Assembly (NCBI GenBank): GCA_050331615.1
Contig: JBHJGR010000160.1
Location: 6,482 to 70,481, forward strand
Source of the DNA: Elainellaceae cyanobacterium
GTDB lineage: Bacteria > Cyanobacteriota > Cyanobacteriia > CAKZMO01
Reading direction: 5' to 3'
Length of the DNA: 64,000 nucleotides
This document shows positions 1-64,000 of this stretch, piece after piece (the stretch's first letter is position 1; each line of letters starts with the position of its first letter). The position numbers and the translations under genes are program-made. The notes beneath the pieces are model-generated. The model did no database searches. It was not told the origin of the DNA and was given only the letters and a program-made list of their open reading frames with translations.

Positions 1-771
1 GAGCGCCAAACCTTCATCGACCAGTACGGCACCGAGCCCATCCAGGTACCCATGACTGGTGGTCTGGTGACCTTTGCCTACAACCTGCCTGGCGTTGAGG
101 GCGACATCAGGCTGACCCAGGAAGCCTACTGCGGCATTGTGACGGGTGAAGTCGCCACATGGGACGCTGAACCCATTGCATCTGCTAACCCCGATCTGAA
201 TCTGCCCAGCCAGGATATCACCTGGGTGCACCGCTCTGATGGTAGCGGCACCACCTTCCTATTCACCAACCACATCAACACGGTGTGCGACAACTGGGAA
301 GGCGGCGCAGCCAAGACCGTTGACTGGCCCGTTGGTGTCGGTGCCAAAGGTAACGAAGGTATCTCCGCTCAGGTGCAGCAAACCGAAGGCGCTGTCGGTT
401 ACGTTGAGTACACCTACGCTTCTGAGAACAACATCCCCGTTGCCAGCCTAGAAAACTCCGCTGGTAACTTCATCGATCCTTCTCCTGACGCTGCTGCTCT
501 TGCGTTTGAAGGCGTTGAAGTTCCCCAAGACTTTGCTCTGCTGATTCCCAACCCCGAAGGTGATGATTCCTATCCCATTGTGGGTTTGACCTGGATGCTG
601 CTGTACCCCGAGTACGACAACGAGCAAACCGCCAAGGCCATCGAAACCATGGTCGACTGGGCGCAGAACAACGGTGCTGAGTTTGCCCAAGAGCTGGGCT
701 ACATTCCCCTGCCTCAAGGCGTTGGCGATCGCGTCAAGAGCACCGTTGAAGAAGAAATCGCCGGTCTCTAG
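1..771 (+). CDS. pstS: Phosphate ABC transporter substrate-binding protein PstS/SphX, 5'-truncated at the window edge
   Basis: Reading frame is open from nt 1, so the M at 52 is internal. Periplasmic phosphate-binding motifs are present (SDGSGTTFLF, GAVGYVEYTYA). A stem-loop terminator follows. Confidence 0.75.
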   Translation, partial: ERQTFIDQYGTEPIQVPMTGGLVTFAYNLPGVEGDIRLTQEAYCGIVTGEVATWDAEPIASANPDLNLPSQDITWVHRSDGSGTTFLFTNHINTVCDNWEGGAAKTVDWPVGVGAKGNEGISAQVQQTEGAVGYVEYTYASENNIPVASLENSAGNFIDPSPDAAALAFEGVEVPQDFALLIPNPEGDDSYPIVGLTWMLLYPEYDNEQTAKAIETMVDWAQNNGAEFAQELGYIPLPQGVGDRVKSTVEEEIAGL

Positions 772-821
772 GTTTTACGAGACTTGTAGATTTTAGACTC
801 AACCGCATAGTTTGAGTGTGA

Positions 822-852
822 AAGAGCGTACAGTCTGTGCGCTCTTTTTCTT
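822..852 (+). terminator. Rho-independent terminator downstream of pstS
   Basis: 7-bp stem AAGAGCG/CGCTCTT with an 11-nt loop, followed by TTTTTCTTT. Confidence 0.55.
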
Positions 853-860
853 TGGTTAGG

Positions 861-952
861 TATAGCGTTACGCTTTCGCGTTAGAACGCTCAAGAGGTGT
901 GGAACCCGTGTGTTGAGGGGCTTTCACACTCAAACCTTAGCCCGTAGGGCTG
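861..952 (-). repeat. R1 dispersed multi-hairpin repeat (~93 bp), copy 1
   Basis: Reverse complement of the consensus ATGGCCCTACGGGCTAAGGTTTGAGTGTGGAACCCCCGCG..CGCGGGTTCCACACCTCTTGAATGTCCTAACGCGAAAGCGTAACGCTATA; 10 copies in the window. Confidence 0.85.
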
Positions 953-973
953 TACTTGAAGGAGGGCGATCGC

Positions 974-1783
974 CTAGCGACATTGGCGGGCATTGATTTC
1001 TTGATGGGCCTCTTGTCTCAGGGCTGCCAGCATGGCGGTTGACTTTGGCTCAAACCGCCCCAAAGCAGCGTAACTCAGGAGGCCAAAGTATTCCCGAAGT
1101 GACAGAAAAGCGACCTGTGCTGAGGGCAAATATCGGGGTAGGGAAACTGGATGGGGGATCACCTTTAGGCCAAGACTTTGAAACGTCAGCGTCGCTCGCA
1201 GCATGTGGGGGGCGTCCGTCACCAGCAGAACGCGCTTGGCATCGAGGGAGTGCAGCAGCAGCGAGGTAAACAGCGCCTCTTCATAGGTGGTCATGGCGCA
1301 GTTCACCTCTTGAACCACCTGGTCCAGATCGAGGTCGGGCGACGGTGCAGCCAAATCTTTCATGAGTCGCCGGGTCTCGGTAGCGGCATAGTGGCCGACG
1401 ATGAAAATTGTGGGGGCACGCTCCTGCTGCCAGAGATCGACTGCCTCCTGGTAGCGGGCATCCTCAGGGCGGCGGCTGAGCACCACAATGGCGTCGGCGG
1501 ACTGTCCTGAGTCACGGGGCACAAACCGCATCAGGTTGTTGACCGCCAGGGAAGCCATCAGGGGTGAGGTCACCACCAGGTAAAACGCCAGCAGAGCGAG
1601 GGCCGGTTTGCTGACCCACTGCTTGAGGGCGGGCGATCGCACCAGCCAGGGCACCACGATCACCATAAGCAGAGCCATCACCACGACTGAAGGCGCTGCC
1701 AGCCCATCAAAGATGCTCCAGTTCAGCCTGGTCCAGAGGCGCGTCGGCCAGAAACTCAGACCACATATCATCCATTTGATCAT
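974..1783 (-). CDS. DUF218/YdcF(ElyC)-like envelope-associated protein
   Basis: N-terminal TM segments and a C-terminal DUF218-like domain (IVVLSRRPED..IFIVGHYAA..VLLVTDAPHMLRA). Start set at an internal ATG, because the track ORF begins with a TTG inside repeat R2. Confidence 0.5.
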   Translation of the reverse strand: MIKWMICGLSFWPTRLWTRLNWSIFDGLAAPSVVVMALLMVIVVPWLVRSPALKQWVSKPALALLAFYLVVTSPLMASLAVNNLMRFVPRDSGQSADAIVVLSRRPEDARYQEAVDLWQQERAPTIFIVGHYAATETRRLMKDLAAPSPDLDLDQVVQEVNCAMTTYEEALFTSLLLHSLDAKRVLLVTDAPHMLRATLTFQSLGLKVIPHPVSLPRYLPSAQVAFLSLREYFGLLSYAALGRFEPKSTAMLAALRQEAHQEINARQCR

Positions 1784-1820
1784 ATGAATTGACCTCAAAA
1801 GATACGCTGACAGCAGCAGT

Positions 1821-1905
1821 AAGTGCTTGAGCAATTTCAGTTACATTTTTTTGGGTGCGTCCCTTGCGGGGGGCACATCCCAAGAAAGTAATTCCGTTTA
1901 ATACT
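1821..1905 (+). repeat. R2 hairpin repeat, copy 1 (AGTGCTTGAGCAATT..TACATTTT..GGGTGCG-hairpin-..AGAAAG)
   Basis: Aligns with the copies at 3034, 4498 and 32327. Lies between the divergent DUF218 gene and the UbiA gene. Confidence 0.75.
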
Positions 1906-2083
1906 TATTCCAGCTCAGTTATAGCAACTCCGCCGTTTAGACAAGCAGAATACAGAAAAATTATTCGTTTCTTAGAAATATGCCCGGTCTTACTTTGTAG
2001 AATCATCGCGATTACCCTCTACGCTCCTTTAGATATCGCTGGTATCCTTATGGGGATGGTTTTAAGTTCACTGGGGTGGTAGC

Positions 2084-3031
2084 GTGGCTGTTTCAGCTCA
2101 TCGGAAGTTTTCCCTCGCGTCTCATATCGCTGCGCTTCGTCCCCGTCAATGGACGAAGAACTTAGTCATTTTCGCCGCGCCAATTTTTGCGTTTAGCATC
2201 AATGCTGACTCGATGCTGGGCAGCGCTTTGGCATTCGTTCTATTTTGCTCGCTGTCAAGCAGCTTCTACCTGCTCAACGATGTTGCAGACGTGGAGTCCG
2301 ATCGGCAACATCCGGTCAAGTGCAATCGCCCGATCGCCTCGGGGATGGTCAAAGTGCCGACCGCGGTCGCGATGGCCATTGTGCTGATGGCAGGAGCCCT
2401 GACCATCGGCTGGATGCAGTCGTTTGATCTGGGTCGCGTCCTCTCGGCTTATGCCGTTCTACAAATCGCCTACAACCTGAAGCTTAAGCGGACGCCCATC
2501 CTCGATATCGTGGCGATCGCCACTGGGTTTGTTCTCCGCGCCTCTGCCGGGGCCGCTGCCACCAGCATTTCCCTCTCCCCCTGGTTCCTCCTGTGTACAG
2601 CGATGCTGGCCCTGTTCCTAGGCATCGAAAAGCGCAAGGCTGAGCTGCGGCTGCTCAAAATCAAAGGCGGCAAGACCCGCTCTGTGCTGAAGCGCTATTC
2701 CCTCTCCCTGCTCACCCGCATGGAGAGTACGGTCACCACGGGGGCCGTCATGAGCTATGCCCTTTGGAGTTCAGGCCCGCTAGTCAACGGAGCCACCACC
2801 CCCTGGATGCTGATAACCCTGCCATTTGTGCTGTACGGGATCTTTCGCTACCAGCTCTTGAGCGATCCCGAGGAGCTGGAGCGCCGGACAGAAGACAGCG
2901 AACCCGGTGGTCAAACCGAGCGTCCTGAGGAAGTATTGTTGCGCGATCGCCCAATCTTGCTAACCGTCCTGGGCTGGGTGTTGACGATTCTGGTGATTCT
3001 TTGGCTCCAAAAGCAGGGCATTATCCAGTAG
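2084..3031 (+). CDS. UbiA-family prenyltransferase, decaprenyl-phosphate 5-phosphoribosyltransferase (DPPR synthase, Rv3806c)-like
   Basis: Polytopic membrane protein. The motif NDVADVESDRQHPVKCNRPIASG closely resembles the Rv3806c-type NDxxDxExDRxHPxKxxRPIAxG signature. It is followed by DprE1-like and DprE2-like genes. GTG start. Confidence 0.7.
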   Translation: MAVSAHRKFSLASHIAALRPRQWTKNLVIFAAPIFAFSINADSMLGSALAFVLFCSLSSSFYLLNDVADVESDRQHPVKCNRPIASGMVKVPTAVAMAIVLMAGALTIGWMQSFDLGRVLSAYAVLQIAYNLKLKRTPILDIVAIATGFVLRASAGAAATSISLSPWFLLCTAMLALFLGIEKRKAELRLLKIKGGKTRSVLKRYSLSLLTRMESTVTTGAVMSYALWSSGPLVNGATTPWMLITLPFVLYGIFRYQLLSDPEELERRTEDSEPGGQTERPEEVLLRDRPILLTVLGWVLTILVILWLQKQGIIQ

Positions 3032-3033
3032 AT

Positions 3034-3110
3034 GAGTGCTTGAGCAATTCTAGCTACATTTTCTCAGGGGTGCGCCCCCCAGAAAGCAATTTGGTTTCAC
3101 TACTTCAATC
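3034..3110 (+). repeat. R2 hairpin repeat, copy 2
   Basis: Begins 3 nt after the UbiA stop codon and contains the hairpin GGGGTGCGCCCCCC. Confidence 0.75.
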
Positions 3111-3126
3111 AGAGGGAATCGGTCCT

Positions 3127-4497
3127 ATGTCACTTACCGTAGAACGCCCGATTACAGGTTGGGGAAGGTATCCGGTGGTCAAGAGTGCCCTGCATCGCCC
3201 CGAGAAGGTTGCTGCCCTCCGGCAGCTCTGCCAGCAGGACGCAGGTCATTCGTCCCTGGCTCGGGGAGCTGGGCGCAGCTATGGTGATGCCGCCCTCAAC
3301 GGCAGCGGTCAAACCATCCTCACTGAACGGCTCAACCGCATGCTGGCGTTCGATGCCCAAACCGGGCGGCTGCGCTGCGAGGCGGGCGTTGCCATCAAAG
3401 AGATTCTGGATGTATTCGTCCCCAAAGGCTGGTTTCCCTCGGTGACGCCGGGCACTAAGTTTGTCACCGTGGGTGGGGCGATCGCCTTCGATGTCCACGG
3501 CAAGAACCACCACCAGGACGGCTCCTTCTGCCGCCACGTGCATCGGTTCAATCTAATCCTCGCTTCGGGAGACGTGGTGACCTGCTCCCGCGACGAAAAC
3601 CCTGACCTGTTCTGGGCCACGGTAGGCGGGCTGGGGCTGACGGGCATCATTACCGATGTGGAATTCTCCCTCCAGCCCATCGAAACAGCCTACATCAACG
3701 GGCACAACATCAAGGCCCGCAACCTGGATGAGGCGATCGCCCTATTTGATGAGTATGAGCCTCAGTACCAATATTCTGTTGCCTGGATTGACTGTCTGGC
3801 TGCAGGAGCGTCCCTGGGGCGCAGCATCCTGATGCTGGGTAACCACGCCAAAGTTGAGGATCTGAGCCCAAATCAGCGCCCCTATCCGCTGGCGCTGAAG
3901 CCCAAGCAGCGCTTCCGCGTCACCTTTGACCCGCCCGCTGGCCTGCTGAATCGATATACGATGGGCGCGTTTAACACGCTCTACTACAGCCGCCAGCTTT
4001 CCTGCGAGGTGCGGGCGATCGCCGACTACGATTCCTTCTTCTACCCGCTGGACTTCATTTGGGACTGGAACCGCCTCTACGGCAAGCGGGGGTTTGTGCA
4101 GTATCAGTGCGTTTTTCCCCCAGAGACCAGCCGCACCGGGCTAATCGAGGTGCTAGAACAGTGCAGTCGCAAAGGCTGGGGCTCATTTCTGGCCGTTCTG
4201 AAGCGGTTTGGTCCCCAGGAGGGCCTGCTGTCCTTCCCCATGCCGGGGTTCACCCTAACGCTAGACATGCCCGTGAAGCCGGGGCTGTTCGAGTTCCTAG
4301 ACGGGCTAGACCACCTGGTAATTCGCCGGGGTGGTCGGGTTTATTTGGCAAAGGACGCCCGCCTTGGCCCTGACGCCTTCCGCGCCATGTATCCCAACTA
4401 CGCTGACTGGCTGGCCATCAAGTCGCGCGTCGATCCTGCCAATCAGTTCAAATCCACTCTGTCTGAACGGCTTCAGATTGAGCCAGCTCAGTGCTAA
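3127..4497 (+). CDS. FAD-dependent oxidoreductase, DprE1-like (decaprenylphosphoryl-beta-D-ribose 2'-oxidase family)
   Basis: FAD-binding PCMH-type N-terminus carrying GAGRSYGDAAL (compare the DprE1 motif G-RSYGD), and a C-terminal GGRVYLAKDARL (DprE1-like). Start moved to the ATG at 3127, preceded by GAGGGAA; the track ORF starts at 3001 inside the UbiA gene. Confidence 0.7.
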   Translation: MSLTVERPITGWGRYPVVKSALHRPEKVAALRQLCQQDAGHSSLARGAGRSYGDAALNGSGQTILTERLNRMLAFDAQTGRLRCEAGVAIKEILDVFVPKGWFPSVTPGTKFVTVGGAIAFDVHGKNHHQDGSFCRHVHRFNLILASGDVVTCSRDENPDLFWATVGGLGLTGIITDVEFSLQPIETAYINGHNIKARNLDEAIALFDEYEPQYQYSVAWIDCLAAGASLGRSILMLGNHAKVEDLSPNQRPYPLALKPKQRFRVTFDPPAGLLNRYTMGAFNTLYYSRQLSCEVRAIADYDSFFYPLDFIWDWNRLYGKRGFVQYQCVFPPETSRTGLIEVLEQCSRKGWGSFLAVLKRFGPQEGLLSFPMPGFTLTLDMPVKPGLFEFLDGLDHLVIRRGGRVYLAKDARLGPDAFRAMYPNYADWLAIKSRVDPANQFKSTLSERLQIEPAQC

Positions 4498-4580
4498 TGC
4501 ATTAAGTGCTAACGCATAATTCATCCATCCTATGGGGGTGTGCGCCCCCAAGCAAACAACTTCGGTTACCGACTTAGAGA
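4498..4580 (+). repeat. R2 hairpin repeat, copy 3 (diverged)
   Basis: Starts immediately after the DprE1-like stop codon and contains the hairpin GGGGGTGTGCGCCCCC. Confidence 0.65.
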
Positions 4581-4611
4581 CGTTCACGCAACCTCAAGCT
4601 ACGGGACGCAT

Positions 4612-5355
4612 ATGCGGGGAAAAACAGTTCTGATTATCGGCGCAACGTCTGCCATCGCGCGATCGCTCGCCCACCAGCTGGCGCGACGGGGTGCTGCCCT
4701 TCACCTGGCCGCCCGCGATCGGGTCGAAGTGGAGCGCATCGCCAGCGACATCGCGATTCGCTACGGCGTTCCCACCTCCTGGAGTGCCGTTGAGGCAACC
4801 CGCTACGATAGCCATCCTGATTTCTTTCAACAGGTGCTGGAGCGCACGGGGCGACTGGATGGAGTGGTAGTGTCCTTGGGGGAGCTGGGCGACCAGTCGA
4901 AAGCGCAAATTGATGTGAACCATGCCCAGCGCATCATCCACTCCAACTACACGGGAGTGGTGTCTATTTTGACGCCCATCGCTAACTATCTAGAGCAGCA
5001 GGGGCAGGGCTTTGTCATCGGCATTTCCTCAGTAGCGGGCGATCGCGGTCGGCCCAGCAACTACGTCTACGGTTCGGCGAAGGCCGCCCTGAGTGCGTTT
5101 CTCCAGGGGTTGCGTGGTCGGCTAGCCAAGGCGGGGGTGCACGTCCTCACGGTGAAGCCGGGATTTGTCGATACCAAAATGACCTTCGGCAAGTCCGGGA
5201 TGTTTTTGGTGGCTAGCCCCGATCAGGTCGCCGCCCAAATTCTGCGGGCGCTGGATCGGGGTCAGAACATTGCCTACGCTCCCTGGTTTTGGTTTGCCAT
5301 CATGGCCATTATCCGCGCCGTTCCTGAATTTATCTTTAAGCGACTTAACCTGTAA
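4612..5355 (+). CDS. Short-chain dehydrogenase/reductase, DprE2-like (decaprenylphosphoryl-2-keto-ribose reductase family)
   Basis: Rossmann motif GKTVLIIGATSAIARS, active-site region NYVYGSAKAAL, and about 247 aa, which is like DprE2. Start at ATG 4612. Confidence 0.65.
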   Translation: MRGKTVLIIGATSAIARSLAHQLARRGAALHLAARDRVEVERIASDIAIRYGVPTSWSAVEATRYDSHPDFFQQVLERTGRLDGVVVSLGELGDQSKAQIDVNHAQRIIHSNYTGVVSILTPIANYLEQQGQGFVIGISSVAGDRGRPSNYVYGSAKAALSAFLQGLRGRLAKAGVHVLTVKPGFVDTKMTFGKSGMFLVASPDQVAAQILRALDRGQNIAYAPWFWFAIMAIIRAVPEFIFKRLNL

Positions 5356-6983
5356 TGACTCCACCCCAGCCCGATTCAAGGCCCGTCGTGGCCCTCTTTG
5401 ACTTCGATGGCACCCTCACCCGAGGCGACTCCTTCCTGCCGTTTTTGCGAACGATGGGCGGGCCGTGGTACTACTGGTCGCGGATTTTGCTTCTAAGCCC
5501 CGTTCTCGGCGGCTATGCCCTGAAGGTTCTATCCAACTGGAAAACCAAAGAGGCCGTCCTAACCCGCTTTATTAAAGGGCGCACCGAAGCTGAGCTAGCG
5601 CAACTGGGCGATCGCTTTGCCCACGAGGTTATTCCTAGTCTGCTGCGACCTGAGGCAGTCGAACGGCTACGCTGGCACCAGCGGCAGGGGCACCGCACCA
5701 TTTTGGTCAGCGCCTCCATTGAGGCGTACCTGATTCCCTGGGCGCAGTCAATGGGTTTCGAGCAGGTGGTGAGCAGCCGCCTGGAGTGCCGCGACGGTAC
5801 CCTCACTGGGCGACTGGTAGGACGCAACTGCTATGGCGACGAGAAGGTGGCGCGGCTCCGTGAAGTGCTGGGCGACTTCGGCCAGTACCAGATTTATGCC
5901 TATGGGGATAGTCGGGGCGATCGCGAACTCCTCGCCATTGCCGATCATGCCTACTACCGCGAATTCCCGGTTGAAAGCGAAGATGAGACGCCAGGAAATA
6001 ATCCACCCGCCGGTACACCGCCCACTAGCGGCAACTGGGAGCGGGGGCTGATGCTCTCGGTGGCGGCAGCGGCGGCCCTCTACCTGGGGCTGGTGCTCTG
6101 GAGCGGGGCCGACCAAGTGTGGCAGGCGATTGACCTGCTGCCCGTCTGGCTCATTCCGGCCATGGCGGCGATCGTGTTTTTCGGCTACTGCCTCCGCTTC
6201 ATTCGCTGGCAGTGGTATTTGGCCGCAATGGGCTACTGGGTGCCCCTGAGGGACAGCTTTCGCATCTTTTTGGCCAGCTTTGCGCTGACGGCTTCTCCTG
6301 GGAAGGCAGGCGAGTCGGTGAAATCCCTGCTGCTGAAGCGGCGCTATGACATCCCCATTGCACCTACCTTGGCGGGACTGTTCTGCGAACGCTTCACCGA
6401 TGCCCTGTCGGTGGTGCTGCTGATTTGCCTCAGCTTTTTCTCTATGTTTCGGGCGTCATGGGCGATCGCCCTGGTGGGAGCCTTTCAGCTAGTCTTCATT
6501 CTGCTGCTCCAGCACCCCGCTTTCCTGAAGCAGCGGATTCTCAAACCCCTGGCCCGCTGGTCCAAGCTAGCAAATATTCTACAGAAGGTGGAAACCCTGA
6601 TCGATAGCGCCAGCCTTCTGCTGCGTCCCAAAATTCTGCTGGGCAGCACCGCCCTCGCCCTGATTGCCTGGGGACTGGAAGGAGTTGCCTTCTACATCAT
6701 TTTTCAAAACCTGGGGGCAACCAGCGTTGGCCTCTACCAGGCGGTGCTTACCCACACCGGTTCAGGTCTCCTGGGGGCGCTGTCCATGCTGCCGGGGGGC
6801 ATTGGCAGCGCTGAAGCCCTCACCGTCAGCCTGTCGATGATGTATGGCGCGAGCCAAATTGCGGCGGTTACCGGAACGTTTCTCATCCGCCTGCTGACCC
6901 TCTGGTTCGCGGTGGCAATCGGTATCGTGGCTATGCTGTCGCTGCAGCGATCGTCACGGCACCGGGTCGGTCGCCAGTCCTAG
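5355..6983 (+). CDS. Fusion protein: HAD-IB phosphatase domain plus LPG-synthase-TM (UPF0104, flippase-like) membrane domain
   Basis: N-terminus has the HAD motif I ALFDFDGTLTRGDSF and motif IV GDSRGDRELL. A Pro/Thr-rich linker follows, then about 7 TM helices with an LPG_synthase_TM-like signature (FLASFALTASPGKAGE). Its ATG overlaps the stop codon of the upstream SDR gene. Confidence 0.6.
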   Translation: MTPPQPDSRPVVALFDFDGTLTRGDSFLPFLRTMGGPWYYWSRILLLSPVLGGYALKVLSNWKTKEAVLTRFIKGRTEAELAQLGDRFAHEVIPSLLRPEAVERLRWHQRQGHRTILVSASIEAYLIPWAQSMGFEQVVSSRLECRDGTLTGRLVGRNCYGDEKVARLREVLGDFGQYQIYAYGDSRGDRELLAIADHAYYREFPVESEDETPGNNPPAGTPPTSGNWERGLMLSVAAAAALYLGLVLWSGADQVWQAIDLLPVWLIPAMAAIVFFGYCLRFIRWQWYLAAMGYWVPLRDSFRIFLASFALTASPGKAGESVKSLLLKRRYDIPIAPTLAGLFCERFTDALSVVLLICLSFFSMFRASWAIALVGAFQLVFILLLQHPAFLKQRILKPLARWSKLANILQKVETLIDSASLLLRPKILLGSTALALIAWGLEGVAFYIIFQNLGATSVGLYQAVLTHTGSGLLGALSMLPGGIGSAEALTVSLSMMYGASQIAAVTGTFLIRLLTLWFAVAIGIVAMLSLQRSSRHRVGRQS

Positions 6984-8408
6984 CTGAGCACTGAGGTCAG
7001 CGTCGTAGACCGCTAGCTCCCAGTTTTGCGCCGCCTGAACTTGGTCGATGGTCAGCCCGGCTACCCCTTGAAAATTAGCCCCAGACAGATCGGCATCGGT
7101 TAAGTCCGCCTCTGCTAGCTTGCTGCCGCTTAAATTCGCGCCAACCAGATTGGCTCCAGCCAGGTTGGCTTGCGTGAGGTCGGCGGTTGCTAAGGTCGCC
7201 TTCAGCAAATTAGCGCACCCTGAATCTGCTAGGGAGTCTTCCCCGTTGCTCGCCTGCGTTTCATCGGCAGCAATACAGGCGAGGTCGGCGCTTTGAAGGT
7301 TGCTGTTGGCTAAGTCAGCCCGCGATAGGTCCGTACCGGTTAAATCAGCGTTGATCAGATTGGTTTCAGTGAGATCAGCTCGACTGAGATTGGCTCGACT
7401 GAGGTTGGCATCAACAAGCTTCGCGCCCCTCAAGGAGGCCCGAGTCAAATTAGCGCCACTCAGGTCACTGCTGCTGAGGATGGCGCGATTGAGGATCGTC
7501 TGGCTTAAATCGGTGCAGAGCGGTGCGGAATCGACTACTTCGGCCAGACAACCCAACTGGGCGTTTGTCAGATCAGCCGCTTCCAGGGTGGCATCGGTAA
7601 AGCTCACCCCCTGGAGCCGGGCGTCCCGTAGTTTCGATTGCTGCAGTTGGGCTCCCTGCAGCTGGGCTCCCTGCAGGTCAGCGCTCCAGAGCCCTGTGTT
7701 CTGCAGCCGGGCGTATCGCAGTTCAGCAAACGGTAGCTCGACTTTCGGCAGATGGGCATTCTGCACGTCCAACCCCCGTAGGCTAATGCAGTTGGGCATA
7801 AACCCCCCCACAACCGGCATCCTGCGAAAATCGGCGTAGCGCCAGGTACGGGGATCGAGCCAAGCGGCGGTGGGGCGCTCTTCCTCGGCTTGAATGTCCC
7901 AATAGCTACACCCCTGGTTGAGGGTTTGCAGCGCCTGAATGCGTCCGGCGTTGTCCGTGCGTCCTTCGGCACCCGTGATGATTTGCCAAGCCTGGGTGTA
8001 GGTTTCCTGTTCACGGGTATCAGCCTGGAAGATGTAGACCAAAAGCCCCAGCACAATGGTAAACTCCCCCAGCAGACGCACTGTGCGTACCGCGAAGTGT
8101 TTGACGGCTTCAACCCCCTGGGCCGACCGCTGCTGGTAGGCTTCGAACATTTGCCGATACTCATCCGTATCGATTTCAGAGGCTTTGGCAAGCTGGATTA
8201 AGCAATAGTCCCGCTCTAGGGGATCTCCAATGGCGCGGAGCCGGACAAATTCCTGGCGCAGCTTCTCCAGCCCTGTAGCGGTGAGGTTATCGAGGGAAGA
8301 TGAGGGTTCCGGCGATCGCTCCACTCCTGCATCTTCTGCCGCTGCTCCGCCAAGGGCGGGTTGGGGCTGGATGGGTTGCTTGGGATCGGAACCCGATACA
8401 TGGTCCAT
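6954..8408 (-). CDS. Pentapeptide-repeat protein with a non-repeat N-terminal domain
   Basis: Long runs of A(D/N)LxG/A pentapeptides (ANLSRADLTETNLINADLTGTDL..). Convergent with the HAD-fusion gene, overlapping it by 30 nt. Confidence 0.6.
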   Translation of the reverse strand: MDHVSGSDPKQPIQPQPALGGAAAEDAGVERSPEPSSSLDNLTATGLEKLRQEFVRLRAIGDPLERDYCLIQLAKASEIDTDEYRQMFEAYQQRSAQGVEAVKHFAVRTVRLLGEFTIVLGLLVYIFQADTREQETYTQAWQIITGAEGRTDNAGRIQALQTLNQGCSYWDIQAEEERPTAAWLDPRTWRYADFRRMPVVGGFMPNCISLRGLDVQNAHLPKVELPFAELRYARLQNTGLWSADLQGAQLQGAQLQQSKLRDARLQGVSFTDATLEAADLTNAQLGCLAEVVDSAPLCTDLSQTILNRAILSSSDLSGANLTRASLRGAKLVDANLSRANLSRADLTETNLINADLTGTDLSRADLANSNLQSADLACIAADETQASNGEDSLADSGCANLLKATLATADLTQANLAGANLVGANLSGSKLAEADLTDADLSGANFQGVAGLTIDQVQAAQNWELAVYDADLSAQLGLATDPVP

Positions 8409-8459
8409 TACTGTCTTCCTGCTCTTGCAGCGGGTTTTATTGTGATCATACCTAAGGAC

Positions 8460-8549
8460 TAAGTAGAACTGCGTTGAAAAACGAAGGTTAGAAAACTGGG
8501 GGAGCGCCCCGGTTTTCTAACCTGAATTTAATTGTGCCGACCTACTTAT
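8460..8549 (+). repeat. R4 MITE-like element with AAGTAG/CTACTT terminal inverted repeats, copy 1
   Basis: Internal long hairpin GGTTAGAAAAC-GGGGGAGCGCCCC-GGTTTTCTAACC. A reverse-complement copy lies at 11931-12034. Confidence 0.7.
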
Positions 8550-8650
8550 TTCGCTGTAAAAATTTGCAAAAAAAGACGCCCGTCAAGGCGTCGAGATAGC
8601 AGTTGAATTGCTATGGGATCTCAGGTGGGCGATCGCCCACTTAGCTAACC

Positions 8651-9304
8651 TTACTCACTCATAAGGGTGTCGAGCTGCTGCTGCACCGGCGGGGGCAGCA
8701 GGACGCGGTTGACGCCGTGGATGACGCCGTTACCGGCCTCGATATTCGGCTGCACGACGCTGCCGTTGTTAACGATGATCCGGTCTTCTGCCACGCGCAC
8801 GGCGACGCCACCGCCCGTCAGGACGGGAATGGTGCCGGTAGAGATATCGCTGGCAACCAGCTCACCCGAAGCGACGTGATAGCGGAGAATCTGCTGAAGG
8901 ATTTCCCGGTTCTCAGGCTCCAGCAGGGCTTCCAGCACACCGTCAGGAAGCTGTTCAAAGGCTTCATCGGTGGGGGCAAACACGGTGTAAGGCCCTTCAC
9001 CGGCAAGGGTGTCAGCCAGACCAGCGGCCTGCACAGCCTGCACCAGCGTATTAAAGGATTCGCTGCCGGATGCGACGTCTACGATGCTCATATCGGCAGA
9101 CATGCCGCTGCCCATTCCAGGCTCGGCTTCGTCCATCATTGCGCCGCCTTCGGTACTTTCTTCCATCGTGCTGGCACCATCGGTGTGGTTGGATGCGATA
9201 GCGGTTTGGGCGATCGCACTGGGAGCAGCGATGGATAGACCCAGCAGCCCTGCTGCCAGCCCGACCTTCTTAGCTAATTTGATTGCGATTTGGCGAGTCG
9301 TCAT
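8651..9304 (-). CDS. Fasciclin (FAS1) domain secreted protein
   Basis: Signal peptide (MTTRQIAIKLAKKVGLAAGLLGLSIAAPSAIA) and FAS1 motifs (TVFAPTDEAF, NGVIHGVNRVLLPP). Start set at the internal ATG 9304. Confidence 0.7.
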   Translation of the reverse strand: MTTRQIAIKLAKKVGLAAGLLGLSIAAPSAIAQTAIASNHTDGASTMEESTEGGAMMDEAEPGMGSGMSADMSIVDVASGSESFNTLVQAVQAAGLADTLAGEGPYTVFAPTDEAFEQLPDGVLEALLEPENREILQQILRYHVASGELVASDISTGTIPVLTGGGVAVRVAEDRIIVNNGSVVQPNIEAGNGVIHGVNRVLLPPPVQQQLDTLMSE

Positions 9305-9529
9305 ACTCAAAATCCTTTTGATACCTCCTTGGGTTCTATTAAAAACGTAAATAAATATAAATGAATGACCCTCCGTCGATAGGTCGACATTGGCCACAGC
9401 GGCGGCAAGGGATTCCCCCAACCGATTACGCTGTTTCACTCACGGGGCAGATTCGCGCGCCCTTTCTAATCTGAGAGTCTGAAAGGGTCATCATCTTTGG
9501 ATGATTTTTGTTGGATTACTTGAATCGGT

Positions 9530-10417
9530 ATGTTTAACGGCAATCAAATTAAAACGGCGGCGCTGCTGGGTCTGCTAAGTGGCCTGATCGTGCTGGCGGG
9601 GTACTACCTGATGGGCAACGAGCAGGGGCTGTATTTGGGACTGGCGATCGCTACCGCCACCAGCTTTGGCTCCTGGTTTTTCTCAGATAAGGCGGCTCTG
9701 GCGGCTTACCAGGCCCAGCCCATCGAGCGGCATCAGGCTCCCGAGCTGTATGACCTGGTGAAGGAACTGAGCGATCGCGCCCAGATTCCCATGCCCAGGC
9801 TGTTTCTTGTCCCCACTCAGTCGCCCAATGCTTTTGCCACTGGGCGAGACCCGAACCACTCGGCGGTTGCCGTTACCCAGGGCATTGTGGAGCTGCTGTC
9901 CCGCGACGAACTAGCGGGGGTGCTGGCCCACGAACTCACCCACGTCCGCAACCGCGACACCCTCACCCAGGCGGTGGCCGGAACCCTAGCGGGTGCAATT
10001 ACGTTCCTGGGACGCATACTGAGCTTTGGGCTGATGTATGCCCCTGCCAATCGGGATAGCCGCCGGGGCAACAATCCGCTGGCTATCTTGTTTTTGATTG
10101 TTCTGGCTCCCATTTCGGCAGCGCTGATTCAAATGGCCATTTCCCGAACGCGGGAGTTTGCCGCCGATGAAGGGGCCGCCGACGTGACAGGCAATCCCCT
10201 GGCGCTCGCCAGTGCTCTAGAGCAGCTTGAAGAGCGGGGACGGGAAATCCCTATGAATGGCAATCCGGCGATGTCGCCTTTGCTGATCATTAATCCCCTT
10301 TCGGCAGAAGGCTTGCAAAGCCTGTTTCGCACCCACCCCCCCACAGAGGAGCGCATTCGCCGCCTCCAGCAACTGGCCCAGCAGAACCGCCAAAAATCCT
10401 TTGCCCTGACGCAGTAA
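9530..10417 (+). CDS. htpX: Membrane zinc metalloprotease HtpX (M48)
   Basis: HELTHVRNRD zinc motif, TM segments and typical length. Confidence 0.8.
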   Translation: MFNGNQIKTAALLGLLSGLIVLAGYYLMGNEQGLYLGLAIATATSFGSWFFSDKAALAAYQAQPIERHQAPELYDLVKELSDRAQIPMPRLFLVPTQSPNAFATGRDPNHSAVAVTQGIVELLSRDELAGVLAHELTHVRNRDTLTQAVAGTLAGAITFLGRILSFGLMYAPANRDSRRGNNPLAILFLIVLAPISAALIQMAISRTREFAADEGAADVTGNPLALASALEQLEERGREIPMNGNPAMSPLLIINPLSAEGLQSLFRTHPPTEERIRRLQQLAQQNRQKSFALTQ

Positions 10418-10465
10418 GGCGGTTTCAAAAAGCGGTCATCCCCTATCCCGTTAGTAGCGTCTGGT

Positions 10466-10543
10466 GTATCCGCAGATTTCGCAGATTTCGCAGATGGATG
10501 ACTTCCCTGCTCTTTATCTGCGTCCATCTGCGTCATCTGCGGA
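10466..10543 (+). repeat. R3 palindromic element (ATCCGCAGAT..GCAGAT..ATCTGCGTCATCTGCGGAT), copy 1
   Basis: Inverted halves built from CGCAGAT/ATCTGCG units. Related copies at 16089-16330 and 18723-18797. Confidence 0.7.
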
Positions 10544-10570
10544 TTGTTGTAGATTTCGAGACCTCTACCG

Positions 10571-11692
10571 ATGACAGACTGGATACATCTTATTTCTGAA
10601 TGGTCGGCTTCGATGAATCGCGTGTTTGATCAGGCTAAGCGTCAGGTTAAAACGGTGCTCGGTATCGAAGACCCGCTGCAAATTTTGCCCTATCGGGGTT
10701 ATGGCACGCGCGATCGCCTCTACTTCATGGGGCGGGTGCTGCGAGATGAAGGAATCAGGCCGGGCAGCCAGGATACGCCCATCTGGGAAAACGCTTTGAA
10801 TATGTTCCGCCGCTTTGAAAGCGATGAAGTTCCCGGTGCCCGACTGCGGCTCACCTTTGAAAACCAGCAGCAGGAACTGGTGACGGATCAAGAGGGATAC
10901 TTTCGGGCGGAGGTGTTTCCGAGTGAGTTGTCGGGCGATCGCCTCCGCTATCAGGCCCAGGTAGAGCTGCTGGACCCCCACCCCCGCAAGAAGGAGCAGG
11001 TCCGGGCAATGGCGGAGGCGATCGTGCCCCTGACCACGGCTCAGTTCGGCGTCATCAGCGACATTGATGACACGATTGTCCACAGTCGGGCCACCGATTT
11101 GCTGGAGATGCTCTGGATTGCCTATCTGGGCAATGCCCATACCCGCCTCCCGTTTCCAGGGGTCGCCAAGTTCTATAAAGCCCTCCAAGCGGGCAAAAGC
11201 GGCAACGACGGCAACCCGGTTTTCTACGTCTCCAGTAGTGCGCTGAATATGTATGACGTGTTTGAGGAGTTCATGGATCTGCATGATCTGCCCGCGGGTA
11301 CCCTGTTTCTTCGGGAGATGGAGCTATCCCTTGAAAACTGGCTGTCCTTCAGCCATGAGGGCCATAAGCGAGGAAAGATCGAGGCCATTCTGGAGTGCTA
11401 CTCAGAGTTGCCGTTTATTTTGATTGGGGACAGCGGCCAGGAGGATGCCGAAATCTATCGGCAACTGGTCCACGACTACCCGCACCGGGTTAAGTGCATC
11501 TATATCCGTAACGTCAGTCAAGAGAAACCACGGCGTCAGAAAGAGCTGGAGGCGATCGCCCAGGATGTTCAGTCCCTCGGCAGCCCTTTTGTCATCGTGC
11601 CCGATACCTTCACCGCCGCTCAACATGCCGCCAATCAGGGGTGGATTGCCCCCGACACGCTCTTTGAAATACAGCAGAGCGATCGCTGGTAG
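10571..11692 (+). CDS. App1-family (DUF2183) phosphatase-like protein
   Basis: GVISDIDDTIVHS motif typical of the App1 phosphatidate phosphatase catalytic domain. Confidence 0.55.
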   Translation: MTDWIHLISEWSASMNRVFDQAKRQVKTVLGIEDPLQILPYRGYGTRDRLYFMGRVLRDEGIRPGSQDTPIWENALNMFRRFESDEVPGARLRLTFENQQQELVTDQEGYFRAEVFPSELSGDRLRYQAQVELLDPHPRKKEQVRAMAEAIVPLTTAQFGVISDIDDTIVHSRATDLLEMLWIAYLGNAHTRLPFPGVAKFYKALQAGKSGNDGNPVFYVSSSALNMYDVFEEFMDLHDLPAGTLFLREMELSLENWLSFSHEGHKRGKIEAILECYSELPFILIGDSGQEDAEIYRQLVHDYPHRVKCIYIRNVSQEKPRRQKELEAIAQDVQSLGSPFVIVPDTFTAAQHAANQGWIAPDTLFEIQQSDRW

Positions 11693-11930
11693 ATAAACCG
11701 CTCTTCTGCCTGACGGTTCGAGAAAGTCATAGAGTGACCGATAAGTTTGGGGGGGCGATGCATTGGGCCGTTACATCCCGGTTGGGAGCGAAATATGTTG
11801 GCTAGATGCATCTGTTTCTCCTCGGGGAGAAGCGCCAAGTTCCAGGAGCGGCGATAGGAGGCGATCGCCCTCCCGAAACATTTCTCCCACGAGCGAATAC
11901 ACCGTAATGGTTGGCTGCTTGTGTACACTT

Positions 11931-12034
11931 AAGTAGGTCGGCACAATTAAATTCAGGTTAGAAAACCGGGGGAGCGCCCCGCTGAGGCGCTCCCCCGGTT
12001 TTCTAACCTTCGTTTTTCAACGCAGTTCTACTTA
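11931..12034 (-). repeat. R4 MITE-like element, copy 2, sitting where a bidirectional terminator would be
   Basis: Reverse complement of the copy at 8460, with an extended perfect hairpin GGGGGAGCGCCCCGCTGAGGCGCTCCCCC. Lies between the convergent App1 and glmS genes. Confidence 0.7.
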
Positions 12035-12056
12035 CCAGTTTTAGAACTGTTTTGCT

Positions 12057-13961
<1,905 letters not shown>

Positions 13962-14228
13962 AGACAGGACTCTCCTCACCGCGATGCAGTCTATTCAACA
14001 CGATGAGCCTATTTTAGTGAACCCCCCCGCGTTTTGCTGGCGTTTTGCCTCAAATCTTGTCGCGCCAGTTCCACGCCCCTCATAAACAAATATAAAATTC
14101 AGATGTAAATTACACTGGATCAGGTAGCCAGGTAGCCATAAACAAACGAGGCTGTGGTGGGGCGCACCCCACTAGCTTTACTTACGTCCACGGACTGAAG
14201 TCCCTGCTAACACAATGCTGCTTGGGTG

Positions 14229-14558
14229 ATGGAGGATGCTATGACCGGTCAGGATTTGCATCATTTACTAATCTCCAAATGGGGACGCTCCTATGACGTG
14301 CAGTTGCGGCGAGTCCAGGGGAAATTTTTTGTGCAGGTGATGTGGCGCTACCTGGAGCAGGCATCTTTCCCGATGTCTGAGAGCGATTATTTGGAACACT
14401 TGGACGCGATCGCCAACTACATCAACGCCTGGGGGGGCACTGCCCAGGTGCAGGCATTCATCGAGGAAACGCGCGATCGCCCCCGGTTAGGCAAAGCCGT
14501 CAGTATCCCCATTGATTTGGGCGATCGCGCCTCCGAGTGGGTCTTAGAAGACCTGTAG
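14229..14558 (+). CDS. DUF3067-family protein (conserved in cyanobacteria and plastids)
   Basis: Translation (LLISKWGRSYDVQLRRVQGKFFVQVMWRYLEQ) resembles DUF3067. Confidence 0.5.
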   Translation: MEDAMTGQDLHHLLISKWGRSYDVQLRRVQGKFFVQVMWRYLEQASFPMSESDYLEHLDAIANYINAWGGTAQVQAFIEETRDRPRLGKAVSIPIDLGDRASEWVLEDL

Positions 14559-14594
14559 GCGTGGCTTCGCTAGACCGCGCCCAATTTCAAGCAC

Positions 14595-16073
14595 CTAAAA
14601 CTGCCGCGACCATTCCTGGGGCCAGCGCTCTACCACCACCTTGGTTTGGGTGAAAAACTCGACCGCGTGCTGGCCCTGGCCGTGGAGGTCGCCAAAGAAG
14701 CTTTCCTTCCAGCCGCTGAAGGGGAAAAAGGCCATGGGAGCCGCCACACCGATGTTGATGCCAATGTTGCCCGCTTCGGCCTCGTAGCGGAACTGGCGGG
14801 CCGCTGCGCCGCTGCTGGTAAACAGGCAGGCCATGTTGCCGTAGCGGCCTTGATTGATGAGGGCGATCGCCTCATCAATCGCACTCAAATGAATCAGGCT
14901 CAACACCGGACCAAAGATCTCCGTCTGGGCCACTTCGCTAGCGGGGTCCACGTCCTGCAAAATGGTGGGCCGGATGAAATAGCCCTGATCGTAGCCGTCA
15001 ATGCGGGGATTGCGCCCATCCACCAGCACCTTTGCGCCCGATTCCGCGCCCTTCTGAATCAGCCCTTCAATGCGGGCCTTGCTCTGGGCGGAAATGACTG
15101 TGCCCATCTGCACCTGTTCGTCCAGGCCATAGCCCACGGTACGGGTGGTGGCGGTATGGGCGATCGCCTCTGTAAACATAGACCCAGCTTCTCCTACCGT
15201 AATCGCCACCGAAGCGGCGAGGCAGCGCTGTCCGGCACAGCCAAAGGCGCTATCGGCCATGATCCGCGTGGTCATCTCCAGATCCGCATCGGGGAGGACG
15301 ATCACCGGATTCTTCGCCCCGCCCTGGCACTGCGCCCGCTTACCGTTGGCCGCCGCTCGGGCATAGACATACTGAGCCACCGGACTAGAGCCAACAAAGC
15401 TAACGGCCCGAATCTGGGGATGGTCGAGGATAGCGTCTACGCAGGTCTTGTCGCCGTGAACCAGGTTAATCACGCCGGGGGGCAGGTCAAGCTGGTGGAT
15501 CAGCTCAAACACCTTTTGCATGGTGAGGGGCACCCGCTCCGAGGGTTTGATCAAGCAGGTGTTGCCACAGGCGATCGCATAGGGCATAAACCAGAAGGGA
15601 ATCATGCCCGGAAAGTTGAAGGGGGCAACCACCGCCGTCACACCTAACGGCTGGCGAATCATGATCTCATCAATGCCCCTGGCGATGTCCTCAGAGTTGT
15701 AGCCCTGCATCAGCAGGGGGATGCCGCAGGCCACCTCCACATTTTCAATGGCCCGCTTCAGCTCGGCTCGCGACTCTTTCAGGGTTTTGCCGCATTCCTG
15801 AGTAATGGTGCGGGCGATCGCCTCCACCTCCTGCACCATCAGCTCCCGCAGCCGAAACAAGTAGCCCACCCGCTCCGTCGCCGGGACGCGCCGCCAGGAC
15901 TGAAAGGCCGCCTGGGCCGCATCCGTAGCCGTTCCGATATCTGCAGCGGTCGAAAGGGGAACGTGGGCCAGGGTCTCCAGCGTGGCAGGATTGACCACCG
16001 CACGAGTCTCGCTGCCGGAGGCGGGGCACCAGCGGCCATTGATGTAATTGGGCAGGGGCGAGGGGTCAGGCAT
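14595..16073 (-). CDS. Aldehyde dehydrogenase, methylmalonate-semialdehyde dehydrogenase-like
   Basis: ALDH fold with catalytic-Cys region FGCAGQRC, the Glu motif (LELGGK-like), and a MMSDH-like C-terminus. Confidence 0.7.
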
Positions 16074-16088
16074 GATGCTCAGCTATGA

Positions 16089-16330
16089 AGTCAGGTAGGC
16101 GGAGTTTCACGGGGTATCCTGGCAGGTATGGATTATCCGCAGATAGCGCAGATGACGCAGATGAGAGTCATCTTCGTTTCCATATCTGCGTCCATCTGCG
16201 TCATCCAGTCAGGTAGGCGGAGTTTTACCGGGTATCCTGGCAGGTATGGATTATCCGCAGATAGCGCAGATGACGCAGATAAGAGTCATCTTCGTTTCCA
16301 TATCTGCGTCCATCTGCGTCATCTGCGGAT
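16089..16330 (+). repeat. Tandem duplication (2 x ~118 bp) of an R3-family palindromic element
   Basis: The unit AGTCAGGTAGGCGGAGTTT..GGATTATCCGCAGATAGCGCAGATGACGCAGAT..ATCTGCGTCCATCTGCGTCATC occurs twice head-to-tail. The track ORF at 16128-16637 is a translation artefact of this repeat. Confidence 0.8.
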
Positions 16331-16343
16331 TAATTATCCCTCA

Positions 16344-17513
16344 TTAGCTGGCCTGGCGCAGGGGAACGGTCTCGGCTTCGAAGGAGGAGCCGGTCGGCGG
16401 AAACACCCGAACCGCATCCGGTGCCACGACCACCCGCACCTGGGTCGCCAGGGGCAGAACTGTCTCGGCGGCGGTGCGGACAATCAGATCCCGCCCAGTG
16501 GAGGTGCGCAGGGTGTAGCGGTTTTCCCGACCGAGAAACTGGCGATCGCGCACCGTCAAACTCCCCTGACCATCGGCCACCAGGGTGAGGTCTTCCTGGC
16601 GCACCATCAGGTCGGCCCGCTGCCCGTCGTGATCTGAACCAGCCTCAATATGGCCAATCTCCGTCTGCCAACCCGTTGCTCGCCCCTCTGCCGGGATAAA
16701 GTTGGCCTGGGTGACGAATTCCGCCACAAATCGGGAGGCGGGTGTCTGATACAGCTCCTCTGGGGTGCCCACCTGCTCCAAACAGCCCTCCCGCATGACG
16801 GCGACGCGATCGCAAATGGACAGCGCCTCCTCCTGGTCGTGGGTGACAAAAATGCCGGAAGCCCCCGCTTCCTTGAGGATGTCCCGCAGGTCTTGCCGGA
16901 GCTGGAGCCGCACTCTGGCGTCCAGATTGCTCAGCGGCTCGTCCAGCAGCACCATCTGGGGATTGGGGGCCAGCGCCCGCGCCAGGGCCACCCGCTGCTG
17001 CTGCCCGCCAGAGAGCTGGTGGGGATGGCGATTCTCCAAGCCGCTCAGACCCACGAGTTCCAGCACTTCCCGCACCCGCTGGCGCATCTGGGCGGCTCCC
17101 AGGCGCTGCCGTAGCGGACTTTTCAGGCCAAAGGCGATATTCTTGCCGACCGTCAGATGGGGAAACAGGGCGTAATCCTGAAACACCATGCCGATGCCCC
17201 GCTTTTCGGGGGGGAGCCAGTATCGCTCTCCGGCGATCGCCTGTCCGCCCAGGCTAATCACGCCGCTTTGGGGCCGCTCAAACCCGGCAATCAGCCGCAG
17301 CAGGGTGGTTTTGCCGCAGCCCGATGGTCCCAGCAGGCCCAGCAGCTCCCCTTCGTACAGGCTGAGGCTGACGCTGGACACGGCGGGAATCGCCTGGTGG
17401 TCAAACTGGCGGGTAATGGCATTGAGGGTCAGGACGGGCCGCAGGTACTTGAACGGAAATGGGGTGGTTGAGAACGATTTGCGGCCTTCGAAGTTCATTG
17501 CGGTGGCGGTCAT
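16344..17513 (-). CDS. ABC transporter ATP-binding protein (PotA/FbpC-like importer ATPase with C-terminal TOBE domain)
   Basis: Walker A GPSGCGKTT, signature LSGGQQQRVALARAL and Walker B. True start is probably internal. Confidence 0.75.
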   Translation of the reverse strand: MTATAMNFEGRKSFSTTPFPFKYLRPVLTLNAITRQFDHQAIPAVSSVSLSLYEGELLGLLGPSGCGKTTLLRLIAGFERPQSGVISLGGQAIAGERYWLPPEKRGIGMVFQDYALFPHLTVGKNIAFGLKSPLRQRLGAAQMRQRVREVLELVGLSGLENRHPHQLSGGQQQRVALARALAPNPQMVLLDEPLSNLDARVRLQLRQDLRDILKEAGASGIFVTHDQEEALSICDRVAVMREGCLEQVGTPEELYQTPASRFVAEFVTQANFIPAEGRATGWQTEIGHIEAGSDHDGQRADLMVRQEDLTLVADGQGSLTVRDRQFLGRENRYTLRTSTGRDLIVRTAAETVLPLATQVRVVVAPDAVRVFPPTGSSFEAETVPLRQAS

Positions 17514-17677
17514 GGGGTAAGGAGTGGTTGGAGTAGGCAGGAAAATAAGCCCTCAGGCTCACTGCCTGGCTTCATTCCACTATACGGCTTTTCGGGTCGC
17601 CTTTTGATATCTGTTCTCATTAGGATTTCTTGAAAATCTTTGAAGTCTTCCTTTAAGGGAAAATTCTTTAAATGTCA

Positions 17678-17730
17678 GGGTGAGGGCAAATGGCCATTTG
17701 CCCCTACGGTGTTGGGTACAATCATTTCCA
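17678..17730 (+). repeat. R5 repeat (GGGGCAAATGGCCATTTGCCC palindrome core), copy 1
   Basis: Matches 20598-20652 over about 50 nt, including ..GGGTA(C/G)(A/G)ATCATTT. Confidence 0.55.
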
Positions 17731-17774
17731 TTCCCATTTCAACGATCTTTCATATTTCATCCCGCAGAATTGCC

Positions 17775-18716
17775 ATGCCCCAAACCGACGAAATTCAGCC
17801 CGACAGTTTACTGGAGCGAGGCCATTTGCTCACCGAGCAGGCCAACCCCAACAGTCAGCAGCTTGACCAGCTCTCTTCCCTGGAGCTGGTGGACCTGTTT
17901 AACCGGGAAGACCAGGGCGTCATCAACGCCATCGCCCAGGCCCGCATTCCCCTGGCCCAGGCCATCGACGCGATCGCCCATTCCCTTTCCCAGGGCGGGC
18001 GGCTTTTCTACGTCGGCGCAGGCACCAGCGGACGGTTGGGAGTGCTGGATGCGGCGGAATGTCCGCCCACCTTCTGCACGCCGCCGGAGCTGGTGCAGGG
18101 CATCATTGCCGGGGGAGCTGCCGCTTTGGTGCGCAGTTCCGAGGGTCTAGAAGATCGGGCAGAAGACGGTATGGGGGCGATCGCCCACCACCAGATCACC
18201 CAGCGGGACGTGGTTGTGGGCATCACCGCAGGCGGCACCACGCCCTATGTCCACGGCGCGATTGAGGCGGCCCGACAGCGGGGGGCGACGACCATCTTCA
18301 TTGCCTGTGTGCCCGTAGAGCAGGTGAGCCTGCCGGTGGATGTGGACATTCGGCTGCTAGTGGGGCCAGAAATCCTGGCCGGGTCCACTCGCCTCAAAGC
18401 GGGCACCGCCACCAAGCTGGCCCTGAACCTGCTGTCCACCGGGGCGATGGTGAAGCTGGGCAAGGTGTATGGCAACCGCATGGTGGATGTGTCTGTCACC
18501 AACCGCAAGCTCTACGATCGCGCCCTGCGTATTCTGCAAGATTTGACCGATCTGGATCGGACTGCCGCCACCGAGCTATTGGAGCGCAGCCAGCGACGGG
18601 TGAAGCTGGCCCTGCTGATGCACTGGGCCGGGGTGGATGTGGAGGAGGGCGATCGCCTCCTAGCGGAGCATCAGGGGAACTTGAGAGGGGCGATCGCTGC
18701 CCGACAGTCTACTTAG
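17775..18716 (+). CDS. murQ: N-acetylmuramic acid 6-phosphate etherase
   Basis: SIS-domain motif RLFYVGAGTSGRLGVLDAAECPPTF and length of about 313 aa. Start at ATG 17775. Confidence 0.8.
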   Translation: MPQTDEIQPDSLLERGHLLTEQANPNSQQLDQLSSLELVDLFNREDQGVINAIAQARIPLAQAIDAIAHSLSQGGRLFYVGAGTSGRLGVLDAAECPPTFCTPPELVQGIIAGGAAALVRSSEGLEDRAEDGMGAIAHHQITQRDVVVGITAGGTTPYVHGAIEAARQRGATTIFIACVPVEQVSLPVDVDIRLLVGPEILAGSTRLKAGTATKLALNLLSTGAMVKLGKVYGNRMVDVSVTNRKLYDRALRILQDLTDLDRTAATELLERSQRRVKLALLMHWAGVDVEEGDRLLAEHQGNLRGAIAARQST

Positions 18717-18722
18717 ACCTGA

Positions 18723-18797
18723 ATATCCGCAGATTTCGCAGATTAAGCAGATTTCGGCCCATTCTCTATCTGCGTCCATCTGCGAAATCTGCGGATC
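18723..18797 (+). repeat. R3 palindromic element, copy 4
   Basis: ATATCCGCAGATTTCGCAGATTAAGCAGAT...ATCTGCGTCCATCTGCGAAATCTGCGGAT. Confidence 0.7.
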
Positions 18798-19034
18798 ATC
18801 TGCTTTCCAGCCAAGTAAGGCACCGCCCACCACAACCTTGCGGCTCAAATGGTGGGTCAACGGTGGGCATTGCCCCGCCGAAATGGCTGCAATGACCAGA
18901 ACGCCTTAACCGGCAGACATAAAGTAAAAGCCCCACAAGCCGTTAGGCTCAAGGGCTGGAGTTCCTGAAAATCGTCACTGGGTATATCTTGTCAGCTAAC
19001 AAAAAAGCTCACAAGGGGGTGTGACCCCACAGCG

Positions 19035-20216
19035 TTAGGGTATCTGGGAGTTGGCAAGGGTCTTCTGCTCCAGGGTTAAATCCCGCTCCTCAAGGGGTAC
19101 GAAGGGGGCGTTGTGTAGCCCTGTGTAGATCTGGGTGGGGCGGAAGATGCGGTTCTCGCCGAGCTGCTCTTTCCAGTGGGCCAGCCAGCCAGCCACCCGG
19201 GCGATCGCAAAAACTGGAGTAAACAGATCCGAGGGAATGCCCAGCTTGCGGTACACCAGCCCAGAATAGAAATCTACATTGGGGTAAATGCCCTTGCCCC
19301 CCAGTTTTTCCTCAATCACGCGCTCCAGCTCTAGGGCGATGGCATAGTAGGTGTCGCCGCCAAACTTGTCAAACAGCTTCTCGGCCAGCTCCTGCAGAAT
19401 GATGGCGCGGGGGTCTTTGACCTTATAGACCCGGTGGCCAAACCCCATAATCTTAGACTTGCGGCGCATGCAGTCTTCCACATAGGGGCGCACATTCTCC
19501 ACCGAGCCGATCTCCTCCAGCATCAGCAGCACCTCCTCGTTGGCCCCGCCGTGGAGTGGTCCCGCTAGGGTGCCGACGGCAGAGGCGACCACCGCATAGG
19601 GATCGGTGAGCGTAGAGGCCGTCACCAGGGCTGAGAAGGTAGAGGCGTTGATGGTGTGCTCGGCGTGGAGGGTGAGGCACACGTCAAAGATATAGGCAGC
19701 TAAGGGATCGGGTTCCCGCTCGTTGAGCATATAGAGGAAATTGGCCGAATAGTCCAAATCGTCCCGGGGCTGCACCGGGTCGTTGCCGTGGCGCATGAGC
19801 TGAAAAGCCGCCACCATAGTGGGGATCTTGGCCAGCAGGCGGACAACGGCAGCGCGAATATAGGCCGGGTCGTCCAGCGCTCGCCGCGAGTAGAATAGCC
19901 CCAGGGCCGCCGCGCAAGCCTGGAGTGAGTCCATCGGGTGACCGCTTTCGGGGAAGCATTTCATCATATCACGGATGCGATATTTGAGCCGTCGATGGAA
20001 GCGAATCTCATGCTCAAAGGCGGCAAGCTCCTCCTGAGTGGGCAGGTGCCCCCAGATGAGGAGGTAGGTGGTTTCGAGGAAGGTGCTGTGTTTAGCGAGG
20101 TCTTCAATGCGAATGCCGCGATATTCCAGAATGCCCCGCTGCCCGTCCACATAGCTGATGCTGGACTGCTTTGCTGGAATGCCCTCTAAACCTGGCCGAT
20201 ACTCGTACAATGACAT
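19035..20216 (-). CDS. gltA: Citrate synthase
   Basis: Typical type-II citrate synthase sequence with catalytic-His regions (GFGHRVYK). Confidence 0.9.
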   Translation of the reverse strand: MSLYEYRPGLEGIPAKQSSISYVDGQRGILEYRGIRIEDLAKHSTFLETTYLLIWGHLPTQEELAAFEHEIRFHRRLKYRIRDMMKCFPESGHPMDSLQACAAALGLFYSRRALDDPAYIRAAVVRLLAKIPTMVAAFQLMRHGNDPVQPRDDLDYSANFLYMLNEREPDPLAAYIFDVCLTLHAEHTINASTFSALVTASTLTDPYAVVASAVGTLAGPLHGGANEEVLLMLEEIGSVENVRPYVEDCMRRKSKIMGFGHRVYKVKDPRAIILQELAEKLFDKFGGDTYYAIALELERVIEEKLGGKGIYPNVDFYSGLVYRKLGIPSDLFTPVFAIARVAGWLAHWKEQLGENRIFRPTQIYTGLHNAPFVPLEERDLTLEQKTLANSQIP

Positions 20217-20349
20217 GGTGCTTGGATTCCCTAACGATCGGAAGCTTTCGACAAGTTCGAAAAATTCGACAAGTTAAATAGATAAGAATAAGATTGTCAC
20301 ATTCTCGCCCGGAACGGCTGTTTGCCTTGGGCAATTTTTACCATTAAGT

Positions 20350-20441
20350 ATGGCCCTACGGGCTAAGGTTTGAGTGTGAAACCCCCGCGTCGCGGGGGCT
20401 TCACACCTCTTAAGCGTCCTAACACGAAAGCGTAGCGCTAT
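20350..20441 (+). repeat. R1 repeat, copy 2
   Basis: ATGGCCCTACGGGCTAAGGTTTGAGTGTGAAACCCCCGCGTCGCGGGGGCTTCACACCTCTTAAGCGTCCTAACACGAAAGCGTAGCGCTAT. Confidence 0.85.
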
Positions 20442-20597
20442 CCATGGACATCAATAAGGTCGGTGGGGGTGCGCCCCCCGCCATAGCGTTGGTTGTTTAT
20501 TTATGGCTACCTGCTTAATTAGGTGAGTTTGCTAGCCTTGAGCAAGAGTAGAGGTTTGTAGGCCATTTCTGAGAAAAGTTCTACCCCCAGTGAAACG

Positions 20598-20652
20598 GTC
20601 GGTAGGGGCAAATGACCATTTGCCCTTACGTCATCGGGTAGGATCATTTTCA
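20598..20652 (+). repeat. R5 repeat, copy 2
   Basis: GGTAGGGGCAAATGACCATTTGCCCTTACG...GGGTAGGATCATTTTC. Confidence 0.55.
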
Positions 20653-20671
20653 AAAATCTCCTTAGGGCAGG

Positions 20672-21166
20672 TTAGAGCAAAAATCTGGGCGGCGTCAGCC
20701 AAAAGAGATGGCTGTGGCCGACCGGTGAGCCATTCTCAGGCAGGGTGAGACCAATCACCCCCGCTTTTTTGAGCACCACACGTTCCCTCGCCTCTCCCCA
20801 TACGAGCTGTTCGGCCCAGTTTCCCAAGTCGGGCTGATGACCCACCAAGGCAAGCGTACCATCCCAGTATTCTGGTGTTTTCGTTAACCAAGCCAGCCAA
20901 TGATCCAACCCCCCATCAGGGGCTAGGTCAGCAGTGGTTTCCAGGCGATCGCCCAACCCCACATCCTGCAAAATCTCAGCGGTCTGCCGCGCCCGCACCA
21001 GGGGGCTGGAGAGGATGAGGTGGAAGCTCAGCTCTAGCTCCCGCAGCCGCTTAGCTACCCGGCGGGTTTTGTGCTGGCCCTCGTCAGTCAAGGGGCGGTC
21101 GCCATCGTTGGCGTAGGTGCCTCGTTCGGCAGCGATGCCGTGGCGGATGAGGTAGAGGGTGATCAT
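20672..21166 (-). CDS. Histidine phosphatase superfamily protein, SixA-like phosphohistidine phosphatase
   Basis: LYLIRHGIA catalytic RHG motif and about 165 aa. Start at ATG 21166. Confidence 0.65.
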   Translation of the reverse strand: MITLYLIRHGIAAERGTYANDGDRPLTDEGQHKTRRVAKRLRELELSFHLILSSPLVRARQTAEILQDVGLGDRLETTADLAPDGGLDHWLAWLTKTPEYWDGTLALVGHQPDLGNWAEQLVWGEARERVVLKKAGVIGLTLPENGSPVGHSHLFWLTPPRFLL

Positions 21167-21182
21167 AGGCGGGGACGGGGTT

Positions 21183-22106
21183 CTAGAGGGATTTGGGGGT
21201 GCGATCGCCAAACCGCAGCAGCAAAGCGATAGCAACGCTCACAGCCAGGATCAGCACCATGCTGAGGGCCGAGCCAAAGCCCCAGTTGCGGCTAGCACCG
21301 AGGAACTGATTGTAGATCAGGCGGGGGATGGTCATGCTGGAAGCACCCCCCAGCAGCTCGGGTACTACAAAATCGCCCATGCTGGTAATAAAGACCAGCA
21401 GACACCCCGCAGCAATGCCGGGCAAGGTCTGAGGCACGGTGATTTTCCAGAAGGTCTGCGGCGGCGTGGCCCCCAGGTCGGCGGAGGCTTCCAGGAGTCG
21501 CCGGTCGAGCCGCTCCAGGGAGGCGTAGAGAATCAGCACCATATAGGGCAGGAAGTTGTAGGTGAGGCCGATATAAACGGCCCCGCTACTGTTGAGCCAG
21601 GCTTGGGGCGGTAGGCCGACGCTGGTCAGCAGGGTGTTGAGGATGCCCGTGGGGCGGAGGATAGTAATCCAGGCGTAGGCCCGCAGTAGGGAGGAGGTCC
21701 ATAGCGGCAGCACAAACGCCACCAGCAGCAGGTTTTGCCATCGCTTAGGGGCCATCAGAGCAATCCAGTAGGCCACCGGGAACCCCAGCAGCAGACACAG
21801 GACAGTGGCCACGGCAGCGAATTGGAGCGATCGCCCCATCACCCGCAAATACACCGGCTCCAGAATGCGCAGGTAGTTGCCCCAGCCATAGTTGGCGATG
21901 GGGTCTTCGGGCCGCAGCCCCGGCACCAGGCTGAGCTGGAAAATCAGCACCGCCGGAATGACCAGCAGCAGCAGCAGCCACAGCCCTGACGGACTCAGCA
22001 GCACCAGGGGCTGCACCAGCCGCTGGAGACGAATTTTGAGGCCGGGGCGCTGGGGCGTTGGGGGCGGCTCGCTGAATGGTTCGCGGGTAGGAGAGGTACT
22101 GGTCAT
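21183..22106 (-). CDS. ABC transporter permease (PotB/PotC-type polyamine importer family)
   Basis: Six TM helices and an EAA-like loop (ASADLGATPPQTFWKITVP). Sits 17 bp upstream of the SixA-like gene on the same strand. Confidence 0.7.
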   Translation of the reverse strand: MTSTSPTREPFSEPPPTPQRPGLKIRLQRLVQPLVLLSPSGLWLLLLLVIPAVLIFQLSLVPGLRPEDPIANYGWGNYLRILEPVYLRVMGRSLQFAAVATVLCLLLGFPVAYWIALMAPKRWQNLLLVAFVLPLWTSSLLRAYAWITILRPTGILNTLLTSVGLPPQAWLNSSGAVYIGLTYNFLPYMVLILYASLERLDRRLLEASADLGATPPQTFWKITVPQTLPGIAAGCLLVFITSMGDFVVPELLGGASSMTIPRLIYNQFLGASRNWGFGSALSMVLILAVSVAIALLLRFGDRTPKSL

Positions 22107-22124
22107 GGCAGGTGGGAGTCAAGC

Positions 22125-23606
22125 TCACTCGTTCATATTTTTGTAGGTGGCCACCGCCGAGGGCGAGATGCGGTTCAGGTAGCGGAAAATCCAGTACTTG
22201 AAGACTGTGTCGAGAATCACCGGAAAAGTAGCGATAAACAGAAAGATGAAGTCGCGGTTGGCCGGTAGGCCCAGGTGGCGGGAGATGCCTTCTAGAATGA
22301 CTTCCCAGCCGTGGGGTGAGTGGAAGCCGACGAACGTATCGGTGAATAGGATGATAATAAAGGCTTTGGCGCTGTCGCTGAGGCCATAAATCAGCTCATC
22401 AATAAATGCCTTGAGGGTGGCGATTTCCCGCTGGCTGCTGGACAGGACCCCCACAAAGGCCAGAACGGACAGAATATCGGCAAAGACGTTTTTAATCGCA
22501 TCAGAGCTGCGCCTCTGGTACACCAGCTCCACTTCTGCCGCTTTCTCCTGAATGCGAGCTTCTATTTCTTCCTCAGAAAGGGGCGGCGTTTTGCCGATTA
22601 AAATCTCGAAGCGGAGGCGCTCGTCAAAGCGCTGCAGCTCGTGGAGGGCTTCTTCCTCCATTTCAATGTTGAGGAAGGCATTGGCGTCAATGTCGGCGCG
22701 GAAGTGATCGACGATTGGGCCAACCACAAAGTTTTTCGACACCTGCTGGGTCAGCAACGGAATGATGATCAGCAGCAGGATAAACCGTAGGGAGATGATG
22801 GTGCGGGTTTTGGAGTCGCGGAAGTTTTCCACCACCTCCCGCTCGGCTTTGGGGTCGAGCTCTCGCTTGATCCGGTCTACCGTGCGCAGAATCGAGCGGG
22901 GCAAGACGCCCGTCTTATCAGCAAATGACTCGGAATCGCTGCGGTTGGGCGATCGCCCTGATTTTCCCCGCTCCAGGGCAGCCCGCGACGTACTGGGTTC
23001 ATCAACGGCTGCTCCCGATTCTTCTCGGGGCATCCGCCGCACAGGGACGCTACGCCCATCGGGGGGAAGGGGCTGACTCGGTGTGGTGCGAGCAAACGCG
23101 ATCGCCCCGTCGCCAATCCCGTTGCGCCGTCGCATGAAGGAGTCGGGGGATTGGCGGCTGAGGGCGGTCTGCTCCGGGGGGGCAGGGCGATATCGCACCA
23201 GCACTTCGTCAATAAACTTCAGCTTGTTGAGAATGGCCCGGGGCGGATCGATCACGTCCACCGTGGGCACGTCAGGGGAACTGTCATCGATTCTGATTTC
23301 CGATGGTGTGCGCCCGGATAGATTCGTCACGCGAAAAATCGAGTTGCTGGCGTTAAACTCCGCTAGACGAACCTTGATAATATTCAAATATTTTTTTAGC
23401 TCGGCCTGAAAGTAGGTCTGCACGCTGCGGCTGTAGTTGCCGTATTCTGGCGTGATGCGCCCCCCATCGAAATGGGTATCCTCGATGGATTTAATTGTGA
23501 GTGCCGCTTCGTATGCCTCATCTAGCGCCCGCTCGGGCGTTCTCTGAAGCCACCGATTGGTGCGGCGAAATAACCCCTGGACAGCATTGAAAACGTTGGA
23601 ATTCAT
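22125..23606 (-). CDS. pxcA: Proton extrusion protein PxcA (CemA family)
   Basis: The C-terminus GFHSPHGWE...FPVILDTVFKYWIFRYLNRISPS is nearly identical to the chloroplast CemA signature. Start at ATG 23606. Confidence 0.8.
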   Translation of the reverse strand: MNSNVFNAVQGLFRRTNRWLQRTPERALDEAYEAALTIKSIEDTHFDGGRITPEYGNYSRSVQTYFQAELKKYLNIIKVRLAEFNASNSIFRVTNLSGRTPSEIRIDDSSPDVPTVDVIDPPRAILNKLKFIDEVLVRYRPAPPEQTALSRQSPDSFMRRRNGIGDGAIAFARTTPSQPLPPDGRSVPVRRMPREESGAAVDEPSTSRAALERGKSGRSPNRSDSESFADKTGVLPRSILRTVDRIKRELDPKAEREVVENFRDSKTRTIISLRFILLLIIIPLLTQQVSKNFVVGPIVDHFRADIDANAFLNIEMEEEALHELQRFDERLRFEILIGKTPPLSEEEIEARIQEKAAEVELVYQRRSSDAIKNVFADILSVLAFVGVLSSSQREIATLKAFIDELIYGLSDSAKAFIIILFTDTFVGFHSPHGWEVILEGISRHLGLPANRDFIFLFIATFPVILDTVFKYWIFRYLNRISPSAVATYKNMNE

Positions 23607-23804
23607 AATAGGTGGCGGAAGAATGCAACTGCCATGCGCTAGCAGAATCACGGTACCGGGCCAGAATGAGGCAGATATGAACCCGACGTTAAGGACGCGG
23701 AAACCCTACGGCAGGGACGCTGATGGCTGCGAACGGTCGATGCGTCACGTCGCAGAGCGTTTCAGACGGTCTCGGTTTCAAGGATGCCGTACAAGTCATG
23801 CTGT

Positions 23805-23898
23805 ATAGCCCTGCGGGCTAAGGTTTGAGTGTGGAACCTCCGCGCCGCGGGGGTTCCACACCTTTTGAATGTCCTAATGTAAAAGCGTAAAGCTATAT
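23805..23898 (+). repeat. R1 repeat, copy 3
   Basis: ATAGCCCTGCGGGCTAAGGTTTGAGTGTGGAACCTCCGCGCCGCGGGGGTTCCACACCTTTTGAATGTCCTAATGTAAAAGCGTAAAGCTATAT. Confidence 0.85.
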
Positions 23899-23910
23899 CA
23901 TATCAAATCT

Positions 23911-26118
23911 ATGACGACTGACCTCGGGCCATCGACTTGGCCATCGACCTGGATTGAAGGGGCCACCCGGAGTGGCAAGACCCAGCAGCTCATTCAGCAG
24001 TTTTGCGACTGGGTCGGCCCTGCGGCAGACGCTGCCCACCCGCTGCGGGATCACGTGGGGGAGCGCGGCCAGCGGGGCATGCTGGTGTTTGCCGCCAATG
24101 GGGACAACCGCATCGAGCTGGCAGACCGGCTGGTAACAGCCATCGGCGGACGCTATCCCTTTGATTCGACCACGCCCCTGGGCTTTTTTCAGGACGAAGT
24201 ATTGCTGTTTTGGCCACTGGTCGCCCAGCAGCTTGACCTCAGCGTCCAGTTTCCCATCCGTCTGCGTCCCGAAACTGAGCAGGAGCTAGCCACCCGCCTC
24301 TGGCAGGCCGAGCTAGACAGCGGACAACTGCAGCAGGAGGGCGTGCGGGACTACTATATGGTGCGGCGGACGCTTGATTTGTACCAACTGGCGGCCAGTG
24401 CCGGGGTTCCTGTAGAAGAAGTTCCCGCCCGTCTGCACACCGGTTTGACGCCATCCGGCGAAACCAATGCCCTGTGGGACTGCATGGGGGGGCTGGTGCT
24501 GCGGTGGCGTACCTGGTGCCTAGAGCGGGGACTGCTGACCTATGGCATCCTCTCCGAGCTGTACTGGCGTTACTTGCTGCCCCATCCTACCTATCAGCAG
24601 CGGCTGGGCGATCGCTACCAGGCCATTTTCGCCGACGACGGAGACGAATACCCGGCGATCGCCACCCAGCTCTTTCACCAGTGCCTAGATTTGGGGCTCC
24701 CCGGCGTGTTTACCTTCAACCCAGAGGGGGCCATGCGCCTGGGGCTAGGGGCCGACCCGGATGTCTTTGCTTCCCTGCGGGATCGCTGTCCTCAACAGGT
24801 TCTTCTCACCCCTGCCCCCGACAGCAGTCTAGGGGCTGCCTGGGGCGATCAGGTGTGGGAATGGGTCAAAGCGCCGCTGGTGATGCCGGAACTGCCCGCC
24901 TCGGTGCACGCGATTCAAACCATCTCTCGGGCAGAACTGCTGCGGACAACGGCGGCGGTGATCCAGCAGGCGATCGCCTCGGGTCAGGTAGAACCCCAGG
25001 ATGTGGCCATCATCGGGCCAGGGCTGGATGCGATCGCCCGCTATACCCTGCGCAACATTCTGGCGGCTCAGGGAATCCCGGTGGAGTCGGTCAGCGACCA
25101 GCAGCCCATCGTTAGCTCTCCCCTAGTGCGGGCGCTGCTCAGCCTGATGGCGCTGATCTATCCGGGGCTGGGGCGGCTAGTGGAGCGGGAGGCGATCGCC
25201 GAAATGCTGGTGATGCTTAGCCGCCGGACCCAGGCGACGATTCTTTCCCAAGAAGGGGCTGTTTCTCAAGCAGAGGGAGGGGCGATCGCCCCCGAGGAGA
25301 TGCCTATCGATCCCGTCCGGGCTGGACTGATCGTCGATCACTGCTTCATCCCAGACCCCGCTCACCCCGACCTGCGCCCGGTGACCGCCTTTCCCCGCTG
25401 GGATCGGCTGGGCTACGCCACCACCCAAGCCTATGATGACATCCGCCAGTGGATTGAGGCGCAGAAGCTCCAGCAACAGCAGCGTCTGTTGCTCAACCCG
25501 CTGACGCTGCTAGATCGGGCCATTCAAAAATTTTTTCTAGGCAGTGCCGCCCTCCGTGCCGATGAGCTGGCTGTGGTGCGAGAGCTAATGGAAACCGCTC
25601 AGCACTACTGGGAAGTGGATGCACGACTACGCCAGGCCGCCCTCGCTGAGAATGCCGCCGTCCCGAGTGATTCGACCGCTGCCACGGTGGGACGCTTCAT
25701 CCAGCTCCTGCGCAGCGGCACCATTACCGCCGATCCATACCCGGTGCGGCCTCTAGAGGGCAGTCCTCAGGCGGTGACCCTGGCGACGATTTTTCAGTAT
25801 CGCGCTAATCGCCTGGCTCACCCCTGGCAGTTCTGGCTGGATGCTGGCTCGCCCCTCTGGCTCACCGGCGGTGGCTATTTGTTTGGGGCACCGCTGTTTC
25901 TTCAGCGGTGGTCGGGCCAGCCCTGGACTGCCGCCGATACCCTCCAGGCCAATGACGACCGGCTGCGGCGCAACTTAGTAGATTTACTGGGGCGGGTGAC
26001 GGACCAGATCTACTGGTGTCACAGCGATTTGGCCACTACCGGGCAGGAGCAGGCCGGTCCGCTGATTTCTCTGGTGCATGCCGTCCGCCTGGAAGAAAAA
26101 GATTCTTTACGGGCGTGA
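23911..26118 (+). CDS. Conserved hypothetical P-loop protein, divergent UvrD/AddA-like helicase-related
   Basis: Walker A-like GATRSGKT near the N-terminus and a degenerate motif-II-like IFADDGDEY; 735 aa with no other recognisable signature. Confidence 0.35.
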   Translation: MTTDLGPSTWPSTWIEGATRSGKTQQLIQQFCDWVGPAADAAHPLRDHVGERGQRGMLVFAANGDNRIELADRLVTAIGGRYPFDSTTPLGFFQDEVLLFWPLVAQQLDLSVQFPIRLRPETEQELATRLWQAELDSGQLQQEGVRDYYMVRRTLDLYQLAASAGVPVEEVPARLHTGLTPSGETNALWDCMGGLVLRWRTWCLERGLLTYGILSELYWRYLLPHPTYQQRLGDRYQAIFADDGDEYPAIATQLFHQCLDLGLPGVFTFNPEGAMRLGLGADPDVFASLRDRCPQQVLLTPAPDSSLGAAWGDQVWEWVKAPLVMPELPASVHAIQTISRAELLRTTAAVIQQAIASGQVEPQDVAIIGPGLDAIARYTLRNILAAQGIPVESVSDQQPIVSSPLVRALLSLMALIYPGLGRLVEREAIAEMLVMLSRRTQATILSQEGAVSQAEGGAIAPEEMPIDPVRAGLIVDHCFIPDPAHPDLRPVTAFPRWDRLGYATTQAYDDIRQWIEAQKLQQQQRLLLNPLTLLDRAIQKFFLGSAALRADELAVVRELMETAQHYWEVDARLRQAALAENAAVPSDSTAATVGRFIQLLRSGTITADPYPVRPLEGSPQAVTLATIFQYRANRLAHPWQFWLDAGSPLWLTGGGYLFGAPLFLQRWSGQPWTAADTLQANDDRLRRNLVDLLGRVTDQIYWCHSDLATTGQEQAGPLISLVHAVRLEEKDSLRA

Positions 26119-26150
26119 TTGTCCTGCTTGTATAATCACCACAACGACGT

Positions 26151-26651
26151 TTGCATCCACCTGTGATTGCCATCTATCCCGGTAGCTTTGATCCCATTAC
26201 TCTCGGGCACCTCGACATTATTGAGCGGGGCTGTCAGCTATTTGAGTGCGTGGTTGTGGCCGTGCTCAGCAACCCCAATAAGTCTCCTCTGTTTACCGTG
26301 CAGCAGCGCATTGAGCATATTCGCCAGTCCACAAAGCATCTCCCCAACGTGGAAATTGATAGCTTCGGCGGGCTCACGGTAACCTATGCCAAGGTGCGAG
26401 CTGCGCGGGTGCTGCTGCGCGGGCTGCGGGCTGTTTCCGATTTCGAAATGGAGCTGCAAATGGCCCATACCAATAAGACCCTCGCAGACGACATCGAGAC
26501 AGTCTTTTTAGCAACCTCCAACGAATACAGCTTTTTGAGCAGTAGTGTCGTTAAGGAAATTGCTAAATTTGGCGGCCCGGTGGATCACCTCGTGCCGCCC
26601 CCCGTTGCCCTGGAGATTCGTCAATGCTACGCCGAGACCCCGATCCGATGA
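26151..26651 (+). CDS. coaD: Phosphopantetheine adenylyltransferase
   Basis: [22 protein letters not shown] (the H/T-x-G-H nucleotidyltransferase motif), about 165 aa. Confidence 0.9.
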
Positions 26652-27367
26652 CGCTCACGTCCAGTCCTCTGACCTTACCCAGTGAACCCGTGAAAAATGG
26701 CCTCCCCCATCCAGATGCGTCGTCCCCTGAAGGCATGGATATTCAGCGGGAACTGAGCCGAATGGAAGAGATGATCCTGGACAGTCCGCGCATTCCCCTC
26801 AGTCGCCGCACCCTCATTGACGAAGAGCAGGTGCTGGACCAGCTAGAGCTCATTCAACTGGCGCTGCCGACGGCCTTTCAGGAGGCGCTAAACGTGATTC
26901 GTCAGAAAGAGGCCATTCTGCTGGAGGCCGAGCAGTATGCCCAAGACATCGTCGAGGCGGCGGAGCGGCGGGCAGCCCAGATTCTCGACGAAATGGGGCT
27001 CATGCGGCAGGCGGAGATCGAAATCGCCCAGGCCCGCCAGCAGGTGCAGCAGGAATGTGAGGCGATGCGAGATCAGGTGCAGGCAGAAATTGATCAGATG
27101 CAGCGACAGGCCCAGCACGACCTGGAGGAAATGCGGCAAATGGCGATCGCCGAATGCCAGGACGTGGAGCGGGGAGCCGACGCCTATGCCGATCGGGTCT
27201 TGGGGGACATGGAGCGGCAGCTCAATGAAATGATGCGAGTCATCCGGAACGGGCGACAGCAGCTCCGGCCAGAACCGCCCCCCAGCCACCTGTCACCCCA
27301 ACGCCCCGGTGACTTTAGCGGGGGACGACCCTACCCGTCTGCGCGACCGGGCGATCGCCACCGCTAG
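26648..27367 (+). CDS. Coiled-coil protein of unknown function (Q/E/A/R-rich)
   Basis: Its ATG overlaps the coaD stop codon (ATGA). Long predicted heptad-rich helix ([23 protein letters not shown]...). Confidence 0.45.
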
Positions 27368-27493
27368 CCTGGATTATTCATCAAATAGGGTGGGCACCGC
27401 TCATCTAAACCCTACAGGCCAGACAGAGCCTAAAATCCCGATAGAGGCTGTAGGGTGCGCCATCGCATCGCGTGACGCACCGATAAACCTAAC

Positions 27494-28651
27494 CTAACCG
27501 CTCACCAGCTCAGTCCAGTAGTTTTCGTACAGCTCAGCGGCTTCTCCTACCGGGGCAATGCCCTCACAGTTGGCCAGCACCTCTTCTGGAGGAAAGAGGT
27601 CAGCATTTTCTTTGAGCTGGTTGGGCAGCATTTCGTACGCTTCTTTATTAGGCGTGGCGAAGTAGAGGGTTTCCACTGCCAGCTTGGAGACTTCAGGATC
27701 AAGAATAAAGTTCATCCAGGCGTAGGCTGCTTCAGGGTTAGGAGCGGTTTCGGGAATGACCATTGTATCCGTCCAGAGGGAAGAGCCGCTGCTGGGGACG
27801 ATGTACTCCAGGTCTTCATCCTCCAGGGTGGCGGCGATCGCATCTACCGAATAGCTCATCACCAGCAGCAGGTCGCCCCCCAGAAGCTGATCTTCCCAAC
27901 CAAAGGACTGGAAGTCGGCGATCGCCGGCTTCAGCTCCACCAGCCGCTGATAGGCAGCCTCAATTTCGGCGGGGTCGGTGGAATTATATGAGTAGCCCAG
28001 GGAGCGCAGCACGGCCCCCATCGTTTCCCGCACATCGTCTAGGAGGGTAATGCGGTTGGCAATCTGGTCGGTTTCTTCCCAAAGATAGTCCCAATCGGCA
28101 GGGGCTGGTTCCAGCACGGCTTTGTTATACAGCAGGCCCGTGGTGCCCCAGCTATAGGGAACACTATGCTTGTTGTCTGGGTCATAGACTGGGCTTTGCC
28201 ACTTGCTATACATCTGGTCTAGCCCCTGGAGCTGCGACCGGTCTAGCGGCATGAGCAGACCTAGCTCGACCATCTGCTGCACCATATAATCGGAGGGATA
28301 GAGGATGCTATAGGCACTGCCCCCGCCTGCCTGCATCCGCGCTAGCATGACTTCGTTCGACTCGTAGATGTCCACCACCACCTGGTAGCCAGTCCGCTCG
28401 GTGAAGAGGTTGGTCAGCTCATCGTTGGTATAGTCCGCCCAGGTGTAGATGTGCAGCGTCCCCGCATCCGGCGCTGCCGCGACATTATCCTCGCCGCCCC
28501 CTTGTGAGGGTTGGACATCAGCCAATTGACTCCGGCAATTTGACAGTGCGATCCCAGACAGAGCCGCCGCAGACGCTTGGAGAAATCTCCGGCGGGTGGG
28601 CGTGAATCGACGTGGCGATCGCCCCAAGTGCAGTCGAGAATTTTGTTTCAT
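27494..28651 (-). CDS. Polyamine (spermidine/putrescine)-type ABC transporter periplasmic substrate-binding protein, PotD-like, with Tat-type signal peptide
   Basis: [20 protein letters not shown] twin-arginine signal, and a PotD/PotF-like SBP fold (IYTWADYTNDEL..). Confidence 0.65.
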   Translation of the reverse strand: MKQNSRLHLGRSPRRFTPTRRRFLQASAAALSGIALSNCRSQLADVQPSQGGGEDNVAAAPDAGTLHIYTWADYTNDELTNLFTERTGYQVVVDIYESNEVMLARMQAGGGSAYSILYPSDYMVQQMVELGLLMPLDRSQLQGLDQMYSKWQSPVYDPDNKHSVPYSWGTTGLLYNKAVLEPAPADWDYLWEETDQIANRITLLDDVRETMGAVLRSLGYSYNSTDPAEIEAAYQRLVELKPAIADFQSFGWEDQLLGGDLLLVMSYSVDAIAATLEDEDLEYIVPSSGSSLWTDTMVIPETAPNPEAAYAWMNFILDPEVSKLAVETLYFATPNKEAYEMLPNQLKENADLFPPEEVLANCEGIAPVGEAAELYENYWTELVSG

Positions 28652-28971
28652 GGTGTCAGGACGCTCTCCCAGGCTAATAAAACAGCAGTGACCAGAACCA
28701 AGATTTCGATTGTAGCTAAGGGTGGGGAAGGTACGGCCATCGCCGATTTAAGCAGGACAGAAGGTCGTCCGGCTTTGCATTAGCCGTTTCGATGTCCTAA
28801 AAATCTGCGCGATCGCGACTAACCCAGCACCATCATGCGGCAAAACTGAGAGTAGATCCAGCAAATCGCGATTTTTTAGCCGCAGCGGACCCTCGCTTGA
28901 GTTCTGGCTTGGCGTGGCTTCGTCCCATCGGCATCAATCCATCGGCATCAACCCACCTGCATCGACCCACT

Positions 28972-30345
28972 ATGAGTCCTATGTCATCCCACTGTTCCCT
29001 CCGCCAGGAAATTGCTGAATGCCTCCACCTCTCCCTACCTCTGGCAGGAGCACAGTTGGCCTTTGCGGCCACGGGATTCGTCGATACGGTGATGATGGGT
29101 GGCTTAGGCAGCGATTATTTGGCAGCGGGTGGCCTGGGGGCGACCACGTTCACCTCCCTGCTGGTGGTGGGCACGGGGGTGGTGTCAGCCGTCAGTCCCT
29201 TCATCGCGGAGGCATACGGTGCCCAGCAGGCTGACCGCGCCGGACGGATGATGGACCAGGGCATCTGGCTGGCGATCGCCGTGGCGCTGCCGATCACGAT
29301 CCTGTTGGGGAATGCCGCCCCGGTGCTGCGGCTCCTGGGCCAGGAGGAGACGGTGGTGCGACTGGCGGCCCAATACCTGCGGGCGATCGCCTGGGGCTAT
29401 CTGCCGGGGCTGCTGTTTGTGGTGCTGCGGAGCTTTGTTACTGCCCTGTCCCAGCCCCGGCCAGTGATTCTGATCATGGGGTTGGGCGTTGGTCTTAACG
29501 CGATCGCCAACTATATTTTGATGTACGGCAAGCTGGGACTACCGGCTCTGGGGCTGGTAGGCATCGGCTGGTCGAGCACCCTGGTGTACTGGAGCATGGG
29601 TTTTGCCCTGGTGGTTTATGTGATGCGTCAGCCCCAGTATGCGGTCTATCGTCCGTTTCGGACTGTTCATCGCTTCCAGGGGCGGCTGTTTGGGGAGCTG
29701 ATAGCGGTGGGTCTACCCATTGGGATTCTGGCTACCTTTGAAACGGGGATGTTCAGCGTGGTGACGTTCATGGCAGGGCACCTGGGCACGACGGCCCTGG
29801 CTGCCCATCAAATTGCCCTGCAAACCATCGTCATTACTTTTATGGTGCCTTTGGGTATCTCTCAGGCCATGACGGTACGCGTCGGGCAGCTCGTTGGCCG
29901 ACAGCAGGAAAGTCAGGCTCGCCGAGCGGGATACGTAGGGCTGGCGCTGGGCTTAGCCTTCATGGGAAGCATGGCCACCGTAATGCTGGTCGCGCCCCAG
30001 CTCATTGTGGCCCTCTATCTGGACATAACCCTACCCGATAACCAGGATGTGGTGCGAGGGGCGATCGCTCTACTGGCCGTGGGCGGTATCTTTCAGCTAT
30101 TTGACGGGGCTCAGGTCGTTTCTGCCGGAGCCCTAAGGGGCCTAAAGGATACCCGCATCCCCATGGTGGTTGGCGTGGTGGCCTACTGGATCGTGGGGTT
30201 GCCCAGCGGCTACCTGGGCGGATTTGTGCTGGGTCTGGGGGGCGTGGGGCTGTGGTGCGGCCTGGCGATTGGGTTGGCGATCGCTGCCATTACCCTCACT
30301 TGGCGGTTCCACCGACTCCTGGCACCCAGGTTAGACGGGTATTAA
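28972..30345 (+). CDS. MATE-family efflux transporter (NorM/DinF-like)
   Basis: Twelve TM helices in two internal 6-TM repeats, with typical MATE motifs. Start at ATG 28972. Confidence 0.75.
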   Translation: MSPMSSHCSLRQEIAECLHLSLPLAGAQLAFAATGFVDTVMMGGLGSDYLAAGGLGATTFTSLLVVGTGVVSAVSPFIAEAYGAQQADRAGRMMDQGIWLAIAVALPITILLGNAAPVLRLLGQEETVVRLAAQYLRAIAWGYLPGLLFVVLRSFVTALSQPRPVILIMGLGVGLNAIANYILMYGKLGLPALGLVGIGWSSTLVYWSMGFALVVYVMRQPQYAVYRPFRTVHRFQGRLFGELIAVGLPIGILATFETGMFSVVTFMAGHLGTTALAAHQIALQTIVITFMVPLGISQAMTVRVGQLVGRQQESQARRAGYVGLALGLAFMGSMATVMLVAPQLIVALYLDITLPDNQDVVRGAIALLAVGGIFQLFDGAQVVSAGALRGLKDTRIPMVVGVVAYWIVGLPSGYLGGFVLGLGGVGLWCGLAIGLAIAAITLTWRFHRLLAPRLDGY

Positions 30346-32321
30346 TTTGGGGTGAGCGGGGGGGGCTCAGAGGCGATCGCGCAGTCCAGCCCACTCACCG
30401 AGGTTTCCGGCCCAGCGGGTACCAGGCCAACCACATGAGGAACAGGGCGGGGCGTATACATCGTCATCGGTTCGCCTCGATAGGCGAGGGAGGTGCTTGC
30501 CCCCGAATCGAGCATGACGGCGTCGCGGAACCCCGCCTGCTGCAAAACCTCGCCCAGATCGACCGAGCCAATGCGCCCGTTGGTAATGCCAATGACGGGC
30601 TGCCCGGCCTGATTAATGCCCCAGAAAGCCCGGTGGCGCTCGGCGTCAAAGTCAAATAGGTCGCCAAAAGAAGCGGGCGATCGCGCCTGACCATCCTTCA
30701 CCAGCCAGGCTGCCCCCACAAAGGCATCGGTCACATCGGGCATCTCGGCCCGCACCCCCGCCCGGGAGTTGTGGTTTGCCGCCTCAAAGGGGATAAAGCG
30801 TACCTCGTCTGGACTGATTAGCACCAGCGGGCGACCGTTGAGCTTCAGGTTTTCCCCCGGATTGCCCGGCACAAATCGTCGGGTGTGCTGGCTCAGCACC
30901 GGACCAATCATCACGTTGGAGTCCAGGTACTTCATGGAGAAGAAGCCGCCGTCCACCACCGCCACCGCCTCGGTGCCTGCCATAATCTCTTCCACCTGGT
31001 AGCGGCTGTCGGCGTGAATTGTAATCGGTTTGCCGCCCGTCACCAGGGTCAGGGGCAGATCTTCAAAGACGGGGTGGGTCTTGCGGATGGGAGCCGTGAA
31101 GTCAAACCCGGTTCCCCAGCGGGGAGACGGAGGACCGCCCCAGGTTTCCTCAACCGCCCGCCGCAGTTGGGACTGCCCCATGCGATCCACTGCCAGCAGG
31201 CTTTGAGATGCCCCGGCAAACCGATCCTCGGCGTTGTCCATCGTCAATGCTGCCCGGTAGCCCGCCTCGGCTACCGCCTCGGCTACTCGTTCGTTGTAGT
31301 TGCCCTCGGGATAGGTGAAGTAGCGGATGGGTATCCCCAGCTCCGCTTCCAGGATGCGCTTCGACTCCACCACCTCCAGCCGCAGATCCGCATCTGTCAA
31401 ATCACGCAAATCACGGGGATGGTTGATGCTGTGGGCGGCGATAGTAACCAGCGGGTCGGCGGCCATTTCCCGGAGCTGATCCCAGTTGACTCCAGGACGG
31501 CCATGATCGCGCCCCACCTTATAGGTGTAGATGGAAAACAGCCCCGGATAGCCATACTGTTTCAACAGCGGATAGACGTGCTCGTAGTGGCCGATGTACC
31601 CGTCATCAAAGGTCAGCAGGATGGGTTTCTCGGGCAGCCCCAGCCCGGTGCGCAGGTGAGTCACTAGCTGATCCATGCTGATGGGAGTTAGCCCGTTTTC
31701 CTGAATCAGCTGGAGGTGGCTCTCAAACTCTTCCGGCGTGACGTCAAAGAAAACCTCTTTGACCGGCAGGATATCGTGATACATCATTACGGGCACCTTG
31801 GCCAGTCGCGCCTGCTCATGCAGGTCGGGCCAGGGGGCGGCGGAGAAGGAGGCCACCAGTTTGGGGCCGAGGCCCTGCATCATCGACTCCAGACCCATCT
31901 CGGGAGACTGTACCCAGGTCGCCACCTCGACGGCCTGGCGGGCAACGCCATTGAGCACGGCGGGAACGGCCACTTCGGGAGGACGACACACTGCCTGGGC
32001 TGGGTCATCAATATCTGGGTCGGCACCGTCGAGTTCCGTACTGCCTGAGCTGGGGTAGGTCGGACGGCTAAAGCTGGCTAGCAGGGAAGGGGCATTGGCT
32101 GGTTCGCGTGGGATGGCGGTTCCCCCCATTACAGCGATCGGGGTTGCTGCCGGAGCAACGGTTGCCAGGACGCCAGTAGGGGCGAGGAGGGTAATTAGCC
32201 CCAAGCTGGCGCAGATACGGGGCCAGAGGGTGCGATCGCCCTTAGCAACATCGGCATTCATTGAGTGGGGCACAGTCGAGGGTTGAGCGGAGGATGGCTT
32301 CACAGTGAATCCCATGAACAA
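30342..32321 (-). CDS. Polysaccharide deacetylase (NodB/CE4) fused to a C-terminal phosphodiester-glycosidase (NAGPA-like) domain
   Basis: NodB motifs (LLTFDDGYIGHYEHVYPLL, AAHSINHP), followed by a roughly 250-aa NAGPA-like domain. N-terminal signal/TM. Start is ambiguous: TTG at 32321 or ATG at 32315. Confidence 0.6.
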   Translation of the reverse strand: MFMGFTVKPSSAQPSTVPHSMNADVAKGDRTLWPRICASLGLITLLAPTGVLATVAPAATPIAVMGGTAIPREPANAPSLLASFSRPTYPSSGSTELDGADPDIDDPAQAVCRPPEVAVPAVLNGVARQAVEVATWVQSPEMGLESMMQGLGPKLVASFSAAPWPDLHEQARLAKVPVMMYHDILPVKEVFFDVTPEEFESHLQLIQENGLTPISMDQLVTHLRTGLGLPEKPILLTFDDGYIGHYEHVYPLLKQYGYPGLFSIYTYKVGRDHGRPGVNWDQLREMAADPLVTIAAHSINHPRDLRDLTDADLRLEVVESKRILEAELGIPIRYFTYPEGNYNERVAEAVAEAGYRAALTMDNAEDRFAGASQSLLAVDRMGQSQLRRAVEETWGGPPSPRWGTGFDFTAPIRKTHPVFEDLPLTLVTGGKPITIHADSRYQVEEIMAGTEAVAVVDGGFFSMKYLDSNVMIGPVLSQHTRRFVPGNPGENLKLNGRPLVLISPDEVRFIPFEAANHNSRAGVRAEMPDVTDAFVGAAWLVKDGQARSPASFGDLFDFDAERHRAFWGINQAGQPVIGITNGRIGSVDLGEVLQQAGFRDAVMLDSGASTSLAYRGEPMTMYTPRPVPHVVGLVPAGPETSVSGLDCAIASEPPPLTPN

Positions 32322-32326
32322 TCGGG

Positions 32327-32403
32327 TAAGTGCTTGAGCACAATTAATTACATTTTCTTGGGGGTGCCCCCCAAGAAAATAATTTTTTTAACTACTCAAG
32401 AGG
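32327..32403 (+). repeat. R2 hairpin repeat, copy 4
   Basis: GTAAGTGCTTGAGCACAATTAATTACATTTTCTTGGGGGTGCCCCCCAAGAAAATAAT. Confidence 0.75.
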
Positions 32404-32551
32404 TAGGCTGGCTTTCAAGACTCTAGGGCGGCTAGACCGCATCAATTCCCTAGCCTACGCTAGTTCTACCCGATTTTGGCAAAAACGCCTGGTTTCCCAG
32501 ACGACATTCTCTGGCGTTGCGGAATTTTCGCCCAAGGGATGCCGCAGACGG

Positions 32552-33034
32552 CTATTCGGCAAACATCTTAGTGAGAATCCGCTGGACAATTTCCATGCCC
32601 GTAAACGCCTGCCAGCCAAACAGCCCCACCAGGGAAACGTTGAGGGCAATGTGGGTGTTGCGCGCCCACTCCTGGCCCTTCTGCATAAAGGGCGACAGGG
32701 CAGCGGAGGTGGCAATCAGGCCGGTCATGCCCAACCCAACGAGCAGGTGCGGCCCAAAGAACAGCTTGCCGTTATTGATATAGGTAACGGCCATACCGCC
32801 GAGAGACCCCAATATCATCAGGGACAGGAGGGCAGAGCTGATCTGAAAATGACGGACGTTGACCTTCTTTTTAGCCAGTTCCTTTTTCTTGTCGGTATCG
32901 TCGGTCTTCCGCATCTGGCGGATTTGAAAGCCCAGCACTGCCGTGTAAATCGACAGCAGCAGCAGGCCCCACATAAAAATGGGATGCACAAAGTTGAGCC
33001 AGGGCTTGATTGATTCGGGAATTGGTAAATCCAT
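32552..33034 (-). CDS. DUF4079-family small membrane protein
   Basis: Four TM helices and about 160 aa, consistent with a conserved cyanobacterial/plant family. Confidence 0.45.
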   Translation of the reverse strand: MDLPIPESIKPWLNFVHPIFMWGLLLLSIYTAVLGFQIRQMRKTDDTDKKKELAKKKVNVRHFQISSALLSLMILGSLGGMAVTYINNGKLFFGPHLLVGLGMTGLIATSAALSPFMQKGQEWARNTHIALNVSLVGLFGWQAFTGMEIVQRILTKMFAE

Positions 33035-33121
33035 GATCCTTGCTGGTGGATGAGCGCGTCTTCACATAATTTAATTTACACAATTCGATGAAAGTCTGCC
33101 TCAAGACGCTGGACAAAGGCG

Positions 33122-34687
33122 CTAGTGCAGGAAATGGCGTACTCCCGTTAGCACCAGCACCAGGCCCAACTCGTTGGCGGCCTTGATCGAATCCTGATCC
33201 CGCAGACTGCCGCCGGGCTGGACGATGGCGGCAATGCCCGCAGCGGCAGCGGTGCGCACCGAATCGTCGAACGGGAAGAAGCCGTCGCTGGCGAGGACGG
33301 CCCCATTGGCATTGGCCCCAGCCTGCTCCAGGGCAATTTTGACCGCGCCTACCCGGTTCATCTGGCCAGCGCCAATGCCCAGGGTGGTGCGATCGCCCGT
33401 TACCACAATTGCGTTGGACTTGACGTGCTTGACCACCCGCCAGGCAAATACCAGCTCCGCTAATTGAGCATCGGTGGGCTGCTGGTCACTCACCACCTGC
33501 CAGTGAGCTGGGTCGGCGGGCTGCTGATCGCTGGCCTGGACGAGAAATCCCCCGGCGATCGCTCGCACCGTTTGGGCTGGGCCAGCGGCTAAATCTGGCA
33601 GAATGAGGACCCGCAGCTTCGACTTCTGGCTCAGGATCTCTTGGGCCTCCGGCGCACATCCCGGTGCCACCACGCATTCCAAAAAAGTCTTGGTGAGGGC
33701 GGTGGCGGTGGCGGCATCAATCGGCTGGTTGAGGGCCACAATGCCGCCAAAGGCCGATATAGAGTCAGCGGCAAAGGCTTTTTCGTATGCTGCTGATAGC
33801 TGCTGATCCACAGCCACGCCACAGGGATTGGTGTGCTTCAGCACAGCGGCGGCAGGCTCGTCTGCCGGAAATTCGGTAATGATGCGGCGGGCAGCCTCCA
33901 GATCTACCAGGTTGTTGTAGCTGAGTTCCTTGCCCTGGAGCTTGGTGGCGGCAGCCCAGCCCGAGGGCACCGTACCCGTCTGGTACCAAACTGCGGGCTG
34001 GTGGGGATTTTCGCCATAGCGGAGCGCCTGGATTTGTTGACCGGTGAGGCTGAAGCGGTCGGGAAAGCGAGCTGGCTCCGACGACGCCTCCGTAGCCGAT
34101 GGCGTGTGGCTCAGGTAGGTGGCGATCGCCTGATCATAGGCCGCAGTCTGCCAGAATCCCCGCTGGGCACAGGCTTGCCGAAAGGCTAGGGAGGTGGTTC
34201 CCCCCTGCTGGCGCAGTTCCTCCAGGTAGGGCTGATACTGGTCATGATAGGAGAGCACGGTGAGGTGGGCGAAATTTTTGGCGGCGGCCCGCAGCAGGGT
34301 GGGACCACCGATGTCAATCTGCTCCACCGCATCGGCCAGGGGCACGTCGGCCTGGGCGATGGTCTGCTCAAACGGGTAGAGGTTGACCACCACCAGGTCG
34401 AAGGGGCGGATGCCGTTGGCCTCCAGGTCAGCCCGATCCTGGGGAACGTCGCGACGGGCGAGAATGCCGCCGTGGATGCGAGGATGGAGGGTTTTAACCC
34501 GCCCCCCCAGAATTTCGGGAGAACCCGTATAGTCGGCAACTTTGGTAACAGGGATGGCCGCCTCTTGGAGCGATCGCGCCGTTCCCCCACTGCTGACCAG
34601 CTCAAACTCAAATTCTTCTACCAGACAGCGGGCCAGGTCAACCAGCCCGGTTTTGTCAGAAACACTCAGGAGTGCCAGCTTTGCCAT
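33122..34687 (-). CDS. purH: Bifunctional AICAR transformylase / IMP cyclohydrolase
   Basis: MAKLALLSVSDKTGLVDLA.. MGS-like N-terminus and an AICARFT C-terminus, 521 aa. Confidence 0.9.
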   Translation of the reverse strand: MAKLALLSVSDKTGLVDLARCLVEEFEFELVSSGGTARSLQEAAIPVTKVADYTGSPEILGGRVKTLHPRIHGGILARRDVPQDRADLEANGIRPFDLVVVNLYPFEQTIAQADVPLADAVEQIDIGGPTLLRAAAKNFAHLTVLSYHDQYQPYLEELRQQGGTTSLAFRQACAQRGFWQTAAYDQAIATYLSHTPSATEASSEPARFPDRFSLTGQQIQALRYGENPHQPAVWYQTGTVPSGWAAATKLQGKELSYNNLVDLEAARRIITEFPADEPAAAVLKHTNPCGVAVDQQLSAAYEKAFAADSISAFGGIVALNQPIDAATATALTKTFLECVVAPGCAPEAQEILSQKSKLRVLILPDLAAGPAQTVRAIAGGFLVQASDQQPADPAHWQVVSDQQPTDAQLAELVFAWRVVKHVKSNAIVVTGDRTTLGIGAGQMNRVGAVKIALEQAGANANGAVLASDGFFPFDDSVRTAAAAGIAAIVQPGGSLRDQDSIKAANELGLVLVLTGVRHFLH

Positions 34688-35035
34688 ACCTACCTGTGCT
34701 CAACCCGTCAACGTCCGATCCAGGCAATTCGTCTGGTTCGACGCGCCAAACTACGCCTGCAGGCAACTCAAAGTCCCCGTTAGGCAATGCAATGATATCA
34801 GGCGATTTGTCCTATCGCTATCCCCTGCTGTCGCGATCGCCTCCTCTAAAAAGTGCAATCAGCGCAGTCCGCTGTCGCCCTTGACCCGGCATACGGGCGG
34901 ACCTTTGCGTAAATTTTGATTTCGGCTTGCAAAATTTTCCCTGATAGTGGGAAATGTTATGAGTAAGGCAGAAGGGGCACTCTAAATCGAGTCGATCGTG
35001 TCTCGGGGTAAAGGGCGGTTTTGCAGCGAAAGACT

Positions 35036-36871
35036 ATGCAGCTTTGGACCCATCAATCAACGCCGCCCAATCCGCTGCCTGACGCTGAGCAGTCGCGACG
35101 AGGGTTGGCGCAATCCCTGCTCGCTAGGCTAAAACCGCGACGCATTGGTCGGCAAATCGGCTATGGGTATCTCGTGGCGATCGCCATCGGCTGGACTGGG
35201 TCGATGGCGGGCATGATCATTGCAGACTATTTTCAAGGACAGGGCCTTTTCCAGCTAATAGATGCCCAGTCTCAGTCCCGATTGCTGACGAAGTTTGAGC
35301 GAACTGCTAGCCAGGCTCAAATACACGGGGTCCATGCCCTCGCCCTAAACGATAATGACGACAAGCTACAGCGAGAACTGGAGGAATTACGGGGCAGCTT
35401 AATCAATATTGGGTCAACTTGTCGGGAATTCGATGGTTTTCTCCAAAATCATCCCCGCTGGACCGCTGCAGACCCCGCAACCTTAAGGGCACTCCTAGCC
35501 GACTATAGTCATTTGCTCAACCAGCAAGCCGAACAGATCTTCGCCGCCCTGGATACTGAGGAACCTAAAGCGGCGCTGCCAGCAATTTTGTCAGGTGAGG
35601 TGACCGAGCGGCTCGCTCAAAAGCACTCAGACTTAGCGGTAGTGATTCAGATCGCCCAAAGCCAGGAAGCTGAAGCGTCTGAGGTCATGGAGAAGGCGCA
35701 GGGCTTTGAGAAATTCATGATTGTTGTCAGTGTCACTCTGGCTGGATGCCTAGCTGGCTTGCTGGCCTGGCGCACTACTCGGGCGATCGCCACTCCCCTG
35801 GAGAACATTACACGGGTCGCTCAGCAGGTGGCCCGTGAAGCAGACTATGGGATGAGAGTCCCGGTGGTTCACAATGACGAAATTGGCATCCTCGCCGCCT
35901 CCCTCAATGACCTGATCGAGCGAGTGGCTGAGCGCACCCAGTCGCTAGAGCAGGCCGCCGCCGCCGCCGCGGCTCAGAATCAGGTCCTAGAAGAAACCCT
36001 GGCGACCCTGCGCCGCACCCAGCTAGGTCTGGTCCAGTCGGAGAAGATGTCGTCTTTGGGGCAGTTGGTGGCTGGCATCGCTCATGAAGTCAACAACCCC
36101 GTTGGTTTCATTAACGGCAATCTTGAATATGCGGAGGAGTACAGCACGAGCCTCCTAGCTATCATGGCTCGGCTGCAGACGGATCTCCCCACAATCCCGG
36201 CAGCCCTGGCCCAGGAGCTTAAAGATGCGGATATTGACTTCATCCGCCAGGATTTTCCTCGGGTCTTGCAGTCGATCAAGAACGGAGCCGATCGCATCAG
36301 CAGTCTGGTGCTGTCGCTCAAGATTTTTTCCCGCCTGCAGGAGTCACACCTCAAGCAAACCAATATCAACGATGGCTTAGACAGTGCGCTGCTGCTGCTG
36401 GGACATCGGCTCAAGCCTCAGGCCACCCGTCCCAAAATTCAAGTCCAGCGCTATTATAATGAGCTGCCCCTAGTGGAGTGCTACAGCAGCCAGATCAATC
36501 AGGTCTGCATGAATATTCTCAGCAATGCGGTAGATGCGATTGATGAGCAGTGGCGCGAGGGTCAGGCCGACGGCCAGCCTGTCATCCTGGTGCGAACCAG
36601 CGTAGTGGGCGATCGCGTCCAGATCGAAATTCAAAACAATGGTCTTGCCATTCCCCAAGATATTCAGGGCAAGATCTTTGACCCGTTTTTTACCACCAAG
36701 CCGCCCGGACAAGGCATTGGGCTGGGCCTATCCACCAGTTATGAGATTATTCGTCAACAGCACCAGGGAACCCTTTCCGTTGTCTCCCCAGCGATTGGCT
36801 CCTGCGGAGCCCGATTCACGCTAGAAATTCCCCAGCGGCTTCCTCCCATTGCCACTCAAGCGTCTAGCTGA
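35036..36871 (+). CDS. Sensor histidine kinase (TM sensor, HAMP, HisKA, HATPase_c)
   Basis: H-box GIAHEVNNPVGFI, and an N/G1/G2 ATPase region (ILSNAVDAI...GQGIGLGLS). Confidence 0.8.
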   Translation: MQLWTHQSTPPNPLPDAEQSRRGLAQSLLARLKPRRIGRQIGYGYLVAIAIGWTGSMAGMIIADYFQGQGLFQLIDAQSQSRLLTKFERTASQAQIHGVHALALNDNDDKLQRELEELRGSLINIGSTCREFDGFLQNHPRWTAADPATLRALLADYSHLLNQQAEQIFAALDTEEPKAALPAILSGEVTERLAQKHSDLAVVIQIAQSQEAEASEVMEKAQGFEKFMIVVSVTLAGCLAGLLAWRTTRAIATPLENITRVAQQVAREADYGMRVPVVHNDEIGILAASLNDLIERVAERTQSLEQAAAAAAAQNQVLEETLATLRRTQLGLVQSEKMSSLGQLVAGIAHEVNNPVGFINGNLEYAEEYSTSLLAIMARLQTDLPTIPAALAQELKDADIDFIRQDFPRVLQSIKNGADRISSLVLSLKIFSRLQESHLKQTNINDGLDSALLLLGHRLKPQATRPKIQVQRYYNELPLVECYSSQINQVCMNILSNAVDAIDEQWREGQADGQPVILVRTSVVGDRVQIEIQNNGLAIPQDIQGKIFDPFFTTKPPGQGIGLGLSTSYEIIRQQHQGTLSVVSPAIGSCGARFTLEIPQRLPPIATQASS

Positions 36872-37620
36872 CCCATGTCTCGTGCAGCCTGGTGGCCATT
36901 GGAAAACCAGCGGCTGAGACCGCGCATTGGGGATTTGGATGTTCTGGAGGCTGGAGCCGCATGATTCTCGGTCAACTGACCATGCGGTTGCTCATTCGCC
37001 GGAGAGGCACTTGACTGAGTGAATGGGCTAGTGGTGGGCGATCGCTTCAGGAGAGCGTCCGTTAGGGACAGGTCCGGCGAGTTATCTGAAGCATCCATTT
37101 CGTCGGATACCTCTGCGGCAGAATGCTTCCGCTCGCGTCGCAGCTTGAGCTGCCGCTGCAGCTTGAGCAACACGGCAATGAGCGCTGCTTCATTTAGGGG
37201 CGGTCCATCGAGGATGCTCAGAACCCGGTTCATGTTGGCTGTCATGCAGGTGACGAGCTTGTCGCGGTGAAAGCCAGGCAGCAAATCGGCTGCCCCCTGA
37301 TGAATGGCCCATTCTCGCTCGGGGGTCGAAATCTTGCGCTGAAATCGGTTGGTCAGCACAATCTTGACTCCCGGATGGTGGGCACGGCACCAGCGGCAGA
37401 ACGCATAGGGCTTTTCCCCCAGCGTTTCGATATCGATGAGCAGCAAGTGGGGCAGGGTCAGTCCGGCGATGCTGAGTTCAATCAGATTGTCAATCAGGTC
37501 AATTTCGGGGGGCTCCCAGATGACCGAAATGCTCTGCGATTTCAGGGCCATCCGCCAGAGGCACCCCTGAAACCGACTGGGTTGAATCATCAGTACAAAC
37601 GGCTGTGGATCAGTCATCAT
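36856..37620 (-). CDS. Atypical (pseudo-)receiver domain protein with a disordered S/P/Q-rich tail
   Basis: REC-like fold with a conserved LLLIDIE Asp site but no N-terminal acidic pair (LMIQPS). Convergent with the histidine kinase gene, overlapping it by 16 nt. Confidence 0.45.
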   Translation of the reverse strand: MMTDPQPFVLMIQPSRFQGCLWRMALKSQSISVIWEPPEIDLIDNLIELSIAGLTLPHLLLIDIETLGEKPYAFCRWCRAHHPGVKIVLTNRFQRKISTPEREWAIHQGAADLLPGFHRDKLVTCMTANMNRVLSILDGPPLNEAALIAVLLKLQRQLKLRRERKHSAAEVSDEMDASDNSPDLSLTDALLKRSPTTSPFTQSSASPANEQPHGQLTENHAAPASRTSKSPMRGLSRWFSNGHQAARDMGQLDA

Positions 37621-37781
37621 AAGACTTCTCAATGTATGGCAGTGGATGCATCGTCCTGGAAAGGGCTTGACGGTACACATTTCACTTAGCCACGCGGGGG
37701 AGAAAAATCCGGAGGGTTATTCTTTAGGCTGCAGTTTTTTCACAGACCCGCCCTTTTCTTGAAGTCAGCTTGATTCGTGGG

Positions 37782-37874
37782 ATGGCCCTACGGGCTAAGA
37801 TTTGAGCACGAAACCCCTATGACGCTCGGGTTTCACACCTCTGAAGTGTCCGTAACGCGAAAGCGTAATGCTAG
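37782..37874 (+). repeat. R1 repeat, copy 4 (diverged)
   Basis: ATGGCCCTACGGGCTAAGATTTGAGCACGAAACCCCTATGACGCTCGGGTTTCACACCTCTGAAGTGTCCGTAACGCGAAAGCGTAATGCTAG. Confidence 0.8.
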
Positions 37875-37962
37875 ATTTGGTACGGGCGCATTATCGATCG
37901 CCTCAAATCAAGCTAGGATGCTAGGTGCCTGTCTAAATCTCCAACGGGGTTTTCGGACAGAT

Positions 37963-38056
37963 ATGGCCCTACGGGCTGAGGTTTGAGTGTGGAACCCCCG
38001 CGACGCGCGGGTTCCACACCTCTTGAATGTTCTAACGCGAAAGCGTAACGCTATAT
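37963..38056 (+). repeat. R1 repeat, copy 5 (near-consensus)
   Basis: ATGGCCCTACGGGCTGAGGTTTGAGTGTGGAACCCCCGCGACGCGCGGGTTCCACACCTCTTGAATGTTCTAACGCGAAAGCGTAACGCTATAT. Confidence 0.85.
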
Positions 38057-38156
38057 CAAGTAAGTAGGTCGCCATAAAAAACAACGCTATGGTGGGGCGC
38101 GCACCCACTGGCTTCGTTGATGTCCATGTACTTACCGAGCTAGGAAAGCGATCGCC

Positions 38157-39332
38157 ATGCTGGATTTGACTCGCCTGGCCGCCCAGATGGAGGGCATCGG
38201 CCAATACCTTAATGAAGAATCGGCAGCGGCCCGTCGTCGCCTGGAAAAGGCCCAGCAGGTGTTAGAGGAAGCTCTGCCCCATCAGGCCGCACTGGTGGAG
38301 CGGCAGCAGATCTGGCGCGATCGCCTAGGCTTCACCGCTGCGGTCCCCTTGGAGCCGCTGGATACTCGCAGGGCGATCGCCGCTGCCCCGCCCCTCCATA
38401 CCGTCCTCGCCACTGATGGTTCCCAAATTGCCCCCAGCCACCATGAAATTGCCTACTGCTATCTAATCAACGTCGGGCGCATCGTGCTTCACTATGGTCA
38501 GAACCGCCATCCGCTGCTGGACAGCATCCCCGAGGTGTTCTACCGTCCTCAGGACCTGTACGTCTCGCGTCAGTGGGGCATTCGTACCGAAGAATGGATG
38601 GGCTACCAGCGTACGGTCTCAGAAGCGGTCGTGCTTGCCGAACTGGCGCACCAGCTTTCGCCCACCCATCCCACCCTAGCAATGGTAGACGGCTCCCTAA
38701 TTCATTGGTTTTTGGAGCCGCTGCCGGGAGAAGCTCGCGATCGCCTGCTGCCCCCCATCCTGCAAGCCTGGGACATCCTGCGGCAGGCCCGCATTCCCTT
38801 AGTGGGCTATCTCAGCGCCTCCCGTAGCGGCGAAGCCCTCAATATGCTGCGACTGCATACCTGCCCCCATCCCCAGCCCGACTGCTTCACCCACTGTCCG
38901 GGGCAAACGGAGCAGGCTCCCTGCCAGGTCTTCGCGCCCCTGCGGGATACGGCCCTGTGGTCAGTGCTGCTGAAGCCGGGGCAGCGCAGCCCCCTCTGGC
39001 GCAGCGCGGCCAAGATCCTGGCCCAGTATGGCGACCATCCCGTTTACTTCTGCTACATCCATGTGGGCACCGAAGTAGCCCGCCTGGAGTTTCCCCAGTG
39101 GGTCATTCAGGAGCCGGATCTGCTTGAAACCGCCCTCACCCTCGCCGTTGAGCAGGTGCAAAAGGGCTACGGCTATCCGGTGGCCCTGGCAGAAGCCCAC
39201 AACCAGGCCGTCGTGCGCGGCGGCGATCGCGCCCGCTTTTTCTCCCTGCTGGAACAGCAAATGATCCGCGCCGGCCTCAGAAATATCGGCACCTCCTACA
39301 AAGAAACCCGCAAGCGAGGCAGCATCGCCTAA
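38157..39332 (+). CDS. NurA-like 5'-3' nuclease domain protein
   Basis: Two DGS-type motifs (VLATDGSQI and AMVDGSLIHW) as in the NurA domain; 391 aa. Confidence 0.4.
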   Translation: MLDLTRLAAQMEGIGQYLNEESAAARRRLEKAQQVLEEALPHQAALVERQQIWRDRLGFTAAVPLEPLDTRRAIAAAPPLHTVLATDGSQIAPSHHEIAYCYLINVGRIVLHYGQNRHPLLDSIPEVFYRPQDLYVSRQWGIRTEEWMGYQRTVSEAVVLAELAHQLSPTHPTLAMVDGSLIHWFLEPLPGEARDRLLPPILQAWDILRQARIPLVGYLSASRSGEALNMLRLHTCPHPQPDCFTHCPGQTEQAPCQVFAPLRDTALWSVLLKPGQRSPLWRSAAKILAQYGDHPVYFCYIHVGTEVARLEFPQWVIQEPDLLETALTLAVEQVQKGYGYPVALAEAHNQAVVRGGDRARFFSLLEQQMIRAGLRNIGTSYKETRKRGSIA

Positions 39333-39373
39333 AACTACCTGCCAATCAAAAATCCAAAATCAAAAATCCGAAA

Positions 39374-39652
39374 TCACCCCTCCCTCTCCTCCTCCGGATT
39401 GTCGTAAAGCGTTTCAATCAGGAGATCGACTTCCTGGCGGTGATAGCTCAAGAACGACTCACACTCCTGCAAGTGGCGGATGGCGATCGCGAACTGGTCG
39501 AACACCTCCGCCAGCTCCAGATGGCCACTCTCAATCTGAAAAATCAGTTCTTCTACTTTGGCAACCGTAGCTTCATAGCTCCAGCCGGGGGCTGCTGCTT
39601 GAGAAACATCGGCGGATGGGGACGGATGGGAATTTGACGAGGGAGAACTCAT
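39374..39652 (-). CDS. xseB: Exodeoxyribonuclease VII small subunit
   Basis: YEATVAKVEELIFQIESGHLELAEVFDQF matches the XseB helix-loop-helix core. Its start overlaps the xseA stop codon. Confidence 0.8.
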   Translation of the reverse strand: MSSPSSNSHPSPSADVSQAAAPGWSYEATVAKVEELIFQIESGHLELAEVFDQFAIAIRHLQECESFLSYHRQEVDLLIETLYDNPEEEREG

Positions 39653-40914
39653 GGCGTTGGAGGGGGGGAATGGAACTCGGGAGATGATGGAACCTGGGTG
39701 ACGATGACGTCAACGGTGCCCTGGGCGAGCTGCACCTGAAGCGGCTGCCCAGGGGATAGCTGGTCTACCGATCGAGCGACGCGGCCATCCGCGCTTCTTA
39801 CGACCGCGTAGCCGCGCTGGAGGACCACTGCCGGATCCAGGGATAGCAGGGTTTGCCGCAAAAGCTGGCACTGGTGCTCGGCTTGCTGCAGCCGCTGGGC
39901 GGCTGCCTGGATCAGCCGCTGATACCGCCATGCCTGGGCATCTGCCTCGTGCTGAAGCTGCTGATTAATCTGCAGCCGCCGGAGGCGCTCCCGGAGGCGA
40001 TGGAGCTGGTCGTCCTTGGACCGCACGTGGAGGTTTAGCGACTGTTGGAGGGCACTGAAGCGCTCCTGGTGCTCATTCCAAAGGAGGTCGAGGCTGGGCA
40101 CGGCCTGCTCTGCCGCCGCTGTTGGCGTATGGACACAGACATCGGCAGCCAGGTCTGCCAGGGATTCATCCCGCTGATGGCCGATGCCTGACACGATGGG
40201 AATGGGACACAGAACGATCGCCCGTACCACCTGCTCATTGTTGAAACAGTCCATATCCTCGGTTGCGCCGCCGCCGCGGGAGAGGACGAGAACGTCGGCT
40301 CGCCCATCCTGCTCGACCCGCTGAATCGCCCGCACGATGGAGGCCGGAGCCTGATCACCCTGTACCAGCGCTGGAGAAAATAACACCCGCAGGCCCGGAT
40401 ATCGCCGCCTCAGGGTACGCTGAATATCGCCCCAGGCGGCGGCTTGGGGCGAGGTCACTACGGCGATCGTTGAGGGATAGGTGGGGAGCGATCGCTTCCT
40501 GGCCGGATCAAATAAACCTTCTGCATCCAGCCGCTGTCGCAGTTGCCGATAGCGCAGCGCCCGCAGGCCCTCCCCAGCCGGTAGCGATTGCCACACGTTG
40601 AGCTGGTAGGCTCCCCGCTTGCGGTGTAGCCGTACTCGCCCCAGAATGATCACCTGTTCTCCGGGCGTAGGCAGAGTCGTAAGCTGATTAATCTGGCTAT
40701 TCCAAACGATACAGCTGATAGCCGCATCGGCATCTGGGTCCTGCAGCGTGAAGAACAAACCGCTACGATAGCGATTGGCGCTAGAGACTTCGCCAACCAC
40801 CCAGATGTGCTGCAGCACGGTGTCCTGCTCCAGGAGATCTTGAATGTAGCTCGTCACCCCCGCTACCGACAGGGGCGTCTCGGGCATCAGCAACGGTGGG
40901 AGGTAGGCAGACAT
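39649..40914 (-). CDS. xseA: Exodeoxyribonuclease VII large subunit
   Basis: OB-fold N-terminus (IWVVGEVSS), catalytic middle domain (VLSRGGGATEDMDCFN), and a coiled-coil C-terminus. Confidence 0.85.
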   Translation of the reverse strand: MSAYLPPLLMPETPLSVAGVTSYIQDLLEQDTVLQHIWVVGEVSSANRYRSGLFFTLQDPDADAAISCIVWNSQINQLTTLPTPGEQVIILGRVRLHRKRGAYQLNVWQSLPAGEGLRALRYRQLRQRLDAEGLFDPARKRSLPTYPSTIAVVTSPQAAAWGDIQRTLRRRYPGLRVLFSPALVQGDQAPASIVRAIQRVEQDGRADVLVLSRGGGATEDMDCFNNEQVVRAIVLCPIPIVSGIGHQRDESLADLAADVCVHTPTAAAEQAVPSLDLLWNEHQERFSALQQSLNLHVRSKDDQLHRLRERLRRLQINQQLQHEADAQAWRYQRLIQAAAQRLQQAEHQCQLLRQTLLSLDPAVVLQRGYAVVRSADGRVARSVDQLSPGQPLQVQLAQGTVDVIVTQVPSSPEFHSPPPTP

Positions 40915-41393
40915 GAGGGCATAGATTAAGGCAAGTGGATCCAGACGGACGATAAGCAGGTCGCGAGATATTTCTATGATGCAATCTTAAAATAAATTTA
41001 GTACGTTTGTATGGATTTTGTCACGAAAATCGGTACAATAGTTAGAGTGAGAATCCGTAGGAGTATGTCGGAAGACGCAGAAATGCTCGCGCAGAAATGC
41101 TCGCGGTTGCTCCAACGTCAATCTCTAGAACGGAACCTCGCTGAGTGCAAAACCTAGGCCAAGCCGCATGAGTTTTATCATTGAGTCTTATCATATCGAC
41201 TCCGGATTGATTCCGGTATTTAGACTGTTCCAGCCGCTCATGCCCGCGTACTGCTCACCGGCATTTGATCTAGTGGTCTAGTGGCCTACGGGCACTTAAG
41301 TTCACTCATGCACCATTCGCTCGTACCCAGCTCGCTCGCCCGCAATTCGCTCACACTTACTGTGTGACTGTTTATACTCTTCCCGAGGCACTC

Positions 41394-42614
41394 ATGGCTA
41401 AAGCATCTAACGAAAATTCTGAGAAGCAAAAAGCGCTAGATTTAGTTCTAACCCAAATTGATCGTAATTTCGGCAAGGGGACCATTATGCGCCTGGGAGA
41501 TGCCGGGCGCATGAAGGTAGAAACCATTCCTACGGGGGCGCTTACCCTCGACCTCGCTCTGGGTGGAGGTCTGCCCCGGGGGCGCGTCATTGAAATCTAC
41601 GGCCCTGAGAGTTCTGGAAAAACGACGGTGGCGCTCCACGCGATCGCCGAAGTTCAGAAAACGGGGGGCATTGCGGCCTTTGTCGATGCCGAACATGCCC
41701 TTGATCCCGTCTATGCTGCCAACCTGGGGGTCGATATCGAGAATCTGCTGGTCTCCCAGCCCGATACTGGAGAAGCCGCTCTGGAAATTGTCGATCAGCT
41801 CATCCGCTCAAACGCGATTGACCTAGTCGTCATTGACTCCGTGGCAGCCCTAGTACCCCGTGCGGAAATTGAAGGAGAAATGGGCGATGCCCACGTCGGT
41901 CTCCAGGCGCGGCTCATGAGTCAGGCGCTCCGGAAGATTACGGGCAGCATTGGCAAGACGGGCTGTAGCGTTGTCTTCCTCAACCAGCTCCGCCAAAAAA
42001 TCGGCATTTCCTACGGTAACCCCGAAACCACCACCGGGGGTAATGCGCTCAAGTTCTACGCCTCGGTGCGTTTAGATATTCGCCGCATTCAAACTCTGAA
42101 AAAAGGTACGGAAGAATACGGTATTCGGGCCAAGGTCAAAGTCGCCAAGAACAAAGTGGCTCCACCGTTTCGCATCGGCGAATTTGACGTGATCTTCGGT
42201 AAGGGCATCTCCTCAATGGGCTGCATTATGGATTTAGCCGAAGAAACGGGGATTGTTACTCGCCGAGGAGCCTGGTACAGCTACAACGGCGACAACATTG
42301 CTCAGGGGCGAGACAACGCCGTGAAATATATGGAGGACAATCCAGAGTTTGCCCAGGATGTTGAGCGGCAGGTGAGAGAGAAGCTAGAGCTGGGAGTCCC
42401 CGTATCAGCTACTTCGGTCTTGCCAGTGGACAAAGAAGCTGACGACTCAGATGACTTTTCCGAACCTGCCGCAGAAGTTGAGATGGAGCCTGGGGAGGCG
42501 TCGCCGGAGGTTTCGGAGGAGGTCCCGGAGAGTGCTGCAGCAGATGCGGCTAGTAGCAATGGTACCACCAGCACTCGGGGCAGGCGCTCGTCTCGCCGGA
42601 AATCATCCTCCTAG
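41394..42614 (+). CDS. recA: Recombinase RecA with an extended acidic Ser/Glu-rich C-terminal tail
   Basis: Walker [10 protein letters not shown]; L1/L2 loops. Start at ATG 41394 ([15 protein letters not shown]). About 50 residues longer than usual at the C-terminus. Confidence 0.9.
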
Positions 42615-42634
42615 ACCATGTCCGGGCGATCGCC

Positions 42635-43264
42635 TCATCCCGCCGCGTCTCCGAGCACTGACCGTCGTTTCGACAGAATGCTCTTAACGTGCTTTTTAAC
42701 CGTGTTTTCGGTGATGTATAGCGACTCGGCGATTTCCCGATAGGAGCGGCCTCGCAGACGCATCTGCCACACATCCCCTTCGCGGGGGGTCAGGCGATAT
42801 TTGCAGATGTCGGTTTGGACAATGTTCTGAATCGACTGGCTACGCTCCTCGATGGAGATTAGCAGGTGGCGATCGCGCTCTCCGCAGTCCTCCAGCTTAA
42901 TCCACTGGGCGCGGATGCGTAGGGCCTCACCTGTGCTTAAGCTCGCATCGTGTTCCAGGGTGAGCCGCTGCCCTGGATATAGGGTCTCACTTTCAATCAG
43001 GGCCTGGCATACCCGCCAGATCTCGTCAGGAACGTACTTGAGGGCTGCTAACTCTGTAACCGCTTGCTTTTCCTGGGGCTGGGATTGCCGTCGCATCTGG
43101 CGGCAGATTTGGCGGGCGCGGCTGTTGATTTGAAGAATTTCACGTTGCGGTGTGACTACCATTACACCGTCGATCAGGCTTTCGAGAACTGCTTTGAACA
43201 GATTGAAGCGATGGGATTCAGGGTTGGGGGTCTTCATATCCAGCATGCTCAATGAAGTGTTCAC
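42635..43264 (-). CDS. LuxR-family transcriptional regulator with an N-terminal PAS-like domain
   Basis: C-terminal HTH LTPREGDVWQMRLRGRSYREIAESLYITENTVKKHVKSI. Confidence 0.7.
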   Translation of the reverse strand: MNTSLSMLDMKTPNPESHRFNLFKAVLESLIDGVMVVTPQREILQINSRARQICRQMRRQSQPQEKQAVTELAALKYVPDEIWRVCQALIESETLYPGQRLTLEHDASLSTGEALRIRAQWIKLEDCGERDRHLLISIEERSQSIQNIVQTDICKYRLTPREGDVWQMRLRGRSYREIAESLYITENTVKKHVKSILSKRRSVLGDAAG

Positions 43265-43645
43265 TTATTCATAACGTTCGCCAGATTCGAATTATTCTGA
43301 CGAGATAGCGGTTTCCAGTCGCAAGAGGTATCGATTTGGGAGATGGGGGTACACCTCCCGTACTCCACTCGCGTGAGAAACGCTGTATTTATCCAGATTT
43401 CAAGGACTGTTAGTTATGGCTTCACGCATAGGCGGGGGAGTTTACGGAGAAGCTAGGACAGTTTGCAGATTGGTGAAACCCAGATCTGGCGCTCCGTTTC
43501 CCCCAACCGATGTCCCATCAGGCTCATCTAGTCGGGCGATCGCCCCTACGCTAGTCAGGGGAAGTCGGTGGGAAATGTGCCAACTCTCTGATCGACCGTA
43601 ATCAAAAGATTTACTGAGAGAACTGTCCTAAGGTCATGAAGTATC

Positions 43646-43732
43646 GCGTTATGCTTTTGCGTTGGGACGCTCAACCGGTGTGAAACCCCTGCGATGCGGC
43701 GGTTCCACACTCAAACCTTAGTCCGTAAGACA
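43646..43732 (-). repeat. R1 repeat, copy 6 (diverged)
   Basis: GCGTTATGCTTTTGCGTTGGGACGCTCAACCGGTGTGAAACCCCTGCGATGCGGCGGTTCCACACTCAAACCTTAGTCCGTAAGAC. Confidence 0.75.
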
Positions 43733-43736
43733 TAGG

Positions 43737-44195
43737 TTGCAGTTTTTAGTTTGCTGCCTACTCGTCTGTTCCACTGCCCCCGTGGAGGACATCTTCATGA
43801 TTGAATCGCTCGCCGAACTGTCGCTTGAGCAGCTGTTGATTGACCCCGAACACCAGCGACGGGTCGAGCAAATTGCCCGTAAAAATACGCGGGGAACCTC
43901 CGTTGCCTGGGAGGATGCGGCCCAAGCTGCCCATCGGCGTATCAATCGCTACTATGGCCTGGAATCGCCTCTACCAGCGGCGGAGGGCATTCCACGTGCT
44001 CATCTGATCCCCGGCCCGCCCGGAAGCCATTGCGAGCCGCGTGCTGTAGCGTTTCACCAGCGCGAACGGAATTGGAGCGAAACACTTGCCCGACGCGATC
44101 GCCCGGACCTCTGGGCCATTATCAAGGCCCAGTTACGGGTTGAAGATGCGGCTGTCATCGAGCGATATTTTCTGAATGAGGTTCCCGATAGCTAG
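43737..44195 (+). CDS. Hypothetical protein
   Basis: ORF only, with no recognisable motif. True start is possibly the internal MIESLAEL (43797). Confidence 0.3.
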   Translation: MQFLVCCLLVCSTAPVEDIFMIESLAELSLEQLLIDPEHQRRVEQIARKNTRGTSVAWEDAAQAAHRRINRYYGLESPLPAAEGIPRAHLIPGPPGSHCEPRAVAFHQRERNWSETLARRDRPDLWAIIKAQLRVEDAAVIERYFLNEVPDS

Positions 44196-44225
44196 GGGAG
44201 CGATCGTGATAGCCTTTGGGCTCCT

Positions 44226-44933
44226 CTATAACCCCGGCAACCCAAGCTGCTGAGGCATAGACGTGTTAAGCGGCGGACCAGAGGCCAACCGGTGGGCAAA
44301 GCGCGTCGTCTCCGGCAGCCGATATTTAGTCGTGCAGCGCTGCACGTAGTCGAGCGCTGTCGGCAAGCTGATGCGGTGGCCGGGGGAAATGTAGAGGGGA
44401 TTGGTGCGATCGCGATTACGCAGTACCGCGCCGATCGTCTGCTCCTGGTGAACGAGCGGCTGCTGCGCCCCCTTCTCCGGCGCAAGTTCAGCATGGTTAC
44501 CGATGAGTCTGGACTTGGCTACGCCGATGGCTGGCAGATCAGTGAGCCAGCCAACGTGACAAGCGATCCCAAACCGACGGGGATGGGCTGTGCCCTGACC
44601 ATCACACAGCAGGAGGTCTGGGACCGTAGTGAGCTGGGCGAGGGCGTCGAGCACGGCGGGAACTTCTCGAAACGAGAGCAGGCCGGGAATGTAGGGAAAG
44701 CGGGTGGGCTGGCGGGCGATCGCCTGCTCGACTAGCTTTAGCTCGGGAAAGCTGAGTACCGCTACTGCGGCTCGGGTCGTGTTGCCGTCGTCTTCAAACC
44801 CGACATCAATACCGGCGACGTGGGCGACTTCTCCAATTGCGTCCGTCAGCACGATTTCGCCCTTGAGCTGATGCTGCAGGGCGATCGCCTCGGCGGCGGT
44901 ATCGGGCCATGGATGGGTCCGGGCAATTTTCAT
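44226..44933 (-). CDS. nfi: Endonuclease V (deoxyinosine 3' endonuclease)
   Basis: AGIDVGFEDDG...LLCDGQGTAHPRRFGIACHVG...AIGVAKS, characteristic of the Nfi family. Confidence 0.8.
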   Translation of the reverse strand: MKIARTHPWPDTAAEAIALQHQLKGEIVLTDAIGEVAHVAGIDVGFEDDGNTTRAAVAVLSFPELKLVEQAIARQPTRFPYIPGLLSFREVPAVLDALAQLTTVPDLLLCDGQGTAHPRRFGIACHVGWLTDLPAIGVAKSRLIGNHAELAPEKGAQQPLVHQEQTIGAVLRNRDRTNPLYISPGHRISLPTALDYVQRCTTKYRLPETTRFAHRLASGPPLNTSMPQQLGLPGL

Positions 44934-45059
44934 CTAGCGCTCTTGATTCCCTCTTAGTGGCGATTTACTCCGACAGTGAAGACGCTAAACTTTCTTATAC
45001 GGTATTTCTTTACAAAAAGTAACATAAAGCGAAAGTCAACATAGAGAGCAACGGTTTTA

Positions 45060-46289
45060 ATGTCTTCTTACATTCTAGGTCTGCTCCTGATTGGGTTGCT
45101 TCTGCTCGCCGTCACTTGGGGCTCAAGATGGATTACTCGGCTCCCCCTGTCCTATGCCGTCATTTACCTGATCATCGGCGTGATTTTAGGGCCTTATGGA
45201 ATTGACCTACTCCGGGTGCAGCCTGAAATTCAGTTCCTGGAACGATTCACTGAGTTTGTGGTGATTATCTCGCTATATAGCTGTGGTCTTAAAATCAACC
45301 GTCCCCTCAAAGCTTCTCTATGGGCGTCTCCCATACGGCTAATTGGCCTGCTGATGCCCCTGTCCATTCTAGGTTTGGGAGCCGTCGGGCACTGGCTGCT
45401 GGGGTTGCCATGGGGAGCCTCTTTCCTGCTAGGAGCGGTGCTGGCCCCCACGGACCCGGTGCTGGCATCGGAAGTGCAGTTAGACCATCCGGATGATCCA
45501 AACGAGCTGCGGTTTGGCCTCACCTCTGAAGGAGGGCTCAATGATGGGCTAGCCTTCCCTTTTGTTTATTTTGGATTGCACTGGATTGAAGATCCTAACT
45601 GGCAGAACTGGTTTCGCCAGTGGGTGTTGGTGGATGTAATTTGGGCGATCGCCGCTGCTGTCATCGCTGGCATCGTCATCGCCAAGGTAGCCATTCGGAT
45701 CAACCACCAGTTTCAATCGACGAAGGGAGTCAATGAGGTAATGGAAGACCTGATTGCTATCGGCATCGTTCTAGTCACCTATGCCCTGACTGAGCTGATC
45801 AACGGCTATGGATTTTTAGCGGTATTTGTTACTGGGCTGGCTTTGCAAAGGCAGGGGTGCTATCCCGAACAGCGGCAGTCGCAGCTTCACTTCATGCTGC
45901 AGATTGAGAAGTTGCTGGAGGTGGGGGCAATCCTACTGCTGGGCTCTCTGCTGCGGGTTGAGCAAATGCTCGATTTTATTCCCCAAACGCTGGTTGTCGC
46001 TGGGCTATTGTTTTTTCTAATTCGGCCCGCTAGCGCCTGGATTAGTACCCTGGGCGACCCCCTCCACCCGACGACGCGACTCTTATTTGGCTGGTTTGGC
46101 ATTCGCGGCATCGGTTCAATTTACTACCTGTCCTACGCAGTTAGCGACGGCATACCTGCCGATGTCATGGCCGAATTGCGCTGGATTACCTACCTGACGG
46201 TGCTCCTCTCCATTCTGCTACATGGCATTAGCGCTACGCCTCTGATGGCCTGGCACGAGCGCTACATTGGCGATAGCCGCCTGTCATGA
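45060..46289 (+). CDS. Na+/H+ antiporter, CPA1 (NhaP) family
   Basis: 10-12 TM helices, with GAVLAPTDPV and EGGLNDGLAFPF motifs typical of NhaP/CPA1. Confidence 0.7.
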   Translation: MSSYILGLLLIGLLLLAVTWGSRWITRLPLSYAVIYLIIGVILGPYGIDLLRVQPEIQFLERFTEFVVIISLYSCGLKINRPLKASLWASPIRLIGLLMPLSILGLGAVGHWLLGLPWGASFLLGAVLAPTDPVLASEVQLDHPDDPNELRFGLTSEGGLNDGLAFPFVYFGLHWIEDPNWQNWFRQWVLVDVIWAIAAAVIAGIVIAKVAIRINHQFQSTKGVNEVMEDLIAIGIVLVTYALTELINGYGFLAVFVTGLALQRQGCYPEQRQSQLHFMLQIEKLLEVGAILLLGSLLRVEQMLDFIPQTLVVAGLLFFLIRPASAWISTLGDPLHPTTRLLFGWFGIRGIGSIYYLSYAVSDGIPADVMAELRWITYLTVLLSILLHGISATPLMAWHERYIGDSRLS

Positions 46290-46474
46290 TTAGAGCGAGT
46301 CCCAATCGCGTAGCGTGCGGACCTGGAAGGTGGTGGCGCGGCACACCACCATTTCTCGTGGAAAATGCCACAACTCTTGATGAAGAAGCGCCGGGGGAAG
46401 CGTCCTCGACGCATATCTCAGAAGCTAAAAATTTAGGGGTAAGTCCCGCAGGGACTTACCCCCAAGCTTTAAGC

Positions 46475-47863
46475 CTAACGACCGATCCCTACGTACTGGA
46501 AGCCGATTGCTTGCAGCGCCTCCCGATCGAGGAAGTTCCGGCCATCAATGATCATCGGCGAGTTCATCGTCTCCGCCATGCGCGCATAGTTCAGAGATTT
46601 GAACTGTTCCCAGTCCGTCACCAGCACCAGCGCATCACAGCCTACCGCCATCAGTTCTGGATTGGTCTCTACAGCCACGTTAGACAGCCCGTGGCGCATA
46701 CCGGTTTGAGACACGATGGGGTCGTACGCCTTGACTTTTGCTCCCAGACGAGCGAGCTGCTCAATCAGGTCGAGGGAGGGAGCATCGCGCATATCGTCGG
46801 TGTTGGGCTTAAAAGTCAGACCCAGCAAACCAACGGTTTTCCCCTTCAGGATCTTCAGCACCTGCTGCAGCTTCTCGACCGTGATCAGCCGCTGCCGCTT
46901 GTTCACCTCAACGGCTGCCTTGAGAATTTGGCTGTCGTAGCCGTAGTCATCAGCGGTGTGAATGAGGGCGGAAACGTCTTTCGGGAAGCAGGAGCCGCCC
47001 CAGCCGATGCCCGCCTGCAGAAACTTGCTGCCAATGCGGGAGTCAAGACCGATGCCCTGGGCGACCTGGGTGACATCAGCACCGACGCGATCGCAGATAT
47101 TGGCGATCTCGTTGATGAAGCTGATCTTAGTCGCCAGGAACGAGTTGGAGGCGTACTTCACCATCTCTGCCGAGCTGAGGTCGGTCACGACCACAGGAAC
47201 CGTAGGCAGGGACTTGTCATCGGAGAATTCGCGGGACACGATGGGAGCGTAGAGTTCCTGCATCATGGCGATCGCCCGGGAGCTGTTGCTGCCTAGCACG
47301 ATGCGGTCGGGGTTAAACGTGTCGTAGACCGCCGAACCTTCCCGCAGGAATTCGGGGTTGCTCACAACGTCGAAGTCCACCTCGCTTTCGGGGTTGGTGA
47401 CTACGTTGCTGCCACCAGCGGGCACCAGCTCTTTCTGGCGCTCGGTGACACCGTCCAGCACGATCATGCGCACCCAGTCACCCGACCCGATGGGCACCGT
47501 TGACTTGTTGACAATAACTTTGTAACCGCCGTTGAGGTGCGCCCCGATTCCCTTAGCGACTGCCTCCACGTAGCGGGTATCGCTCTCGCCCGTCGGCAGG
47601 GGCGGTGTGCCTACGGCGATGAAGAGGATCTCACCGTGCTTAACGCCAGCCTCCAAGTCGGACGAAAACTGAATCCGCCCGGCCTGAATAACGCCCTTCA
47701 TCAAATCGGACAGCCCCGGCTCGAAAATAGGCGATTGCCCCGACTGCATCAGCTTGACTTTCTCTTCGTTGTTGTCAACGCAGATAACGTCATGTCCGAT
47801 GTGAGCCAGGCAAACCCCGGTTACAAGGCCAACATATCCGGTACCGATAACACAAACGCGCAT
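46475..47863 (-). CDS. ugd: UDP-glucose 6-dehydrogenase
   Basis: MRVCVIGTGYVGLVTG NAD-binding motif and catalytic region GGSCFPKD. Confidence 0.85.
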   Translation of the reverse strand: MRVCVIGTGYVGLVTGVCLAHIGHDVICVDNNEEKVKLMQSGQSPIFEPGLSDLMKGVIQAGRIQFSSDLEAGVKHGEILFIAVGTPPLPTGESDTRYVEAVAKGIGAHLNGGYKVIVNKSTVPIGSGDWVRMIVLDGVTERQKELVPAGGSNVVTNPESEVDFDVVSNPEFLREGSAVYDTFNPDRIVLGSNSSRAIAMMQELYAPIVSREFSDDKSLPTVPVVVTDLSSAEMVKYASNSFLATKISFINEIANICDRVGADVTQVAQGIGLDSRIGSKFLQAGIGWGGSCFPKDVSALIHTADDYGYDSQILKAAVEVNKRQRLITVEKLQQVLKILKGKTVGLLGLTFKPNTDDMRDAPSLDLIEQLARLGAKVKAYDPIVSQTGMRHGLSNVAVETNPELMAVGCDALVLVTDWEQFKSLNYARMAETMNSPMIIDGRNFLDREALQAIGFQYVGIGR

Positions 47864-47976
47864 AGGTTGCTCCTAATAATAAGTGTGTTCTGAATAGGTG
47901 TTCCGTGGGCATGCGAAGCCCATTGAAGGATTTGGGATAGAACCTCTAACCCGACTTGGGGGCAGAGGTCCGGTCG

Positions 47977-48951
47977 CTAGAGAGTGGATGATGGACTGAG
48001 ATCGGGAATAGATGCCCCATTGCGATCGCCAATCCGACTGCGGAAATCGTCAATCGTCAGCTTCAAGCCGTCCATCAGGGGAATGGTTGGTTCCCAGCCA
48101 AGATGGGTTTTCGCCCGAGTAATGTCCGGCTTGCGTCGCCGGGGATCATCCTGGGGAAGCGGCTCATATTTGATAGGAGCATCCGGGTTCACCAAGCTTT
48201 GCACGGCTTGTGCCAGCTCCAGAATGGTATATTCCCCGGGATTCCCCAGATTGACCGGGCCGATGAAGTTCCCGTTCATCAATCGGATCAGCCCCTCCAC
48301 CAAGTCGGAAACATAGCAGAAGCTGCGGGTCTGGGAACCGTCTCCGTAAACCGTGAGGGATTCTCCCCGCAGAGCCTGCCCGACGAAGTTGCTCACTACC
48401 CGGCCATCGTTCTCCAACATGCGAGGACCATAGGTATTAAAAATACGCGCCACGCGAATATCCACATCGCTCTGCCGATGGTAGTCAAACGCCAGCGTTT
48501 CAGCTACGCGCTTGCCCTCGTCATAGCAACTGCGGATACCAATGGGGTTGACGTTGCCACGGTAGTCTTCGGCCTGGGGGTGCACCTCGGGATCGCCGTA
48601 AACTTCCGACGTTGACGCCAGCAAAAATCGAGCTTTCACCCGCTTTGCCAGACCCAGCATGTACAGCGTTCCCATCACGTTGGTCTTGATGGTTTTAACG
48701 GGGTTGTACTGATAGTGAATGGGCGACGCTGGACAGGCCAGGTGATAAATTTGATCAACTTCTAGCCGAATTGGTTCCGTAATATCGTGGCGGACGAGCT
48801 CAAAGTAAGGATGACTCATCCATCTCAGGATATTCCGCTTGTGTCCGGTATAGAAGTTATCTAGGCAGATGACTTCATGACCCGCTTCCATTAATCGATC
48901 AACGAGATGCGAGCCAATGAAGCCAGCTCCCCCAGTGACTAAAATTTTCAT
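47977..48951 (-). CDS. UDP-glucuronate decarboxylase (UDP-xylose synthase, UXS family)
   Basis: [35 protein letters not shown] is typical of UXS. Start at ATG 48951. Confidence 0.8.
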
Positions 48952-49433
48952 AGTATGATTTTGCCTAGATTGTATCAATGGTTATGGGTGATAGTCTCTA
49001 AATTAGGGCTGATCGGGCACCTGGAGTAATCCCGACAGCATCTAGACCCAGGAAAAGTGAGACAGGGAACTGCTCCTAAGAGGGTTTCACTAGAGATTAT
49101 CAAAGGAAATGCCGAGAAGAGATGTTGCTTGCCTCAGGATTCACGGAGTCTTCAAAAGATTACCCGAAAAATCCGCGGGATTTTCGTAAACAATTTTGCG
49201 GCTTCGCAAAATAATTTGTAGATTCTCCAGAGTGACTGGATTTCTACAAAAACCCTAGCGGTGATTTTAGAGGAATTTTATCGACTCACTAGCACTAGAG
49301 CCTCACTCCATCGACCCTTCCCGATAGTCCTGATCTCGAATTCTGAGGCTATTATGCCCAAAGACGTAGAAAGAGTATCGCCCCGCTGGTGACGGCGATC
49401 GCGACGCCTCCTGATAAAATATAAAGAGAATAT

Positions 49434-49470
49434 TGACTTTCCCCCATAGAGGAGAGTTTAGGATACTGAG
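49434..49470 (+). promoter_or_regulatory. Candidate sigma70-type promoter for petE
   Basis: TTGACT at 49434, with a TAGGAT-like -10 hexamer about 19 nt downstream. Weak, by inspection only. Confidence 0.2.
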
Positions 49471-49526
49471 TCGGTGGACGATAGACAGCACCAATTCTGG
49501 TATGGCGATCAAGTATGGAGAAAGTA

Positions 49527-49934
49527 ATGAAATCTAAAGTTTCAGTACCTCAAAGGCTAGGGATTCTACTGTCGGCAATCTTTGTCGTTATCTCAAGCTT
49601 CCTGGTTTCCGCATCCCCTGCTCTGGCAGATACCTACGAGGTAAAGATGGGTGCCGATAACGGCCTGCTGAAGTTTGTTCCTGACCAAGTCACCGTTCAG
49701 CCTGGCGATACGGTCAAGTTTGTGATGAATAAGCTCGGCCCCCACAACGTCGTCTTCGACAAGACGCCGGGCGGTCCAGCCTTGGCTAAGGCCCTCTCGG
49801 CTGAGAAGCTACTGTTTGCACCGGGTGAATCGACTTCCGTGGTCATCCCCGGAGATGCTCCTACGGGAACCTACAGCTACTACTGCACGCCTCACCGTGG
49901 GGCTGGCATGGTTGGTGCAATCACGGTTGAATAG
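49527..49934 (+). CDS. petE: Plastocyanin
   Basis: Copper ligands in HNVVFD and [13 protein letters not shown]; signal peptide. Start chosen at ATG 49527, which follows GGAGAAAGTA; there is an alternative start at 49515. Confidence 0.9.
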
Positions 49935-50030
49935 ATTTCTCGCTGGTCTGATGACCAAGCGCTTTTGTTTCATCCCGTTTGAGTTCAGCCATTGTGAGTT
50001 TTGAACCCTGAGTTTTGAACTCTGCGAATA

Positions 50031-50062
50031 GCCTGGGGCGCAAGTGTGCCCCAGGCTTTTGA
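50031..50062 (+). terminator. Rho-independent terminator downstream of petE
   Basis: 9-bp stem GCCTGGGGC/GCCCCAGGC with an 8-nt loop, followed by TTTTG. Confidence 0.55.
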
Positions 50063-50207
50063 CTAGACACTTCCATTGCACGAGGGAAGTTAGGGAGCTG
50101 CTCGAAAATAAGCTCCCCGATGCGGTACGGCTAGCGCTTAGGGCGATCGCGTCAAACTTTTGACTGGTGGGCAATGCCCTTAGCGTCGCTAATTTGTGGC
50201 TGTTTAC

Positions 50208-52214
50208 TTACGACGACAGGTAAGTGTAGCGGCTGAGCGATCGCTCATAGTTTTGCAGCAGCCATTGGGCCTCCTGCAGCGTAATTTTGCCGTCCTGCAG
50301 AGCCCGTTCCGACCGGAGCCGCATGTTCTCAATGAGATCCTCCGCGTCGTACTGCACGTACCCCAGTACCTCCGTCACCGTATCCCCCTTGACCACGTGC
50401 TGGATCTGATAGCCTTTGGGGCTGAGGGTGATGTGAACGGCATTGGTGTCGCCAAATAGATTATGTAGGCTGCCCATAATTTCCTGGTAAGCTCCGCTTA
50501 GGAACATGCCCAGGTAGTAAGGCTCATAGGTAAGCTGCTCTGCCGGCGAATTGACCGGGCGGAGGGGGTGGAGTTCCAGCACCCGCTTCACATCCCGCAG
50601 GTCGATGAATCGGTCAATTTTGCCGTCGCTGTCACAGGTCAAGTCGGCCAGAATTCCCCGGCAGGTTGGCTCTTCATCCAATCGGTGAATCGGCATAATG
50701 GGGAAGAGCTGGTCGATCGCCCAGGCATCAGGGGCCGATTGAAAGACCGAAAGATTGATGTAGTAAATCGACGCCATGATGTCTTCCAGATCTTCCAGAT
50801 CATCTGGCACGTAGTCCTGCTGGCGAGCGATATCTAGAATTTTTTGGCAGCAGGCCCAGTAAAGCCGCTCGGCCCGCGCCCGTTCGCGAATGCTGAGGTA
50901 GCCAAAGTTGAACAGGCTGAGGGCCTCCATTTTGAATTGAGACGCGTCGTGGTATGCCTCCTGATAGTTGGTGACGTTGATGGAGTGGTAGGTTTCGGCC
51001 AGGTTTCGCAGAATTAGATGGTCGTCTTCGCTGACCGGAGCGGGAGCCGCCGCAGGCATGTCGCTGGTGCTCAGGACATCGAAGATAAGGATGGACTGAT
51101 GCGAGGCGATCGCCCGGCCACTCTCACTGATCAAGGTAGGCACCGGCAGATCCTTAGCGTCACAGGCTTCCTTCACTGCCGCCACCACATCGTTGGCGTA
51201 GTTTTGCATGTTGTAGTTTTTGGAGGCGTGGAAGTTGGTCTTTGAACCGTCATAATCGACTCCTAGACCGCCCCCCACGTCTAAATACTGCATAGATGCG
51301 CCCAAATTAGCCAGCTCAACGTAGATCTGACAGGCTTCCCGCAGGGCATCCTTCAGCACGCCAATGGAGGAAATTTGGGAGCCGATGTGAAAGTGCAGGA
51401 GCTGGAGGGCGTCGAGCATCCCGGCAGCCTGGAGCCGCTCAACGGCGGTGATCATTTCGGGAATCGTCAGCCCGAATTTGGCGCGATCGCCCGTCGAAGT
51501 GCCCCAGCGCCCTTCCCCCTTGACATTGAGCTTCGCCCGTACGCCTAAAATGGGCTGGACCTGGAGCTTACGGCTAGCCTCAATGGCCAGATCTACCTCT
51601 TCGATCTGCTCCACCACGATGATGGAGGTGTGTCCCAGGCGACGGGCTAGCACGGCCGTTTCGACATATTCCCGGTCCTTATAGCCATTGCAGATGAGCA
51701 GCGCTCCTTCAGTGTCAAGCGTGGCCAGGGCAATCATCAGCTCAGGCTTTGAGCCAGCCTCCAAGCCAAACTGGTGCGGTCTGCCAAACTTCACCAGGTC
51801 TTCCATGAGGTGGCGCTGCTGGTTGCACTTGACCGGAAACACCCCCCGGTAGTGGCCGGGATAGTTATAGCGGGCGATCGCCCGACCAAAGCAGGCGTTA
51901 AGCCGATCGATGCGGTCTTCCAGAATATTGGAAAAGCGGATGAGCAGGGGCAGATCCAGATTGCGCTGCCGCAGGGCCTGAACGAGTTCGTATAAGTCGA
52001 GGGAACCGCCGCGATCGCCCTTAGGAGAAACCGTTACGTGTCCAGCGGCGTTAATCGAGAAGTAGGGTTCTCCCCATCCCTGGATGCGGTAGAGTTCTTC
52101 GCTGTCTTCGATTGTCCAGCGGCGGCTGGGGCTGGGCACTGGAGCACCCTCGTAGCGAGATCCCCTACCGTTCACGGACTGTTCTAGATATTTTGATGTC
52201 TGCATCGATGCCAT
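50208..52214 (-). CDS. speA: Biosynthetic arginine decarboxylase
   Basis: N-terminal WTIEDSEELYRIQGWGEPYF and a PLP fold-III/ODC-like core. Start at ATG 52214. Confidence 0.85.
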   Translation of the reverse strand: MASMQTSKYLEQSVNGRGSRYEGAPVPSPSRRWTIEDSEELYRIQGWGEPYFSINAAGHVTVSPKGDRGGSLDLYELVQALRQRNLDLPLLIRFSNILEDRIDRLNACFGRAIARYNYPGHYRGVFPVKCNQQRHLMEDLVKFGRPHQFGLEAGSKPELMIALATLDTEGALLICNGYKDREYVETAVLARRLGHTSIIVVEQIEEVDLAIEASRKLQVQPILGVRAKLNVKGEGRWGTSTGDRAKFGLTIPEMITAVERLQAAGMLDALQLLHFHIGSQISSIGVLKDALREACQIYVELANLGASMQYLDVGGGLGVDYDGSKTNFHASKNYNMQNYANDVVAAVKEACDAKDLPVPTLISESGRAIASHQSILIFDVLSTSDMPAAAPAPVSEDDHLILRNLAETYHSINVTNYQEAYHDASQFKMEALSLFNFGYLSIRERARAERLYWACCQKILDIARQQDYVPDDLEDLEDIMASIYYINLSVFQSAPDAWAIDQLFPIMPIHRLDEEPTCRGILADLTCDSDGKIDRFIDLRDVKRVLELHPLRPVNSPAEQLTYEPYYLGMFLSGAYQEIMGSLHNLFGDTNAVHITLSPKGYQIQHVVKGDTVTEVLGYVQYDAEDLIENMRLRSERALQDGKITLQEAQWLLQNYERSLSRYTYLSS

Positions 52215-52567
52215 TCTCCCAAATGTCAAGTCCACTAAGGCTCCAGCCAATATCTGCCTACCACCGGAACGTCGGTAAATTCACGCTAGAGTGCGGTATT
52301 GTCGGTCTATCCCTGGTCGCCAATTTATCTTAGTGGAGTCTCAGATCCGATGATATCGGTCAATCAACATAAGTTGCCAACCCATGTCCCATACATCTCT
52401 CGGCGTTTCCACTGATTATTTGCGTCGCCCGATGAGCAACGCTTGTCCCCCGGTGATGTTTTGCGCCGTATTTCGTCTCCAGCAGGACTTACGCCGTCCT
52501 GGGGTTCTGAATGGTTTTACGGGTGCGCAGCGCCCACAAAACCAACAAATTGCGTCAGTCCTATCCA

Positions 52568-52663
52568 GTATGGCGTTACGCTTTCGCGTTAGGACGTTCA
52601 AGAGGTGTGGAACCCCCGCGACGCGGGGTTCCACACTCAAACTTTAGCCCGTAGGGCTATAAA
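52568..52663 (-). repeat. R1 repeat, copy 7
   Basis: GTATGGCGTTACGCTTTCGCGTTAGGACGTTCAAGAGGTGTGGAACCCCCGCGACGCGGGGTTCCACACTCAAACTTTAGCCCGTAGGGCTAT. Confidence 0.85.
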
Positions 52664-52703
52664 TGAGAGAATTCAAAAACCTGTTGTGTAGGCCCTACCG
52701 TTC

Positions 52704-53087
52704 ATGACGAGCACCCGAGGCATCATTGATGCCAACCAAGCCTTCTACCGAGCCTTTGAGCGCAAAGATATCGACGCGATGGGGATGATCTGGTCCAAAG
52801 GAGCAGCCAGTCTGTGTGTTCACCCCGGACGCCATGCCTTGCGGGGATGGGAACAGATTCGCGAGTCGTGGGAGACGATCTTCAAGAACACTGAATATCT
52901 GGAAATCGATATCGAACTGGTTACAGTTGAGGTCAACGGCGGGTTGGGCTATGTCGTGCTGGTCGAGCATCTCTTTCAAGTGGTGCGCGGTCGGCGACTG
53001 GAAGCCCAATCTGTGGCGACTAACCTATTTGAGCAGATGAGCGATCGCTGGTACATTGTTCATCACCACGGTAGTCCGGTGGCCTGA
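52704..53087 (+). CDS. NTF2-like (SnoaL/DUF4440) small protein
   Basis: About 127 aa with an alpha+beta cone pattern (IDANQAFYRAFERKDIDAM..W). Confidence 0.45.
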   Translation: MTSTRGIIDANQAFYRAFERKDIDAMGMIWSKGAASLCVHPGRHALRGWEQIRESWETIFKNTEYLEIDIELVTVEVNGGLGYVVLVEHLFQVVRGRRLEAQSVATNLFEQMSDRWYIVHHHGSPVA

Positions 53088-53143
53088 GGCTTGCCCCGTT
53101 GTGGCATTCACGGTAAGACGCTGATAGGCGGATCTGAGAAGCT

Positions 53144-53983
53144 ATGAATCTTATCATCATCGGCTGTGGCTACGTGGGTAGCGCCGTTGCCAGCTATTGG
53201 CGCGATCGCTCAGACCATCGCGTCTGGGCCACGACCACCACGCCAGACCGCCTGCCGGAACTAGAGGCGATCGCCCACCGGGCACTGGTGCTCACCGGTA
53301 CCGATCGGGATGCTCTGCAGCAGGCCCTCCAGGACCAGGAGGGAATAGTCCTCACGCTGGCCCCCACGAGCGATCGGCAGGTGGACGCCGATTGCTATGA
53401 AGCTACCTACCTCCATACCGCCCAAACCTTGGTGGCTGCCCTGGAACAGACACCCAGCGTCAAGCAAATTATCTACACCAGTAGCTGCGCGGTTTATGGC
53501 GATCGCCACGGAGACTGGGTCACGGAAACCGATCCCATTGACCCGTCCGATCGCCACAGTGAGGTGCTGTTCGAAACCGAGCAGGTCTTGCTGTCTGCCG
53601 CCGGCCCAACGCTCCAGGTCTGTATTCTGCGGCTGGGGGCGCTGCACGGTCCCGGTCGCGAACTTGGGCAGCGGTGTCGTAGGGTGGCAGGCACTACTCG
53701 CCCCGGCACGGGAGAGTTTTTCACCAACTGGGTGCATTTAGGGGACGTTGTCGCGGCAATTGACTTGGCGATCGCCCAGCGTCTTCAGGGTATCTATAAC
53801 CTAGTCAACGACGATCCCCTGACGCTGCGAGACTTATTTGATCGAGTCTGCCGCCAGTACAACCTGCCGCCGGTAACTTGGGACCCGTCCCAGGCGAAAT
53901 CCACTCCCGCCAATCGCCGCATCTCCAATCAAAAGCTCAAACAGGCGGGATACTCGCTGATGCATCCGGAGACTGAGCTTTGA
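53144..53983 (+). CDS. NAD(P)-binding Rossmann-fold oxidoreductase/epimerase-like protein
   Basis: N-terminal GCGYVGSAV dinucleotide-binding motif; about 279 aa. Confidence 0.5.
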   Translation: MNLIIIGCGYVGSAVASYWRDRSDHRVWATTTTPDRLPELEAIAHRALVLTGTDRDALQQALQDQEGIVLTLAPTSDRQVDADCYEATYLHTAQTLVAALEQTPSVKQIIYTSSCAVYGDRHGDWVTETDPIDPSDRHSEVLFETEQVLLSAAGPTLQVCILRLGALHGPGRELGQRCRRVAGTTRPGTGEFFTNWVHLGDVVAAIDLAIAQRLQGIYNLVNDDPLTLRDLFDRVCRQYNLPPVTWDPSQAKSTPANRRISNQKLKQAGYSLMHPETEL

Positions 53984-54074
53984 GACAATGGGCGATCGCC
54001 CAATCCGGCTACAGCATATGCGAGTCTCGTTCTATCCTGAGAGAGGAGATCAATCCGGACCCGCCACACCGCTC

Positions 54075-55391
54075 ATGAGCTACTACATCGCGCCCCGCTT
54101 CCTTGACAAACTTGCCGTTCACATCACCAAAAACTATCTCAACCTGCCGGGGGTGCGGGTACCGCTGATTCTAGGCATCCACGGGCGCAAAGGGGAAGGT
54201 AAAACCTTCCAGTGCGAGCTGGCCTTTGAGCGCATGGGTATCGAAGTGGTGCACATGTCGGGGAGCGAGCTGGAGAGTCCCGATGCGGGCGACCCATCCC
54301 GCCTGATTCGCCTGCGCTACCGGGAGGCGGCAGAACTGGTGCGGGTGCGGGGACGGATGGCTGCCCTGATGATTAACGACATCGATGCTGGGGCAGGTCG
54401 ATTTGATGAGGGCACCCAATACACGGTTAATACCCAGCTCGTGAACGGTACGCTAATGAACATCGCGGATAACCCGACGAATGTCCAGCTCCCCGGCAGC
54501 TATGACGATCAGCCCATTCAGCGGGTACCGATTATCGTCACGGGTAATGACCTCTCTACTCTCTACGCTCCTCTAGTGCGAGAGGGGCGCATGGAGAAAT
54601 TTTATTGGGAACCCGATCGCGCCGATCGCATCGGCATTGTTAGCGGCATCTTTGCCCCTGATGGTCTGTCCAATACAGCCGTGACGGAGCTGGTAGACAC
54701 GTTCCCGCAACAGTCCATCGACTTTTACAGCGCCCTCCGTTCCCGCCTATACGACGAGCAGATACGCCACTTCATTCACCAGGTCGGGCTAGAGCGGGTG
54801 TCGGCCCGGGTAGTGAATAGCAAGGAAGCGGCTCCGGTTTTTCTCAAGCCCGATTTTAGTTTGCAGCATTTGCAAGAGATGGGCGATCGCATCGTCCAAG
54901 AGCAGCGCCGCCTGGAAGATACGGGCCTAGTGCGCGAGTACAACCGAGCGCTAAACTACCGGCAGCAACAGGCCGATCGGCAACAGGCCGAGCAGCAAGA
55001 AGTGCCCGCTGGCAATGGCTCGTCAACACCATCTACCGACTCAGCCTCGTTCTATCGGGCTTACTCATCTCCACCGGAGCTGGACTACCTGACCGCCACT
55101 CACGCATCTGCGCCGACCAACGGTGCCCCGCCTTTGGAGGCAGACACCCTCCAGCAGGTGCGTGGAACCTTGGCCCAAGGAGGGCGCATCGGCATTGAGC
55201 ACGCGGACGAGCGCCGATTTCGCGTTAATTCCTGGTCAAGCTGCACGTCAGTAGAGGGCACTGAGGAGGAGGTGTTAGGCCATCTGGCAAGCTGCCTGCA
55301 AGACTATGAAAAAGAATATGTGCGGCTCGTGGGTATCGACCCTGCTGCCAAGCGACGCACATTTGAGGCGATCGTGCAGCGCCCCCAATGA
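54075..55391 (+). CDS. rca: Rubisco activase (cyanobacterial type, AAA+ with C-terminal extension)
   Basis: GIHGRKGEGKTFQCELAFERMGIEVVHMSGSELESPDAGDPSRLIRLRYREAAE aligns with the plant/cyanobacterial Rca Walker A and sensor region. Start at ATG 54075 (MSYYIAPRFL). Confidence 0.8.
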   Translation: MSYYIAPRFLDKLAVHITKNYLNLPGVRVPLILGIHGRKGEGKTFQCELAFERMGIEVVHMSGSELESPDAGDPSRLIRLRYREAAELVRVRGRMAALMINDIDAGAGRFDEGTQYTVNTQLVNGTLMNIADNPTNVQLPGSYDDQPIQRVPIIVTGNDLSTLYAPLVREGRMEKFYWEPDRADRIGIVSGIFAPDGLSNTAVTELVDTFPQQSIDFYSALRSRLYDEQIRHFIHQVGLERVSARVVNSKEAAPVFLKPDFSLQHLQEMGDRIVQEQRRLEDTGLVREYNRALNYRQQQADRQQAEQQEVPAGNGSSTPSTDSASFYRAYSSPPELDYLTATHASAPTNGAPPLEADTLQQVRGTLAQGGRIGIEHADERRFRVNSWSSCTSVEGTEEEVLGHLASCLQDYEKEYVRLVGIDPAAKRRTFEAIVQRPQ

Positions 55392-55461
55392 GCCATTGGC
55401 CGCCCGGTAGAGGACACCTTCGGCAATAGCTTCGTCGTTCTGGGCGATCGCCCCATGCTTG

Positions 55462-55540
55462 CGCGTTAAGACCCTCAAAAAGTTCAAAGCCCCCGCATCG
55501 CGGGGGCTTTGAATTCAAACTTCAGCCCGTAGGGCTATAC
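55462..55540 (-). repeat. R1 repeat, copy 8 (partial/degenerate)
   Basis: CAAAGCCCCCGCATCGCGGGGGCTTTGAATTCAAACTTCAGCCCGTAGGGCTATA. Confidence 0.6.
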
Positions 55541-55544
55541 CGAC

Positions 55545-56138
55545 TTACCAAAGGCCCTGTACTGGCTCCGCGGCTGCGGGAGCGGTGGTAGTGGGCGTAG
55601 TTTGGAACGTTTCCTCGCGCTGCATCATTGTTTCCTCGCGCTGCATCATCGTTTCCTGCGACACCTCAGGCTCGGTGATCATTTCGGCCTCATCTTCTTC
55701 GAAGAGGTCGGGTTCGTCCACGTCTGTAGATGGAGTAGCTGGCGTTGTGGCTTGGGCATCAAAATCAGGGTTGAGCGTAACGACTTCATCTCCCCGGATG
55801 AGAGCAATAGCATCATCATCCTGATAGATCACCGTCACCTCTTCGCCGACATCCAGACCTAGCTCGTTGATGTCGGCGTTGCTCAGATAGATCGTGTCTA
55901 CCGTACCGTCTTCTAGATCGACGCGGACTTCACCAAAGTCAGGGTCAACCGCTATAACCGTAGCGGGAACCCGGACCTGCATGGGGTCGACTTCTTGGGC
56001 AATGTCCTGGGTCGTAATCTGAGATTGTGAGTCAGAGGCTGCAGCGCCGGGTAGGGCGATCGCCCGATGAGCAACGCCAAGGGACGTGATCACGGCCAAG
56101 GCGGAACCCAGCAGAATATGGGGCTTGCGATGTAACAT
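55545..56138 (-). CDS. Secreted acidic protein of unknown function
   Basis: Signal peptide, highly acidic, with a tandem ETMMQRE heptad duplication. Confidence 0.35.
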   Translation of the reverse strand: MLHRKPHILLGSALAVITSLGVAHRAIALPGAAASDSQSQITTQDIAQEVDPMQVRVPATVIAVDPDFGEVRVDLEDGTVDTIYLSNADINELGLDVGEEVTVIYQDDDAIALIRGDEVVTLNPDFDAQATTPATPSTDVDEPDLFEEDEAEMITEPEVSQETMMQREETMMQREETFQTTPTTTAPAAAEPVQGLW

Positions 56139-56267
56139 CTTTGTACTCCTTCCGTAGAATTTTCGGGGTGCCCAAACGCTACATGGCTGGCAGCGACAAA
56201 GCACTACCCGGTATCGAAGATACTAGACGGCGCTAGGGAGAAAATGGGTCCATCAAAGGGTAGAAAG

Positions 56268-56870
56268 CTAAATCGCCTCGCCCAAGCCCAGGGGCGTTTC
56301 CGATAGGGGCGTACCTAGTTTGCTGAGGTTAAGGGCATGGCCTGCCATAACCAGATAAACGGTGGTGGCGATCGCCCCAATCTGTCGCGTCAGAGCCCCT
56401 AGGCGATCGCGAAATAGCCGCCCCGCAGGATAAGCGGGAACGACCCCCCAGCCGGTTTCCTCGGCCACGATGACAATACTACAGGGAGTCTGCTTCAGGC
56501 TGGCAATTAGGGCCTTGGCCGTTTGCTCCCAGTGGTCAGCCTCTTGGTCTAGCTGGGTCGCCAGCCAGGTACCCAGCGAGTCGATGAGCAGACATTGGTG
56601 AGGCAGGGCATTCCCAACGACTGCCGGCAAATCCATTGGCCCTTCCACGGTCAACCAGTGAGCGGGGCGGCGCTGCTGATGCTGGCGAATGCGGGTCGTC
56701 CAGTCAGGATCGTCAGAATTAGTCGCGGCTGTTGCCACATAGACAATTTGCCGGTCTGGCTGGGCATGCTGGGCGATCGCCGCCTCGGCCCACTCGCTTT
56801 TGCCCGATCGGGCTGGACCTGTCACCAGGATCAAAGGATTATTAGAGGAAACCCCAGCAGGGTCTACCAT
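56268..56870 (-). CDS. cobU: Adenosylcobinamide kinase / adenosylcobinamide-phosphate guanylyltransferase
   Basis: P-loop ILVTGPARSGKSEWAE, and about 200 aa when started at ATG 56870. The upstream part of the track ORF is Gly/Pro/Arg-rich non-coding-like sequence. Confidence 0.75.
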   Translation of the reverse strand: MVDPAGVSSNNPLILVTGPARSGKSEWAEAAIAQHAQPDRQIVYVATAATNSDDPDWTTRIRQHQQRRPAHWLTVEGPMDLPAVVGNALPHQCLLIDSLGTWLATQLDQEADHWEQTAKALIASLKQTPCSIVIVAEETGWGVVPAYPAGRLFRDRLGALTRQIGAIATTVYLVMAGHALNLSKLGTPLSETPLGLGEAI

Positions 56871-57181
56871 GACTGGCGCTCGCCATAGGAGCGATCGCTG
56901 TTGGCGGGAAAGGACTGTACGCTGAGGGCCGTCACCAGGTCGCCATTCACGAGAATTTTGATTTGCTGGGCCAGCCGCAGTTCGGCTATGGGGGCCTGCA
57001 GCAGGTTGCCTACCCGGGCGATCGCCTCGGCAGTTTCCAAATCTCGGCAGTGTACTCGGAGGACGCCCCACCAGCGAGTCAGCTTACAGGTCTGAAGCGC
57101 TTTGAGCTGGCTGAGTTCTACGGGATCTTCGCGGTAGAAATCTAGAATGAGTCGCGTGAGTTGAGAGTACCAGTTCATCAT
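56864..57181 (-). CDS. Small hypothetical protein, likely co-transcribed with cobU
   Basis: ORF only. 7-nt overlap with the cobU start. True start is probably the MMNWYS at 57181. Confidence 0.3.
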   Translation of the reverse strand: MMNWYSQLTRLILDFYREDPVELSQLKALQTCKLTRWWGVLRVHCRDLETAEAIARVGNLLQAPIAELRLAQQIKILVNGDLVTALSVQSFPANSDRSYGERQSW

Positions 57182-57704
57182 GATCTTTAACTTGAGTGCC
57201 TGGGGACCTTCCGGGGATGAGCAAATGCAAAAAAATTGCAAAGAAAATGCAAAAAGCCTAAACGCCAATGCCGAGGTGCATGCTTAATAAGCAGCGCATC
57301 ACTCAAATTTGCATCTCAATTTGCGTCTATATAATTGATGCCATTTGCTTTAGCTGATACTTTACATTGAACATCAGGTTTTCTCTGGTTGTAGCATGGC
57401 TGAAAAAAGATTTAATAACTGGTTGGATTTAGTAAGATCCCTTTTGAAGTTACTCAATCCTTCTCTAGGTAAGGATTTAAGCGGATTGCCATGCCTCCGG
57501 TGGTGTAACAATTTTGTGGAAGTTGTTGATATAAGTTAATCAAACGATCGAATTTCTCCCATTTAATTGAAGGGCATACTTTAATCATTTGTTTAGGTTT
57601 GCCAAAAGGGAATTCAAGGATTTAGTTGAGCCCAACCGACGATCAATGAGATCGCTAGCGCCAGCATGACCAATCATTTCATTTACACTGTGGATATGGC
57701 GCTA

Positions 57705-57788
57705 TGCTTTCGCGTTAGGACATTCAAGAGGTGTGGATCCTCCGCGTCGCGGGGGGTCCACACGCAAACCTTAGCCCGTAGGGCTATA
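57705..57788 (-). repeat. R1 repeat, copy 9
   Basis: ATATGGCGCTATGCTTTCGCGTTAGGACATTCAAGAGGTGTGGATCCTCCGCGTCGCGGGGGGTCCACACGCAAACCTTAGCCCGTAGGGCTATA. Confidence 0.85.
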
Positions 57789-57819
57789 GAATTGGAGCCG
57801 TTTTGATAGGTCAGCTCAC

Positions 57820-59244
57820 ATGCGATCGCCCCAGTCCTCTCCTCTCCAGTCCCCGCCCACCCAATTGCTGCCTACCCTGGCAGAAATCCTGCGGCAGCGC
57901 CGCCTTCAGTTAGCCCAGCGCTTCGATCATCCCGTGGTGCTGTGGTCGGGGCAGCCCCAGTCGCGCAACTTTCCGGCCAACGTCTATCCGTTTCGCCCCA
58001 GCAGTCATTTTCTCTACTTTGCTGGGCTGCCGCTGAGCAACGCCGCCATTCGTCTGAGCCAGGGTCGCCTAGAGCTATATAAAGACAACCTGTCCGCAGC
58101 TAGCGCTCTCTGGCACGGAGCCGCACCCGCGCGGGAGGAGCTAGCGGTGCAGATGGGAGCCGATGCTGCCTATCCCTTAGCTGAGCTAGGGCAGCGGCTG
58201 GATGGGGACGCCACCCTTCCGGTTCAAGATCGCGCCACTCAAAATCAACAGTCTCGCTTGCTGGGGCGATCGCTGGCTGATGCCCCCCAGGGAATGGATC
58301 AGGAGCTGGCTCGGGCCATTGTGGCTCTGCGCCTGGTTCACGATCAGGAGGCGATCGCCCAAATTCGCACCGCCGCAGCGGTAACGGTGCAGGCTCACCG
58401 AGCAGGAATGGCTGCCACGCCTCAAGCCACCCATGAGGCAGCGGTGCGGGCGGCAATGGAACAGGTGCTCATGGCCCATGGAATGACCGTTGCCTATAAC
58501 AGCATCGTCACCGTCCACGGAGAGGTGCTGCACAACGAGCAGTATCACCACCCGCTCCACCCCGGCGATCTGCTGCTGGCGGACGTGGGGGCGGAAGCGC
58601 CATCCGGCTGGGCCTCAGACGTAACCCGCACCTGGCCAGTCTCCGGCAGGTTCTCTCCCACCCAGCGGGATATTTACGACATCGTGCTGGCAGCCCACGA
58701 TGCCTGCATCGAGTCCATGAAGCCAGGGGTGGAATATCGGGACGCGCATCTGCTGGCAGCACGGGTAATTGCGGACGGACTGGTACAGTTGGGTATCTTG
58801 CAGGGACGGGCCGACGATCTAGTAGAGATGGACGCCCACGCCCTGTTTTTCCCCCACGGCATCGGTCACCTGCTGGGCCTAGATGTCCACGATATGGAGG
58901 ATTTGGGGGATTTAGCCGGATACGCCGAGGGTCGGCAGCGGAGCGATCGCTTCGGTCTGGGCTACCTGCGCCTCGATCGCCCCCTTCAAGCGGGCATGAT
59001 GACCACCATCGAGCCAGGGTTCTACCAGGTTCCCGCTATTTTGAATGATCCAGAACGGCGATCGCGCTACCAGTCTGTGGTCAACTGGGAGCGACTGGCC
59101 CAGTTTGCAGACGTGCGGGGCATCCGCATTGAGGACGACGTACTGGTGACGGAAGCGGGTACTGAGATCATCACCGCCGCCCTGCCCACCCAGGCCGCAG
59201 CGATTGAATCAATCGTCCAGGGTACCTATAGCCCTACGGGCTAA
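57820..59244 (+). CDS. Xaa-Pro aminopeptidase (M24B, aminopeptidase P-like)
   Basis: Pita-bread metal ligands HGIGHLLGLDVHD..E..E, with a creatinase-like N-terminal domain. The last five codons (YSPTG) and the TAA stop lie inside an R1 repeat. Confidence 0.7.
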   Translation: MRSPQSSPLQSPPTQLLPTLAEILRQRRLQLAQRFDHPVVLWSGQPQSRNFPANVYPFRPSSHFLYFAGLPLSNAAIRLSQGRLELYKDNLSAASALWHGAAPAREELAVQMGADAAYPLAELGQRLDGDATLPVQDRATQNQQSRLLGRSLADAPQGMDQELARAIVALRLVHDQEAIAQIRTAAAVTVQAHRAGMAATPQATHEAAVRAAMEQVLMAHGMTVAYNSIVTVHGEVLHNEQYHHPLHPGDLLLADVGAEAPSGWASDVTRTWPVSGRFSPTQRDIYDIVLAAHDACIESMKPGVEYRDAHLLAARVIADGLVQLGILQGRADDLVEMDAHALFFPHGIGHLLGLDVHDMEDLGDLAGYAEGRQRSDRFGLGYLRLDRPLQAGMMTTIEPGFYQVPAILNDPERRSRYQSVVNWERLAQFADVRGIRIEDDVLVTEAGTEIITAALPTQAAAIESIVQGTYSPTG

Positions 59245-59318
59245 GGTTTGAGTGTGGAACCCCCGCGACGCGCGGGTTCCACACCTCTTGAATGTCCTAA
59301 CGCGAAAGCGTAACGCCG
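59228..59318 (+). repeat. R1 repeat, copy 10 (near-consensus), overlapping the 3' end of the aminopeptidase gene
   Basis: ATAGCCCTACGGGCTAAGGTTTGAGTGTGGAACCCCCGCGACGCGCGGGTTCCACACCTCTTGAATGTCCTAACGCGAAAGCGTAACGCC. Confidence 0.85.
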
Positions 59319-59398
59319 TCGGGCGAAGCATTGCGGCAAAACAAACAGGAAAGGACCCGCAGGTAATGCCGCAGTGCTTCGCCCCAATCAACCGTCAC

Positions 59399-62300
59399 CT
59401 AGTCCAAAATCGCGGCCTTATTCAGGGCAATGAGCTTCTTGAAGGCGTCATTGTCCAGTTCCGTCAGCCAGGACTCATCTGACCCAACGATCGCCCCCGC
59501 CAGCTTCTTCTTATCCTCAATCATCTCGTCAATGCGCTCCTCCAGGGTGCCCATGGCGACAAACTTGTGGACAAACACGTTTTTGGTCTGGCCGATGCGA
59601 AAGGCGCGATCGGTGGCCTGGTCTTCCACCGCCGGATTCCACCAGCGGTCAAAGTGAAATACGTGATTGGCCCGAGTGAGCGTGATGCCCACGCCGCCTG
59701 CTTTCAGTGAGAGAACAAAGATGGAGGGACCAGTCTCCGGGGCCTGAAAGTCTTCAATCATGCGCTCCCGCTTTTTGCGGCTGGTGCCACCGTGCAGATA
59801 GTAGGTGTTGTAGTGGCAGGTGTGGCGCAGGTACTTCTCCAGGGCATCCCCCAAATCCGTGAACTGGGTAAAGATTAGGGTACTTTCTCCCTCCTGGATA
59901 ATCTCGTCAAGCATTTCCAATAGGCGGCTGAGTTTGTGCGATCGCTCTGCCGTAAACTCGCTGTCGTCCTGGAGAAACTGCATGGGGTGGTTGCAAATCT
60001 GCTTCAGCTTCAGCAGGGTAGAGAGGATCAGCCCCTTCCGCTGCATGCCCTCCGCCTTTTGTAGCTGCTCTGCCACATCCTTAATGGTGGCTTCGTAAAG
60101 GGAGGCTTGCTCCCTGGTGAGGTTGCAGTAGACCTTTTGCTCGACTTTGTCTGGTAGATCTTTGATAATGCTGGCATCCGTCTTCACCCGCCGCAGAATG
60201 AAGGGTTCCACCAGGGCTTTCAGCGTCTTTGATTTAATTGGATCGTTGTACTTTTGAATCGGGACTTCAAAGTTCTGGCGAAACTGGCTCTGCTTGCCCA
60301 AATAGCCGGGATTCAGGAAGTTGAAGATCGACCACAGATCCAGCAAACGGTTCTCCACGGGAGTGCCCGTCAACGCCAGCCGGTGATGAGCATTGAGCTT
60401 GAGAATTGCCCTGGTTTGGGCCGTTTTGGGATTTTTGATGTTTTGCGCCTCATCCAGCACCACCCGATGCCAGTTGATGCCCTCCAGCAGTTTGGCATCC
60501 ATCCGCGCCAAGGTAAATGAAGTAATCACTACATCATGAGTCTGGCAAGCGGTCTTGAACTCTTTGGCGTCCTTGATGCGCTGGCTGCCGTGATGCACCA
60601 GGGCGGTCAACTGAGGCGCAAACTTGTGAATCTCATGCTGCCAGTTGCCCACGACGGAGGTCGGCGCAATCAGCAAAGTGGGCGGCATTTCCTCCACGCC
60701 AGCCGCTGCTGCCTGCTCCTTCTCCTGCACCATGCGGGCAATGACCTGCACCGTTTTGCCCAAACCCATGTCGTCGGCCAAACAGCCGTTCAGCCCCAGA
60801 CTTTCTAAATAGTGGAGCCAGGACACGCCCCGCTTTTGATAGCCCCGCAGAACGCCGTTTAACCCCTCTGGATCGTCGATCGCCTCTAGTTGGCTTTTGT
60901 CGTGCAGCTTGGAGAGCATGGAGGAAAGGGTGCGATCGCGCTCGTAATCCACCTCGATGTCTTCATCTTCGGAAGCTGAAGCCGCTAGCTTCATAAAGTC
61001 CAGCAGGCTCATTTCCGGGTTCTCTTGCTGCTGCTCTTTCCAAAACTTGAGCATCTGCTGCATCTTGTCCTTGTCCAGCTCCATCCACTTGCCCCGGAAC
61101 TTTACCAGGGAAGTCTTAGCATCGACAAGTTGCTGCCATTCTTCCTCGCTAACGGGTTCATCCCCCACCGCCAGCTCGTACTGGTACTCCACCAATGTAT
61201 CAAAGGAAAAATATTGCTTGCTCTTATCGTCACCGCCAGGGGACTTGCCCGTCGCCTTGAGGCGCATTTTGGCCCGCTGCCGTCCTTTAGGCGTCCACCA
61301 GGCAGGTACAAAGACTTTGTAGCCTGCGTCCTCCAGTACCCAGGCCGACTCTTTGAGAAAGTCGAAGGCAGTTTCCAGCGTCACCCAGATGCCCACGGGC
61401 TGGTCAGTTTCCAGCCCCCGCCAGAAATTGGGATAGATGCGAGCCGCATACCCCAGGTTCATCAGCAAATGCTGCTCAAAGTGGTCACCAAACTGTTTGC
61501 GCAGTTCAGTCTGCTGATTGGACTTTAGCCGCCAGTAGTCCAGCAACGAAATGCGCAGGGAAGGATCATGTTTGGGCGCTACCTGAAACTGAATTAGCCA
61601 AGGGTCCTGGGGCTCGGCTGGCTCAAGGATCTGGAAGCACACATGAAAAGGAGCGGCAGTTTGGGAGCGGGTGATGCGATCGCGCCAGCTCTGCCACTTC
61701 TTGTACTGCGCCAAACCATTGCGGGTAACCCAGGGGGTGCTGGATTCTGGGTGGAGACATTCCTGCACCAGCGTATCGGCAATCTTTTTCTCAAAGGTTT
61801 GGGGCAGCTTGGTGCTGGTGACCAGCTCGGTGAGCAAGCATTCAGAAAAGTGGCGCAGCAAGGTACTGGCATCATAAAGTTCGGGCTGCTCCTGGGGGGC
61901 ATCGGTGCCCGCAGCGCAGGCCAGGGGCAGGTGTTCGGCATAGTACTCAATCATGGACGCGTACTGCTCCCCCACGATCTCCCATCCTGGATAGATCTCA
62001 AAACTGGTGTGCGATCGCGACTTTGACTGCCCGGCGGTTTGGCGGGTCTTTTTTGCCCTGGTAGTAGACTTTGAAGCATTGCGCCGGGATGAAGCAGATG
62101 AGTGGCTGGTCGAGGTCTGGCGGGTTTTAGTTTGCTGACCAGTAGACTGCTTTGCCAGTTCCCGGTATTTGAGGGCAGGAATGTATTGGTCTTTAAGCAG
62201 GACGGTTTTAAATGCCTGAATAAAGTGATACCAAAAGAACAGATCGGCCCCCAGCTGCATATCAGCCAGGCCGTGCAGCGCCATGAAGTGCAGATCCGTC

Positions 62301-62704
62301 AGCAGGGAAACGATATTGCGGTTGGCTGCAGAGTTCCCCTGCAGCGGCAGCCGGTAGCAGTCCACCTGCCAATAGCGCCAGTCAACCTCGCCAATTATCT
62401 CCTCGTCGTCTTCTAGGTAGCGCGACAGTTCTACAGAAGGCAGGGGAGCGTCGTCGGCAGTGGGCAGCAGGAAATAGCGGGGGGCGATCGCCTCGTTCTT
62501 TGACTGACTAGGCGGCAGCGCAATGGCCAGTTCCTCGGCGAGAAACGCCTGCAAATCTGTGGCCAGCAGGTGACGGGGATGAGTATCCTTCGCCTTCTTC
62601 CGCCGCCGCGTCTGCTCGCTTGTCTCTACCCAGAGGTAAAATGCCCCCGCCTGAATGAACGATGTCGCCGCATCTGGAATCCAGGTTCCATGAAGAATCT
62701 TCAT
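59399..62704 (-). CDS. SNF2-family helicase with a ~550-aa N-terminal non-helicase region
   Basis: SNF2_N motifs (LADDMGLGKTVQVIA, DEAQNIKNP) and a helicase C domain (LIFTQF...DRWWNP..QATDRAFRIGQ). Start at ATG 62704. Confidence 0.8.
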   Translation of the reverse strand: MKILHGTWIPDAATSFIQAGAFYLWVETSEQTRRRKKAKDTHPRHLLATDLQAFLAEELAIALPPSQSKNEAIAPRYFLLPTADDAPLPSVELSRYLEDDEEIIGEVDWRYWQVDCYRLPLQGNSAANRNIVSLLTDLHFMALHGLADMQLGADLFFWYHFIQAFKTVLLKDQYIPALKYRELAKQSTGQQTKTRQTSTSHSSASSRRNASKSTTRAKKTRQTAGQSKSRSHTSFEIYPGWEIVGEQYASMIEYYAEHLPLACAAGTDAPQEQPELYDASTLLRHFSECLLTELVTSTKLPQTFEKKIADTLVQECLHPESSTPWVTRNGLAQYKKWQSWRDRITRSQTAAPFHVCFQILEPAEPQDPWLIQFQVAPKHDPSLRISLLDYWRLKSNQQTELRKQFGDHFEQHLLMNLGYAARIYPNFWRGLETDQPVGIWVTLETAFDFLKESAWVLEDAGYKVFVPAWWTPKGRQRAKMRLKATGKSPGGDDKSKQYFSFDTLVEYQYELAVGDEPVSEEEWQQLVDAKTSLVKFRGKWMELDKDKMQQMLKFWKEQQQENPEMSLLDFMKLAASASEDEDIEVDYERDRTLSSMLSKLHDKSQLEAIDDPEGLNGVLRGYQKRGVSWLHYLESLGLNGCLADDMGLGKTVQVIARMVQEKEQAAAAGVEEMPPTLLIAPTSVVGNWQHEIHKFAPQLTALVHHGSQRIKDAKEFKTACQTHDVVITSFTLARMDAKLLEGINWHRVVLDEAQNIKNPKTAQTRAILKLNAHHRLALTGTPVENRLLDLWSIFNFLNPGYLGKQSQFRQNFEVPIQKYNDPIKSKTLKALVEPFILRRVKTDASIIKDLPDKVEQKVYCNLTREQASLYEATIKDVAEQLQKAEGMQRKGLILSTLLKLKQICNHPMQFLQDDSEFTAERSHKLSRLLEMLDEIIQEGESTLIFTQFTDLGDALEKYLRHTCHYNTYYLHGGTSRKKRERMIEDFQAPETGPSIFVLSLKAGGVGITLTRANHVFHFDRWWNPAVEDQATDRAFRIGQTKNVFVHKFVAMGTLEERIDEMIEDKKKLAGAIVGSDESWLTELDNDAFKKLIALNKAAILD

Positions 62705-62932
62705 CGCTAGTCCTGTCACTGTCTCGCTTAGACTTGACTCTATCAGATTTTTGGAGTAAGCGAAGCTACACGCTTTGCTAACAAGCACCCTACTGGATGA
62801 CTGCAAAGGGCGATCGCCCCTAACCCAAAAGAATGAACATTTTTATTTTTCCTTGAAAAGAAATAATGATTAGGAAAATTTGCCTAGAAAGAAGGAGCAA
62901 ATCTCCGTCTCACCGCAGCTCTGCAAGACTTT

Positions 62933-64000
62933 ATGGACTATCAGCCCGCCGAAGATGCTTCCTTGCCAGCCCTCAAACCCCTTTTCGCTGAAAACAACAT
63001 AACTGCCCTCCTGCCGTCAGACAGCATCTTTAGGACAGACAAACCCGACGATCTGTCCCATCAGCCGGTCCATATCGACCCGCTTACCGGCGTGCGCGTT
63101 AATAGGGAGGAACAAACTGCGCCGCCTCCCCCCCCGCCGCTGCGGCGACAGCAGAGTGTCGATCGAGCGGTCCAGCCCAAGCCCTCCGTCATGAACACGC
63201 CCAAGGCACCCAAGGGCGACGAAACCATCCTGCCGAGCGCAAACCTGCAGGGCCAGGACTTAAGCCATGAGGACCTGAAGCTAGCTGATTTAAGCCGCCT
63301 CAATCTCAGGGAAACTAAGTTCTGCCGGGCGGATTTGTACGGTGCGCACCTCCAGGAAGCAGATTTGGAGCAGGCGGACCTGTCTAACGCCGACATGGAA
63401 GAGGCCGACCTCAGCCTGGCGAACCTCGCCCAGGCGCGGCTCTATGGCACTAATTTGAGCTTTGCAATGCTCTATACGGCGAACCTGAGTCGGGCAGACC
63501 TGCAATATACTGACTTTTCCTATGCGGATTTGCGAGAAGCGGATATGTACGGCGCAAATTTGCAGAAGGGTAATTTTCATGAAGCCCATTTAAGCTTTGC
63601 CTACCTGGGTAGCGCTGACTTTAGCGGTTCCCAAATGTCCCAGGTCAATGCTCGGGAGGCGATTATCCACAGCGCTAAGGGGGTTGGCGCAAATCTTCAG
63701 AAGGCAATTTTGCTGCGAGTAGACTTTAGCAAAACCGACCTATCCAATGCGGACCTCACCGGGGCTAAGCTGCAGTATTCCATCTTTCAGGCCGCCCGCC
63801 TGCGCGGGGCTCGGTTGATCGAAGCCGATATCTCTCTGGCTAATTTCTTCAAGAGCTGTCTTCGAGACGCCAGTCTAGCCCAGGCGATCGCCCACAGCAC
63901 CAACTTTGCCCAGGCCGATCTCGGCGGCGCATCCCTGATTGGAGCACACCTCGAAACGGCTAATTTCCAGGAGGCAAACCTATCCTATGCTTTGCTGCGG
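62933..64000 (+). CDS. Pentapeptide-repeat protein, 3'-truncated at the window edge
   Basis: ATG at 62933; the frame is open to nt 64000. The C-terminal two-thirds are A(D/N)LxxADL repeats (ADLSNADMEEADLSLANLAQARL...). It has no stop in the window, so the track does not list it. Confidence 0.6.
   Translation, partial: MDYQPAEDASLPALKPLFAENNITALLPSDSIFRTDKPDDLSHQPVHIDPLTGVRVNREEQTAPPPPPPLRRQQSVDRAVQPKPSVMNTPKAPKGDETILPSANLQGQDLSHEDLKLADLSRLNLRETKFCRADLYGAHLQEADLEQADLSNADMEEADLSLANLAQARLYGTNLSFAMLYTANLSRADLQYTDFSYADLREADMYGANLQKGNFHEAHLSFAYLGSADFSGSQMSQVNAREAIIHSAKGVGANLQKAILLRVDFSKTDLSNADLTGAKLQYSIFQAARLRGARLIEADISLANFFKSCLRDASLAQAIAHSTNFAQADLGGASLIGAHLETANFQEANLSYALLR

Follow-up and report, generated by a model that had tools for sequence, protein, structure and literature searches.

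The window, by which we mean the whole 64-kb stretch of DNA analysed, contains exactly ten copies, five on each strand, of a 90-bp non-coding unit with a TA at either side, designated R1 (Table 1). This census combines a repeat search, nhmmer and pattern searches with a chance expectation of zero matches in the window; no additional R1 remnant was found there, permissive thresholds included. The resulting density is one copy per 6.4 kb. The ten dispersed copies in both orientations reported by the initial annotation are thus real, with coordinates off by a few bases only. Their similarity had been put at 80-97%; measured pairwise identities within the window range from 63 to 94%, with a mean of 80%, and identity to the consensus spans 72-98%. 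The copy near 55462, previously taken as partial, is full length and strongly diverged. Nine copies are intergenic, as claimed, and copy 10 overlaps the 3' end of the gene at 57820-59244 (last five codons and stop). The final five residues of this protein, an aminopeptidase P, are YSPTG; they and the stop codon are encoded by nucleotides 1-18 of copy 10 (59227-59244), and both the C-terminus and the stop are new to the gene. Copies 9 and 10 form an inverted pair, 92% complementary, on either side of this gene.

Table 1. Coordinates of the R1 copies and associated features in the window.
Feature	Position	Strand	Remarks
Terminator-like hairpin	~820-852		separate from R1, immediately before copy 1
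R1 copy 1	861-954	-	TA + 90 bp + TA; between convergent genes; inner central stem decayed
R1 copy 2	20349-20442	+	flanked by - strand genes for citrate synthase and a histidine phosphatase
R1 copy 3	23804-23897	+	neighbouring genes divergent; ORF 23911-26118 starts 14 nt beyond the copy
R1 copy 4	37781-37875	+	old, decayed; 6 stem pairs broken; flanks GA...GA, not TA...TA; missing from orthologous site in related genome (locus L040)
R1 copy 5	37962-38055	+	anatomy reference; missing from orthologous site in related genome
Copy 5, left TA	37962-63
Copy 5, left inverted repeat	37964-73
Copy 5, hairpin 1	37964-78
Copy 5, central palindrome	37987-38019
Copy 5, GAAA hairpin	38035-46
Copy 5, right inverted repeat	38044-53
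Copy 5, right TA	38054-55
R2-like element	38061-38134		starts 5 nt downstream of copy 5
R1 copy 6	43642-43735	-	diverged; in divergent intergenic region
R1 copy 7	52569-52661	-	43 nt upstream of SnoaL-like gene 52704-53087
R1 copy 8	55446-55539	-	most diverged copy, 72% to consensus; missing from orthologous site in related genome (L089)
Intrinsic-terminator-like site in copy 8	55473-55513	-	14-bp stem (9 G-C), 3-nt loop, tail CTTTTTGAGG
R1 copy 9	57695-57788	-	32 nt upstream of aminopeptidase P start codon; missing from orthologous site in related genome
R1 copy 10	59227-59320	+	youngest-looking; 98.9% identity with one related-genome copy; missing from orthologous site in related genome

All three hairpins initially described are present in the unit. 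Hairpin 1 is AGCCC-TAC-GGGCT, the central palindrome comprises 15-16 bp (GTGTGGAACCCCCGCG/CGCGGGGGTTCCACAC), and the third is ACGC-GAAA-GCGT, a highly conserved GAAA tetraloop hairpin; GCG-TAA-CGC is also found, the two being overlapping alternatives. The termini, 5'-TAGCCCTACG ... CGTAACGC(T/C)A-3', exhibit a short imperfect inverted repeat when read from the consensus, TAGCCCTACG/CGTAACGCTA, with 8 of 10 positions matching. Compared with the reverse complement TAGCGTTACG, TAGCCCTACG defines a repeat of about 10 bp, which falls to 10 of 18 on extension and is short for the MITE class. The whole of R1 reads as a degenerate fold-back, of which the inner 16 bp are still a perfect palindrome. No solo copies of the palindrome were found, and it was rejected as a mobile module in its own right. 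Short forms of 54 nt (~50 bp) occur at three loci (L011, L027 and L050), with an 8-nt direct repeat, TTGAGTGT, at their boundaries. Deletions that recurred, or a short subfamily that is itself mobile, may account for them.

A second genome, the related MAG JAYKGU01, carries at least 64 full copies in the portion examined. The best cross-genome identity between R1 copies is 98.9%, while host genes are 75-90% identical and intergenic DNA is unalignable; the positions polymorphic among copies are common to both genomes. Coding sequence makes up about 81% of the DNA, yet 58 of the 61 assessable copies are intergenic, in tandem (28), divergent (16) and convergent (14) contexts. Copies in tandem contexts are co-oriented with the genes in 9 cases and opposed in 19, a bias that is not significant.

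Of 74 full copies, counting the window and JAYKGU01 together, 69 have a TA on the 5' side, 66 on the 3' side and 63 on both sides. Beyond the TA the sequence is random at once, apart from a weak G/C preference at position -1. Seven orthologous sites were compared between the window and JAYKGU01, and every one is filled in one genome and empty in the other: the five window sites examined are all empty in JAYKGU01, and both JAYKGU01 sites are empty in the window. Base-precise empty sites are unobtainable from this comparison because the orthologous intergenic spacers are too diverged, and copies of R1 nested in a second repeat, R2, were used in their place. In eleven such insertions, deleting R1 and one TA yields an intact R2. 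They occupy three different TA sites, with R1 in both orientations, also at one and the same site. TA duplication and presence/absence between genomes together indicate that the copy number of R1 comes from transposition.

R1 exhibits several features by which MITEs are recognised: a length below 300 bp, lack of an ORF, many dispersed copies, target-site duplication, and filled and empty sites. The initial annotation had named recognition as a MITE as the result that would speak against its own reading, and by these features R1 is one, the family itself being uncatalogued. R1 also exhibits the strict TA target and the 2-bp TA duplication of IS630/Tc1-mariner-type elements, the latter being the signature of that superfamily. 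R1 is thus a new, uncatalogued family of a well-known kind and not a new RNA gene. We consider it very probable that R1 is a non-autonomous DNA transposon which inserts at and duplicates TA, presumably mobilised by an IS630/Tc1-mariner-type enzyme.

Under this proposal, R1 would be moved in trans: a transposase with its gene at another location would bind to the two ends, each a small palindrome in itself. The likeliest mobiliser, judged from the TA duplication, is a DDE enzyme of the IS630/Tc1-mariner type, the family known for strict TA duplication. Two related cyanobacterial lineages would each have seen R1 activity of their own, and the copies that survived, almost all between genes, would then have decayed neutrally, the hairpins belonging to a conserved source ("master") sequence. 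Single copies may occasionally affect the host, copy 8 as a terminator and copy 10 as a gene end. Several observations sit less easily with this proposal: inverted repeats of IS630-type elements are usually 20-30 bp long and those of R1 are shorter, with 8 of 10 positions matching; the 691 kb examined exhibit no autonomous partner; and compensated changes in the stem are more numerous than in shuffles. Some IS5-family subgroups generate AT-rich duplications of 2-4 bp, and an IS5-family-type enzyme may be an alternative mobiliser.

The search for a partner in these 691 kb covered lone R1 ends, multi-copy segments longer than 500 bp and the IS630 signature SPxLNPIE, all of which were absent; none of the 19 window ORFs checked exhibits a transposase domain. 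The 735-aa "recombinase family protein" adjoining copy 3 was rejected as a mobiliser: a Walker A motif is present, no family matched, and nothing ties the protein to R1.

Variation in the central stem bears on what the hairpins mean. Compensated double changes occupy 15 cells, against 3.7±1.8 in shuffles, none of 500 shuffles being as high, and touch 10 of the 15 pairs; five of these changes sit in copy 8 alone. Controls with slid partners also reach 8-13 double-changed cells. Uncompensated mismatches amount to 88 cells, comprising 23 compatible with G.U on one strand, 35 with G.U on the other and 30 of other kinds, and a strand-asymmetry test on them found no strand-specific signature of RNA-level selection. 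With so many uncompensated mismatches and no strand bias, most copies appear to be simply decaying: the older copies at 37781, 861 and 43642 exhibit weakened stems (-10.6 to -18.7 kcal/mol), the young ones having about -26 kcal/mol. The excess of compensated changes over shuffles nevertheless implies that the stem is subject not to decay alone but also to some constraint or to hairpin-templated correction. The initial claim that structure is selected therefore stands in part: the hairpins are real and compensation exceeds shuffles, but most stem changes are uncompensated. Copy 2, cited there as an example, is itself mixed, with a compensated A-T at pair 32/55 and an uncompensated A.C at 34/53.

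This excess, together with an identity of up to 98.9% over the full 90 bp across genomes, could mean that the hairpins are not incidental. The spread of R1 might then need folded DNA or RNA, through a hairpin-recognising enzyme other than the IS630 type or through an RNA of the element; or R1 might be a ready-made hairpin module, recruited by the host again and again for terminators or RNA stability, with copy 8 the first documented case. We regard this as unlikely.

Copy 8 departs from the general pattern of decay. Its central stem is perfect over 14 bp by virtue of five compensated pair changes, and its right end is replaced by a GCGATCGC motif, the T-run being a gained feature. The - strand gene 55545-56138 ends with TAA (55547-55545), and copy 8 starts 6 nt past this stop. 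The site has what characterises a Rho-independent terminator: a same-strand gene ends shortly before it, and its G+C-rich stem-loop leads into a T-run. Judged from the sequence, this old copy has probably been recruited (exapted) as a Rho-independent terminator and locally selected. A terminator-like site occurs in this one copy only; the consensus tail, CCTCTTGA, is not U-rich, and the terminator form is a derived state limited to copy 8. No promoter-like site was found within the three R1 copies of the scanned region 55000-59800.

Transposition could also have proceeded through single-stranded DNA, by an HUH/Y1 enzyme of the IS200/IS605 ("PATE") or REP/RAYT type. Insertion 3' of TA by an element itself ending in TA would mimic both flanks without true duplication, so that the two-sided TA formally fits this scheme; the weak terminal inverted repeat suits it too, as do the small G+C-rich hairpins at both ends (AGCCC-TAC-GGGCT and GCG-TAA-CGC), alike in shape and on the same strand. 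However, the R1 target is conserved over 2 nt only, and known HUH elements have targets of 4-5 nt. In IS608-type ends a guide tetranucleotide lies 5' of the hairpin foot; the left hairpin of R1 begins 0-1 nt from the junction, which leaves no space for one. The ends are symmetric (TATAGC...GCTATA), and the GA...GA flanks of one copy are those expected from a duplicated off-target site. Single-stranded DNA transposons exhibit a strong strand bias. The cumulative GC skew of the window climbs almost monotonically, which suggests that the window lies in a single replichore, and the orientation of R1 in it is 5:5; both orientations also occur at the same R2 target site. R1 thus exhibits none of the hallmarks of these elements, which are lack of duplication, a 4-5 nt target, strand bias and asymmetric ends, and a single-strand route is quite improbable.

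The proposal that R1 is a small structured RNA family or a cis-acting RNA module, with hairpins under RNA-level selection, draws on the excess of double changes, the conserved GAAA hairpin, the perfect stem of copy 8 and a stable predicted fold of the consensus, in which 95% of pair cells are standard. Yet the two strands fold alike (-47.2 and -47.8 kcal/mol), the stem mismatches lack strand asymmetry, 88 cells are uncompensated, and the slid-partner controls give double-changed cells as well. Orientation relative to genes is mixed, with copies in promoter, 5'-leader, 3' and convergent contexts, and the TA duplication and presence/absence point to transposition as the source of the copies. Rfam yielded no match over the whole window at gathering thresholds, and permissive searches around two copies gave a best E-value of about 1, which is noise. 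The initial preference for a small structured RNA or protein-binding site over selfish DNA accordingly fails for the family, given its hallmarks of transposition, mixed orientation and lack of an Rfam match, and an RNA family is very improbable. A host-selected protein-binding or chromosome-organising site, spread and kept for its function like BIME/REP for gyrase or IHF, would accord with the palindromic modules, their high density and a 90-bp unit far better conserved between genomes than the intergenic DNA around it, but is hardly credible, as none of the seven sites is common to both genomes, old copies decay freely, many copies are nested in another repeat, and these patterns suit a parasite with a conserved source copy better than host-maintained sites.

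Among the matches listed, all true matches in the genome collection come from JAYKGU01, so that R1 is known from a single Elainellaceae genome and a related "Synechococcales" one, and it exhibits no sequence similarity to other entries in the collections searched. Eight listed genome-collection matches in other phyla were rejected, having no HMM match. The consensus gave no blastn match in PLSDB plasmids. Viral contigs yielded a single partial match over 34 model positions (5-38; nhmmer E = 7e-4). Metagenome contigs had no match to a pattern built on the variant copy 8 stem and 14 loci matching a general two-end pattern, none of them HMM-confirmed; this collection is evidently without the source population.

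Several known families resemble R1 in part. RUP of Streptococcus pneumoniae is a non-coding, IS630-Spn1-related MITE of ~100 bp with terminal inverted repeats and target-site duplication; it has about 100 or more copies, a stable hairpin fold and a tendency to land within other mobile elements or close to them (PMC3049150). R1 likewise inserts into another repeat, R2. However, R1 is GC-rich and RUP AT-rich; the RUP inverted repeats correspond to those of the known resident IS630-Spn1, whereas R1 has three separate hairpins, an imperfect inverted repeat of only ~10 bp and, in 691 kb, no partner IS. Cyanobacterial MITEs such as Nezha, MaeMITE and those of Anabaena exhibit inverted repeats, direct repeats and a stable predicted structure, and their mobility was inferred from filled versus empty orthologous sites in related genomes (PMC3184786). 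R1 shares the cyanobacterial host and this type of evidence for mobility; in contrast to the 90 bp of R1, Nezha elements measure 130-170 bp and their inverted repeats are common to ISNpu3.

Single copies of Correia (CREE/NEMIS) and ERIC elements, which like R1 are small MITEs but belong to proteobacteria, affect neighbouring genes via promoters, RNA hairpins or termination (PMC3184786). ERIC-type elements have, like R1, 5'-TA-3' on both sides. Correia elements also have TA on both sides. Unlike in R1, the long inverted repeats of Correia and ERIC make the whole element one hairpin, and Correia carries IHF sites and promoters. In the pneumococcal SPRITE, a dispersed repeat resembling a Rho-independent terminator, a long stem leads into a U-rich tract (PMC3049150). 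The copy 8 form resembles it, but the terminator is the family consensus in SPRITE and a derived state of a single copy in R1. Palindromic elements of the REP/REPIN-RAYT and IS200/IS605 systems are, like R1, short, G+C-rich, extragenic and high-copy, with hairpins at their ends. They differ in lacking target duplication, in having 4-5 nt targets or GTAG/CGTC tags and in being strand-biased, whereas R1 exhibits symmetric TA flanks, clean restoration of the target on its removal and no strand bias.

These results call for caution, since dispersed repeats that have several hairpins and changes of compensatory appearance are likelier to be transposons with a conserved source copy than new RNA genes; analysis of flanks and targets quickly decides between the two for such repeats. 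Two uncatalogued MITE families, R1 and R2, are added for a poorly known, uncultured cyanobacterial lineage, and both have been active since the divergence of two related lineages. Elements of this sort break up metagenome assemblies, serve as strain-level markers and alter genes, here through a new C-terminus and stop (copy 10) and a probable terminator (copy 8).

The searches of the window for R1, a TA-flanked three-hairpin repeat, converge on a real family of 10 copies. The repeat search returned two five-copy sets that are mutual reverse complements, and the pattern searches gave 10 matches to a 22-nt core at ≤3 mismatches (0 expected) and 8 matches to a 19-nt right-end pattern (0.01 expected). 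Run with very permissive settings, a profile HMM recovered these 10 copies again and added no remnants. The coordinates of the initial annotation are off by a few bases at most. Its similarity range of 80-97% gives way to a measured pairwise identity of 63-94% (mean 80%), and the copy near 55462 that it called partial (55446-55539) is actually full length and strongly diverged. The genes flanking R1 are ordinary (citrate synthase, CemA, NurA, arginine decarboxylase, RuBisCO activase, aminopeptidase P and others).

R1 has the consensus TA-TAGCCCTACGGGCTAAGGTTTGAGTGTGGAACCCCCGCGACGCGGGGGTTCCACACCTCTTGAATGTCCTAACGCGAAAGCGTAACGC(C/T)A-TA. The 90-bp body exhibits TAGC at its start and GC(T/C)A at its finish, its terminal 10 nt forming an imperfect inverted repeat (8/10 matching). 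The left end is a small hairpin (AGCCC-TAC-GGGCT), as is the right end (ACGC-GAAA-GCGT or GCG-TAA-CGC), and the centre is a perfect palindrome of 15-16 bp. Overall, R1 reads as a degenerate fold-back of which the inner part is still perfect. Its RNA folding energy is near equal on both strands (-47.2 and -47.8 kcal/mol). Short forms lack a 40-nt central palindrome, missing exactly between two 8-nt direct repeats TTGAGTGT; one of them sits, TA-flanked, within a copy of the second repeat family, R2. These forms either stem from recurrent loss of the palindrome or constitute a mobile subfamily of 50 bp.

Coordinates of R1 short forms and R2 copies (L, stretches of the related genome JAYKGU01)
Feature	Location	Remark
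R1 short form	L011:1708-1761	54 nt counting TA flanks
R1 short form	L027:4882-4934	54 nt counting TA flanks
R1 short form	L050:2364-2417	54 nt counting TA flanks
R1 short form	L006:1175-1205	grouped with the L011, L027 and L050 forms
R2 copy	window 8460-8548	
R2 copy	window 11930-12034	
R2-like	window 38061-38134	

In a scan of species-representative genomes, R1 was found in at least 63 stretches of one other genome, "Synechococcales cyanobacterium 1108005" (JAYKGU01), among the matches listed. Eight pattern matches in other phyla were rejected, being without HMM support. Syntenic genes of JAYKGU01 and the window are 75-90% identical in DNA and the intergenic spacers scarcely align; JAYKGU01 is therefore a relative, not the source genome. 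Measured against the consensus, its R1 copies average 94.7% identity and the youngest window copies reach 94-98%; the closest pair between the genomes agrees at 98.9%, and polymorphic positions are common to both genomes. Such likeness across genomes with unalignable intergenic DNA implies either that the R1 source sequence is conserved over its whole length or that horizontal transfer occurred not long ago. Searches of plasmids, viral contigs and the JGI metagenome collection yielded no R1-like sequence. Window-encoded proteins have identical counterparts in an NCBI genome labelled Elainellaceae cyanobacterium, and they are also present in a single JGI metagenome and a single SRA run.

R1 is best explained as a MITE: it inserts at TA, bears TA on both sides and cannot encode a protein. 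Taken together, the window and the related genome supply 74 full copies; TA is present 5' of the body in 69 of them, 3' in 66 and on both sides in 63, and conservation ends at once beyond it. Numerous related-genome copies, at least 10 of the 64 full ones, are nested in R2, which is accordingly a preferred target. These nested cases give the pre-insertion sequence directly, as removing R1 and one TA from 11 nested copies leaves an uninterrupted R2. The sites are TAAG-TA-GAAC (the same site, at both R2 termini) and GGT-TA-GAAAAC, and both R1 orientations are found at one and the same R2 site. Presence or absence of R1 differs at all seven orthologous sites examined: copies 37781 and 37962 are missing from L040, copies 55446, 57695 and 59227 from L089, and the related-genome copies at L040:2016 and L042:6051 from the window. 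Coding sequence makes up about 81% of the DNA, yet 58 of the 61 assessable copies lie between ORFs, in 28 tandem, 16 divergent and 14 convergent contexts; in the tandem contexts R1 runs along the gene direction 9 times and is opposed to it 19 times.

R2 is itself a MITE-like family with termini TAAGTAG...CTACTTA and a GC-rich palindrome at its centre, represented by 34 regions in the fetched DNA. Its two window copies form an inverted pair around 3.4 kb with fasciclin, M48 peptidase and APP1-like genes. The window also holds a 117-nt unit in two tandem copies (16089-16323, 97% identical) and three occurrences of a 45-nt motif (GTAAGTGCTTGAGCAATTTCAGTTACATTTT..; 1819-1863, 3032-3076 and 32326-32370; 73-80% identity), each near an ORF boundary. 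An R1 copy sits 14 nt upstream of the start of ORF 23911-26118 (+ strand, 735 aa, Walker A motif GATRSGKT), which NCBI names "recombinase family protein" and for which Pfam and NCBIfam returned no match, even at E≤1.

Copy 59227-59320 encodes the final five codons and the stop of aminopeptidase P (YSPTG-stop). For the gene before insertion an ending of QGT-TAG is expected, which places the target TA within the stop codon; the related-genome orthologue (L089), with no R1 there, ends QGGHSPT-stop. The two C-termini are alike (..QGT-YSPTG-stop at window 59212-59244 and ..QGG-HSPT-stop) with differing codons, a likeness that may be coincidence or the trace of an older event. Copies 57695 and 59227, mutually inverted and 92% complementary, lie on either side of this gene. 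Between aminopeptidase P (+ strand) and the CobU operon (- strand) lies an AT-rich non-coding segment of about 340 nt (57256-57590), strikingly conserved in L089:2520-2860 (reverse strand) with identical blocks of up to 35 nt, whereas other spacers are unalignable. It exhibits hairpin-like segments with stems kept and loops varying, and a promoter-like TTTGCA-16-TATAAT (57308-57335). Rfam gave no match at E≤1, and the segment may be an unannotated ncRNA or leader.

R1 would be mobilised in trans by a DDE transposase. Strict TA duplication is the signature of the IS630/Tc1-mariner superfamily, and on this ground that type would be the likeliest mobiliser; no partner transposase was found within 691 kb of sequence. 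An IS5-family subgroup making AT-rich duplications of 2-4 bp is a possible mobiliser. An HUH/ssDNA mechanism, which the terminal hairpins would suit, fits poorly: the target is merely 2 nt, the ends are symmetric, there is no room 5' of the left hairpin, orientation is 5:5 where GC skew suggests a single replichore, and copy 37781 is flanked by GA...GA.

The initial annotation had proposed that R1 may be a small structured RNA or a protein-binding site. Across 72 copies, standard pairs make up 95.3% of pair cells, and 10 of the 15 central-helix pairs exhibit at least one double change. Double-changed cells number 15, against 3.7±1.8 after shuffling (0/500 shuffles as high) and 8-13 in slid-partner controls, so that the excess of compensated changes is modest. 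Hairpin 1 was read without the related-genome copies, whose search pattern sat in it. Uncompensated change predominates in the central helix, with 88 mismatched cells, of which 23 are G.U-compatible on one strand, 35 on the other and 30 on neither. This symmetry fits decaying double-stranded DNA and is not what selection acting on a transcript of one strand would leave. For the family as a whole the RNA proposal is unsupported. The stem, about -26 kcal/mol in young copies, is much eroded in older window copies (37781, -10.6; 861, -11.8; 43642, -18.7 kcal/mol).

Copy 55446-55539 is the most diverged (72% to the consensus) and exhibits a perfect 14-bp central stem of -26.4 kcal/mol, kept via five compensated pair changes (GTGTGGAAC/GTTCCACAC to ATTCAAAGC/GCTTTGAAC); in its tail, CTTTTTGA has replaced CCTCTTGA. 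It starts 6 nt past the stop codon of the - strand gene 55545-56138, and a terminator scan placed a terminator-like site in it on the - strand. We infer that it has probably been retained as a Rho-independent terminator. Alternatively, hairpin-templated (quasipalindrome) correction may have produced the stem with no selection. The stem variant is absent from every other copy among the 74, and had no match in a metagenome collection that also lacks the source contig. The right end of this copy has been overwritten by the octamer GCGATCGC, the cyanobacterial HIP1 motif, which is frequent window-wide.

RUP, Nezha, ERIC and Correia are, like R1, small structured TA-flanked MITEs with occasional effects on neighbouring genes (PMC3049150, PMC3184786). 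RUP reportedly prefers other mobile elements as insertion sites (PMC3049150), a parallel to the nesting of R1 in R2. R1 is shorter than most such MITEs; it is GC-rich, with unusually short inverted repeats and a three-hairpin layout, and it exhibits no sequence similarity to catalogued elements in the collections searched. R1 is a new family of an already known kind of element; real constraint acts on its hairpin in the source sequence, as well as in one copy that has probably been exapted.

Follow-up and report, generated by a model that had tools for sequence, protein, structure and literature searches.

The window, a 64 kb stretch of DNA (64,000 nucleotides), carries near its start a gene cluster in which Pfam recognised DUF218 (- strand), UbiA, FAD_binding_4/ALO (the DprE1-like protein), SDR and HAD+LPG_synthase_TM domains, in agreement with the gene calls of the original prediction. 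Junctions of this cluster hold a short repeat, R2, of which four copies were located in the window by nhmmer with a profile built from these same copies, all of them on the + strand. They are given here without their flanking dinucleotides:

1822-1905, + strand: R2 copy 1, long form, 84 nt, flanked by TA (1820-1821) and TA (1906-1907)
3035-3104, + strand: R2 copy 2, short form, 70 nt, flanked by TG (3033-3034) and TC (3105-3106)
4505-4574, + strand: R2 copy 3, decayed short form, 70 nt, flanked by TA (4503-4504) and TA (4575-4576)
32329-32396, + strand: R2 copy 4, short form, 68 nt, flanked by TA (32327-32328) and CA (32397-32398)

Copy 1 occupies the divergent DUF218/UbiA intergenic region, copy 2 lies between the UbiA stop codon (3029-3031) and the DprE1-like start (3127), and copy 3 between the DprE1-like stop codon (4495-4497) and the SDR start (4612). 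The gene adjoining copy 4 is on the - strand and encodes a polysaccharide deacetylase/NAGPA domain; the copy is antisense to it, 11 nt upstream of its conserved ATG (32315-32313), which agrees with the opposite orientation already described for this envelope-polysaccharide gene. Copy 4 had also been called the only one outside the cluster, which is correct inside the window but not on the source contig, which has a fifth, diverged copy (L024:669-741) 5.7 kb before the window begins. With five copies spread over 70.4 kb, the chance of finding three within 2.76 kb is about 0.04-0.07, so the clustering is only mildly unusual, and local reinsertion or a permissive operon are guesses at its cause.

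The repeat is real, and three copies matching its first description were recovered by three routes: exact matching (AGTGCTTGAGCAATT is exact at 1822 and 3035, with 3 mismatches at 32329), a repeat search that put 1819, 3032 and 32326 into one family (D6), and an independent profile built only from copies of another genome (1820-1902, E=2e-18; 3034-3105, E=1.3e-13; 32327-32397, E=1.6e-13). On copy 3 this profile gave a weak match confined to the right half (4532-4575, E=0.001), and identity to the consensus arms was 71% there compared with 87-92% in the other window copies. This decayed sequence is still a real R2 copy, because the closest relative's orthologous junction lacks some 79 nt that are inserted here, and because it has the family termini AGTGCT...GACT flanked by TA...TA; the copy first placed at 4498 thus stands, with its coordinates corrected to 4505-4574.

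A terminator scan of positions 1500-5000 found nothing at any R2 copy there, as expected from the reported lack of a T-tract after the hairpin, and a rho-independent terminator was rejected because the GC-rich hairpins have no directly following U-tract. Reading the sequence, we saw a T-run at copy 4 only, beginning 5 nt past its stem. No sigma-70-like promoter was detected in the same interval (1500-5000), and an NtcA-type or sigma-70 promoter composed by eye from TTGAGC / TACATT was discarded since the spacings do not fit. Rfam 15 gave zero gathering-threshold matches across the whole window and, in E-value mode over 1700-4700, a single hit, to Chlorobi-1 within the UbiA gene, which is put down to chance; a tRNA/tmRNA scan found none.

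Architecture and folding of R2

R2 is 68-90 nt long and non-coding (no ORF fits inside it), and is an imperfect whole-length palindrome around a GC-rich centre. The left end reads AGTGCTTGAGCAA... and the right end ...TT(A/G)AACTACT, giving terminal inverted repeats of ~13-15 nt (the reverse complement of the right end being AGTAGTTAA(A/G)CAA), inside which lie the inner arms AATTACATTTTCTTGGGG / CCCCAAGAAAGTAATT and, at the centre, a GC-rich hairpin in a short or an extended form. When the whole-length hairpin was imposed by hand, 85.8% of alignment cells were paired, against 40-54% with the partners slid, and the outer helix (columns 1-15 with 82-97) reached 86.5%; RNAalifold on 16 copies returned hairpin fragments only. 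Conservation of structure across copies, a check proposed alongside the original prediction, did not emerge from the covariation analysis: 28 of 500 shuffles reached the covariation score of R2 and 274 of 500 reached its number of pairs changed on both sides. Covariation is therefore not above shuffles and gives no evidence for selection on R2 structure after insertion.

Intact copies fold well (z of -3.7 to -6.3). Copy 1 forms the whole-length hairpin (-28.8 kcal/mol, z=-3.7) and copy 4 a central hairpin of 13 bp (-24 kcal/mol, z=-4.6). In copies 2 and 3, inside the operon, most of the pairing is gone, and their folds are no more stable than those of shuffled sequence (z=-0.22 and z=-0.98, respectively).

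Filled and empty sites in close relatives

In the closest relative, MAG JAYKGU01, the cluster is syntenic and the DprE1-like protein is 91% identical. Copy 1 is the sole window copy shared with an orthologous site there (L027:8740-8826). No copy occupies the UbiA/DprE1-like, DprE1-like/SDR or deacetylase-upstream site, as judged from blastn breakpoints (L027 9974-11358 = window 3102-4487), the sequences themselves and the alignment; the UbiA/DprE1-like gap measures 27 nt in the MAG versus 95 nt in the window, and the DprE1-like/SDR spacer 35 nt with no element. The three copies of the cluster are one old, shared insertion and two lineage-specific ones. The empty copy 4 locus aligns as CTC-TA-GCGACC. 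At copy 2, which is flanked by TG...TC, the MAG's empty site reads TC, and no clean TA target can be reconstructed.

At ndhE-nadK, the filled site in JAYKGU01 (locus L013) reads AAGTGG-TA-[AGTGC...88 nt...CTACT]-TA-GTAGCGTGCAG, and two empty sites read AAGTGG-TA-GCGGCGTGCAG (L038) and AAGTGG-TA-GAGCCGTGCAG (L042). Here R2 entered one TA precisely and duplicated it, and ndhE, which stops with TAG where the element is absent, stops with TAA where it is present. Another copy, at ndhG-ndhE in L038, is missing from JAYKGU01; R2 copies have been gained independently in sister lineages. Of 16 trimmed copies, 13 have TA as the left flanking dinucleotide and eight have it as the right one, most of the others being one base off. 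Copies survive in intergenic spacers, often at the TA of, or adjoining, a stop codon.

A pattern scan of 185,579 species-representative genomes gave 13 matches in a single MAG (JAYKGU01) and only chance matches elsewhere; presence in one other genome in so large a set argues for lineage restriction. By nhmmer, 12 of the 13 were strong, the exception (L021, cut by the locus end) reaching only E=0.0026. The eight matches of a metagenome pattern scan are all attributed to chance, since the R2 profile recognised none of them, and blastn with the long form of the R2 consensus found no match in a plasmid collection. JAYKGU01 holds at least 14 copies in both orientations, next to unrelated genes (nirA, ndhE/nadK, tgt, P-type ATPase, NRPS-like genes and others). 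Pfam assignments for R2-flanking genes were similarly diverse (GH15/Band_7, NIR_SIR/PRK, Peptidase_S8, NUDIX/PMT_2, TGT, ShlB, NdhE/NAD kinase, P-type ATPase/FecCD, HEAT/SpoU, AMP-binding and sulfotransferase), and copies between co-directional genes were sense in five cases and antisense in four. The supposed bias toward polysaccharide genes was thus not borne out, R2 flanks elsewhere being mostly unrelated to the envelope.

Probable transposition in trans and competing explanations

R2 is very probably a TA-duplicating family of very short MITEs (non-autonomous DNA transposons) mobilised in trans, and so an ordinary parasite rather than an envelope signal. It is short, multi-copy and non-coding, with terminal inverted repeats, a target-site duplication and presence/absence polymorphism; the suggestion of a MITE that spread is upheld by these repeats, by the TA duplication, by filled and empty sites in close relatives and by the copies beside unrelated genes. 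Insertion is TA-specific with a 2-bp TA duplication, as in IS630/Tc1-mariner elements, and we infer from this duplication alone that a transposase of that type acts in trans. Such a DDE transposase would recognise the shared termini and cut and paste R2; that a copy integrates into a TA dinucleotide and duplicates it is shown by the filled and empty sites. In 226 kb of cyanobacterial sequence, a search for a transposase or autonomous element with matching ends, in the form of TAAGTRS/SYACTTA end pairs spaced by 0.9-2.5 kb, returned chance pairs only, none enclosing a credible ORF. The position of R2 at gene junctions would be explained by the concentration of TA-rich targets there in a 57% GC genome, together with selection removing insertions from coding sequence, and any effect on operon mRNA would be a by-product rather than the cause of its presence.

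Two further families of small elements reside in the window:

8460-8548: R3, a small palindromic element distinct from R2, with the same termini as R2 (TA-AGTAG...CTACT-TA)
11930-12034: second R3 copy, in the opposite orientation to the first
38061-38134: R5, another small element, whose termini are TAAGTAG...GTACTTA and which has a GGGGCGCGCACCC hairpin at its centre

The relative's site orthologous to the R3 copy at 8460-8548 is empty, with a single TA, and this filled/empty pair likewise shows TA duplication. A decayed R5 relative lies at about 14120-14175, an R3 lies within the TA of an R2 right end at locus L008, and locus L015 contains an R2/R5 chimera. Because R2, R3 and R5 have the same AGTRS...SYACT ends, one enzyme probably moves all three co-resident families. 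A more far-reaching proposal, that they constitute a single TA-duplicating MITE superfamily of unusually short elements (68-105 nt) with 5-nt termini in common, still active in this uncultured Elainellaceae lineage and retained because residual GC hairpins tune the operons whose spacers are hit (UbiA/DprE1-like/SDR and ndhG/ndhE/nadK), either by altering the stability of mRNA segments or by coupling translation of the genes on either side, seems unlikely.

Equally doubtful is that the operon copies were co-opted as RNA elements (acting on stability, read-through attenuation or RNase sites) that tune the UbiA/DprE1-like/SDR ratio. Precedents exist in REP/BIME, ERIC and Correia elements (PMC10969869, PMC3049150), and copies 2 and 3 are placed as such elements might be: sense, in short spacers of a co-directional row where they would be transcribed, with start-proximal sequences and gene ends intact and a short GC stem persisting. 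However, the closest relative runs the same operon with element-free spacers of 27 and 35 nt, copies 2 and 3 belong with the most decayed ones, and R2 offers neither covariation beyond shuffles nor a U-tract or Rfam match. The original idea of an RNA element shared by envelope-glycan operons is likewise unsupported, the relative lacking both internal copies and the deacetylase copy, the internal copies folding like shuffles (z of -0.2 and -1.0) and the orientation to transcription being mixed.

It is very unlikely that R2 is a REPIN/REP doublet or an IS200/IS605-type palindrome that a tyrosine (HUH) transposase such as RAYT mobilises in single-stranded form. HUH transposition is not known to leave a target duplication, and the precise 2-bp TA duplication, evident for R2 and R3 alike when filled and empty sites are compared, speaks against such an origin. 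Moreover, the half-elements of R2 are not themselves palindromic REPs or stem-loops, and no Y1 transposase or RAYT gene was seen flanked by R2 repeats. These observations outweigh the whole-length hairpin, the GTAG/CTAC near the termini of the R2 right end and the sister families, the several G-T wobbles that make the + strand of R2 fold better than its complement, a TnpB (OrfB_IS605) gene near one orthologous site in JAYKGU01, and the occurrence of GTAG-tagged REPs in cyanobacteria (PMC3733652).

Least credible is a shared cis-regulatory DNA site (promoter or transcription-factor operator) defining an envelope-glycan regulon: copies 1 and 4 do directly precede genes on the - strand, AAGTGCTTGAGCAATT at the left end reads as a 12/16 palindrome and Correia-type MITEs can carry promoters (PMC10969869), but the scan gave no sigma-70-like promoter, no - strand gene is there for copies 2 and 3 to control, JAYKGU01 has functionally unrelated genes next to its copies, and of the four sites in the window it has three without the element.

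With R2 read as a trans-mobilised MITE family, the lead to a regulatory or RNA signal common to envelope-glycan operons is closed. The general understanding of MITEs is unchanged by R2. In this lineage, R2 and its sister families can break assemblies, inflate intergenic distances and supply or alter stop codons (as in ndhE, TAG to TAA). The filled and empty sites are usable as strain and lineage typing markers, and clean pairs of them give exact ends with which to seek the matching IS630-type transposase.

Comparison with known elements

IS630/Tc1-mariner elements, including the cyanobacterial ISY100 (ISTcSa), use TA for nearly all of their insertions and duplicate it (PMC2170065). ISY100 and R2 have in common the TA target, its duplication and the host phylum; R2, however, encodes nothing, and the likeness is one of target choice and footprint. 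The 107-bp pneumococcal MITE RUP has terminal inverted repeats resembling those of IS630-Spn1, and a survey of pneumococcal repeats found that the functional class of flanking genes was not informatively linked to them (PMC3049150). Like RUP, R2 is short, non-coding, highly base-paired, many-copy and intergenic, and its TA duplication implicates the IS630 family, the one that the RUP ends resemble. The two share no sequence similarity, and R2 is shorter (68-90 nt) with a GC-rich central hairpin in a 57% GC cyanobacterial host.

R2 may also be likened to Correia (Neisseria), ERIC and Chunjie (Geobacter) elements, MITEs that are co-transcribed with genes; Correia elements also duplicate TA. Demonstrated RNA and promoter functions belong to Correia and ERIC (promoters, IHF sites or RNase III/E cleavage; PMC10969869), whereas the operon copies of R2 are without most of their pairing.

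GTAG-tagged REP/REPIN sequences (RAYT-associated) and R2 are alike in being palindromic, extragenic and sometimes a source of stop codons, and GTAG/CTAC occurs close to the termini of R3 and R5 and to the right end of R2. REPs are not known to make a target duplication, whereas R2 and R3 duplicate TA. In addition, the halves of R2 and R3 are not stem-loops, unlike REPs, which are short stem-loops with an unpaired GTAG tag (PMC3733652).

In class and phylum, R2 corresponds to Nezha (Anabaena/Nostoc, 130-170 bp), the mobility of which was likewise argued by comparing close relatives at orthologous positions with and without the element (PMC3184786), and to MaeMITEa-h (Microcystis, 150-435 bp). 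R2 is about half their size and, occurring in only one other genome in the pattern scan, is a separate, lineage-restricted family.

Copies and anatomy of R2

The small repeat R2, originally noticed at junctions of the UbiA/DprE1-like cluster, is real: exact matches to AGTGCTTGAGCAATT stand at 1822 and 3035 and one with three mismatches at 32329, and a repeat search of the window placed these three sites in one family (D6). A profile made from the four window copies returned those four only in the 64 kb, all on the + strand, and a window-independent profile built solely from copies of another genome recovered copies 1, 2 and 4 (E = 2e-18 to 1.6e-13). Copy 3, predicted at 4498, was matched over its right half only (E = 0.001), with a consensus-arm identity of 71% versus 87-92% in the other window copies; comparison with the closest relative, the MAG JAYKGU01 (GCA_035285585.1, 'Synechococcales cyanobacterium 1108005'), shows that it is a genuine but decayed copy, its limits now corrected to 4505-4574. 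The predicted gene row around the UbiA and DprE1-like genes was borne out by Pfam.

R2 copies on the source contig and neighbouring genes (copy limits exclude flanking dinucleotides)
L024:669-741 (upstream extension of the contig): fifth R2 copy, diverged, between a RidA-like gene and an isochorismatase gene
974-1783, - strand: DUF218 (Pfam)
1822-1905, + strand: R2 copy 1, left flank TA, right flank TA
2084-3031: UbiA (Pfam)
3035-3104, + strand: R2 copy 2, left flank TG, right flank TC
3127-4497: DprE1-like oxidase, FAD_binding_4/ALO (Pfam)
4505-4574, + strand: R2 copy 3, left flank TA, right flank TA
4612-5355: SDR (Pfam)
5355-6983: HAD+LPG_synthase_TM fusion (Pfam)
30342-32315, - strand: polysaccharide deacetylase/NAGPA gene
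32329-32396, + strand: R2 copy 4, left flank TA, right flank CA

The contig is also present in Logan runs SRR6462997 and SRR6462999 and as JGI Ga0316160_138744, which reaches 6.4 kb upstream of the window. Three of the five copies in 70.4 kb lie within 2.76 kb (P ~0.07 over intergenic TA sites, 0.04 over all positions), a clustering that is mildly unusual, not compelling. A 15-nt near-tandem duplication at 4490-4519 (AGTGCTAATGCATTA then AGTGCTAACGCATAA) runs across the stop codon of the DprE1-like gene (4495-4497) into the left end of copy 3, whose atypical left arm resembles its flank; slippage or conversion could have produced it. The C-terminus of the DprE1-like protein is of equal length in the window and the MAG. 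The gene row at 2084-6983 is kept in more distant cyanobacteria (L028, L029; DprE1-like protein 73% identical), where it is tightly packed or overlapping and includes an additional 518-aa gene. The cluster resembles a decaprenyl-phospho-sugar-type pathway widespread in cyanobacteria.

Alignment of the window copies with those of another genome gave the consensus TA-AGTGCTTGAGCAATTTTAATTACATTTTCTTGGGG-(GC-rich centre)-CCCCAAGAAAGTAATTTTGTTTAACTACT-TA. This is an imperfect palindrome over its whole length, with outer arms AGTGCTTGAGCAA / TT(A/G)AACTACT, inner arms AATTAC..TTTTCTTGGGG / CCCCAAGAAA.GTAATT, and a centre of one of two forms, each seen in both genomes: short (GTGCGC; elements of 68-72 nt) or drawn out into an extended hairpin (elements of 84-90 nt). 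When this hairpin was imposed on 16 copies, paired cells amounted to 85.8%, versus 40-54% when partners were slid by 1-3 columns, but covariation, a check proposed originally, was not above shuffles; the palindrome therefore goes back to the family founder, with no visible upkeep after insertion. Intact copies gave much stronger folds than shuffled sequence (copy 1, z=-3.7; copy 4, z=-4.6; one MAG copy, z=-6.3), and the operon copies no stronger ones (copy 2, z=-0.22; copy 3, z=-0.98). No Rfam family matched R2 (whole window and 1700-4700), and a scan of 1500-5000 gave no promoter-like or terminator-like sites at the copies.

Filled and empty sites

We compared the window with the MAG, which has a 91% identical DprE1-like protein. 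Positions 1 to about 11700 of the window are syntenic with MAG contig L027, and the blastn blocks end exactly at R2 elements.

Blastn blocks between L027 and the window
L027 8740-9972 = window 1820-3030: begins at copy 1, skips nothing
L027 9974-11358 = window 3102-4487: 71 window nt versus 1 MAG nt skipped (copy 2)
L027 11380-13889 = window 4588-7094: 100 window nt versus 21 MAG nt skipped (copy 3)

The UbiA/DprE1-like spacer is 27 nt in the MAG versus 95 nt in the window, and the DprE1-like/SDR spacer 35 versus 114 nt; the coding ends and start-proximal sequences flanking copies 2 and 3 are conserved between the two. Copy 1 is older than the split of the two lineages, because it has a MAG counterpart at the orthologous place (L027:8740-8826). 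The copy 4 site is empty in the MAG (...CCCTC-TA-GCGACCG...) and filled in the window (reverse strand, ...CTCT-TG-[AGTAG...GCACT]-TA-CCCGATTG...). The MAG has a TnpB-type gene (L043:515-1678; HTH_OrfB_IS605, OrfB_IS605, Cas12f1-like_TNB) adjoining a DUF4079 gene, upstream of its deacetylase locus; this TnpB-type gene is absent from the corresponding window place.

The cleanest filled/empty pair is the ndhE-nadK junction.

Filled and empty ndhE-nadK junctions
L013 (MAG), filled: AAGTGG-TA-[AGTGCTTGAGC...88 nt...TTAACTACT]-TA-GTAGCGTGCAG
L038, empty: AAGTGG-TA-GCGGCGTGCAG
L042 (third genome), empty: AAGTGG-TA-GAGCCGTGCAG

Locus L038 was taken from run SRR6462999, where the window's contig is found too, and its coding DNA is 84-86% identical to the MAG, a level equal to that of window versus MAG. 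With one TA at the empty sites versus TA on both sides when filled, R2 thus entered the ndhE stop codon at its TA, which was duplicated. That stop is TAG at the empty site (L038:418-420) and TAA at the filled one (L013:5028-5030), because the first base of R2, following the duplicated TA, is A; an element resembling R5, another small palindromic family, likewise provides the upstream gene's TAA stop at L027:1076-1078. The reverse case is an R2 copy between ndhG and ndhE in L038, which the MAG lacks. Insertions unique to each show that R2 was active in both lineages after their split.

Distribution among genomes and genes

A pattern scan (AGTGCTTGAGCA-N8-TACATTT) of 185,579 species, each represented by a single genome, gave 13 matches in JAYKGU01 and 10 scattered over unrelated phyla. 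By the R2 profile, 12 of the JAYKGU01 matches are strong copies, and no scattered match is recognised; the remaining JAYKGU01 match (L021) is cut by the locus end (E=0.0026). All eight matches in the metagenome collection were due to chance, and the plasmid collection contained none. Found in two related genomes only, R2 is a new family of a familiar kind, restricted to its lineage.

By Pfam, the MAG copies have functionally mixed neighbours (GH15 / Band_7; nitrite/sulfite reductase / PRK; subtilase; NUDIX / PMT_2; TGT; ShlB; NdhE / NAD kinase; P-type ATPase / FecCD; HEAT / SpoU methylase; AMP-binding enzymes; sulfotransferase), two or three at most being envelope-related, and show no bias towards envelope-polysaccharide genes. 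All copies are intergenic, or overlap no more than a stop codon or a questionable extension of an N-terminus. Of those with co-directional genes on both sides, five are sense (window copies 2 and 3, L024:669, L013, L038) and four antisense (window copy 4, L007, L008, L015). An RNA processing or stability element of envelope-glycan operons, one of two readings originally offered, is unsupported because in the sister genome the same operon lacks the internal copies, which in the window have lost their structure; their residual GC stems may affect the operon mRNA as a by-product.

Related repeats and proposed mobilisation

Two further families share their termini with R2.

R3 and R5 elements in the window, ends TA-AGTAG...CTACT-TA
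8460-8548: R3, small palindrome
11930-12034: R3, small palindrome
38061-38134: R5, a different small palindrome

The R3 site at 8460 is filled in the window (AAGGAC-TA-[...]-TA-TTTCGC) and empty in the MAG (AAGAAG-TA-TTTCAGG). In L008, an R3 occupies the TA at the right end of an R2 (AAC-TA-[R3]-TA-CTGA), and L015 carries a chimera of R2 (left) and R5 (right). The shared ends and TA duplication suggest that one transposase serves R2, R3 and R5.

Other small repeats were also present. By far the commonest in the window are ten ~90-95 nt palindromes, in both orientations, with ends TATAGC...GCTATA and a central GC hairpin, found in the MAG too (L006:5298-5393, L007:3694-3788; up to 96% identical). 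A further family, with ends GGAGATTTTTGA...AAATCTCC (window 20560-20681), directly abuts R2 on either side in 4 of 14 MAG cases, which suggests nested or targeted insertion among small elements.

Other repeat copies
TATAGC repeat, copies 1-5: 861-954, 20349-20438, 23804-23893, 37781-37870, 37962-38051
TATAGC repeat, copies 6-10: 43642-43735, 52569-52662, 55446-55539, 57695-57788, 59227-59316
GGAGATTTTTGA...AAATCTCC family in the MAG: L001:2612-2724, L006:7561-7650, L007:6824-6903, L027:8636-8725

Repeats rich in the heptamers CGCAGAT / ATCTGCG (10450-10545, 16089-16331, 18707-18797), including a tandem pair of a 117-nt unit at 16089-16323 (97% identical), are reminiscent of cyanobacterial short tandemly repeated heptamers (STRR). 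The window is cyanobacterial DNA, with 57% GC and 127 occurrences of GCGATCGC. The RidA/isochorismatase junction holds the decayed R2 in the source contig (L024:669-741) versus an R5-like element in the MAG (L027:1076-1167, TAAGTG...CCTACTTA); the two are hardly alignable, and either this spacer was hit independently in each or one element has diverged extremely.

R2 is small and non-coding, has inverted-repeat ends and duplicates a TA target at filled versus empty sites; copies were gained in sister lineages and older ones decay. Having every generic MITE feature that could be tested, plus the IS630 hallmark, R2 is a MITE, the other reading originally offered and the right one. IS630/Tc1-mariner elements, cyanobacterial ISY100 among them, use TA as nearly their sole target and duplicate it, by cut-and-paste (PMC2170065), and MITEs bearing ends of this type are believed to be mobilised in trans, as in RUP with IS630-Spn1 (PMC3049150). 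A transposase of this type would move R2; none was found in 226 kb of cyanobacterial sequence. HUH-type mobilisation (RAYT or IS200/IS605) is disfavoured because it is not known to duplicate its target, whereas TA is duplicated at R2 sites. Placement at gene junctions would follow from target availability, TA being scarce outside stop codons and spacers at this GC content, and selection against genic insertions would account for the rest of the bias. R2 behaves like RUP, Nezha, Correia and further bacterial MITEs (PMC3184786, PMC10969869) and has no sequence in common with them.

Follow-up and report, generated by a model that had tools for sequence, protein, structure and literature searches.

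What would a diderm phototroph without arabinogalactan do with four genes that resemble the mycobacterial DPA pathway, in which PRPP is turned into lipid-linked arabinose? The first-pass annotation of the cyanobacterial DNA analysed here, a 64-kb stretch referred to as the window, had read them in this way, and the locus is very probably a cyanobacterial D-arabinofuranose (D-Araf) donor operon. Judged from its sequence, the operon is likely to make polyprenyl-phospho-β-D-arabinofuranose at the inner membrane, assembling this donor on the cytoplasmic face and passing it to the periplasmic side. The identity of the enzymes and their co-occurrence stood as in the earlier reading; two points can be refined, the carrier, which is probably undecaprenyl (C55) rather than decaprenyl, and the phosphatase, whose HAD type is that of the Citrobacter ORF15 PRP domain and not the PAP2 type of Rv3807c. 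This type of pathway is already known from mycobacteria, from Pseudomonas pilin arabinosylation, and from the work of Kelly et al. 2024 (PMC11127046), who describe widespread "three-component" systems for pentofuranose. New here are a phosphatase that is joined to a PplT-type membrane protein or has one as its genomic neighbour, in place of the MATE or GtrA candidate flippases, and a five-part set seen in three or more gene orders, with the HAD domain joined in other loci to the UbiA synthase or to a GT-C transferase.

The operon, its predicted synthase and its predicted epimerase pair

The four co-directional genes of the earlier annotation were all found as + strand ORFs (2084-3031, 3001-4497, 4540-5355 and 5355-6983), together with every motif it had quoted: NDVADVESD at residues 65-73 of the UbiA protein, and GAGRSYGD and GGRVYLAKD in the oxidase. 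By Pfam and NCBIfam, the products belong, in order, to UbiA, FAD_binding_4 (with ALO), adh_short, and HAD plus LPG_synthase_TM. The overlapping or nearly overlapping boundaries hold for genes 3 and 4, the sole overlapping pair (1 nt, TAATG), but not for genes 1/2 and 2/3, since homologues support later starts for genes 2 and 3. Gene 2 starts at ATG 3127 (the 91% identical P0001 has 455 aa, with 100% coverage) and gene 3 at ATG 4612, which gives it the 247 aa also seen in L081, L085 and L086, so that the true gaps are 95 nt and 114 nt (Table 1). Upstream of these starts, the gene 2 ORF is open as far as TTG 3001 and that of gene 3 as far as GTG 4540. Both gaps hold a hairpin-containing insert of ~65-75 nt that is absent from the closest relative, and in the 91%-identical L081 they measure 27 nt (genes 1-2) and 35 nt (genes 2-3); the predicted fold of either insert is no better than that of shuffled sequence.

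Table 1. Coordinates of the operon features within the window
Feature	Position	Strand	Assignment	Match or detail
Gene 1	2084..3031	+	UbiA-fold polyprenyl-phosphate 5-phosphoribosyltransferase (PPPRS / DPPR synthase type), 315 aa	PF01040 E=1e-25
Gene 1-2 gap	3032..3126	+	GC hairpin repeat inserted	GGGGTGCGCCCCCC at 3067-3080
Gene 2	3127..4497	+	DprE1-like FAD-dependent polyprenylphospho-ribose 2'-oxidase, 456 aa	PF01565
Gene 2-3 gap	4498..4611	+	Hairpin repeat, copy 2	GGGGTGTGCGCCCC at 4535-4548
Gene 3	4612..5355	+	DprE2-like classical SDR, putative polyprenylphospho-2-keto-pentofuranose reductase, 247 aa	adh_short E=5e-35
Gene 4, N-terminal domain (residues 1-215)	5355..5999	+	HAD-IB phosphatase, proposed polyprenyl-P-ribose-5-phosphate 5'-phosphatase (PRP)	PF12710 E=3e-38
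Gene 4, C-terminal domain (residues ~227-535, then tail and stop)	6033..6983	+	LPG_synthase_TM / "PplT", polytopic; candidate flippase or membrane hub for lipid-linked pentofuranose	PF03706 E=1e-40; TIGR00374 "flippase-like domain"

The identities that had been proposed for the four products, an Rv3806c-like UbiA protein, a DprE1-like oxidase, a DprE2-like SDR, and a HAD phosphatase joined to a flippase-like membrane domain, are all supported. Gene 1 matches NF008978, "decaprenyl-phosphate phosphoribosyltransferase", at 265.9 bits, above the NCBI curated cut-off of 207, and its PDB relatives are Rv3806c structures only (8j8j, E=2.8e-45, 38.5% identity). Residue roles in Rv3806c come from published mutagenesis and structure (PMC10994848), and 15 of the 17 mapped active-site and substrate-binding residues are kept in gene 1 (R22, K28, Y70, N73, D74, D77, D81, K87, R90, Q135, Y138, K143, K191, R192 and E195), the substitutions being Y157 to F and K208 to S. 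A quinone- or chlorophyll-type UbiA identity was rejected, the heme o, chlorophyll and 4HB-type models all scoring below 30 bits.

M. tuberculosis DprE1 in the PDB matches gene 2 at E=1.5e-101 with 40.5% identity, whereas the matches to lactone oxidases and GlcD are far weaker (E=1e-11 to 1e-16), and a GlcD or gulonolactone-oxidase identity was rejected. The DprE1 profile NF053785 scores 471.8 bits (E=2.7e-141), below its equivalog cut-off of 500. Tyr60, His132, Lys134, Gln334, Gln336 and the catalytic Lys418 of DprE1 have their equivalents in gene 2; the equivalents of Asn385 and Cys387 are both Thr, and all members of the clade have Thr at the Asn385 position. With Thr in place of Cys387, covalent inhibition by benzothiazinones is not expected. 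The best PDB match of gene 3 is M. tuberculosis DprE2 (21gq_C, E=1.3e-29, 32% identity), and the protein carries the motifs GATSAI, NYT, SSVAG and YGSAK; it scores 314 bits against NF005489 (cut-off 267) and 188 bits against the DprE2 profile NF053786, short of the cut-off of 250.

A phosphatase joined to a PplT domain, and its neighbours

The HAD domain of gene 4 matches TIGR01490 at 163 bits and has the fold of HAD phosphatases (3fvv, E=2e-10); invariant in the family are its nucleophile motif DFDGT (residue 16) and GDSRGD (residue 184). The C-terminal 310 residues match PF03706 and superpose on MprF in a Foldseek search (7duw_A, E=6e-5 over 334 columns); the AlphaFold model has a pLDDT of 85.7. 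PF03706 is the flippase domain of MprF, and the C-terminal domain of AglD is predicted to flip lipid-linked sugars (PMC5898192). For this family, known as the MprF flippase domain, PplT or COG0392 (AglD C-terminal domain, GpgF, YbhN), translocation of modified lipids has been either predicted or demonstrated, the lipids being the product of a cytoplasmic enzyme that is fused to the family member or encoded next to it. Unlike MprF, gene 4 has no aminoacyl-PG synthase domain, and its partner enzyme, a phosphatase, belongs to a polyprenyl-P-pentose pathway. We know of no stand-alone PF03706 protein shown to flip a polyprenyl-P-sugar. The PplT preprint lists the "dehalogenase-like hydrolase + PplT" architecture and proposes no function for it.

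Do these genes keep company elsewhere? Of 80 genome loci selected on DprE1, 64 have DprE2 directly downstream, no more than 1.5 kb away, and 49 contain UbiA. A second set, 80 metagenome loci picked on HAD/PplT motifs only, contains 62 with at least one of UbiA, DprE1 and DprE2, and 27 with all five parts, and the co-occurrence expected by the earlier annotation is thereby upheld. The HAD-PplT fusion adjoins DprE2 in all seven fusion loci examined (L001, L081, L085, L086, L088, L089 and L092), and L091 is a matching cluster in which HAD and PplT are separate, overlapping genes; in other lineages PplT is likewise a separate gene beside HAD, UbiA, DprE1 and DprE2. Across cyanobacteria, Salinibacter and many metagenome lineages, the five parts are arranged in three or more gene orders; such variety points to selection acting on the set as a whole and not to inherited synteny. 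HAD domains of the gene 4 type (38-58% identical) are elsewhere fused to UbiA (P0217), GT87 (P0213) and PMT_2 (P0231). Locus L090, with UbiA followed by PplT and then a PMT_2-HAD fusion, is a minimal three-component system in which PplT occupies the flippase slot. In the locus sets surveyed, PplT-bearing loci have no GtrA match and GtrA-bearing loci have no PplT, a pattern that suits alternatives for a single functional slot; alphaproteobacterial loci among them are arranged as HAD-UbiA, GtrA, DprE1, DprE2.

The proposed route and its alternatives

In the route that we propose, the PPPRS of gene 1, its active site kept, would convert PRPP to lipid-P-ribose-5-P, and the HAD domain of gene 4, tethered to the membrane, would then take off the 5'-phosphate, as its fusions, its gene context and the ORF15 precedent described below suggest. 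The DprE1-like flavoenzyme would oxidise C2' and the DprE2-like SDR would reduce it, epimerising ribose to arabinose, consistent with their conserved catalytic residues. In the weakest step, to which fold, family precedent and conserved linkage point, the PF03706 domain may carry the finished lipid-sugar to the other side of the membrane or, failing that, organise the pathway there. Finally, a GT-C transferase whose gene lies in another part of the genome would use the donor to arabinosylate an envelope glycan or protein. As the first-pass annotation had noted, the 64-kb window contains no GT-C transferase by Pfam on all large ORFs, by TM count of all ORFs, or by PMT_2-type and Rv1490-type profile searches, nor was an acceptor recognised within it, and the use of the donor in this organism therefore remains a proposal. 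The 57 closest polytopic neighbours in related loci include 12 PMT_2, three GT87, three PMT and one GtrII protein, and cyanobacterial-type clusters have, embedded in them, a member of the Rv1490 family whose fold is GT-C-like. Literature searches for D-arabinofuranose in any cyanobacterial glycan found nothing, and to our knowledge it has not been demonstrated in one.

Is the PF03706 domain the flippase? It could instead be an anchor or assembly hub holding the HAD domain, and perhaps DprE1/E2, near the lipid substrate while another protein flips the donor, with the enzymology as described above, a reading that we consider rather unlikely. Fusion of HAD to whatever membrane partner the pathway offers (UbiA, GT87, PMT_2, Acyl_transf_3, DUF6080, PplT) is the pattern expected of simple tethering, and since the phosphatase acts early, before epimerisation, and the flippase last, no kinetic logic couples the two and their fusion may reflect membrane tethering only. 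GtrA-like proteins, analogous to the PF03706 candidates, have been proposed to act as hubs and not as flippases; Rv3789 and PsPA7_6247 were so reinterpreted, and pilin glycosylation persisted without them. However, PplT is separate from HAD in the E1-E2-HAD-UbiA-PplT order, in L090 and in L091, as if kept for more than anchoring HAD, its mutual absence with GtrA fits a shared slot, and its fold matches that of a proven lipid translocase.

The sugar and the substrate of gene 4 can also be questioned. It is improbable that the product is a lipid-linked pentofuranose other than D-Araf (ribose, a stable 2-keto sugar or another epimer) made by a DprE1/DprE2 clade of different specificity. In favour of such a product, both enzymes fall under the NCBI equivalog cut-offs (472 vs 500; 188 vs 250), the two Thr replacements lie at Asn385 and Cys387, accessory epimerases diversify the pentose, ORF13 leading to Xylf (Kelly et al., PMC11127046), and L090, without any epimerase, presumably adds Ribf. 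Against this, DprE1 identity is 40% with Lys418, His132, Lys134, Gln334 and Gln336 kept, an oxidase paired with a classical SDR is the DprE1/E2 arrangement, found with Araf in all surveyed cases of known glycan structure, and the DprE1 of P. aeruginosa makes D-Araf although it shares only 33% identity with its Mtb counterpart. That gene 4 is unrelated, a PgpC-like phosphatidylglycerophosphatase fused to a phospholipid translocase and adjoining the cluster by chance, is hardly credible: its 1-nt overlap with the DprE2 stop codon, the linkage in all examined fusion loci and three gene orders, and the fusion of the same HAD type to PPPRS and GT-C enzymes outweigh a weak TIGR01545 PgpC match (E=2e-6), a relative named "phosphatidylglycerophosphatase C" in one source, and the action of the PF03706 proteins MprF, YbhN and GpgF on phospholipids.

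Relation to known pentofuranose systems

The mycobacterial pathway (Rv3806c, Rv3807c, DprE1 = Rv3790, DprE2 = Rv3791, Rv3789 and the Emb/Aft GT-C enzymes) has a homologous synthase and epimerase pair, and the same logic from PRPP through lipid-P-ribose-5-P and lipid-P-ribose to lipid-P-arabinose would apply here. The cyanobacterial phosphatase is HAD-IB, whereas Rv3807c is PAP2-type, the candidate flippase is PF03706 and not GtrA-like as is Rv3789, and no Emb/Aft genes lie nearby. In the Citrobacter youngae system of Kelly et al. (ORF15 PRP-PPPRS, ORF14 MATE, ORF12 GT-C of GT136, and optionally the epimerase ORF13 or DprE1/E2), the HAD "PRP" domain of ORF15 dephosphorylates polyprenyl-P-ribose-5-P, and DprE1/E2 homologues mark Araf-adding systems (PMC11127046). 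Common to both are the PPPRS, a HAD-type phosphoribose phosphatase, a dedicated transporter candidate, and DprE1/E2 as accessory epimerases that predict Araf; related loci of the cyanobacterial type also carry a GT-C beside the module, although the window does not. The cyanobacterial HAD is fused to the transporter candidate, which is MprF-flippase-like, whereas theirs is fused to the synthase and the transporter is a MATE protein; their text and supplement mention neither cyanobacteria nor PF03706.

The D-Araf cluster of Pseudomonas aeruginosa PA7/Pa5196 (PsPA7_6245-6249) has UbiA-type synthase, DprE1 and DprE2 homologues, as here, and its transferase TfpW is encoded elsewhere in the genome, a situation that we infer for the cyanobacterium too. 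It differs in a GtrA-like protein (6247) encoded between synthase and DprE1 and a phosphatase that is a separate gene (6245), and both acceptor (pilin) and transferase are known. The noeC gene and its neighbours in Azorhizobium caulinodans likewise form a UbiA/DprE-type module that provides D-arabinose for a secreted glycoconjugate, the Nod factor, in a Gram-negative host; there phosphatase and synthase form one fusion protein, the place of PplT is taken by a GtrA-like protein, and the acceptor is known, the lipo-chitooligosaccharide.

The operon and its surroundings

The operon lies in a region of cyanobacterial character: the window encodes CemA/PxcA and a RuBisCO-activase-like protein, its nearest relatives are cyanobacterial MAGs, and the GC content of the cluster (57-61%) is the same as that of its flanks. 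The activase-like protein joins an AAA+ module to a small-subunit-like domain, which we take to be the known cyanobacterial 'activase-like' architecture. The first-pass annotation had described four co-directional genes with overlapping or near-overlapping boundaries. The four co-directional ORFs are where it placed them and contain the motifs that it quoted, but the description of the boundaries holds only for genes 3 and 4, which overlap by a single base (TAATG). Homologues place the starts of genes 2 and 3 downstream of the ORF starts. P0001, a homologue 91% identical to gene 2, has 455 aa at full coverage, and 247 aa is the length called for gene 3 in the related loci L081 (a 91%-identical relative), L085 and L086. 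With these later starts, genes 1 and 2 are separated by 95 nt and genes 2 and 3 by 114 nt, with no overlap.

Features of the operon and of other parts of the window
Feature	Coordinates	Strand	Remarks
ORF 1, UbiA synthase	2084-3031	+	
ORF 2, DprE1-like oxidase	3001-4497	+	Homologues place start at ATG 3127 (456 aa)
ORF 3, DprE2-like SDR	4540-5355	+	Homologues place start at ATG 4612 (247 aa)
ORF 4, HAD-PF03706 fusion	5355-6983	+	
DUF218/ElyC-like gene	974-1834	-	Divergent, upstream of operon
Pentapeptide-repeat protein	6954-8408	-	484 aa; convergent; its 3' end shares 30 nt with gene 4
Secreted fasciclin-domain protein	8651-9439	-	Acidic Gly/Ser/Thr/Asp-rich N-terminal region
ORF of 735 aa	23911-26118	+	No Pfam match; no predicted membrane spans
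MATE transporter	28897-30345	+	22 kb from operon
Polysaccharide deacetylase and NAGPA (phosphodiester glycosidase) protein	30342-32321	-	Adjoins MATE gene
RuBisCO-activase-like AAA+ protein	53988-55391	+	C-terminal RuBisCO small-subunit-like domain

Both gaps within the operon (3032-3126 and 4498-4611) contain an insert of ~65-75 nt bearing the hairpin GGGG(G)TG(TG)CGCCCC(C), and a third copy of the hairpin is found at 20466-20479 (three copies found versus 0.34 expected). L081 is without both inserts, its gaps being 27 and 35 nt, and the inserts look like a small dispersed repeat that has landed twice in the operon. RNA folding of the two repeat-bearing gaps was no better than that of shuffled sequence (z=0.9 and 0.3), so a structured regulatory RNA in the gaps is without support. 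Across 1700-7300, no promoter-like sites were found and terminator-like sites occurred at chance frequency. The DUF218/ElyC-like and pentapeptide-repeat genes on either side of the operon were rejected as parts of the system and probably lie outside it, their synteny being shared only with L081 and absent from L085, L086, L088 and L091.

Relationship of the four gene products to characterized enzymes

Gene 1 scores 90.6 bits against the Pfam UbiA model PF01040 (cut-off 34.2) and 265.9 bits against NF008978, the NCBIfam equivalog for decaprenyl-phosphate phosphoribosyltransferase, passing the cut-off of 207. Models for quinone, heme o, chlorophyll and tocopherol-type enzymes all gave less than 30 bits, which disposes of the alternative that gene 1 encodes a quinone- or chlorophyll-type UbiA. 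Its sole PDB relatives are two cryo-EM entries of Rv3806c (E=3e-45). Roles in binding Mg2+, PRPP and decaprenyl phosphate have been assigned to Rv3806c residues from the structure (PMC10994848), and 11 of the 13 residues around the metal, PRPP and lipid phosphate are identical in gene 1 (R22, K28, Y70, N73, D77, K87, R90, Q135, Y138, K143 and K191), which also retains D74, D81, R192 and E195. The substitutions are Y157 to Phe, a variant that also occurs among mycobacteria (PMC10994848), and K208 to Ser. Judged by fold, curated score and binding residues, gene 1 probably belongs to the clade of the UbiA superfamily that contains Rv3806c and the polyprenyl-phosphate 5-phosphoribosyltransferases (PPPRS).

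Gene 2 encodes a two-domain FAD protein of the vanillyl-alcohol-oxidase type, with DprE1 as its nearest relative. It matches every DprE1 structure at E~1e-101 (best 1.5e-101, residues 45-493, 40.5% identity), whereas for lactone oxidases, cytokinin oxidases and GlcD the E values lie between 1e-8 and 1e-12, and an origin among GlcD or gulonolactone-type flavoproteins can be set aside. Its score of 471.8 bits (E=2.7e-141) against the DprE1 equivalog NF053785 is slightly below the cut-off of 500, a value that presumably mirrors the mycobacterial and actinobacterial reference enzymes. The equivalents of Tyr60, His132, Lys134, Gln334 and Gln336 of Mycobacterium tuberculosis DprE1 are identical in gene 2, as is that of Lys418, the catalytic lysine that the first-pass annotation had singled out for checking together with Cys387; all six are active-site residues with a catalytic role in DprE1. 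The equivalent of Cys387 is Thr, and that of Asn385 is likewise Thr. In DprE1, Cys387 is the site of covalent attack by benzothiazinones and is dispensable for catalysis, so the gene 2 enzyme is predicted to be insensitive to covalent benzothiazinones, with its reaction unaffected.

The gene 3 product belongs to the classical SDRs, and its Gly-rich cofactor motif and Asn/Ser/Tyr/Lys tetrad are intact (GATSAI, NYT, SSVAG, YGSAK). Its best PDB match is M. tuberculosis DprE2 (E=1.3e-29, 32% identity), 13 orders of magnitude better than the next, FabG (9e-17). It falls short of the DprE2 equivalog NF053786 (188.3 bits, cut-off 250) and passes the related model NF005489 (PRK07102; 314 bits, cut-off 267).

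Gene 4 encodes a HAD-IB phosphatase (residues 1-215, with DFDGT and GDSRGD motifs) followed by a disordered linker and a PF03706 domain, the latter scoring 140 bits (cut-off 33.4). The DxDxT nucleophile motif is the DFDGT at residues 16-20, in which D16, D18 and T20 do not vary among 39 homologues; encoded alongside a PPPRS, this domain would qualify as the phosphoribose phosphatase (PRP) of a three-component system. An AlphaFold model made with 39 homologues has a mean pLDDT of 85.7, and in Foldseek its N-terminal domain retrieves HAD phosphatases and its membrane domain the MprF cryo-EM structure 7duw_A (E=5.7e-5, 334 columns). By its Pfam score and its modelled fold, the membrane domain belongs to the MprF-type flippase domain family (PF03706, PplT, COG0392), in which it is a candidate translocase. 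Pfam detects no aminoacyl-phosphatidylglycerol synthase domain (DUF2156-type) in gene 4, where the partner domain is the HAD phosphatase, so gene 4 is not MprF proper.

Conservation of the gene set

DprE1 homologues are abundant, with at least 8000 candidates, and the best matches come from many cyanobacterial orders. Eighty genome loci, representing most bacterial phyla, were chosen among the matches listed on DprE1 motifs alone. About two of the loci listed are cyanobacterial, and the cyanobacterial gene contexts described here come instead from contigs that encode individual homologues. The expectation that the genes would co-occur in other genomes was borne out: DprE2 is found no more than 1.5 kb downstream of DprE1 in 64 of the 80 loci listed, 49 of the loci also contain UbiA or contain it in place of that pair, and all three genes are together in 39. 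Most non-cyanobacterial loci differ from the window in that the synthase is a HAD-UbiA fusion of ~480 aa (21 of 37 clustered proteins), and alphaproteobacterial loci have a GtrA-family protein between synthase and DprE1, which is the Pseudomonas PA7 arrangement. The HAD-PF03706 fusion family comprises ~80 clusters from cyanobacteria and Salinibacter. The fusion gene follows DprE2 in all seven fusion loci examined (L001, L081, L085, L086, L088, L089 and L092), and in another locus, L091, the same cluster encodes HAD and PF03706 in two genes that overlap.

A metagenome scan that used only HAD and PF03706 motifs gave 80 loci, of which 62 contain UbiA, DprE1 or DprE2 and 27 contain the complete five-part set. 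For the 29 loci that are 7 kb or longer, these figures are 27 and 19. The five parts are found in three orders: UbiA-E1-E2-[HAD-PplT], UbiA-[HAD-PplT]-E2-E1 and E1-E2-HAD-UbiA-PplT, where E1 and E2 are DprE1 and DprE2 and PplT is the PF03706 domain. That the set persists in spite of rearrangement is a good reason to regard it as a functional unit. In one locus (L090:7933-12238) the UbiA gene is followed directly by genes for a free-standing PF03706 protein and for a fusion of PMT_2 with HAD. The locus has neither DprE1 nor DprE2, and is a putative minimal three-component ribofuranose-type system with PF03706 in the flippase position, which is held by MATE in Citrobacter.

Four loci with the order UbiA-[HAD-PplT]-E2-E1 (L098, L105, L106 and L107; e.g. 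L106:2163-2903) have a further PF03706 gene after the fusion gene, a divergent paralogue with 27-31% identity. In the variant cyanobacterial locus L087:10001-18247, DprE1 is grouped with an SDR of greater length (290 aa) and a free-standing HAD. Its UbiA gene is on the opposite strand, 4.2 kb downstream of HAD, where its neighbors encode EF-hand proteins, a transposase and a condensation-domain (PapA-like) protein; the module may have been rearranged or repurposed.

Proposed donor pathway, and candidates for its flippase, transferase and acceptor

Homology, retained catalytic residues and co-occurrence all favor the original DPA-type interpretation, after the mycobacterial decaprenyl-phospho-arabinose pathway, and a lipid-linked D-arabinofuranose donor pathway is the best-supported function for the operon. 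Gene 1 would convert PRPP and polyprenyl phosphate to polyprenyl-P-ribose-5-P, the HAD domain of gene 4 would remove the 5'-phosphate, the gene 2 and 3 products would oxidize and then reduce C2' to give arabinose, the PF03706 domain would translocate or hand off the donor, and a GT-C transferase encoded outside the window would use it. The synthase and epimerization steps are predicted from strong homology and retention of catalytic residues. The proposed dephosphorylation rests on fusions, gene context and the demonstrated activity of the HAD 'PRP' of Citrobacter ORF15 (PMC11127046), and the translocation step, the weakest, rests on fold, family precedent and conserved linkage.

Systems of this general kind have been described before, as the DPA pathway in mycobacteria and as the D-Araf cluster for pilin in Pseudomonas. 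Kelly et al. 2024 described three-component systems that are widespread and in which DprE1/E2 homologues accompany Araf (PMC11127046). Our locus shares with the three-component systems a PPPRS and a HAD-type PRP with DxDxT. Unlike them, it is without a MATE flippase, a PF03706 domain being in that slot, and has no GT-C within the 64 kb, although related loci do carry one. New with respect to those descriptions are the occurrence in cyanobacteria, PF03706 as a fifth conserved part that replaces MATE/GtrA, and the fusion of the phosphatase to PF03706. Neither cyanobacteria nor MprF-like proteins are mentioned in the text and supplement of Kelly et al. 2024 (PMC11127046), a 'dehalogenase-like hydrolase' plus PplT architecture is listed in the PplT preprint with no function proposed, and our literature search gave no relevant report of DprE1 or of arabinofuranose from cyanobacteria.

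What might act as the flippase of such a pathway? DPA pathway chemistry is a drug target in tuberculosis, and of the candidate flippases for the lipid-linked pentose, Rv3789/GtrA-like proteins are disputed and MATE has an inferred role. PF03706 is a third candidate family, repeatedly and tightly linked to the pathway and fused to its phosphatase, which provides a concrete, testable protein, and we regard its candidacy for lipid-pentofuranose translocation as the most useful lead. The fusions can also be read differently. HAD domains 38-58% identical to that of the window are fused elsewhere to UbiA (P0217, with 46% identity), GT87 (P0213) and PMT_2 (P0231), and because the phosphatase is fused so promiscuously to varied membrane partners, membrane tethering of the soluble enzyme may itself be under selection, whatever the partner. 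PF03706 would then be a hub and not a flippase, an explanation that we keep open alongside translocation, for which the MprF-like fold and the conserved linkage speak. In its broadest form the translocation model is tentative, and we consider it a reasonable possibility short of an even chance: PF03706 proteins would be dedicated polyprenyl-P-pentofuranose translocases in many bacteria (cyanobacteria, Salinibacter and uncultured lineages), filling the step disputed in mycobacteria and Pseudomonas, and cyanobacterial GT-C families missed by annotation (e.g. Rv1490/PF27463-like) would put D-Araf on an undescribed envelope glycan or protein. The MATE transporter of the window was rejected as the pathway flippase, since it lies 22 kb away among housekeeping genes and is linked to the operon in no relative. 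The HAD-IB domain, which can stand at either end of these fusions, also has as partners Acyl_transf_3, DUF6080 and a polytopic domain that lacks annotation (full protein set P0213, P0217, P0220, P0231, P0233 and P0234).

The absence of a visible GT-C from the window was confirmed across the 64 kb by a Pfam scan of all large ORFs and a survey of polytopic ORFs, which besides genes 1 and 4 are only an ABC permease, CemA, the MATE transporter and a Na+/H+ exchanger. PMT_2-type and Rv1490-type profile searches of the window gave no match, and the best tblastn match in the window to polytopic proteins from within related clusters had E=0.27. TfpW of P. aeruginosa is a precedent for an unlinked transferase of the kind proposed here. 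Of 171 related loci, 70 have a polytopic ORF (at least 7 TM and 330 aa) no more than 5 kb from the module, and the 57 closest such neighbors include PMT_2 (12), GT87 (3), PMT (3) and GtrII (1) proteins and a few transporters, most being without a match among the Pfam models used. In cyanobacterial-type clusters the polytopic gene often separates DprE2 from the fusion gene (L001, L085, L086 and L092). These embedded proteins are mutually unrelated by BLAST and were rejected as a single family; one recurring family (L092, L095 and L106) is Pfam PF27463 'Rv1490', with a predicted model of pLDDT 85.9 and pTM 0.89, and hhalign gave no match between this set and the PMT_2 set (probability 0.1). NCBIfam comparison of five polytopic neighbors found two with weak matches, well short of the cut-off (E~1e-11), to a 'putative glycosyltransferase' family from Leptospira.

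The module of Calothrix, Spirulina and Salinibacter is part of polysaccharide clusters (GT2, GT4, sugar epimerases, Wzi), and this context suggests that it could serve side-chain modification of surface polysaccharides there. More widely, the operon predicts D-arabinofuranose envelope glycoconjugates, patchily distributed, in Nostocales, Pleurocapsales, Spirulina, and Leptolyngbya- and Synechococcales-type strains; we know of no earlier study of a sugar donor pathway of this type in these groups. Public records name the genes merely 'FAD-binding oxidoreductase', 'SDR family oxidoreductase' and 'HAD-IB family hydrolase', and more specific names are warranted. The secreted fasciclin-domain protein of the window is a conceivable surface glycoprotein acceptor, its synteny being shared only with the close relative L081. 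The L081 fasciclin protein is longer and repeat-rich (TDDSGY... and EGGVIDESQPG repeats).
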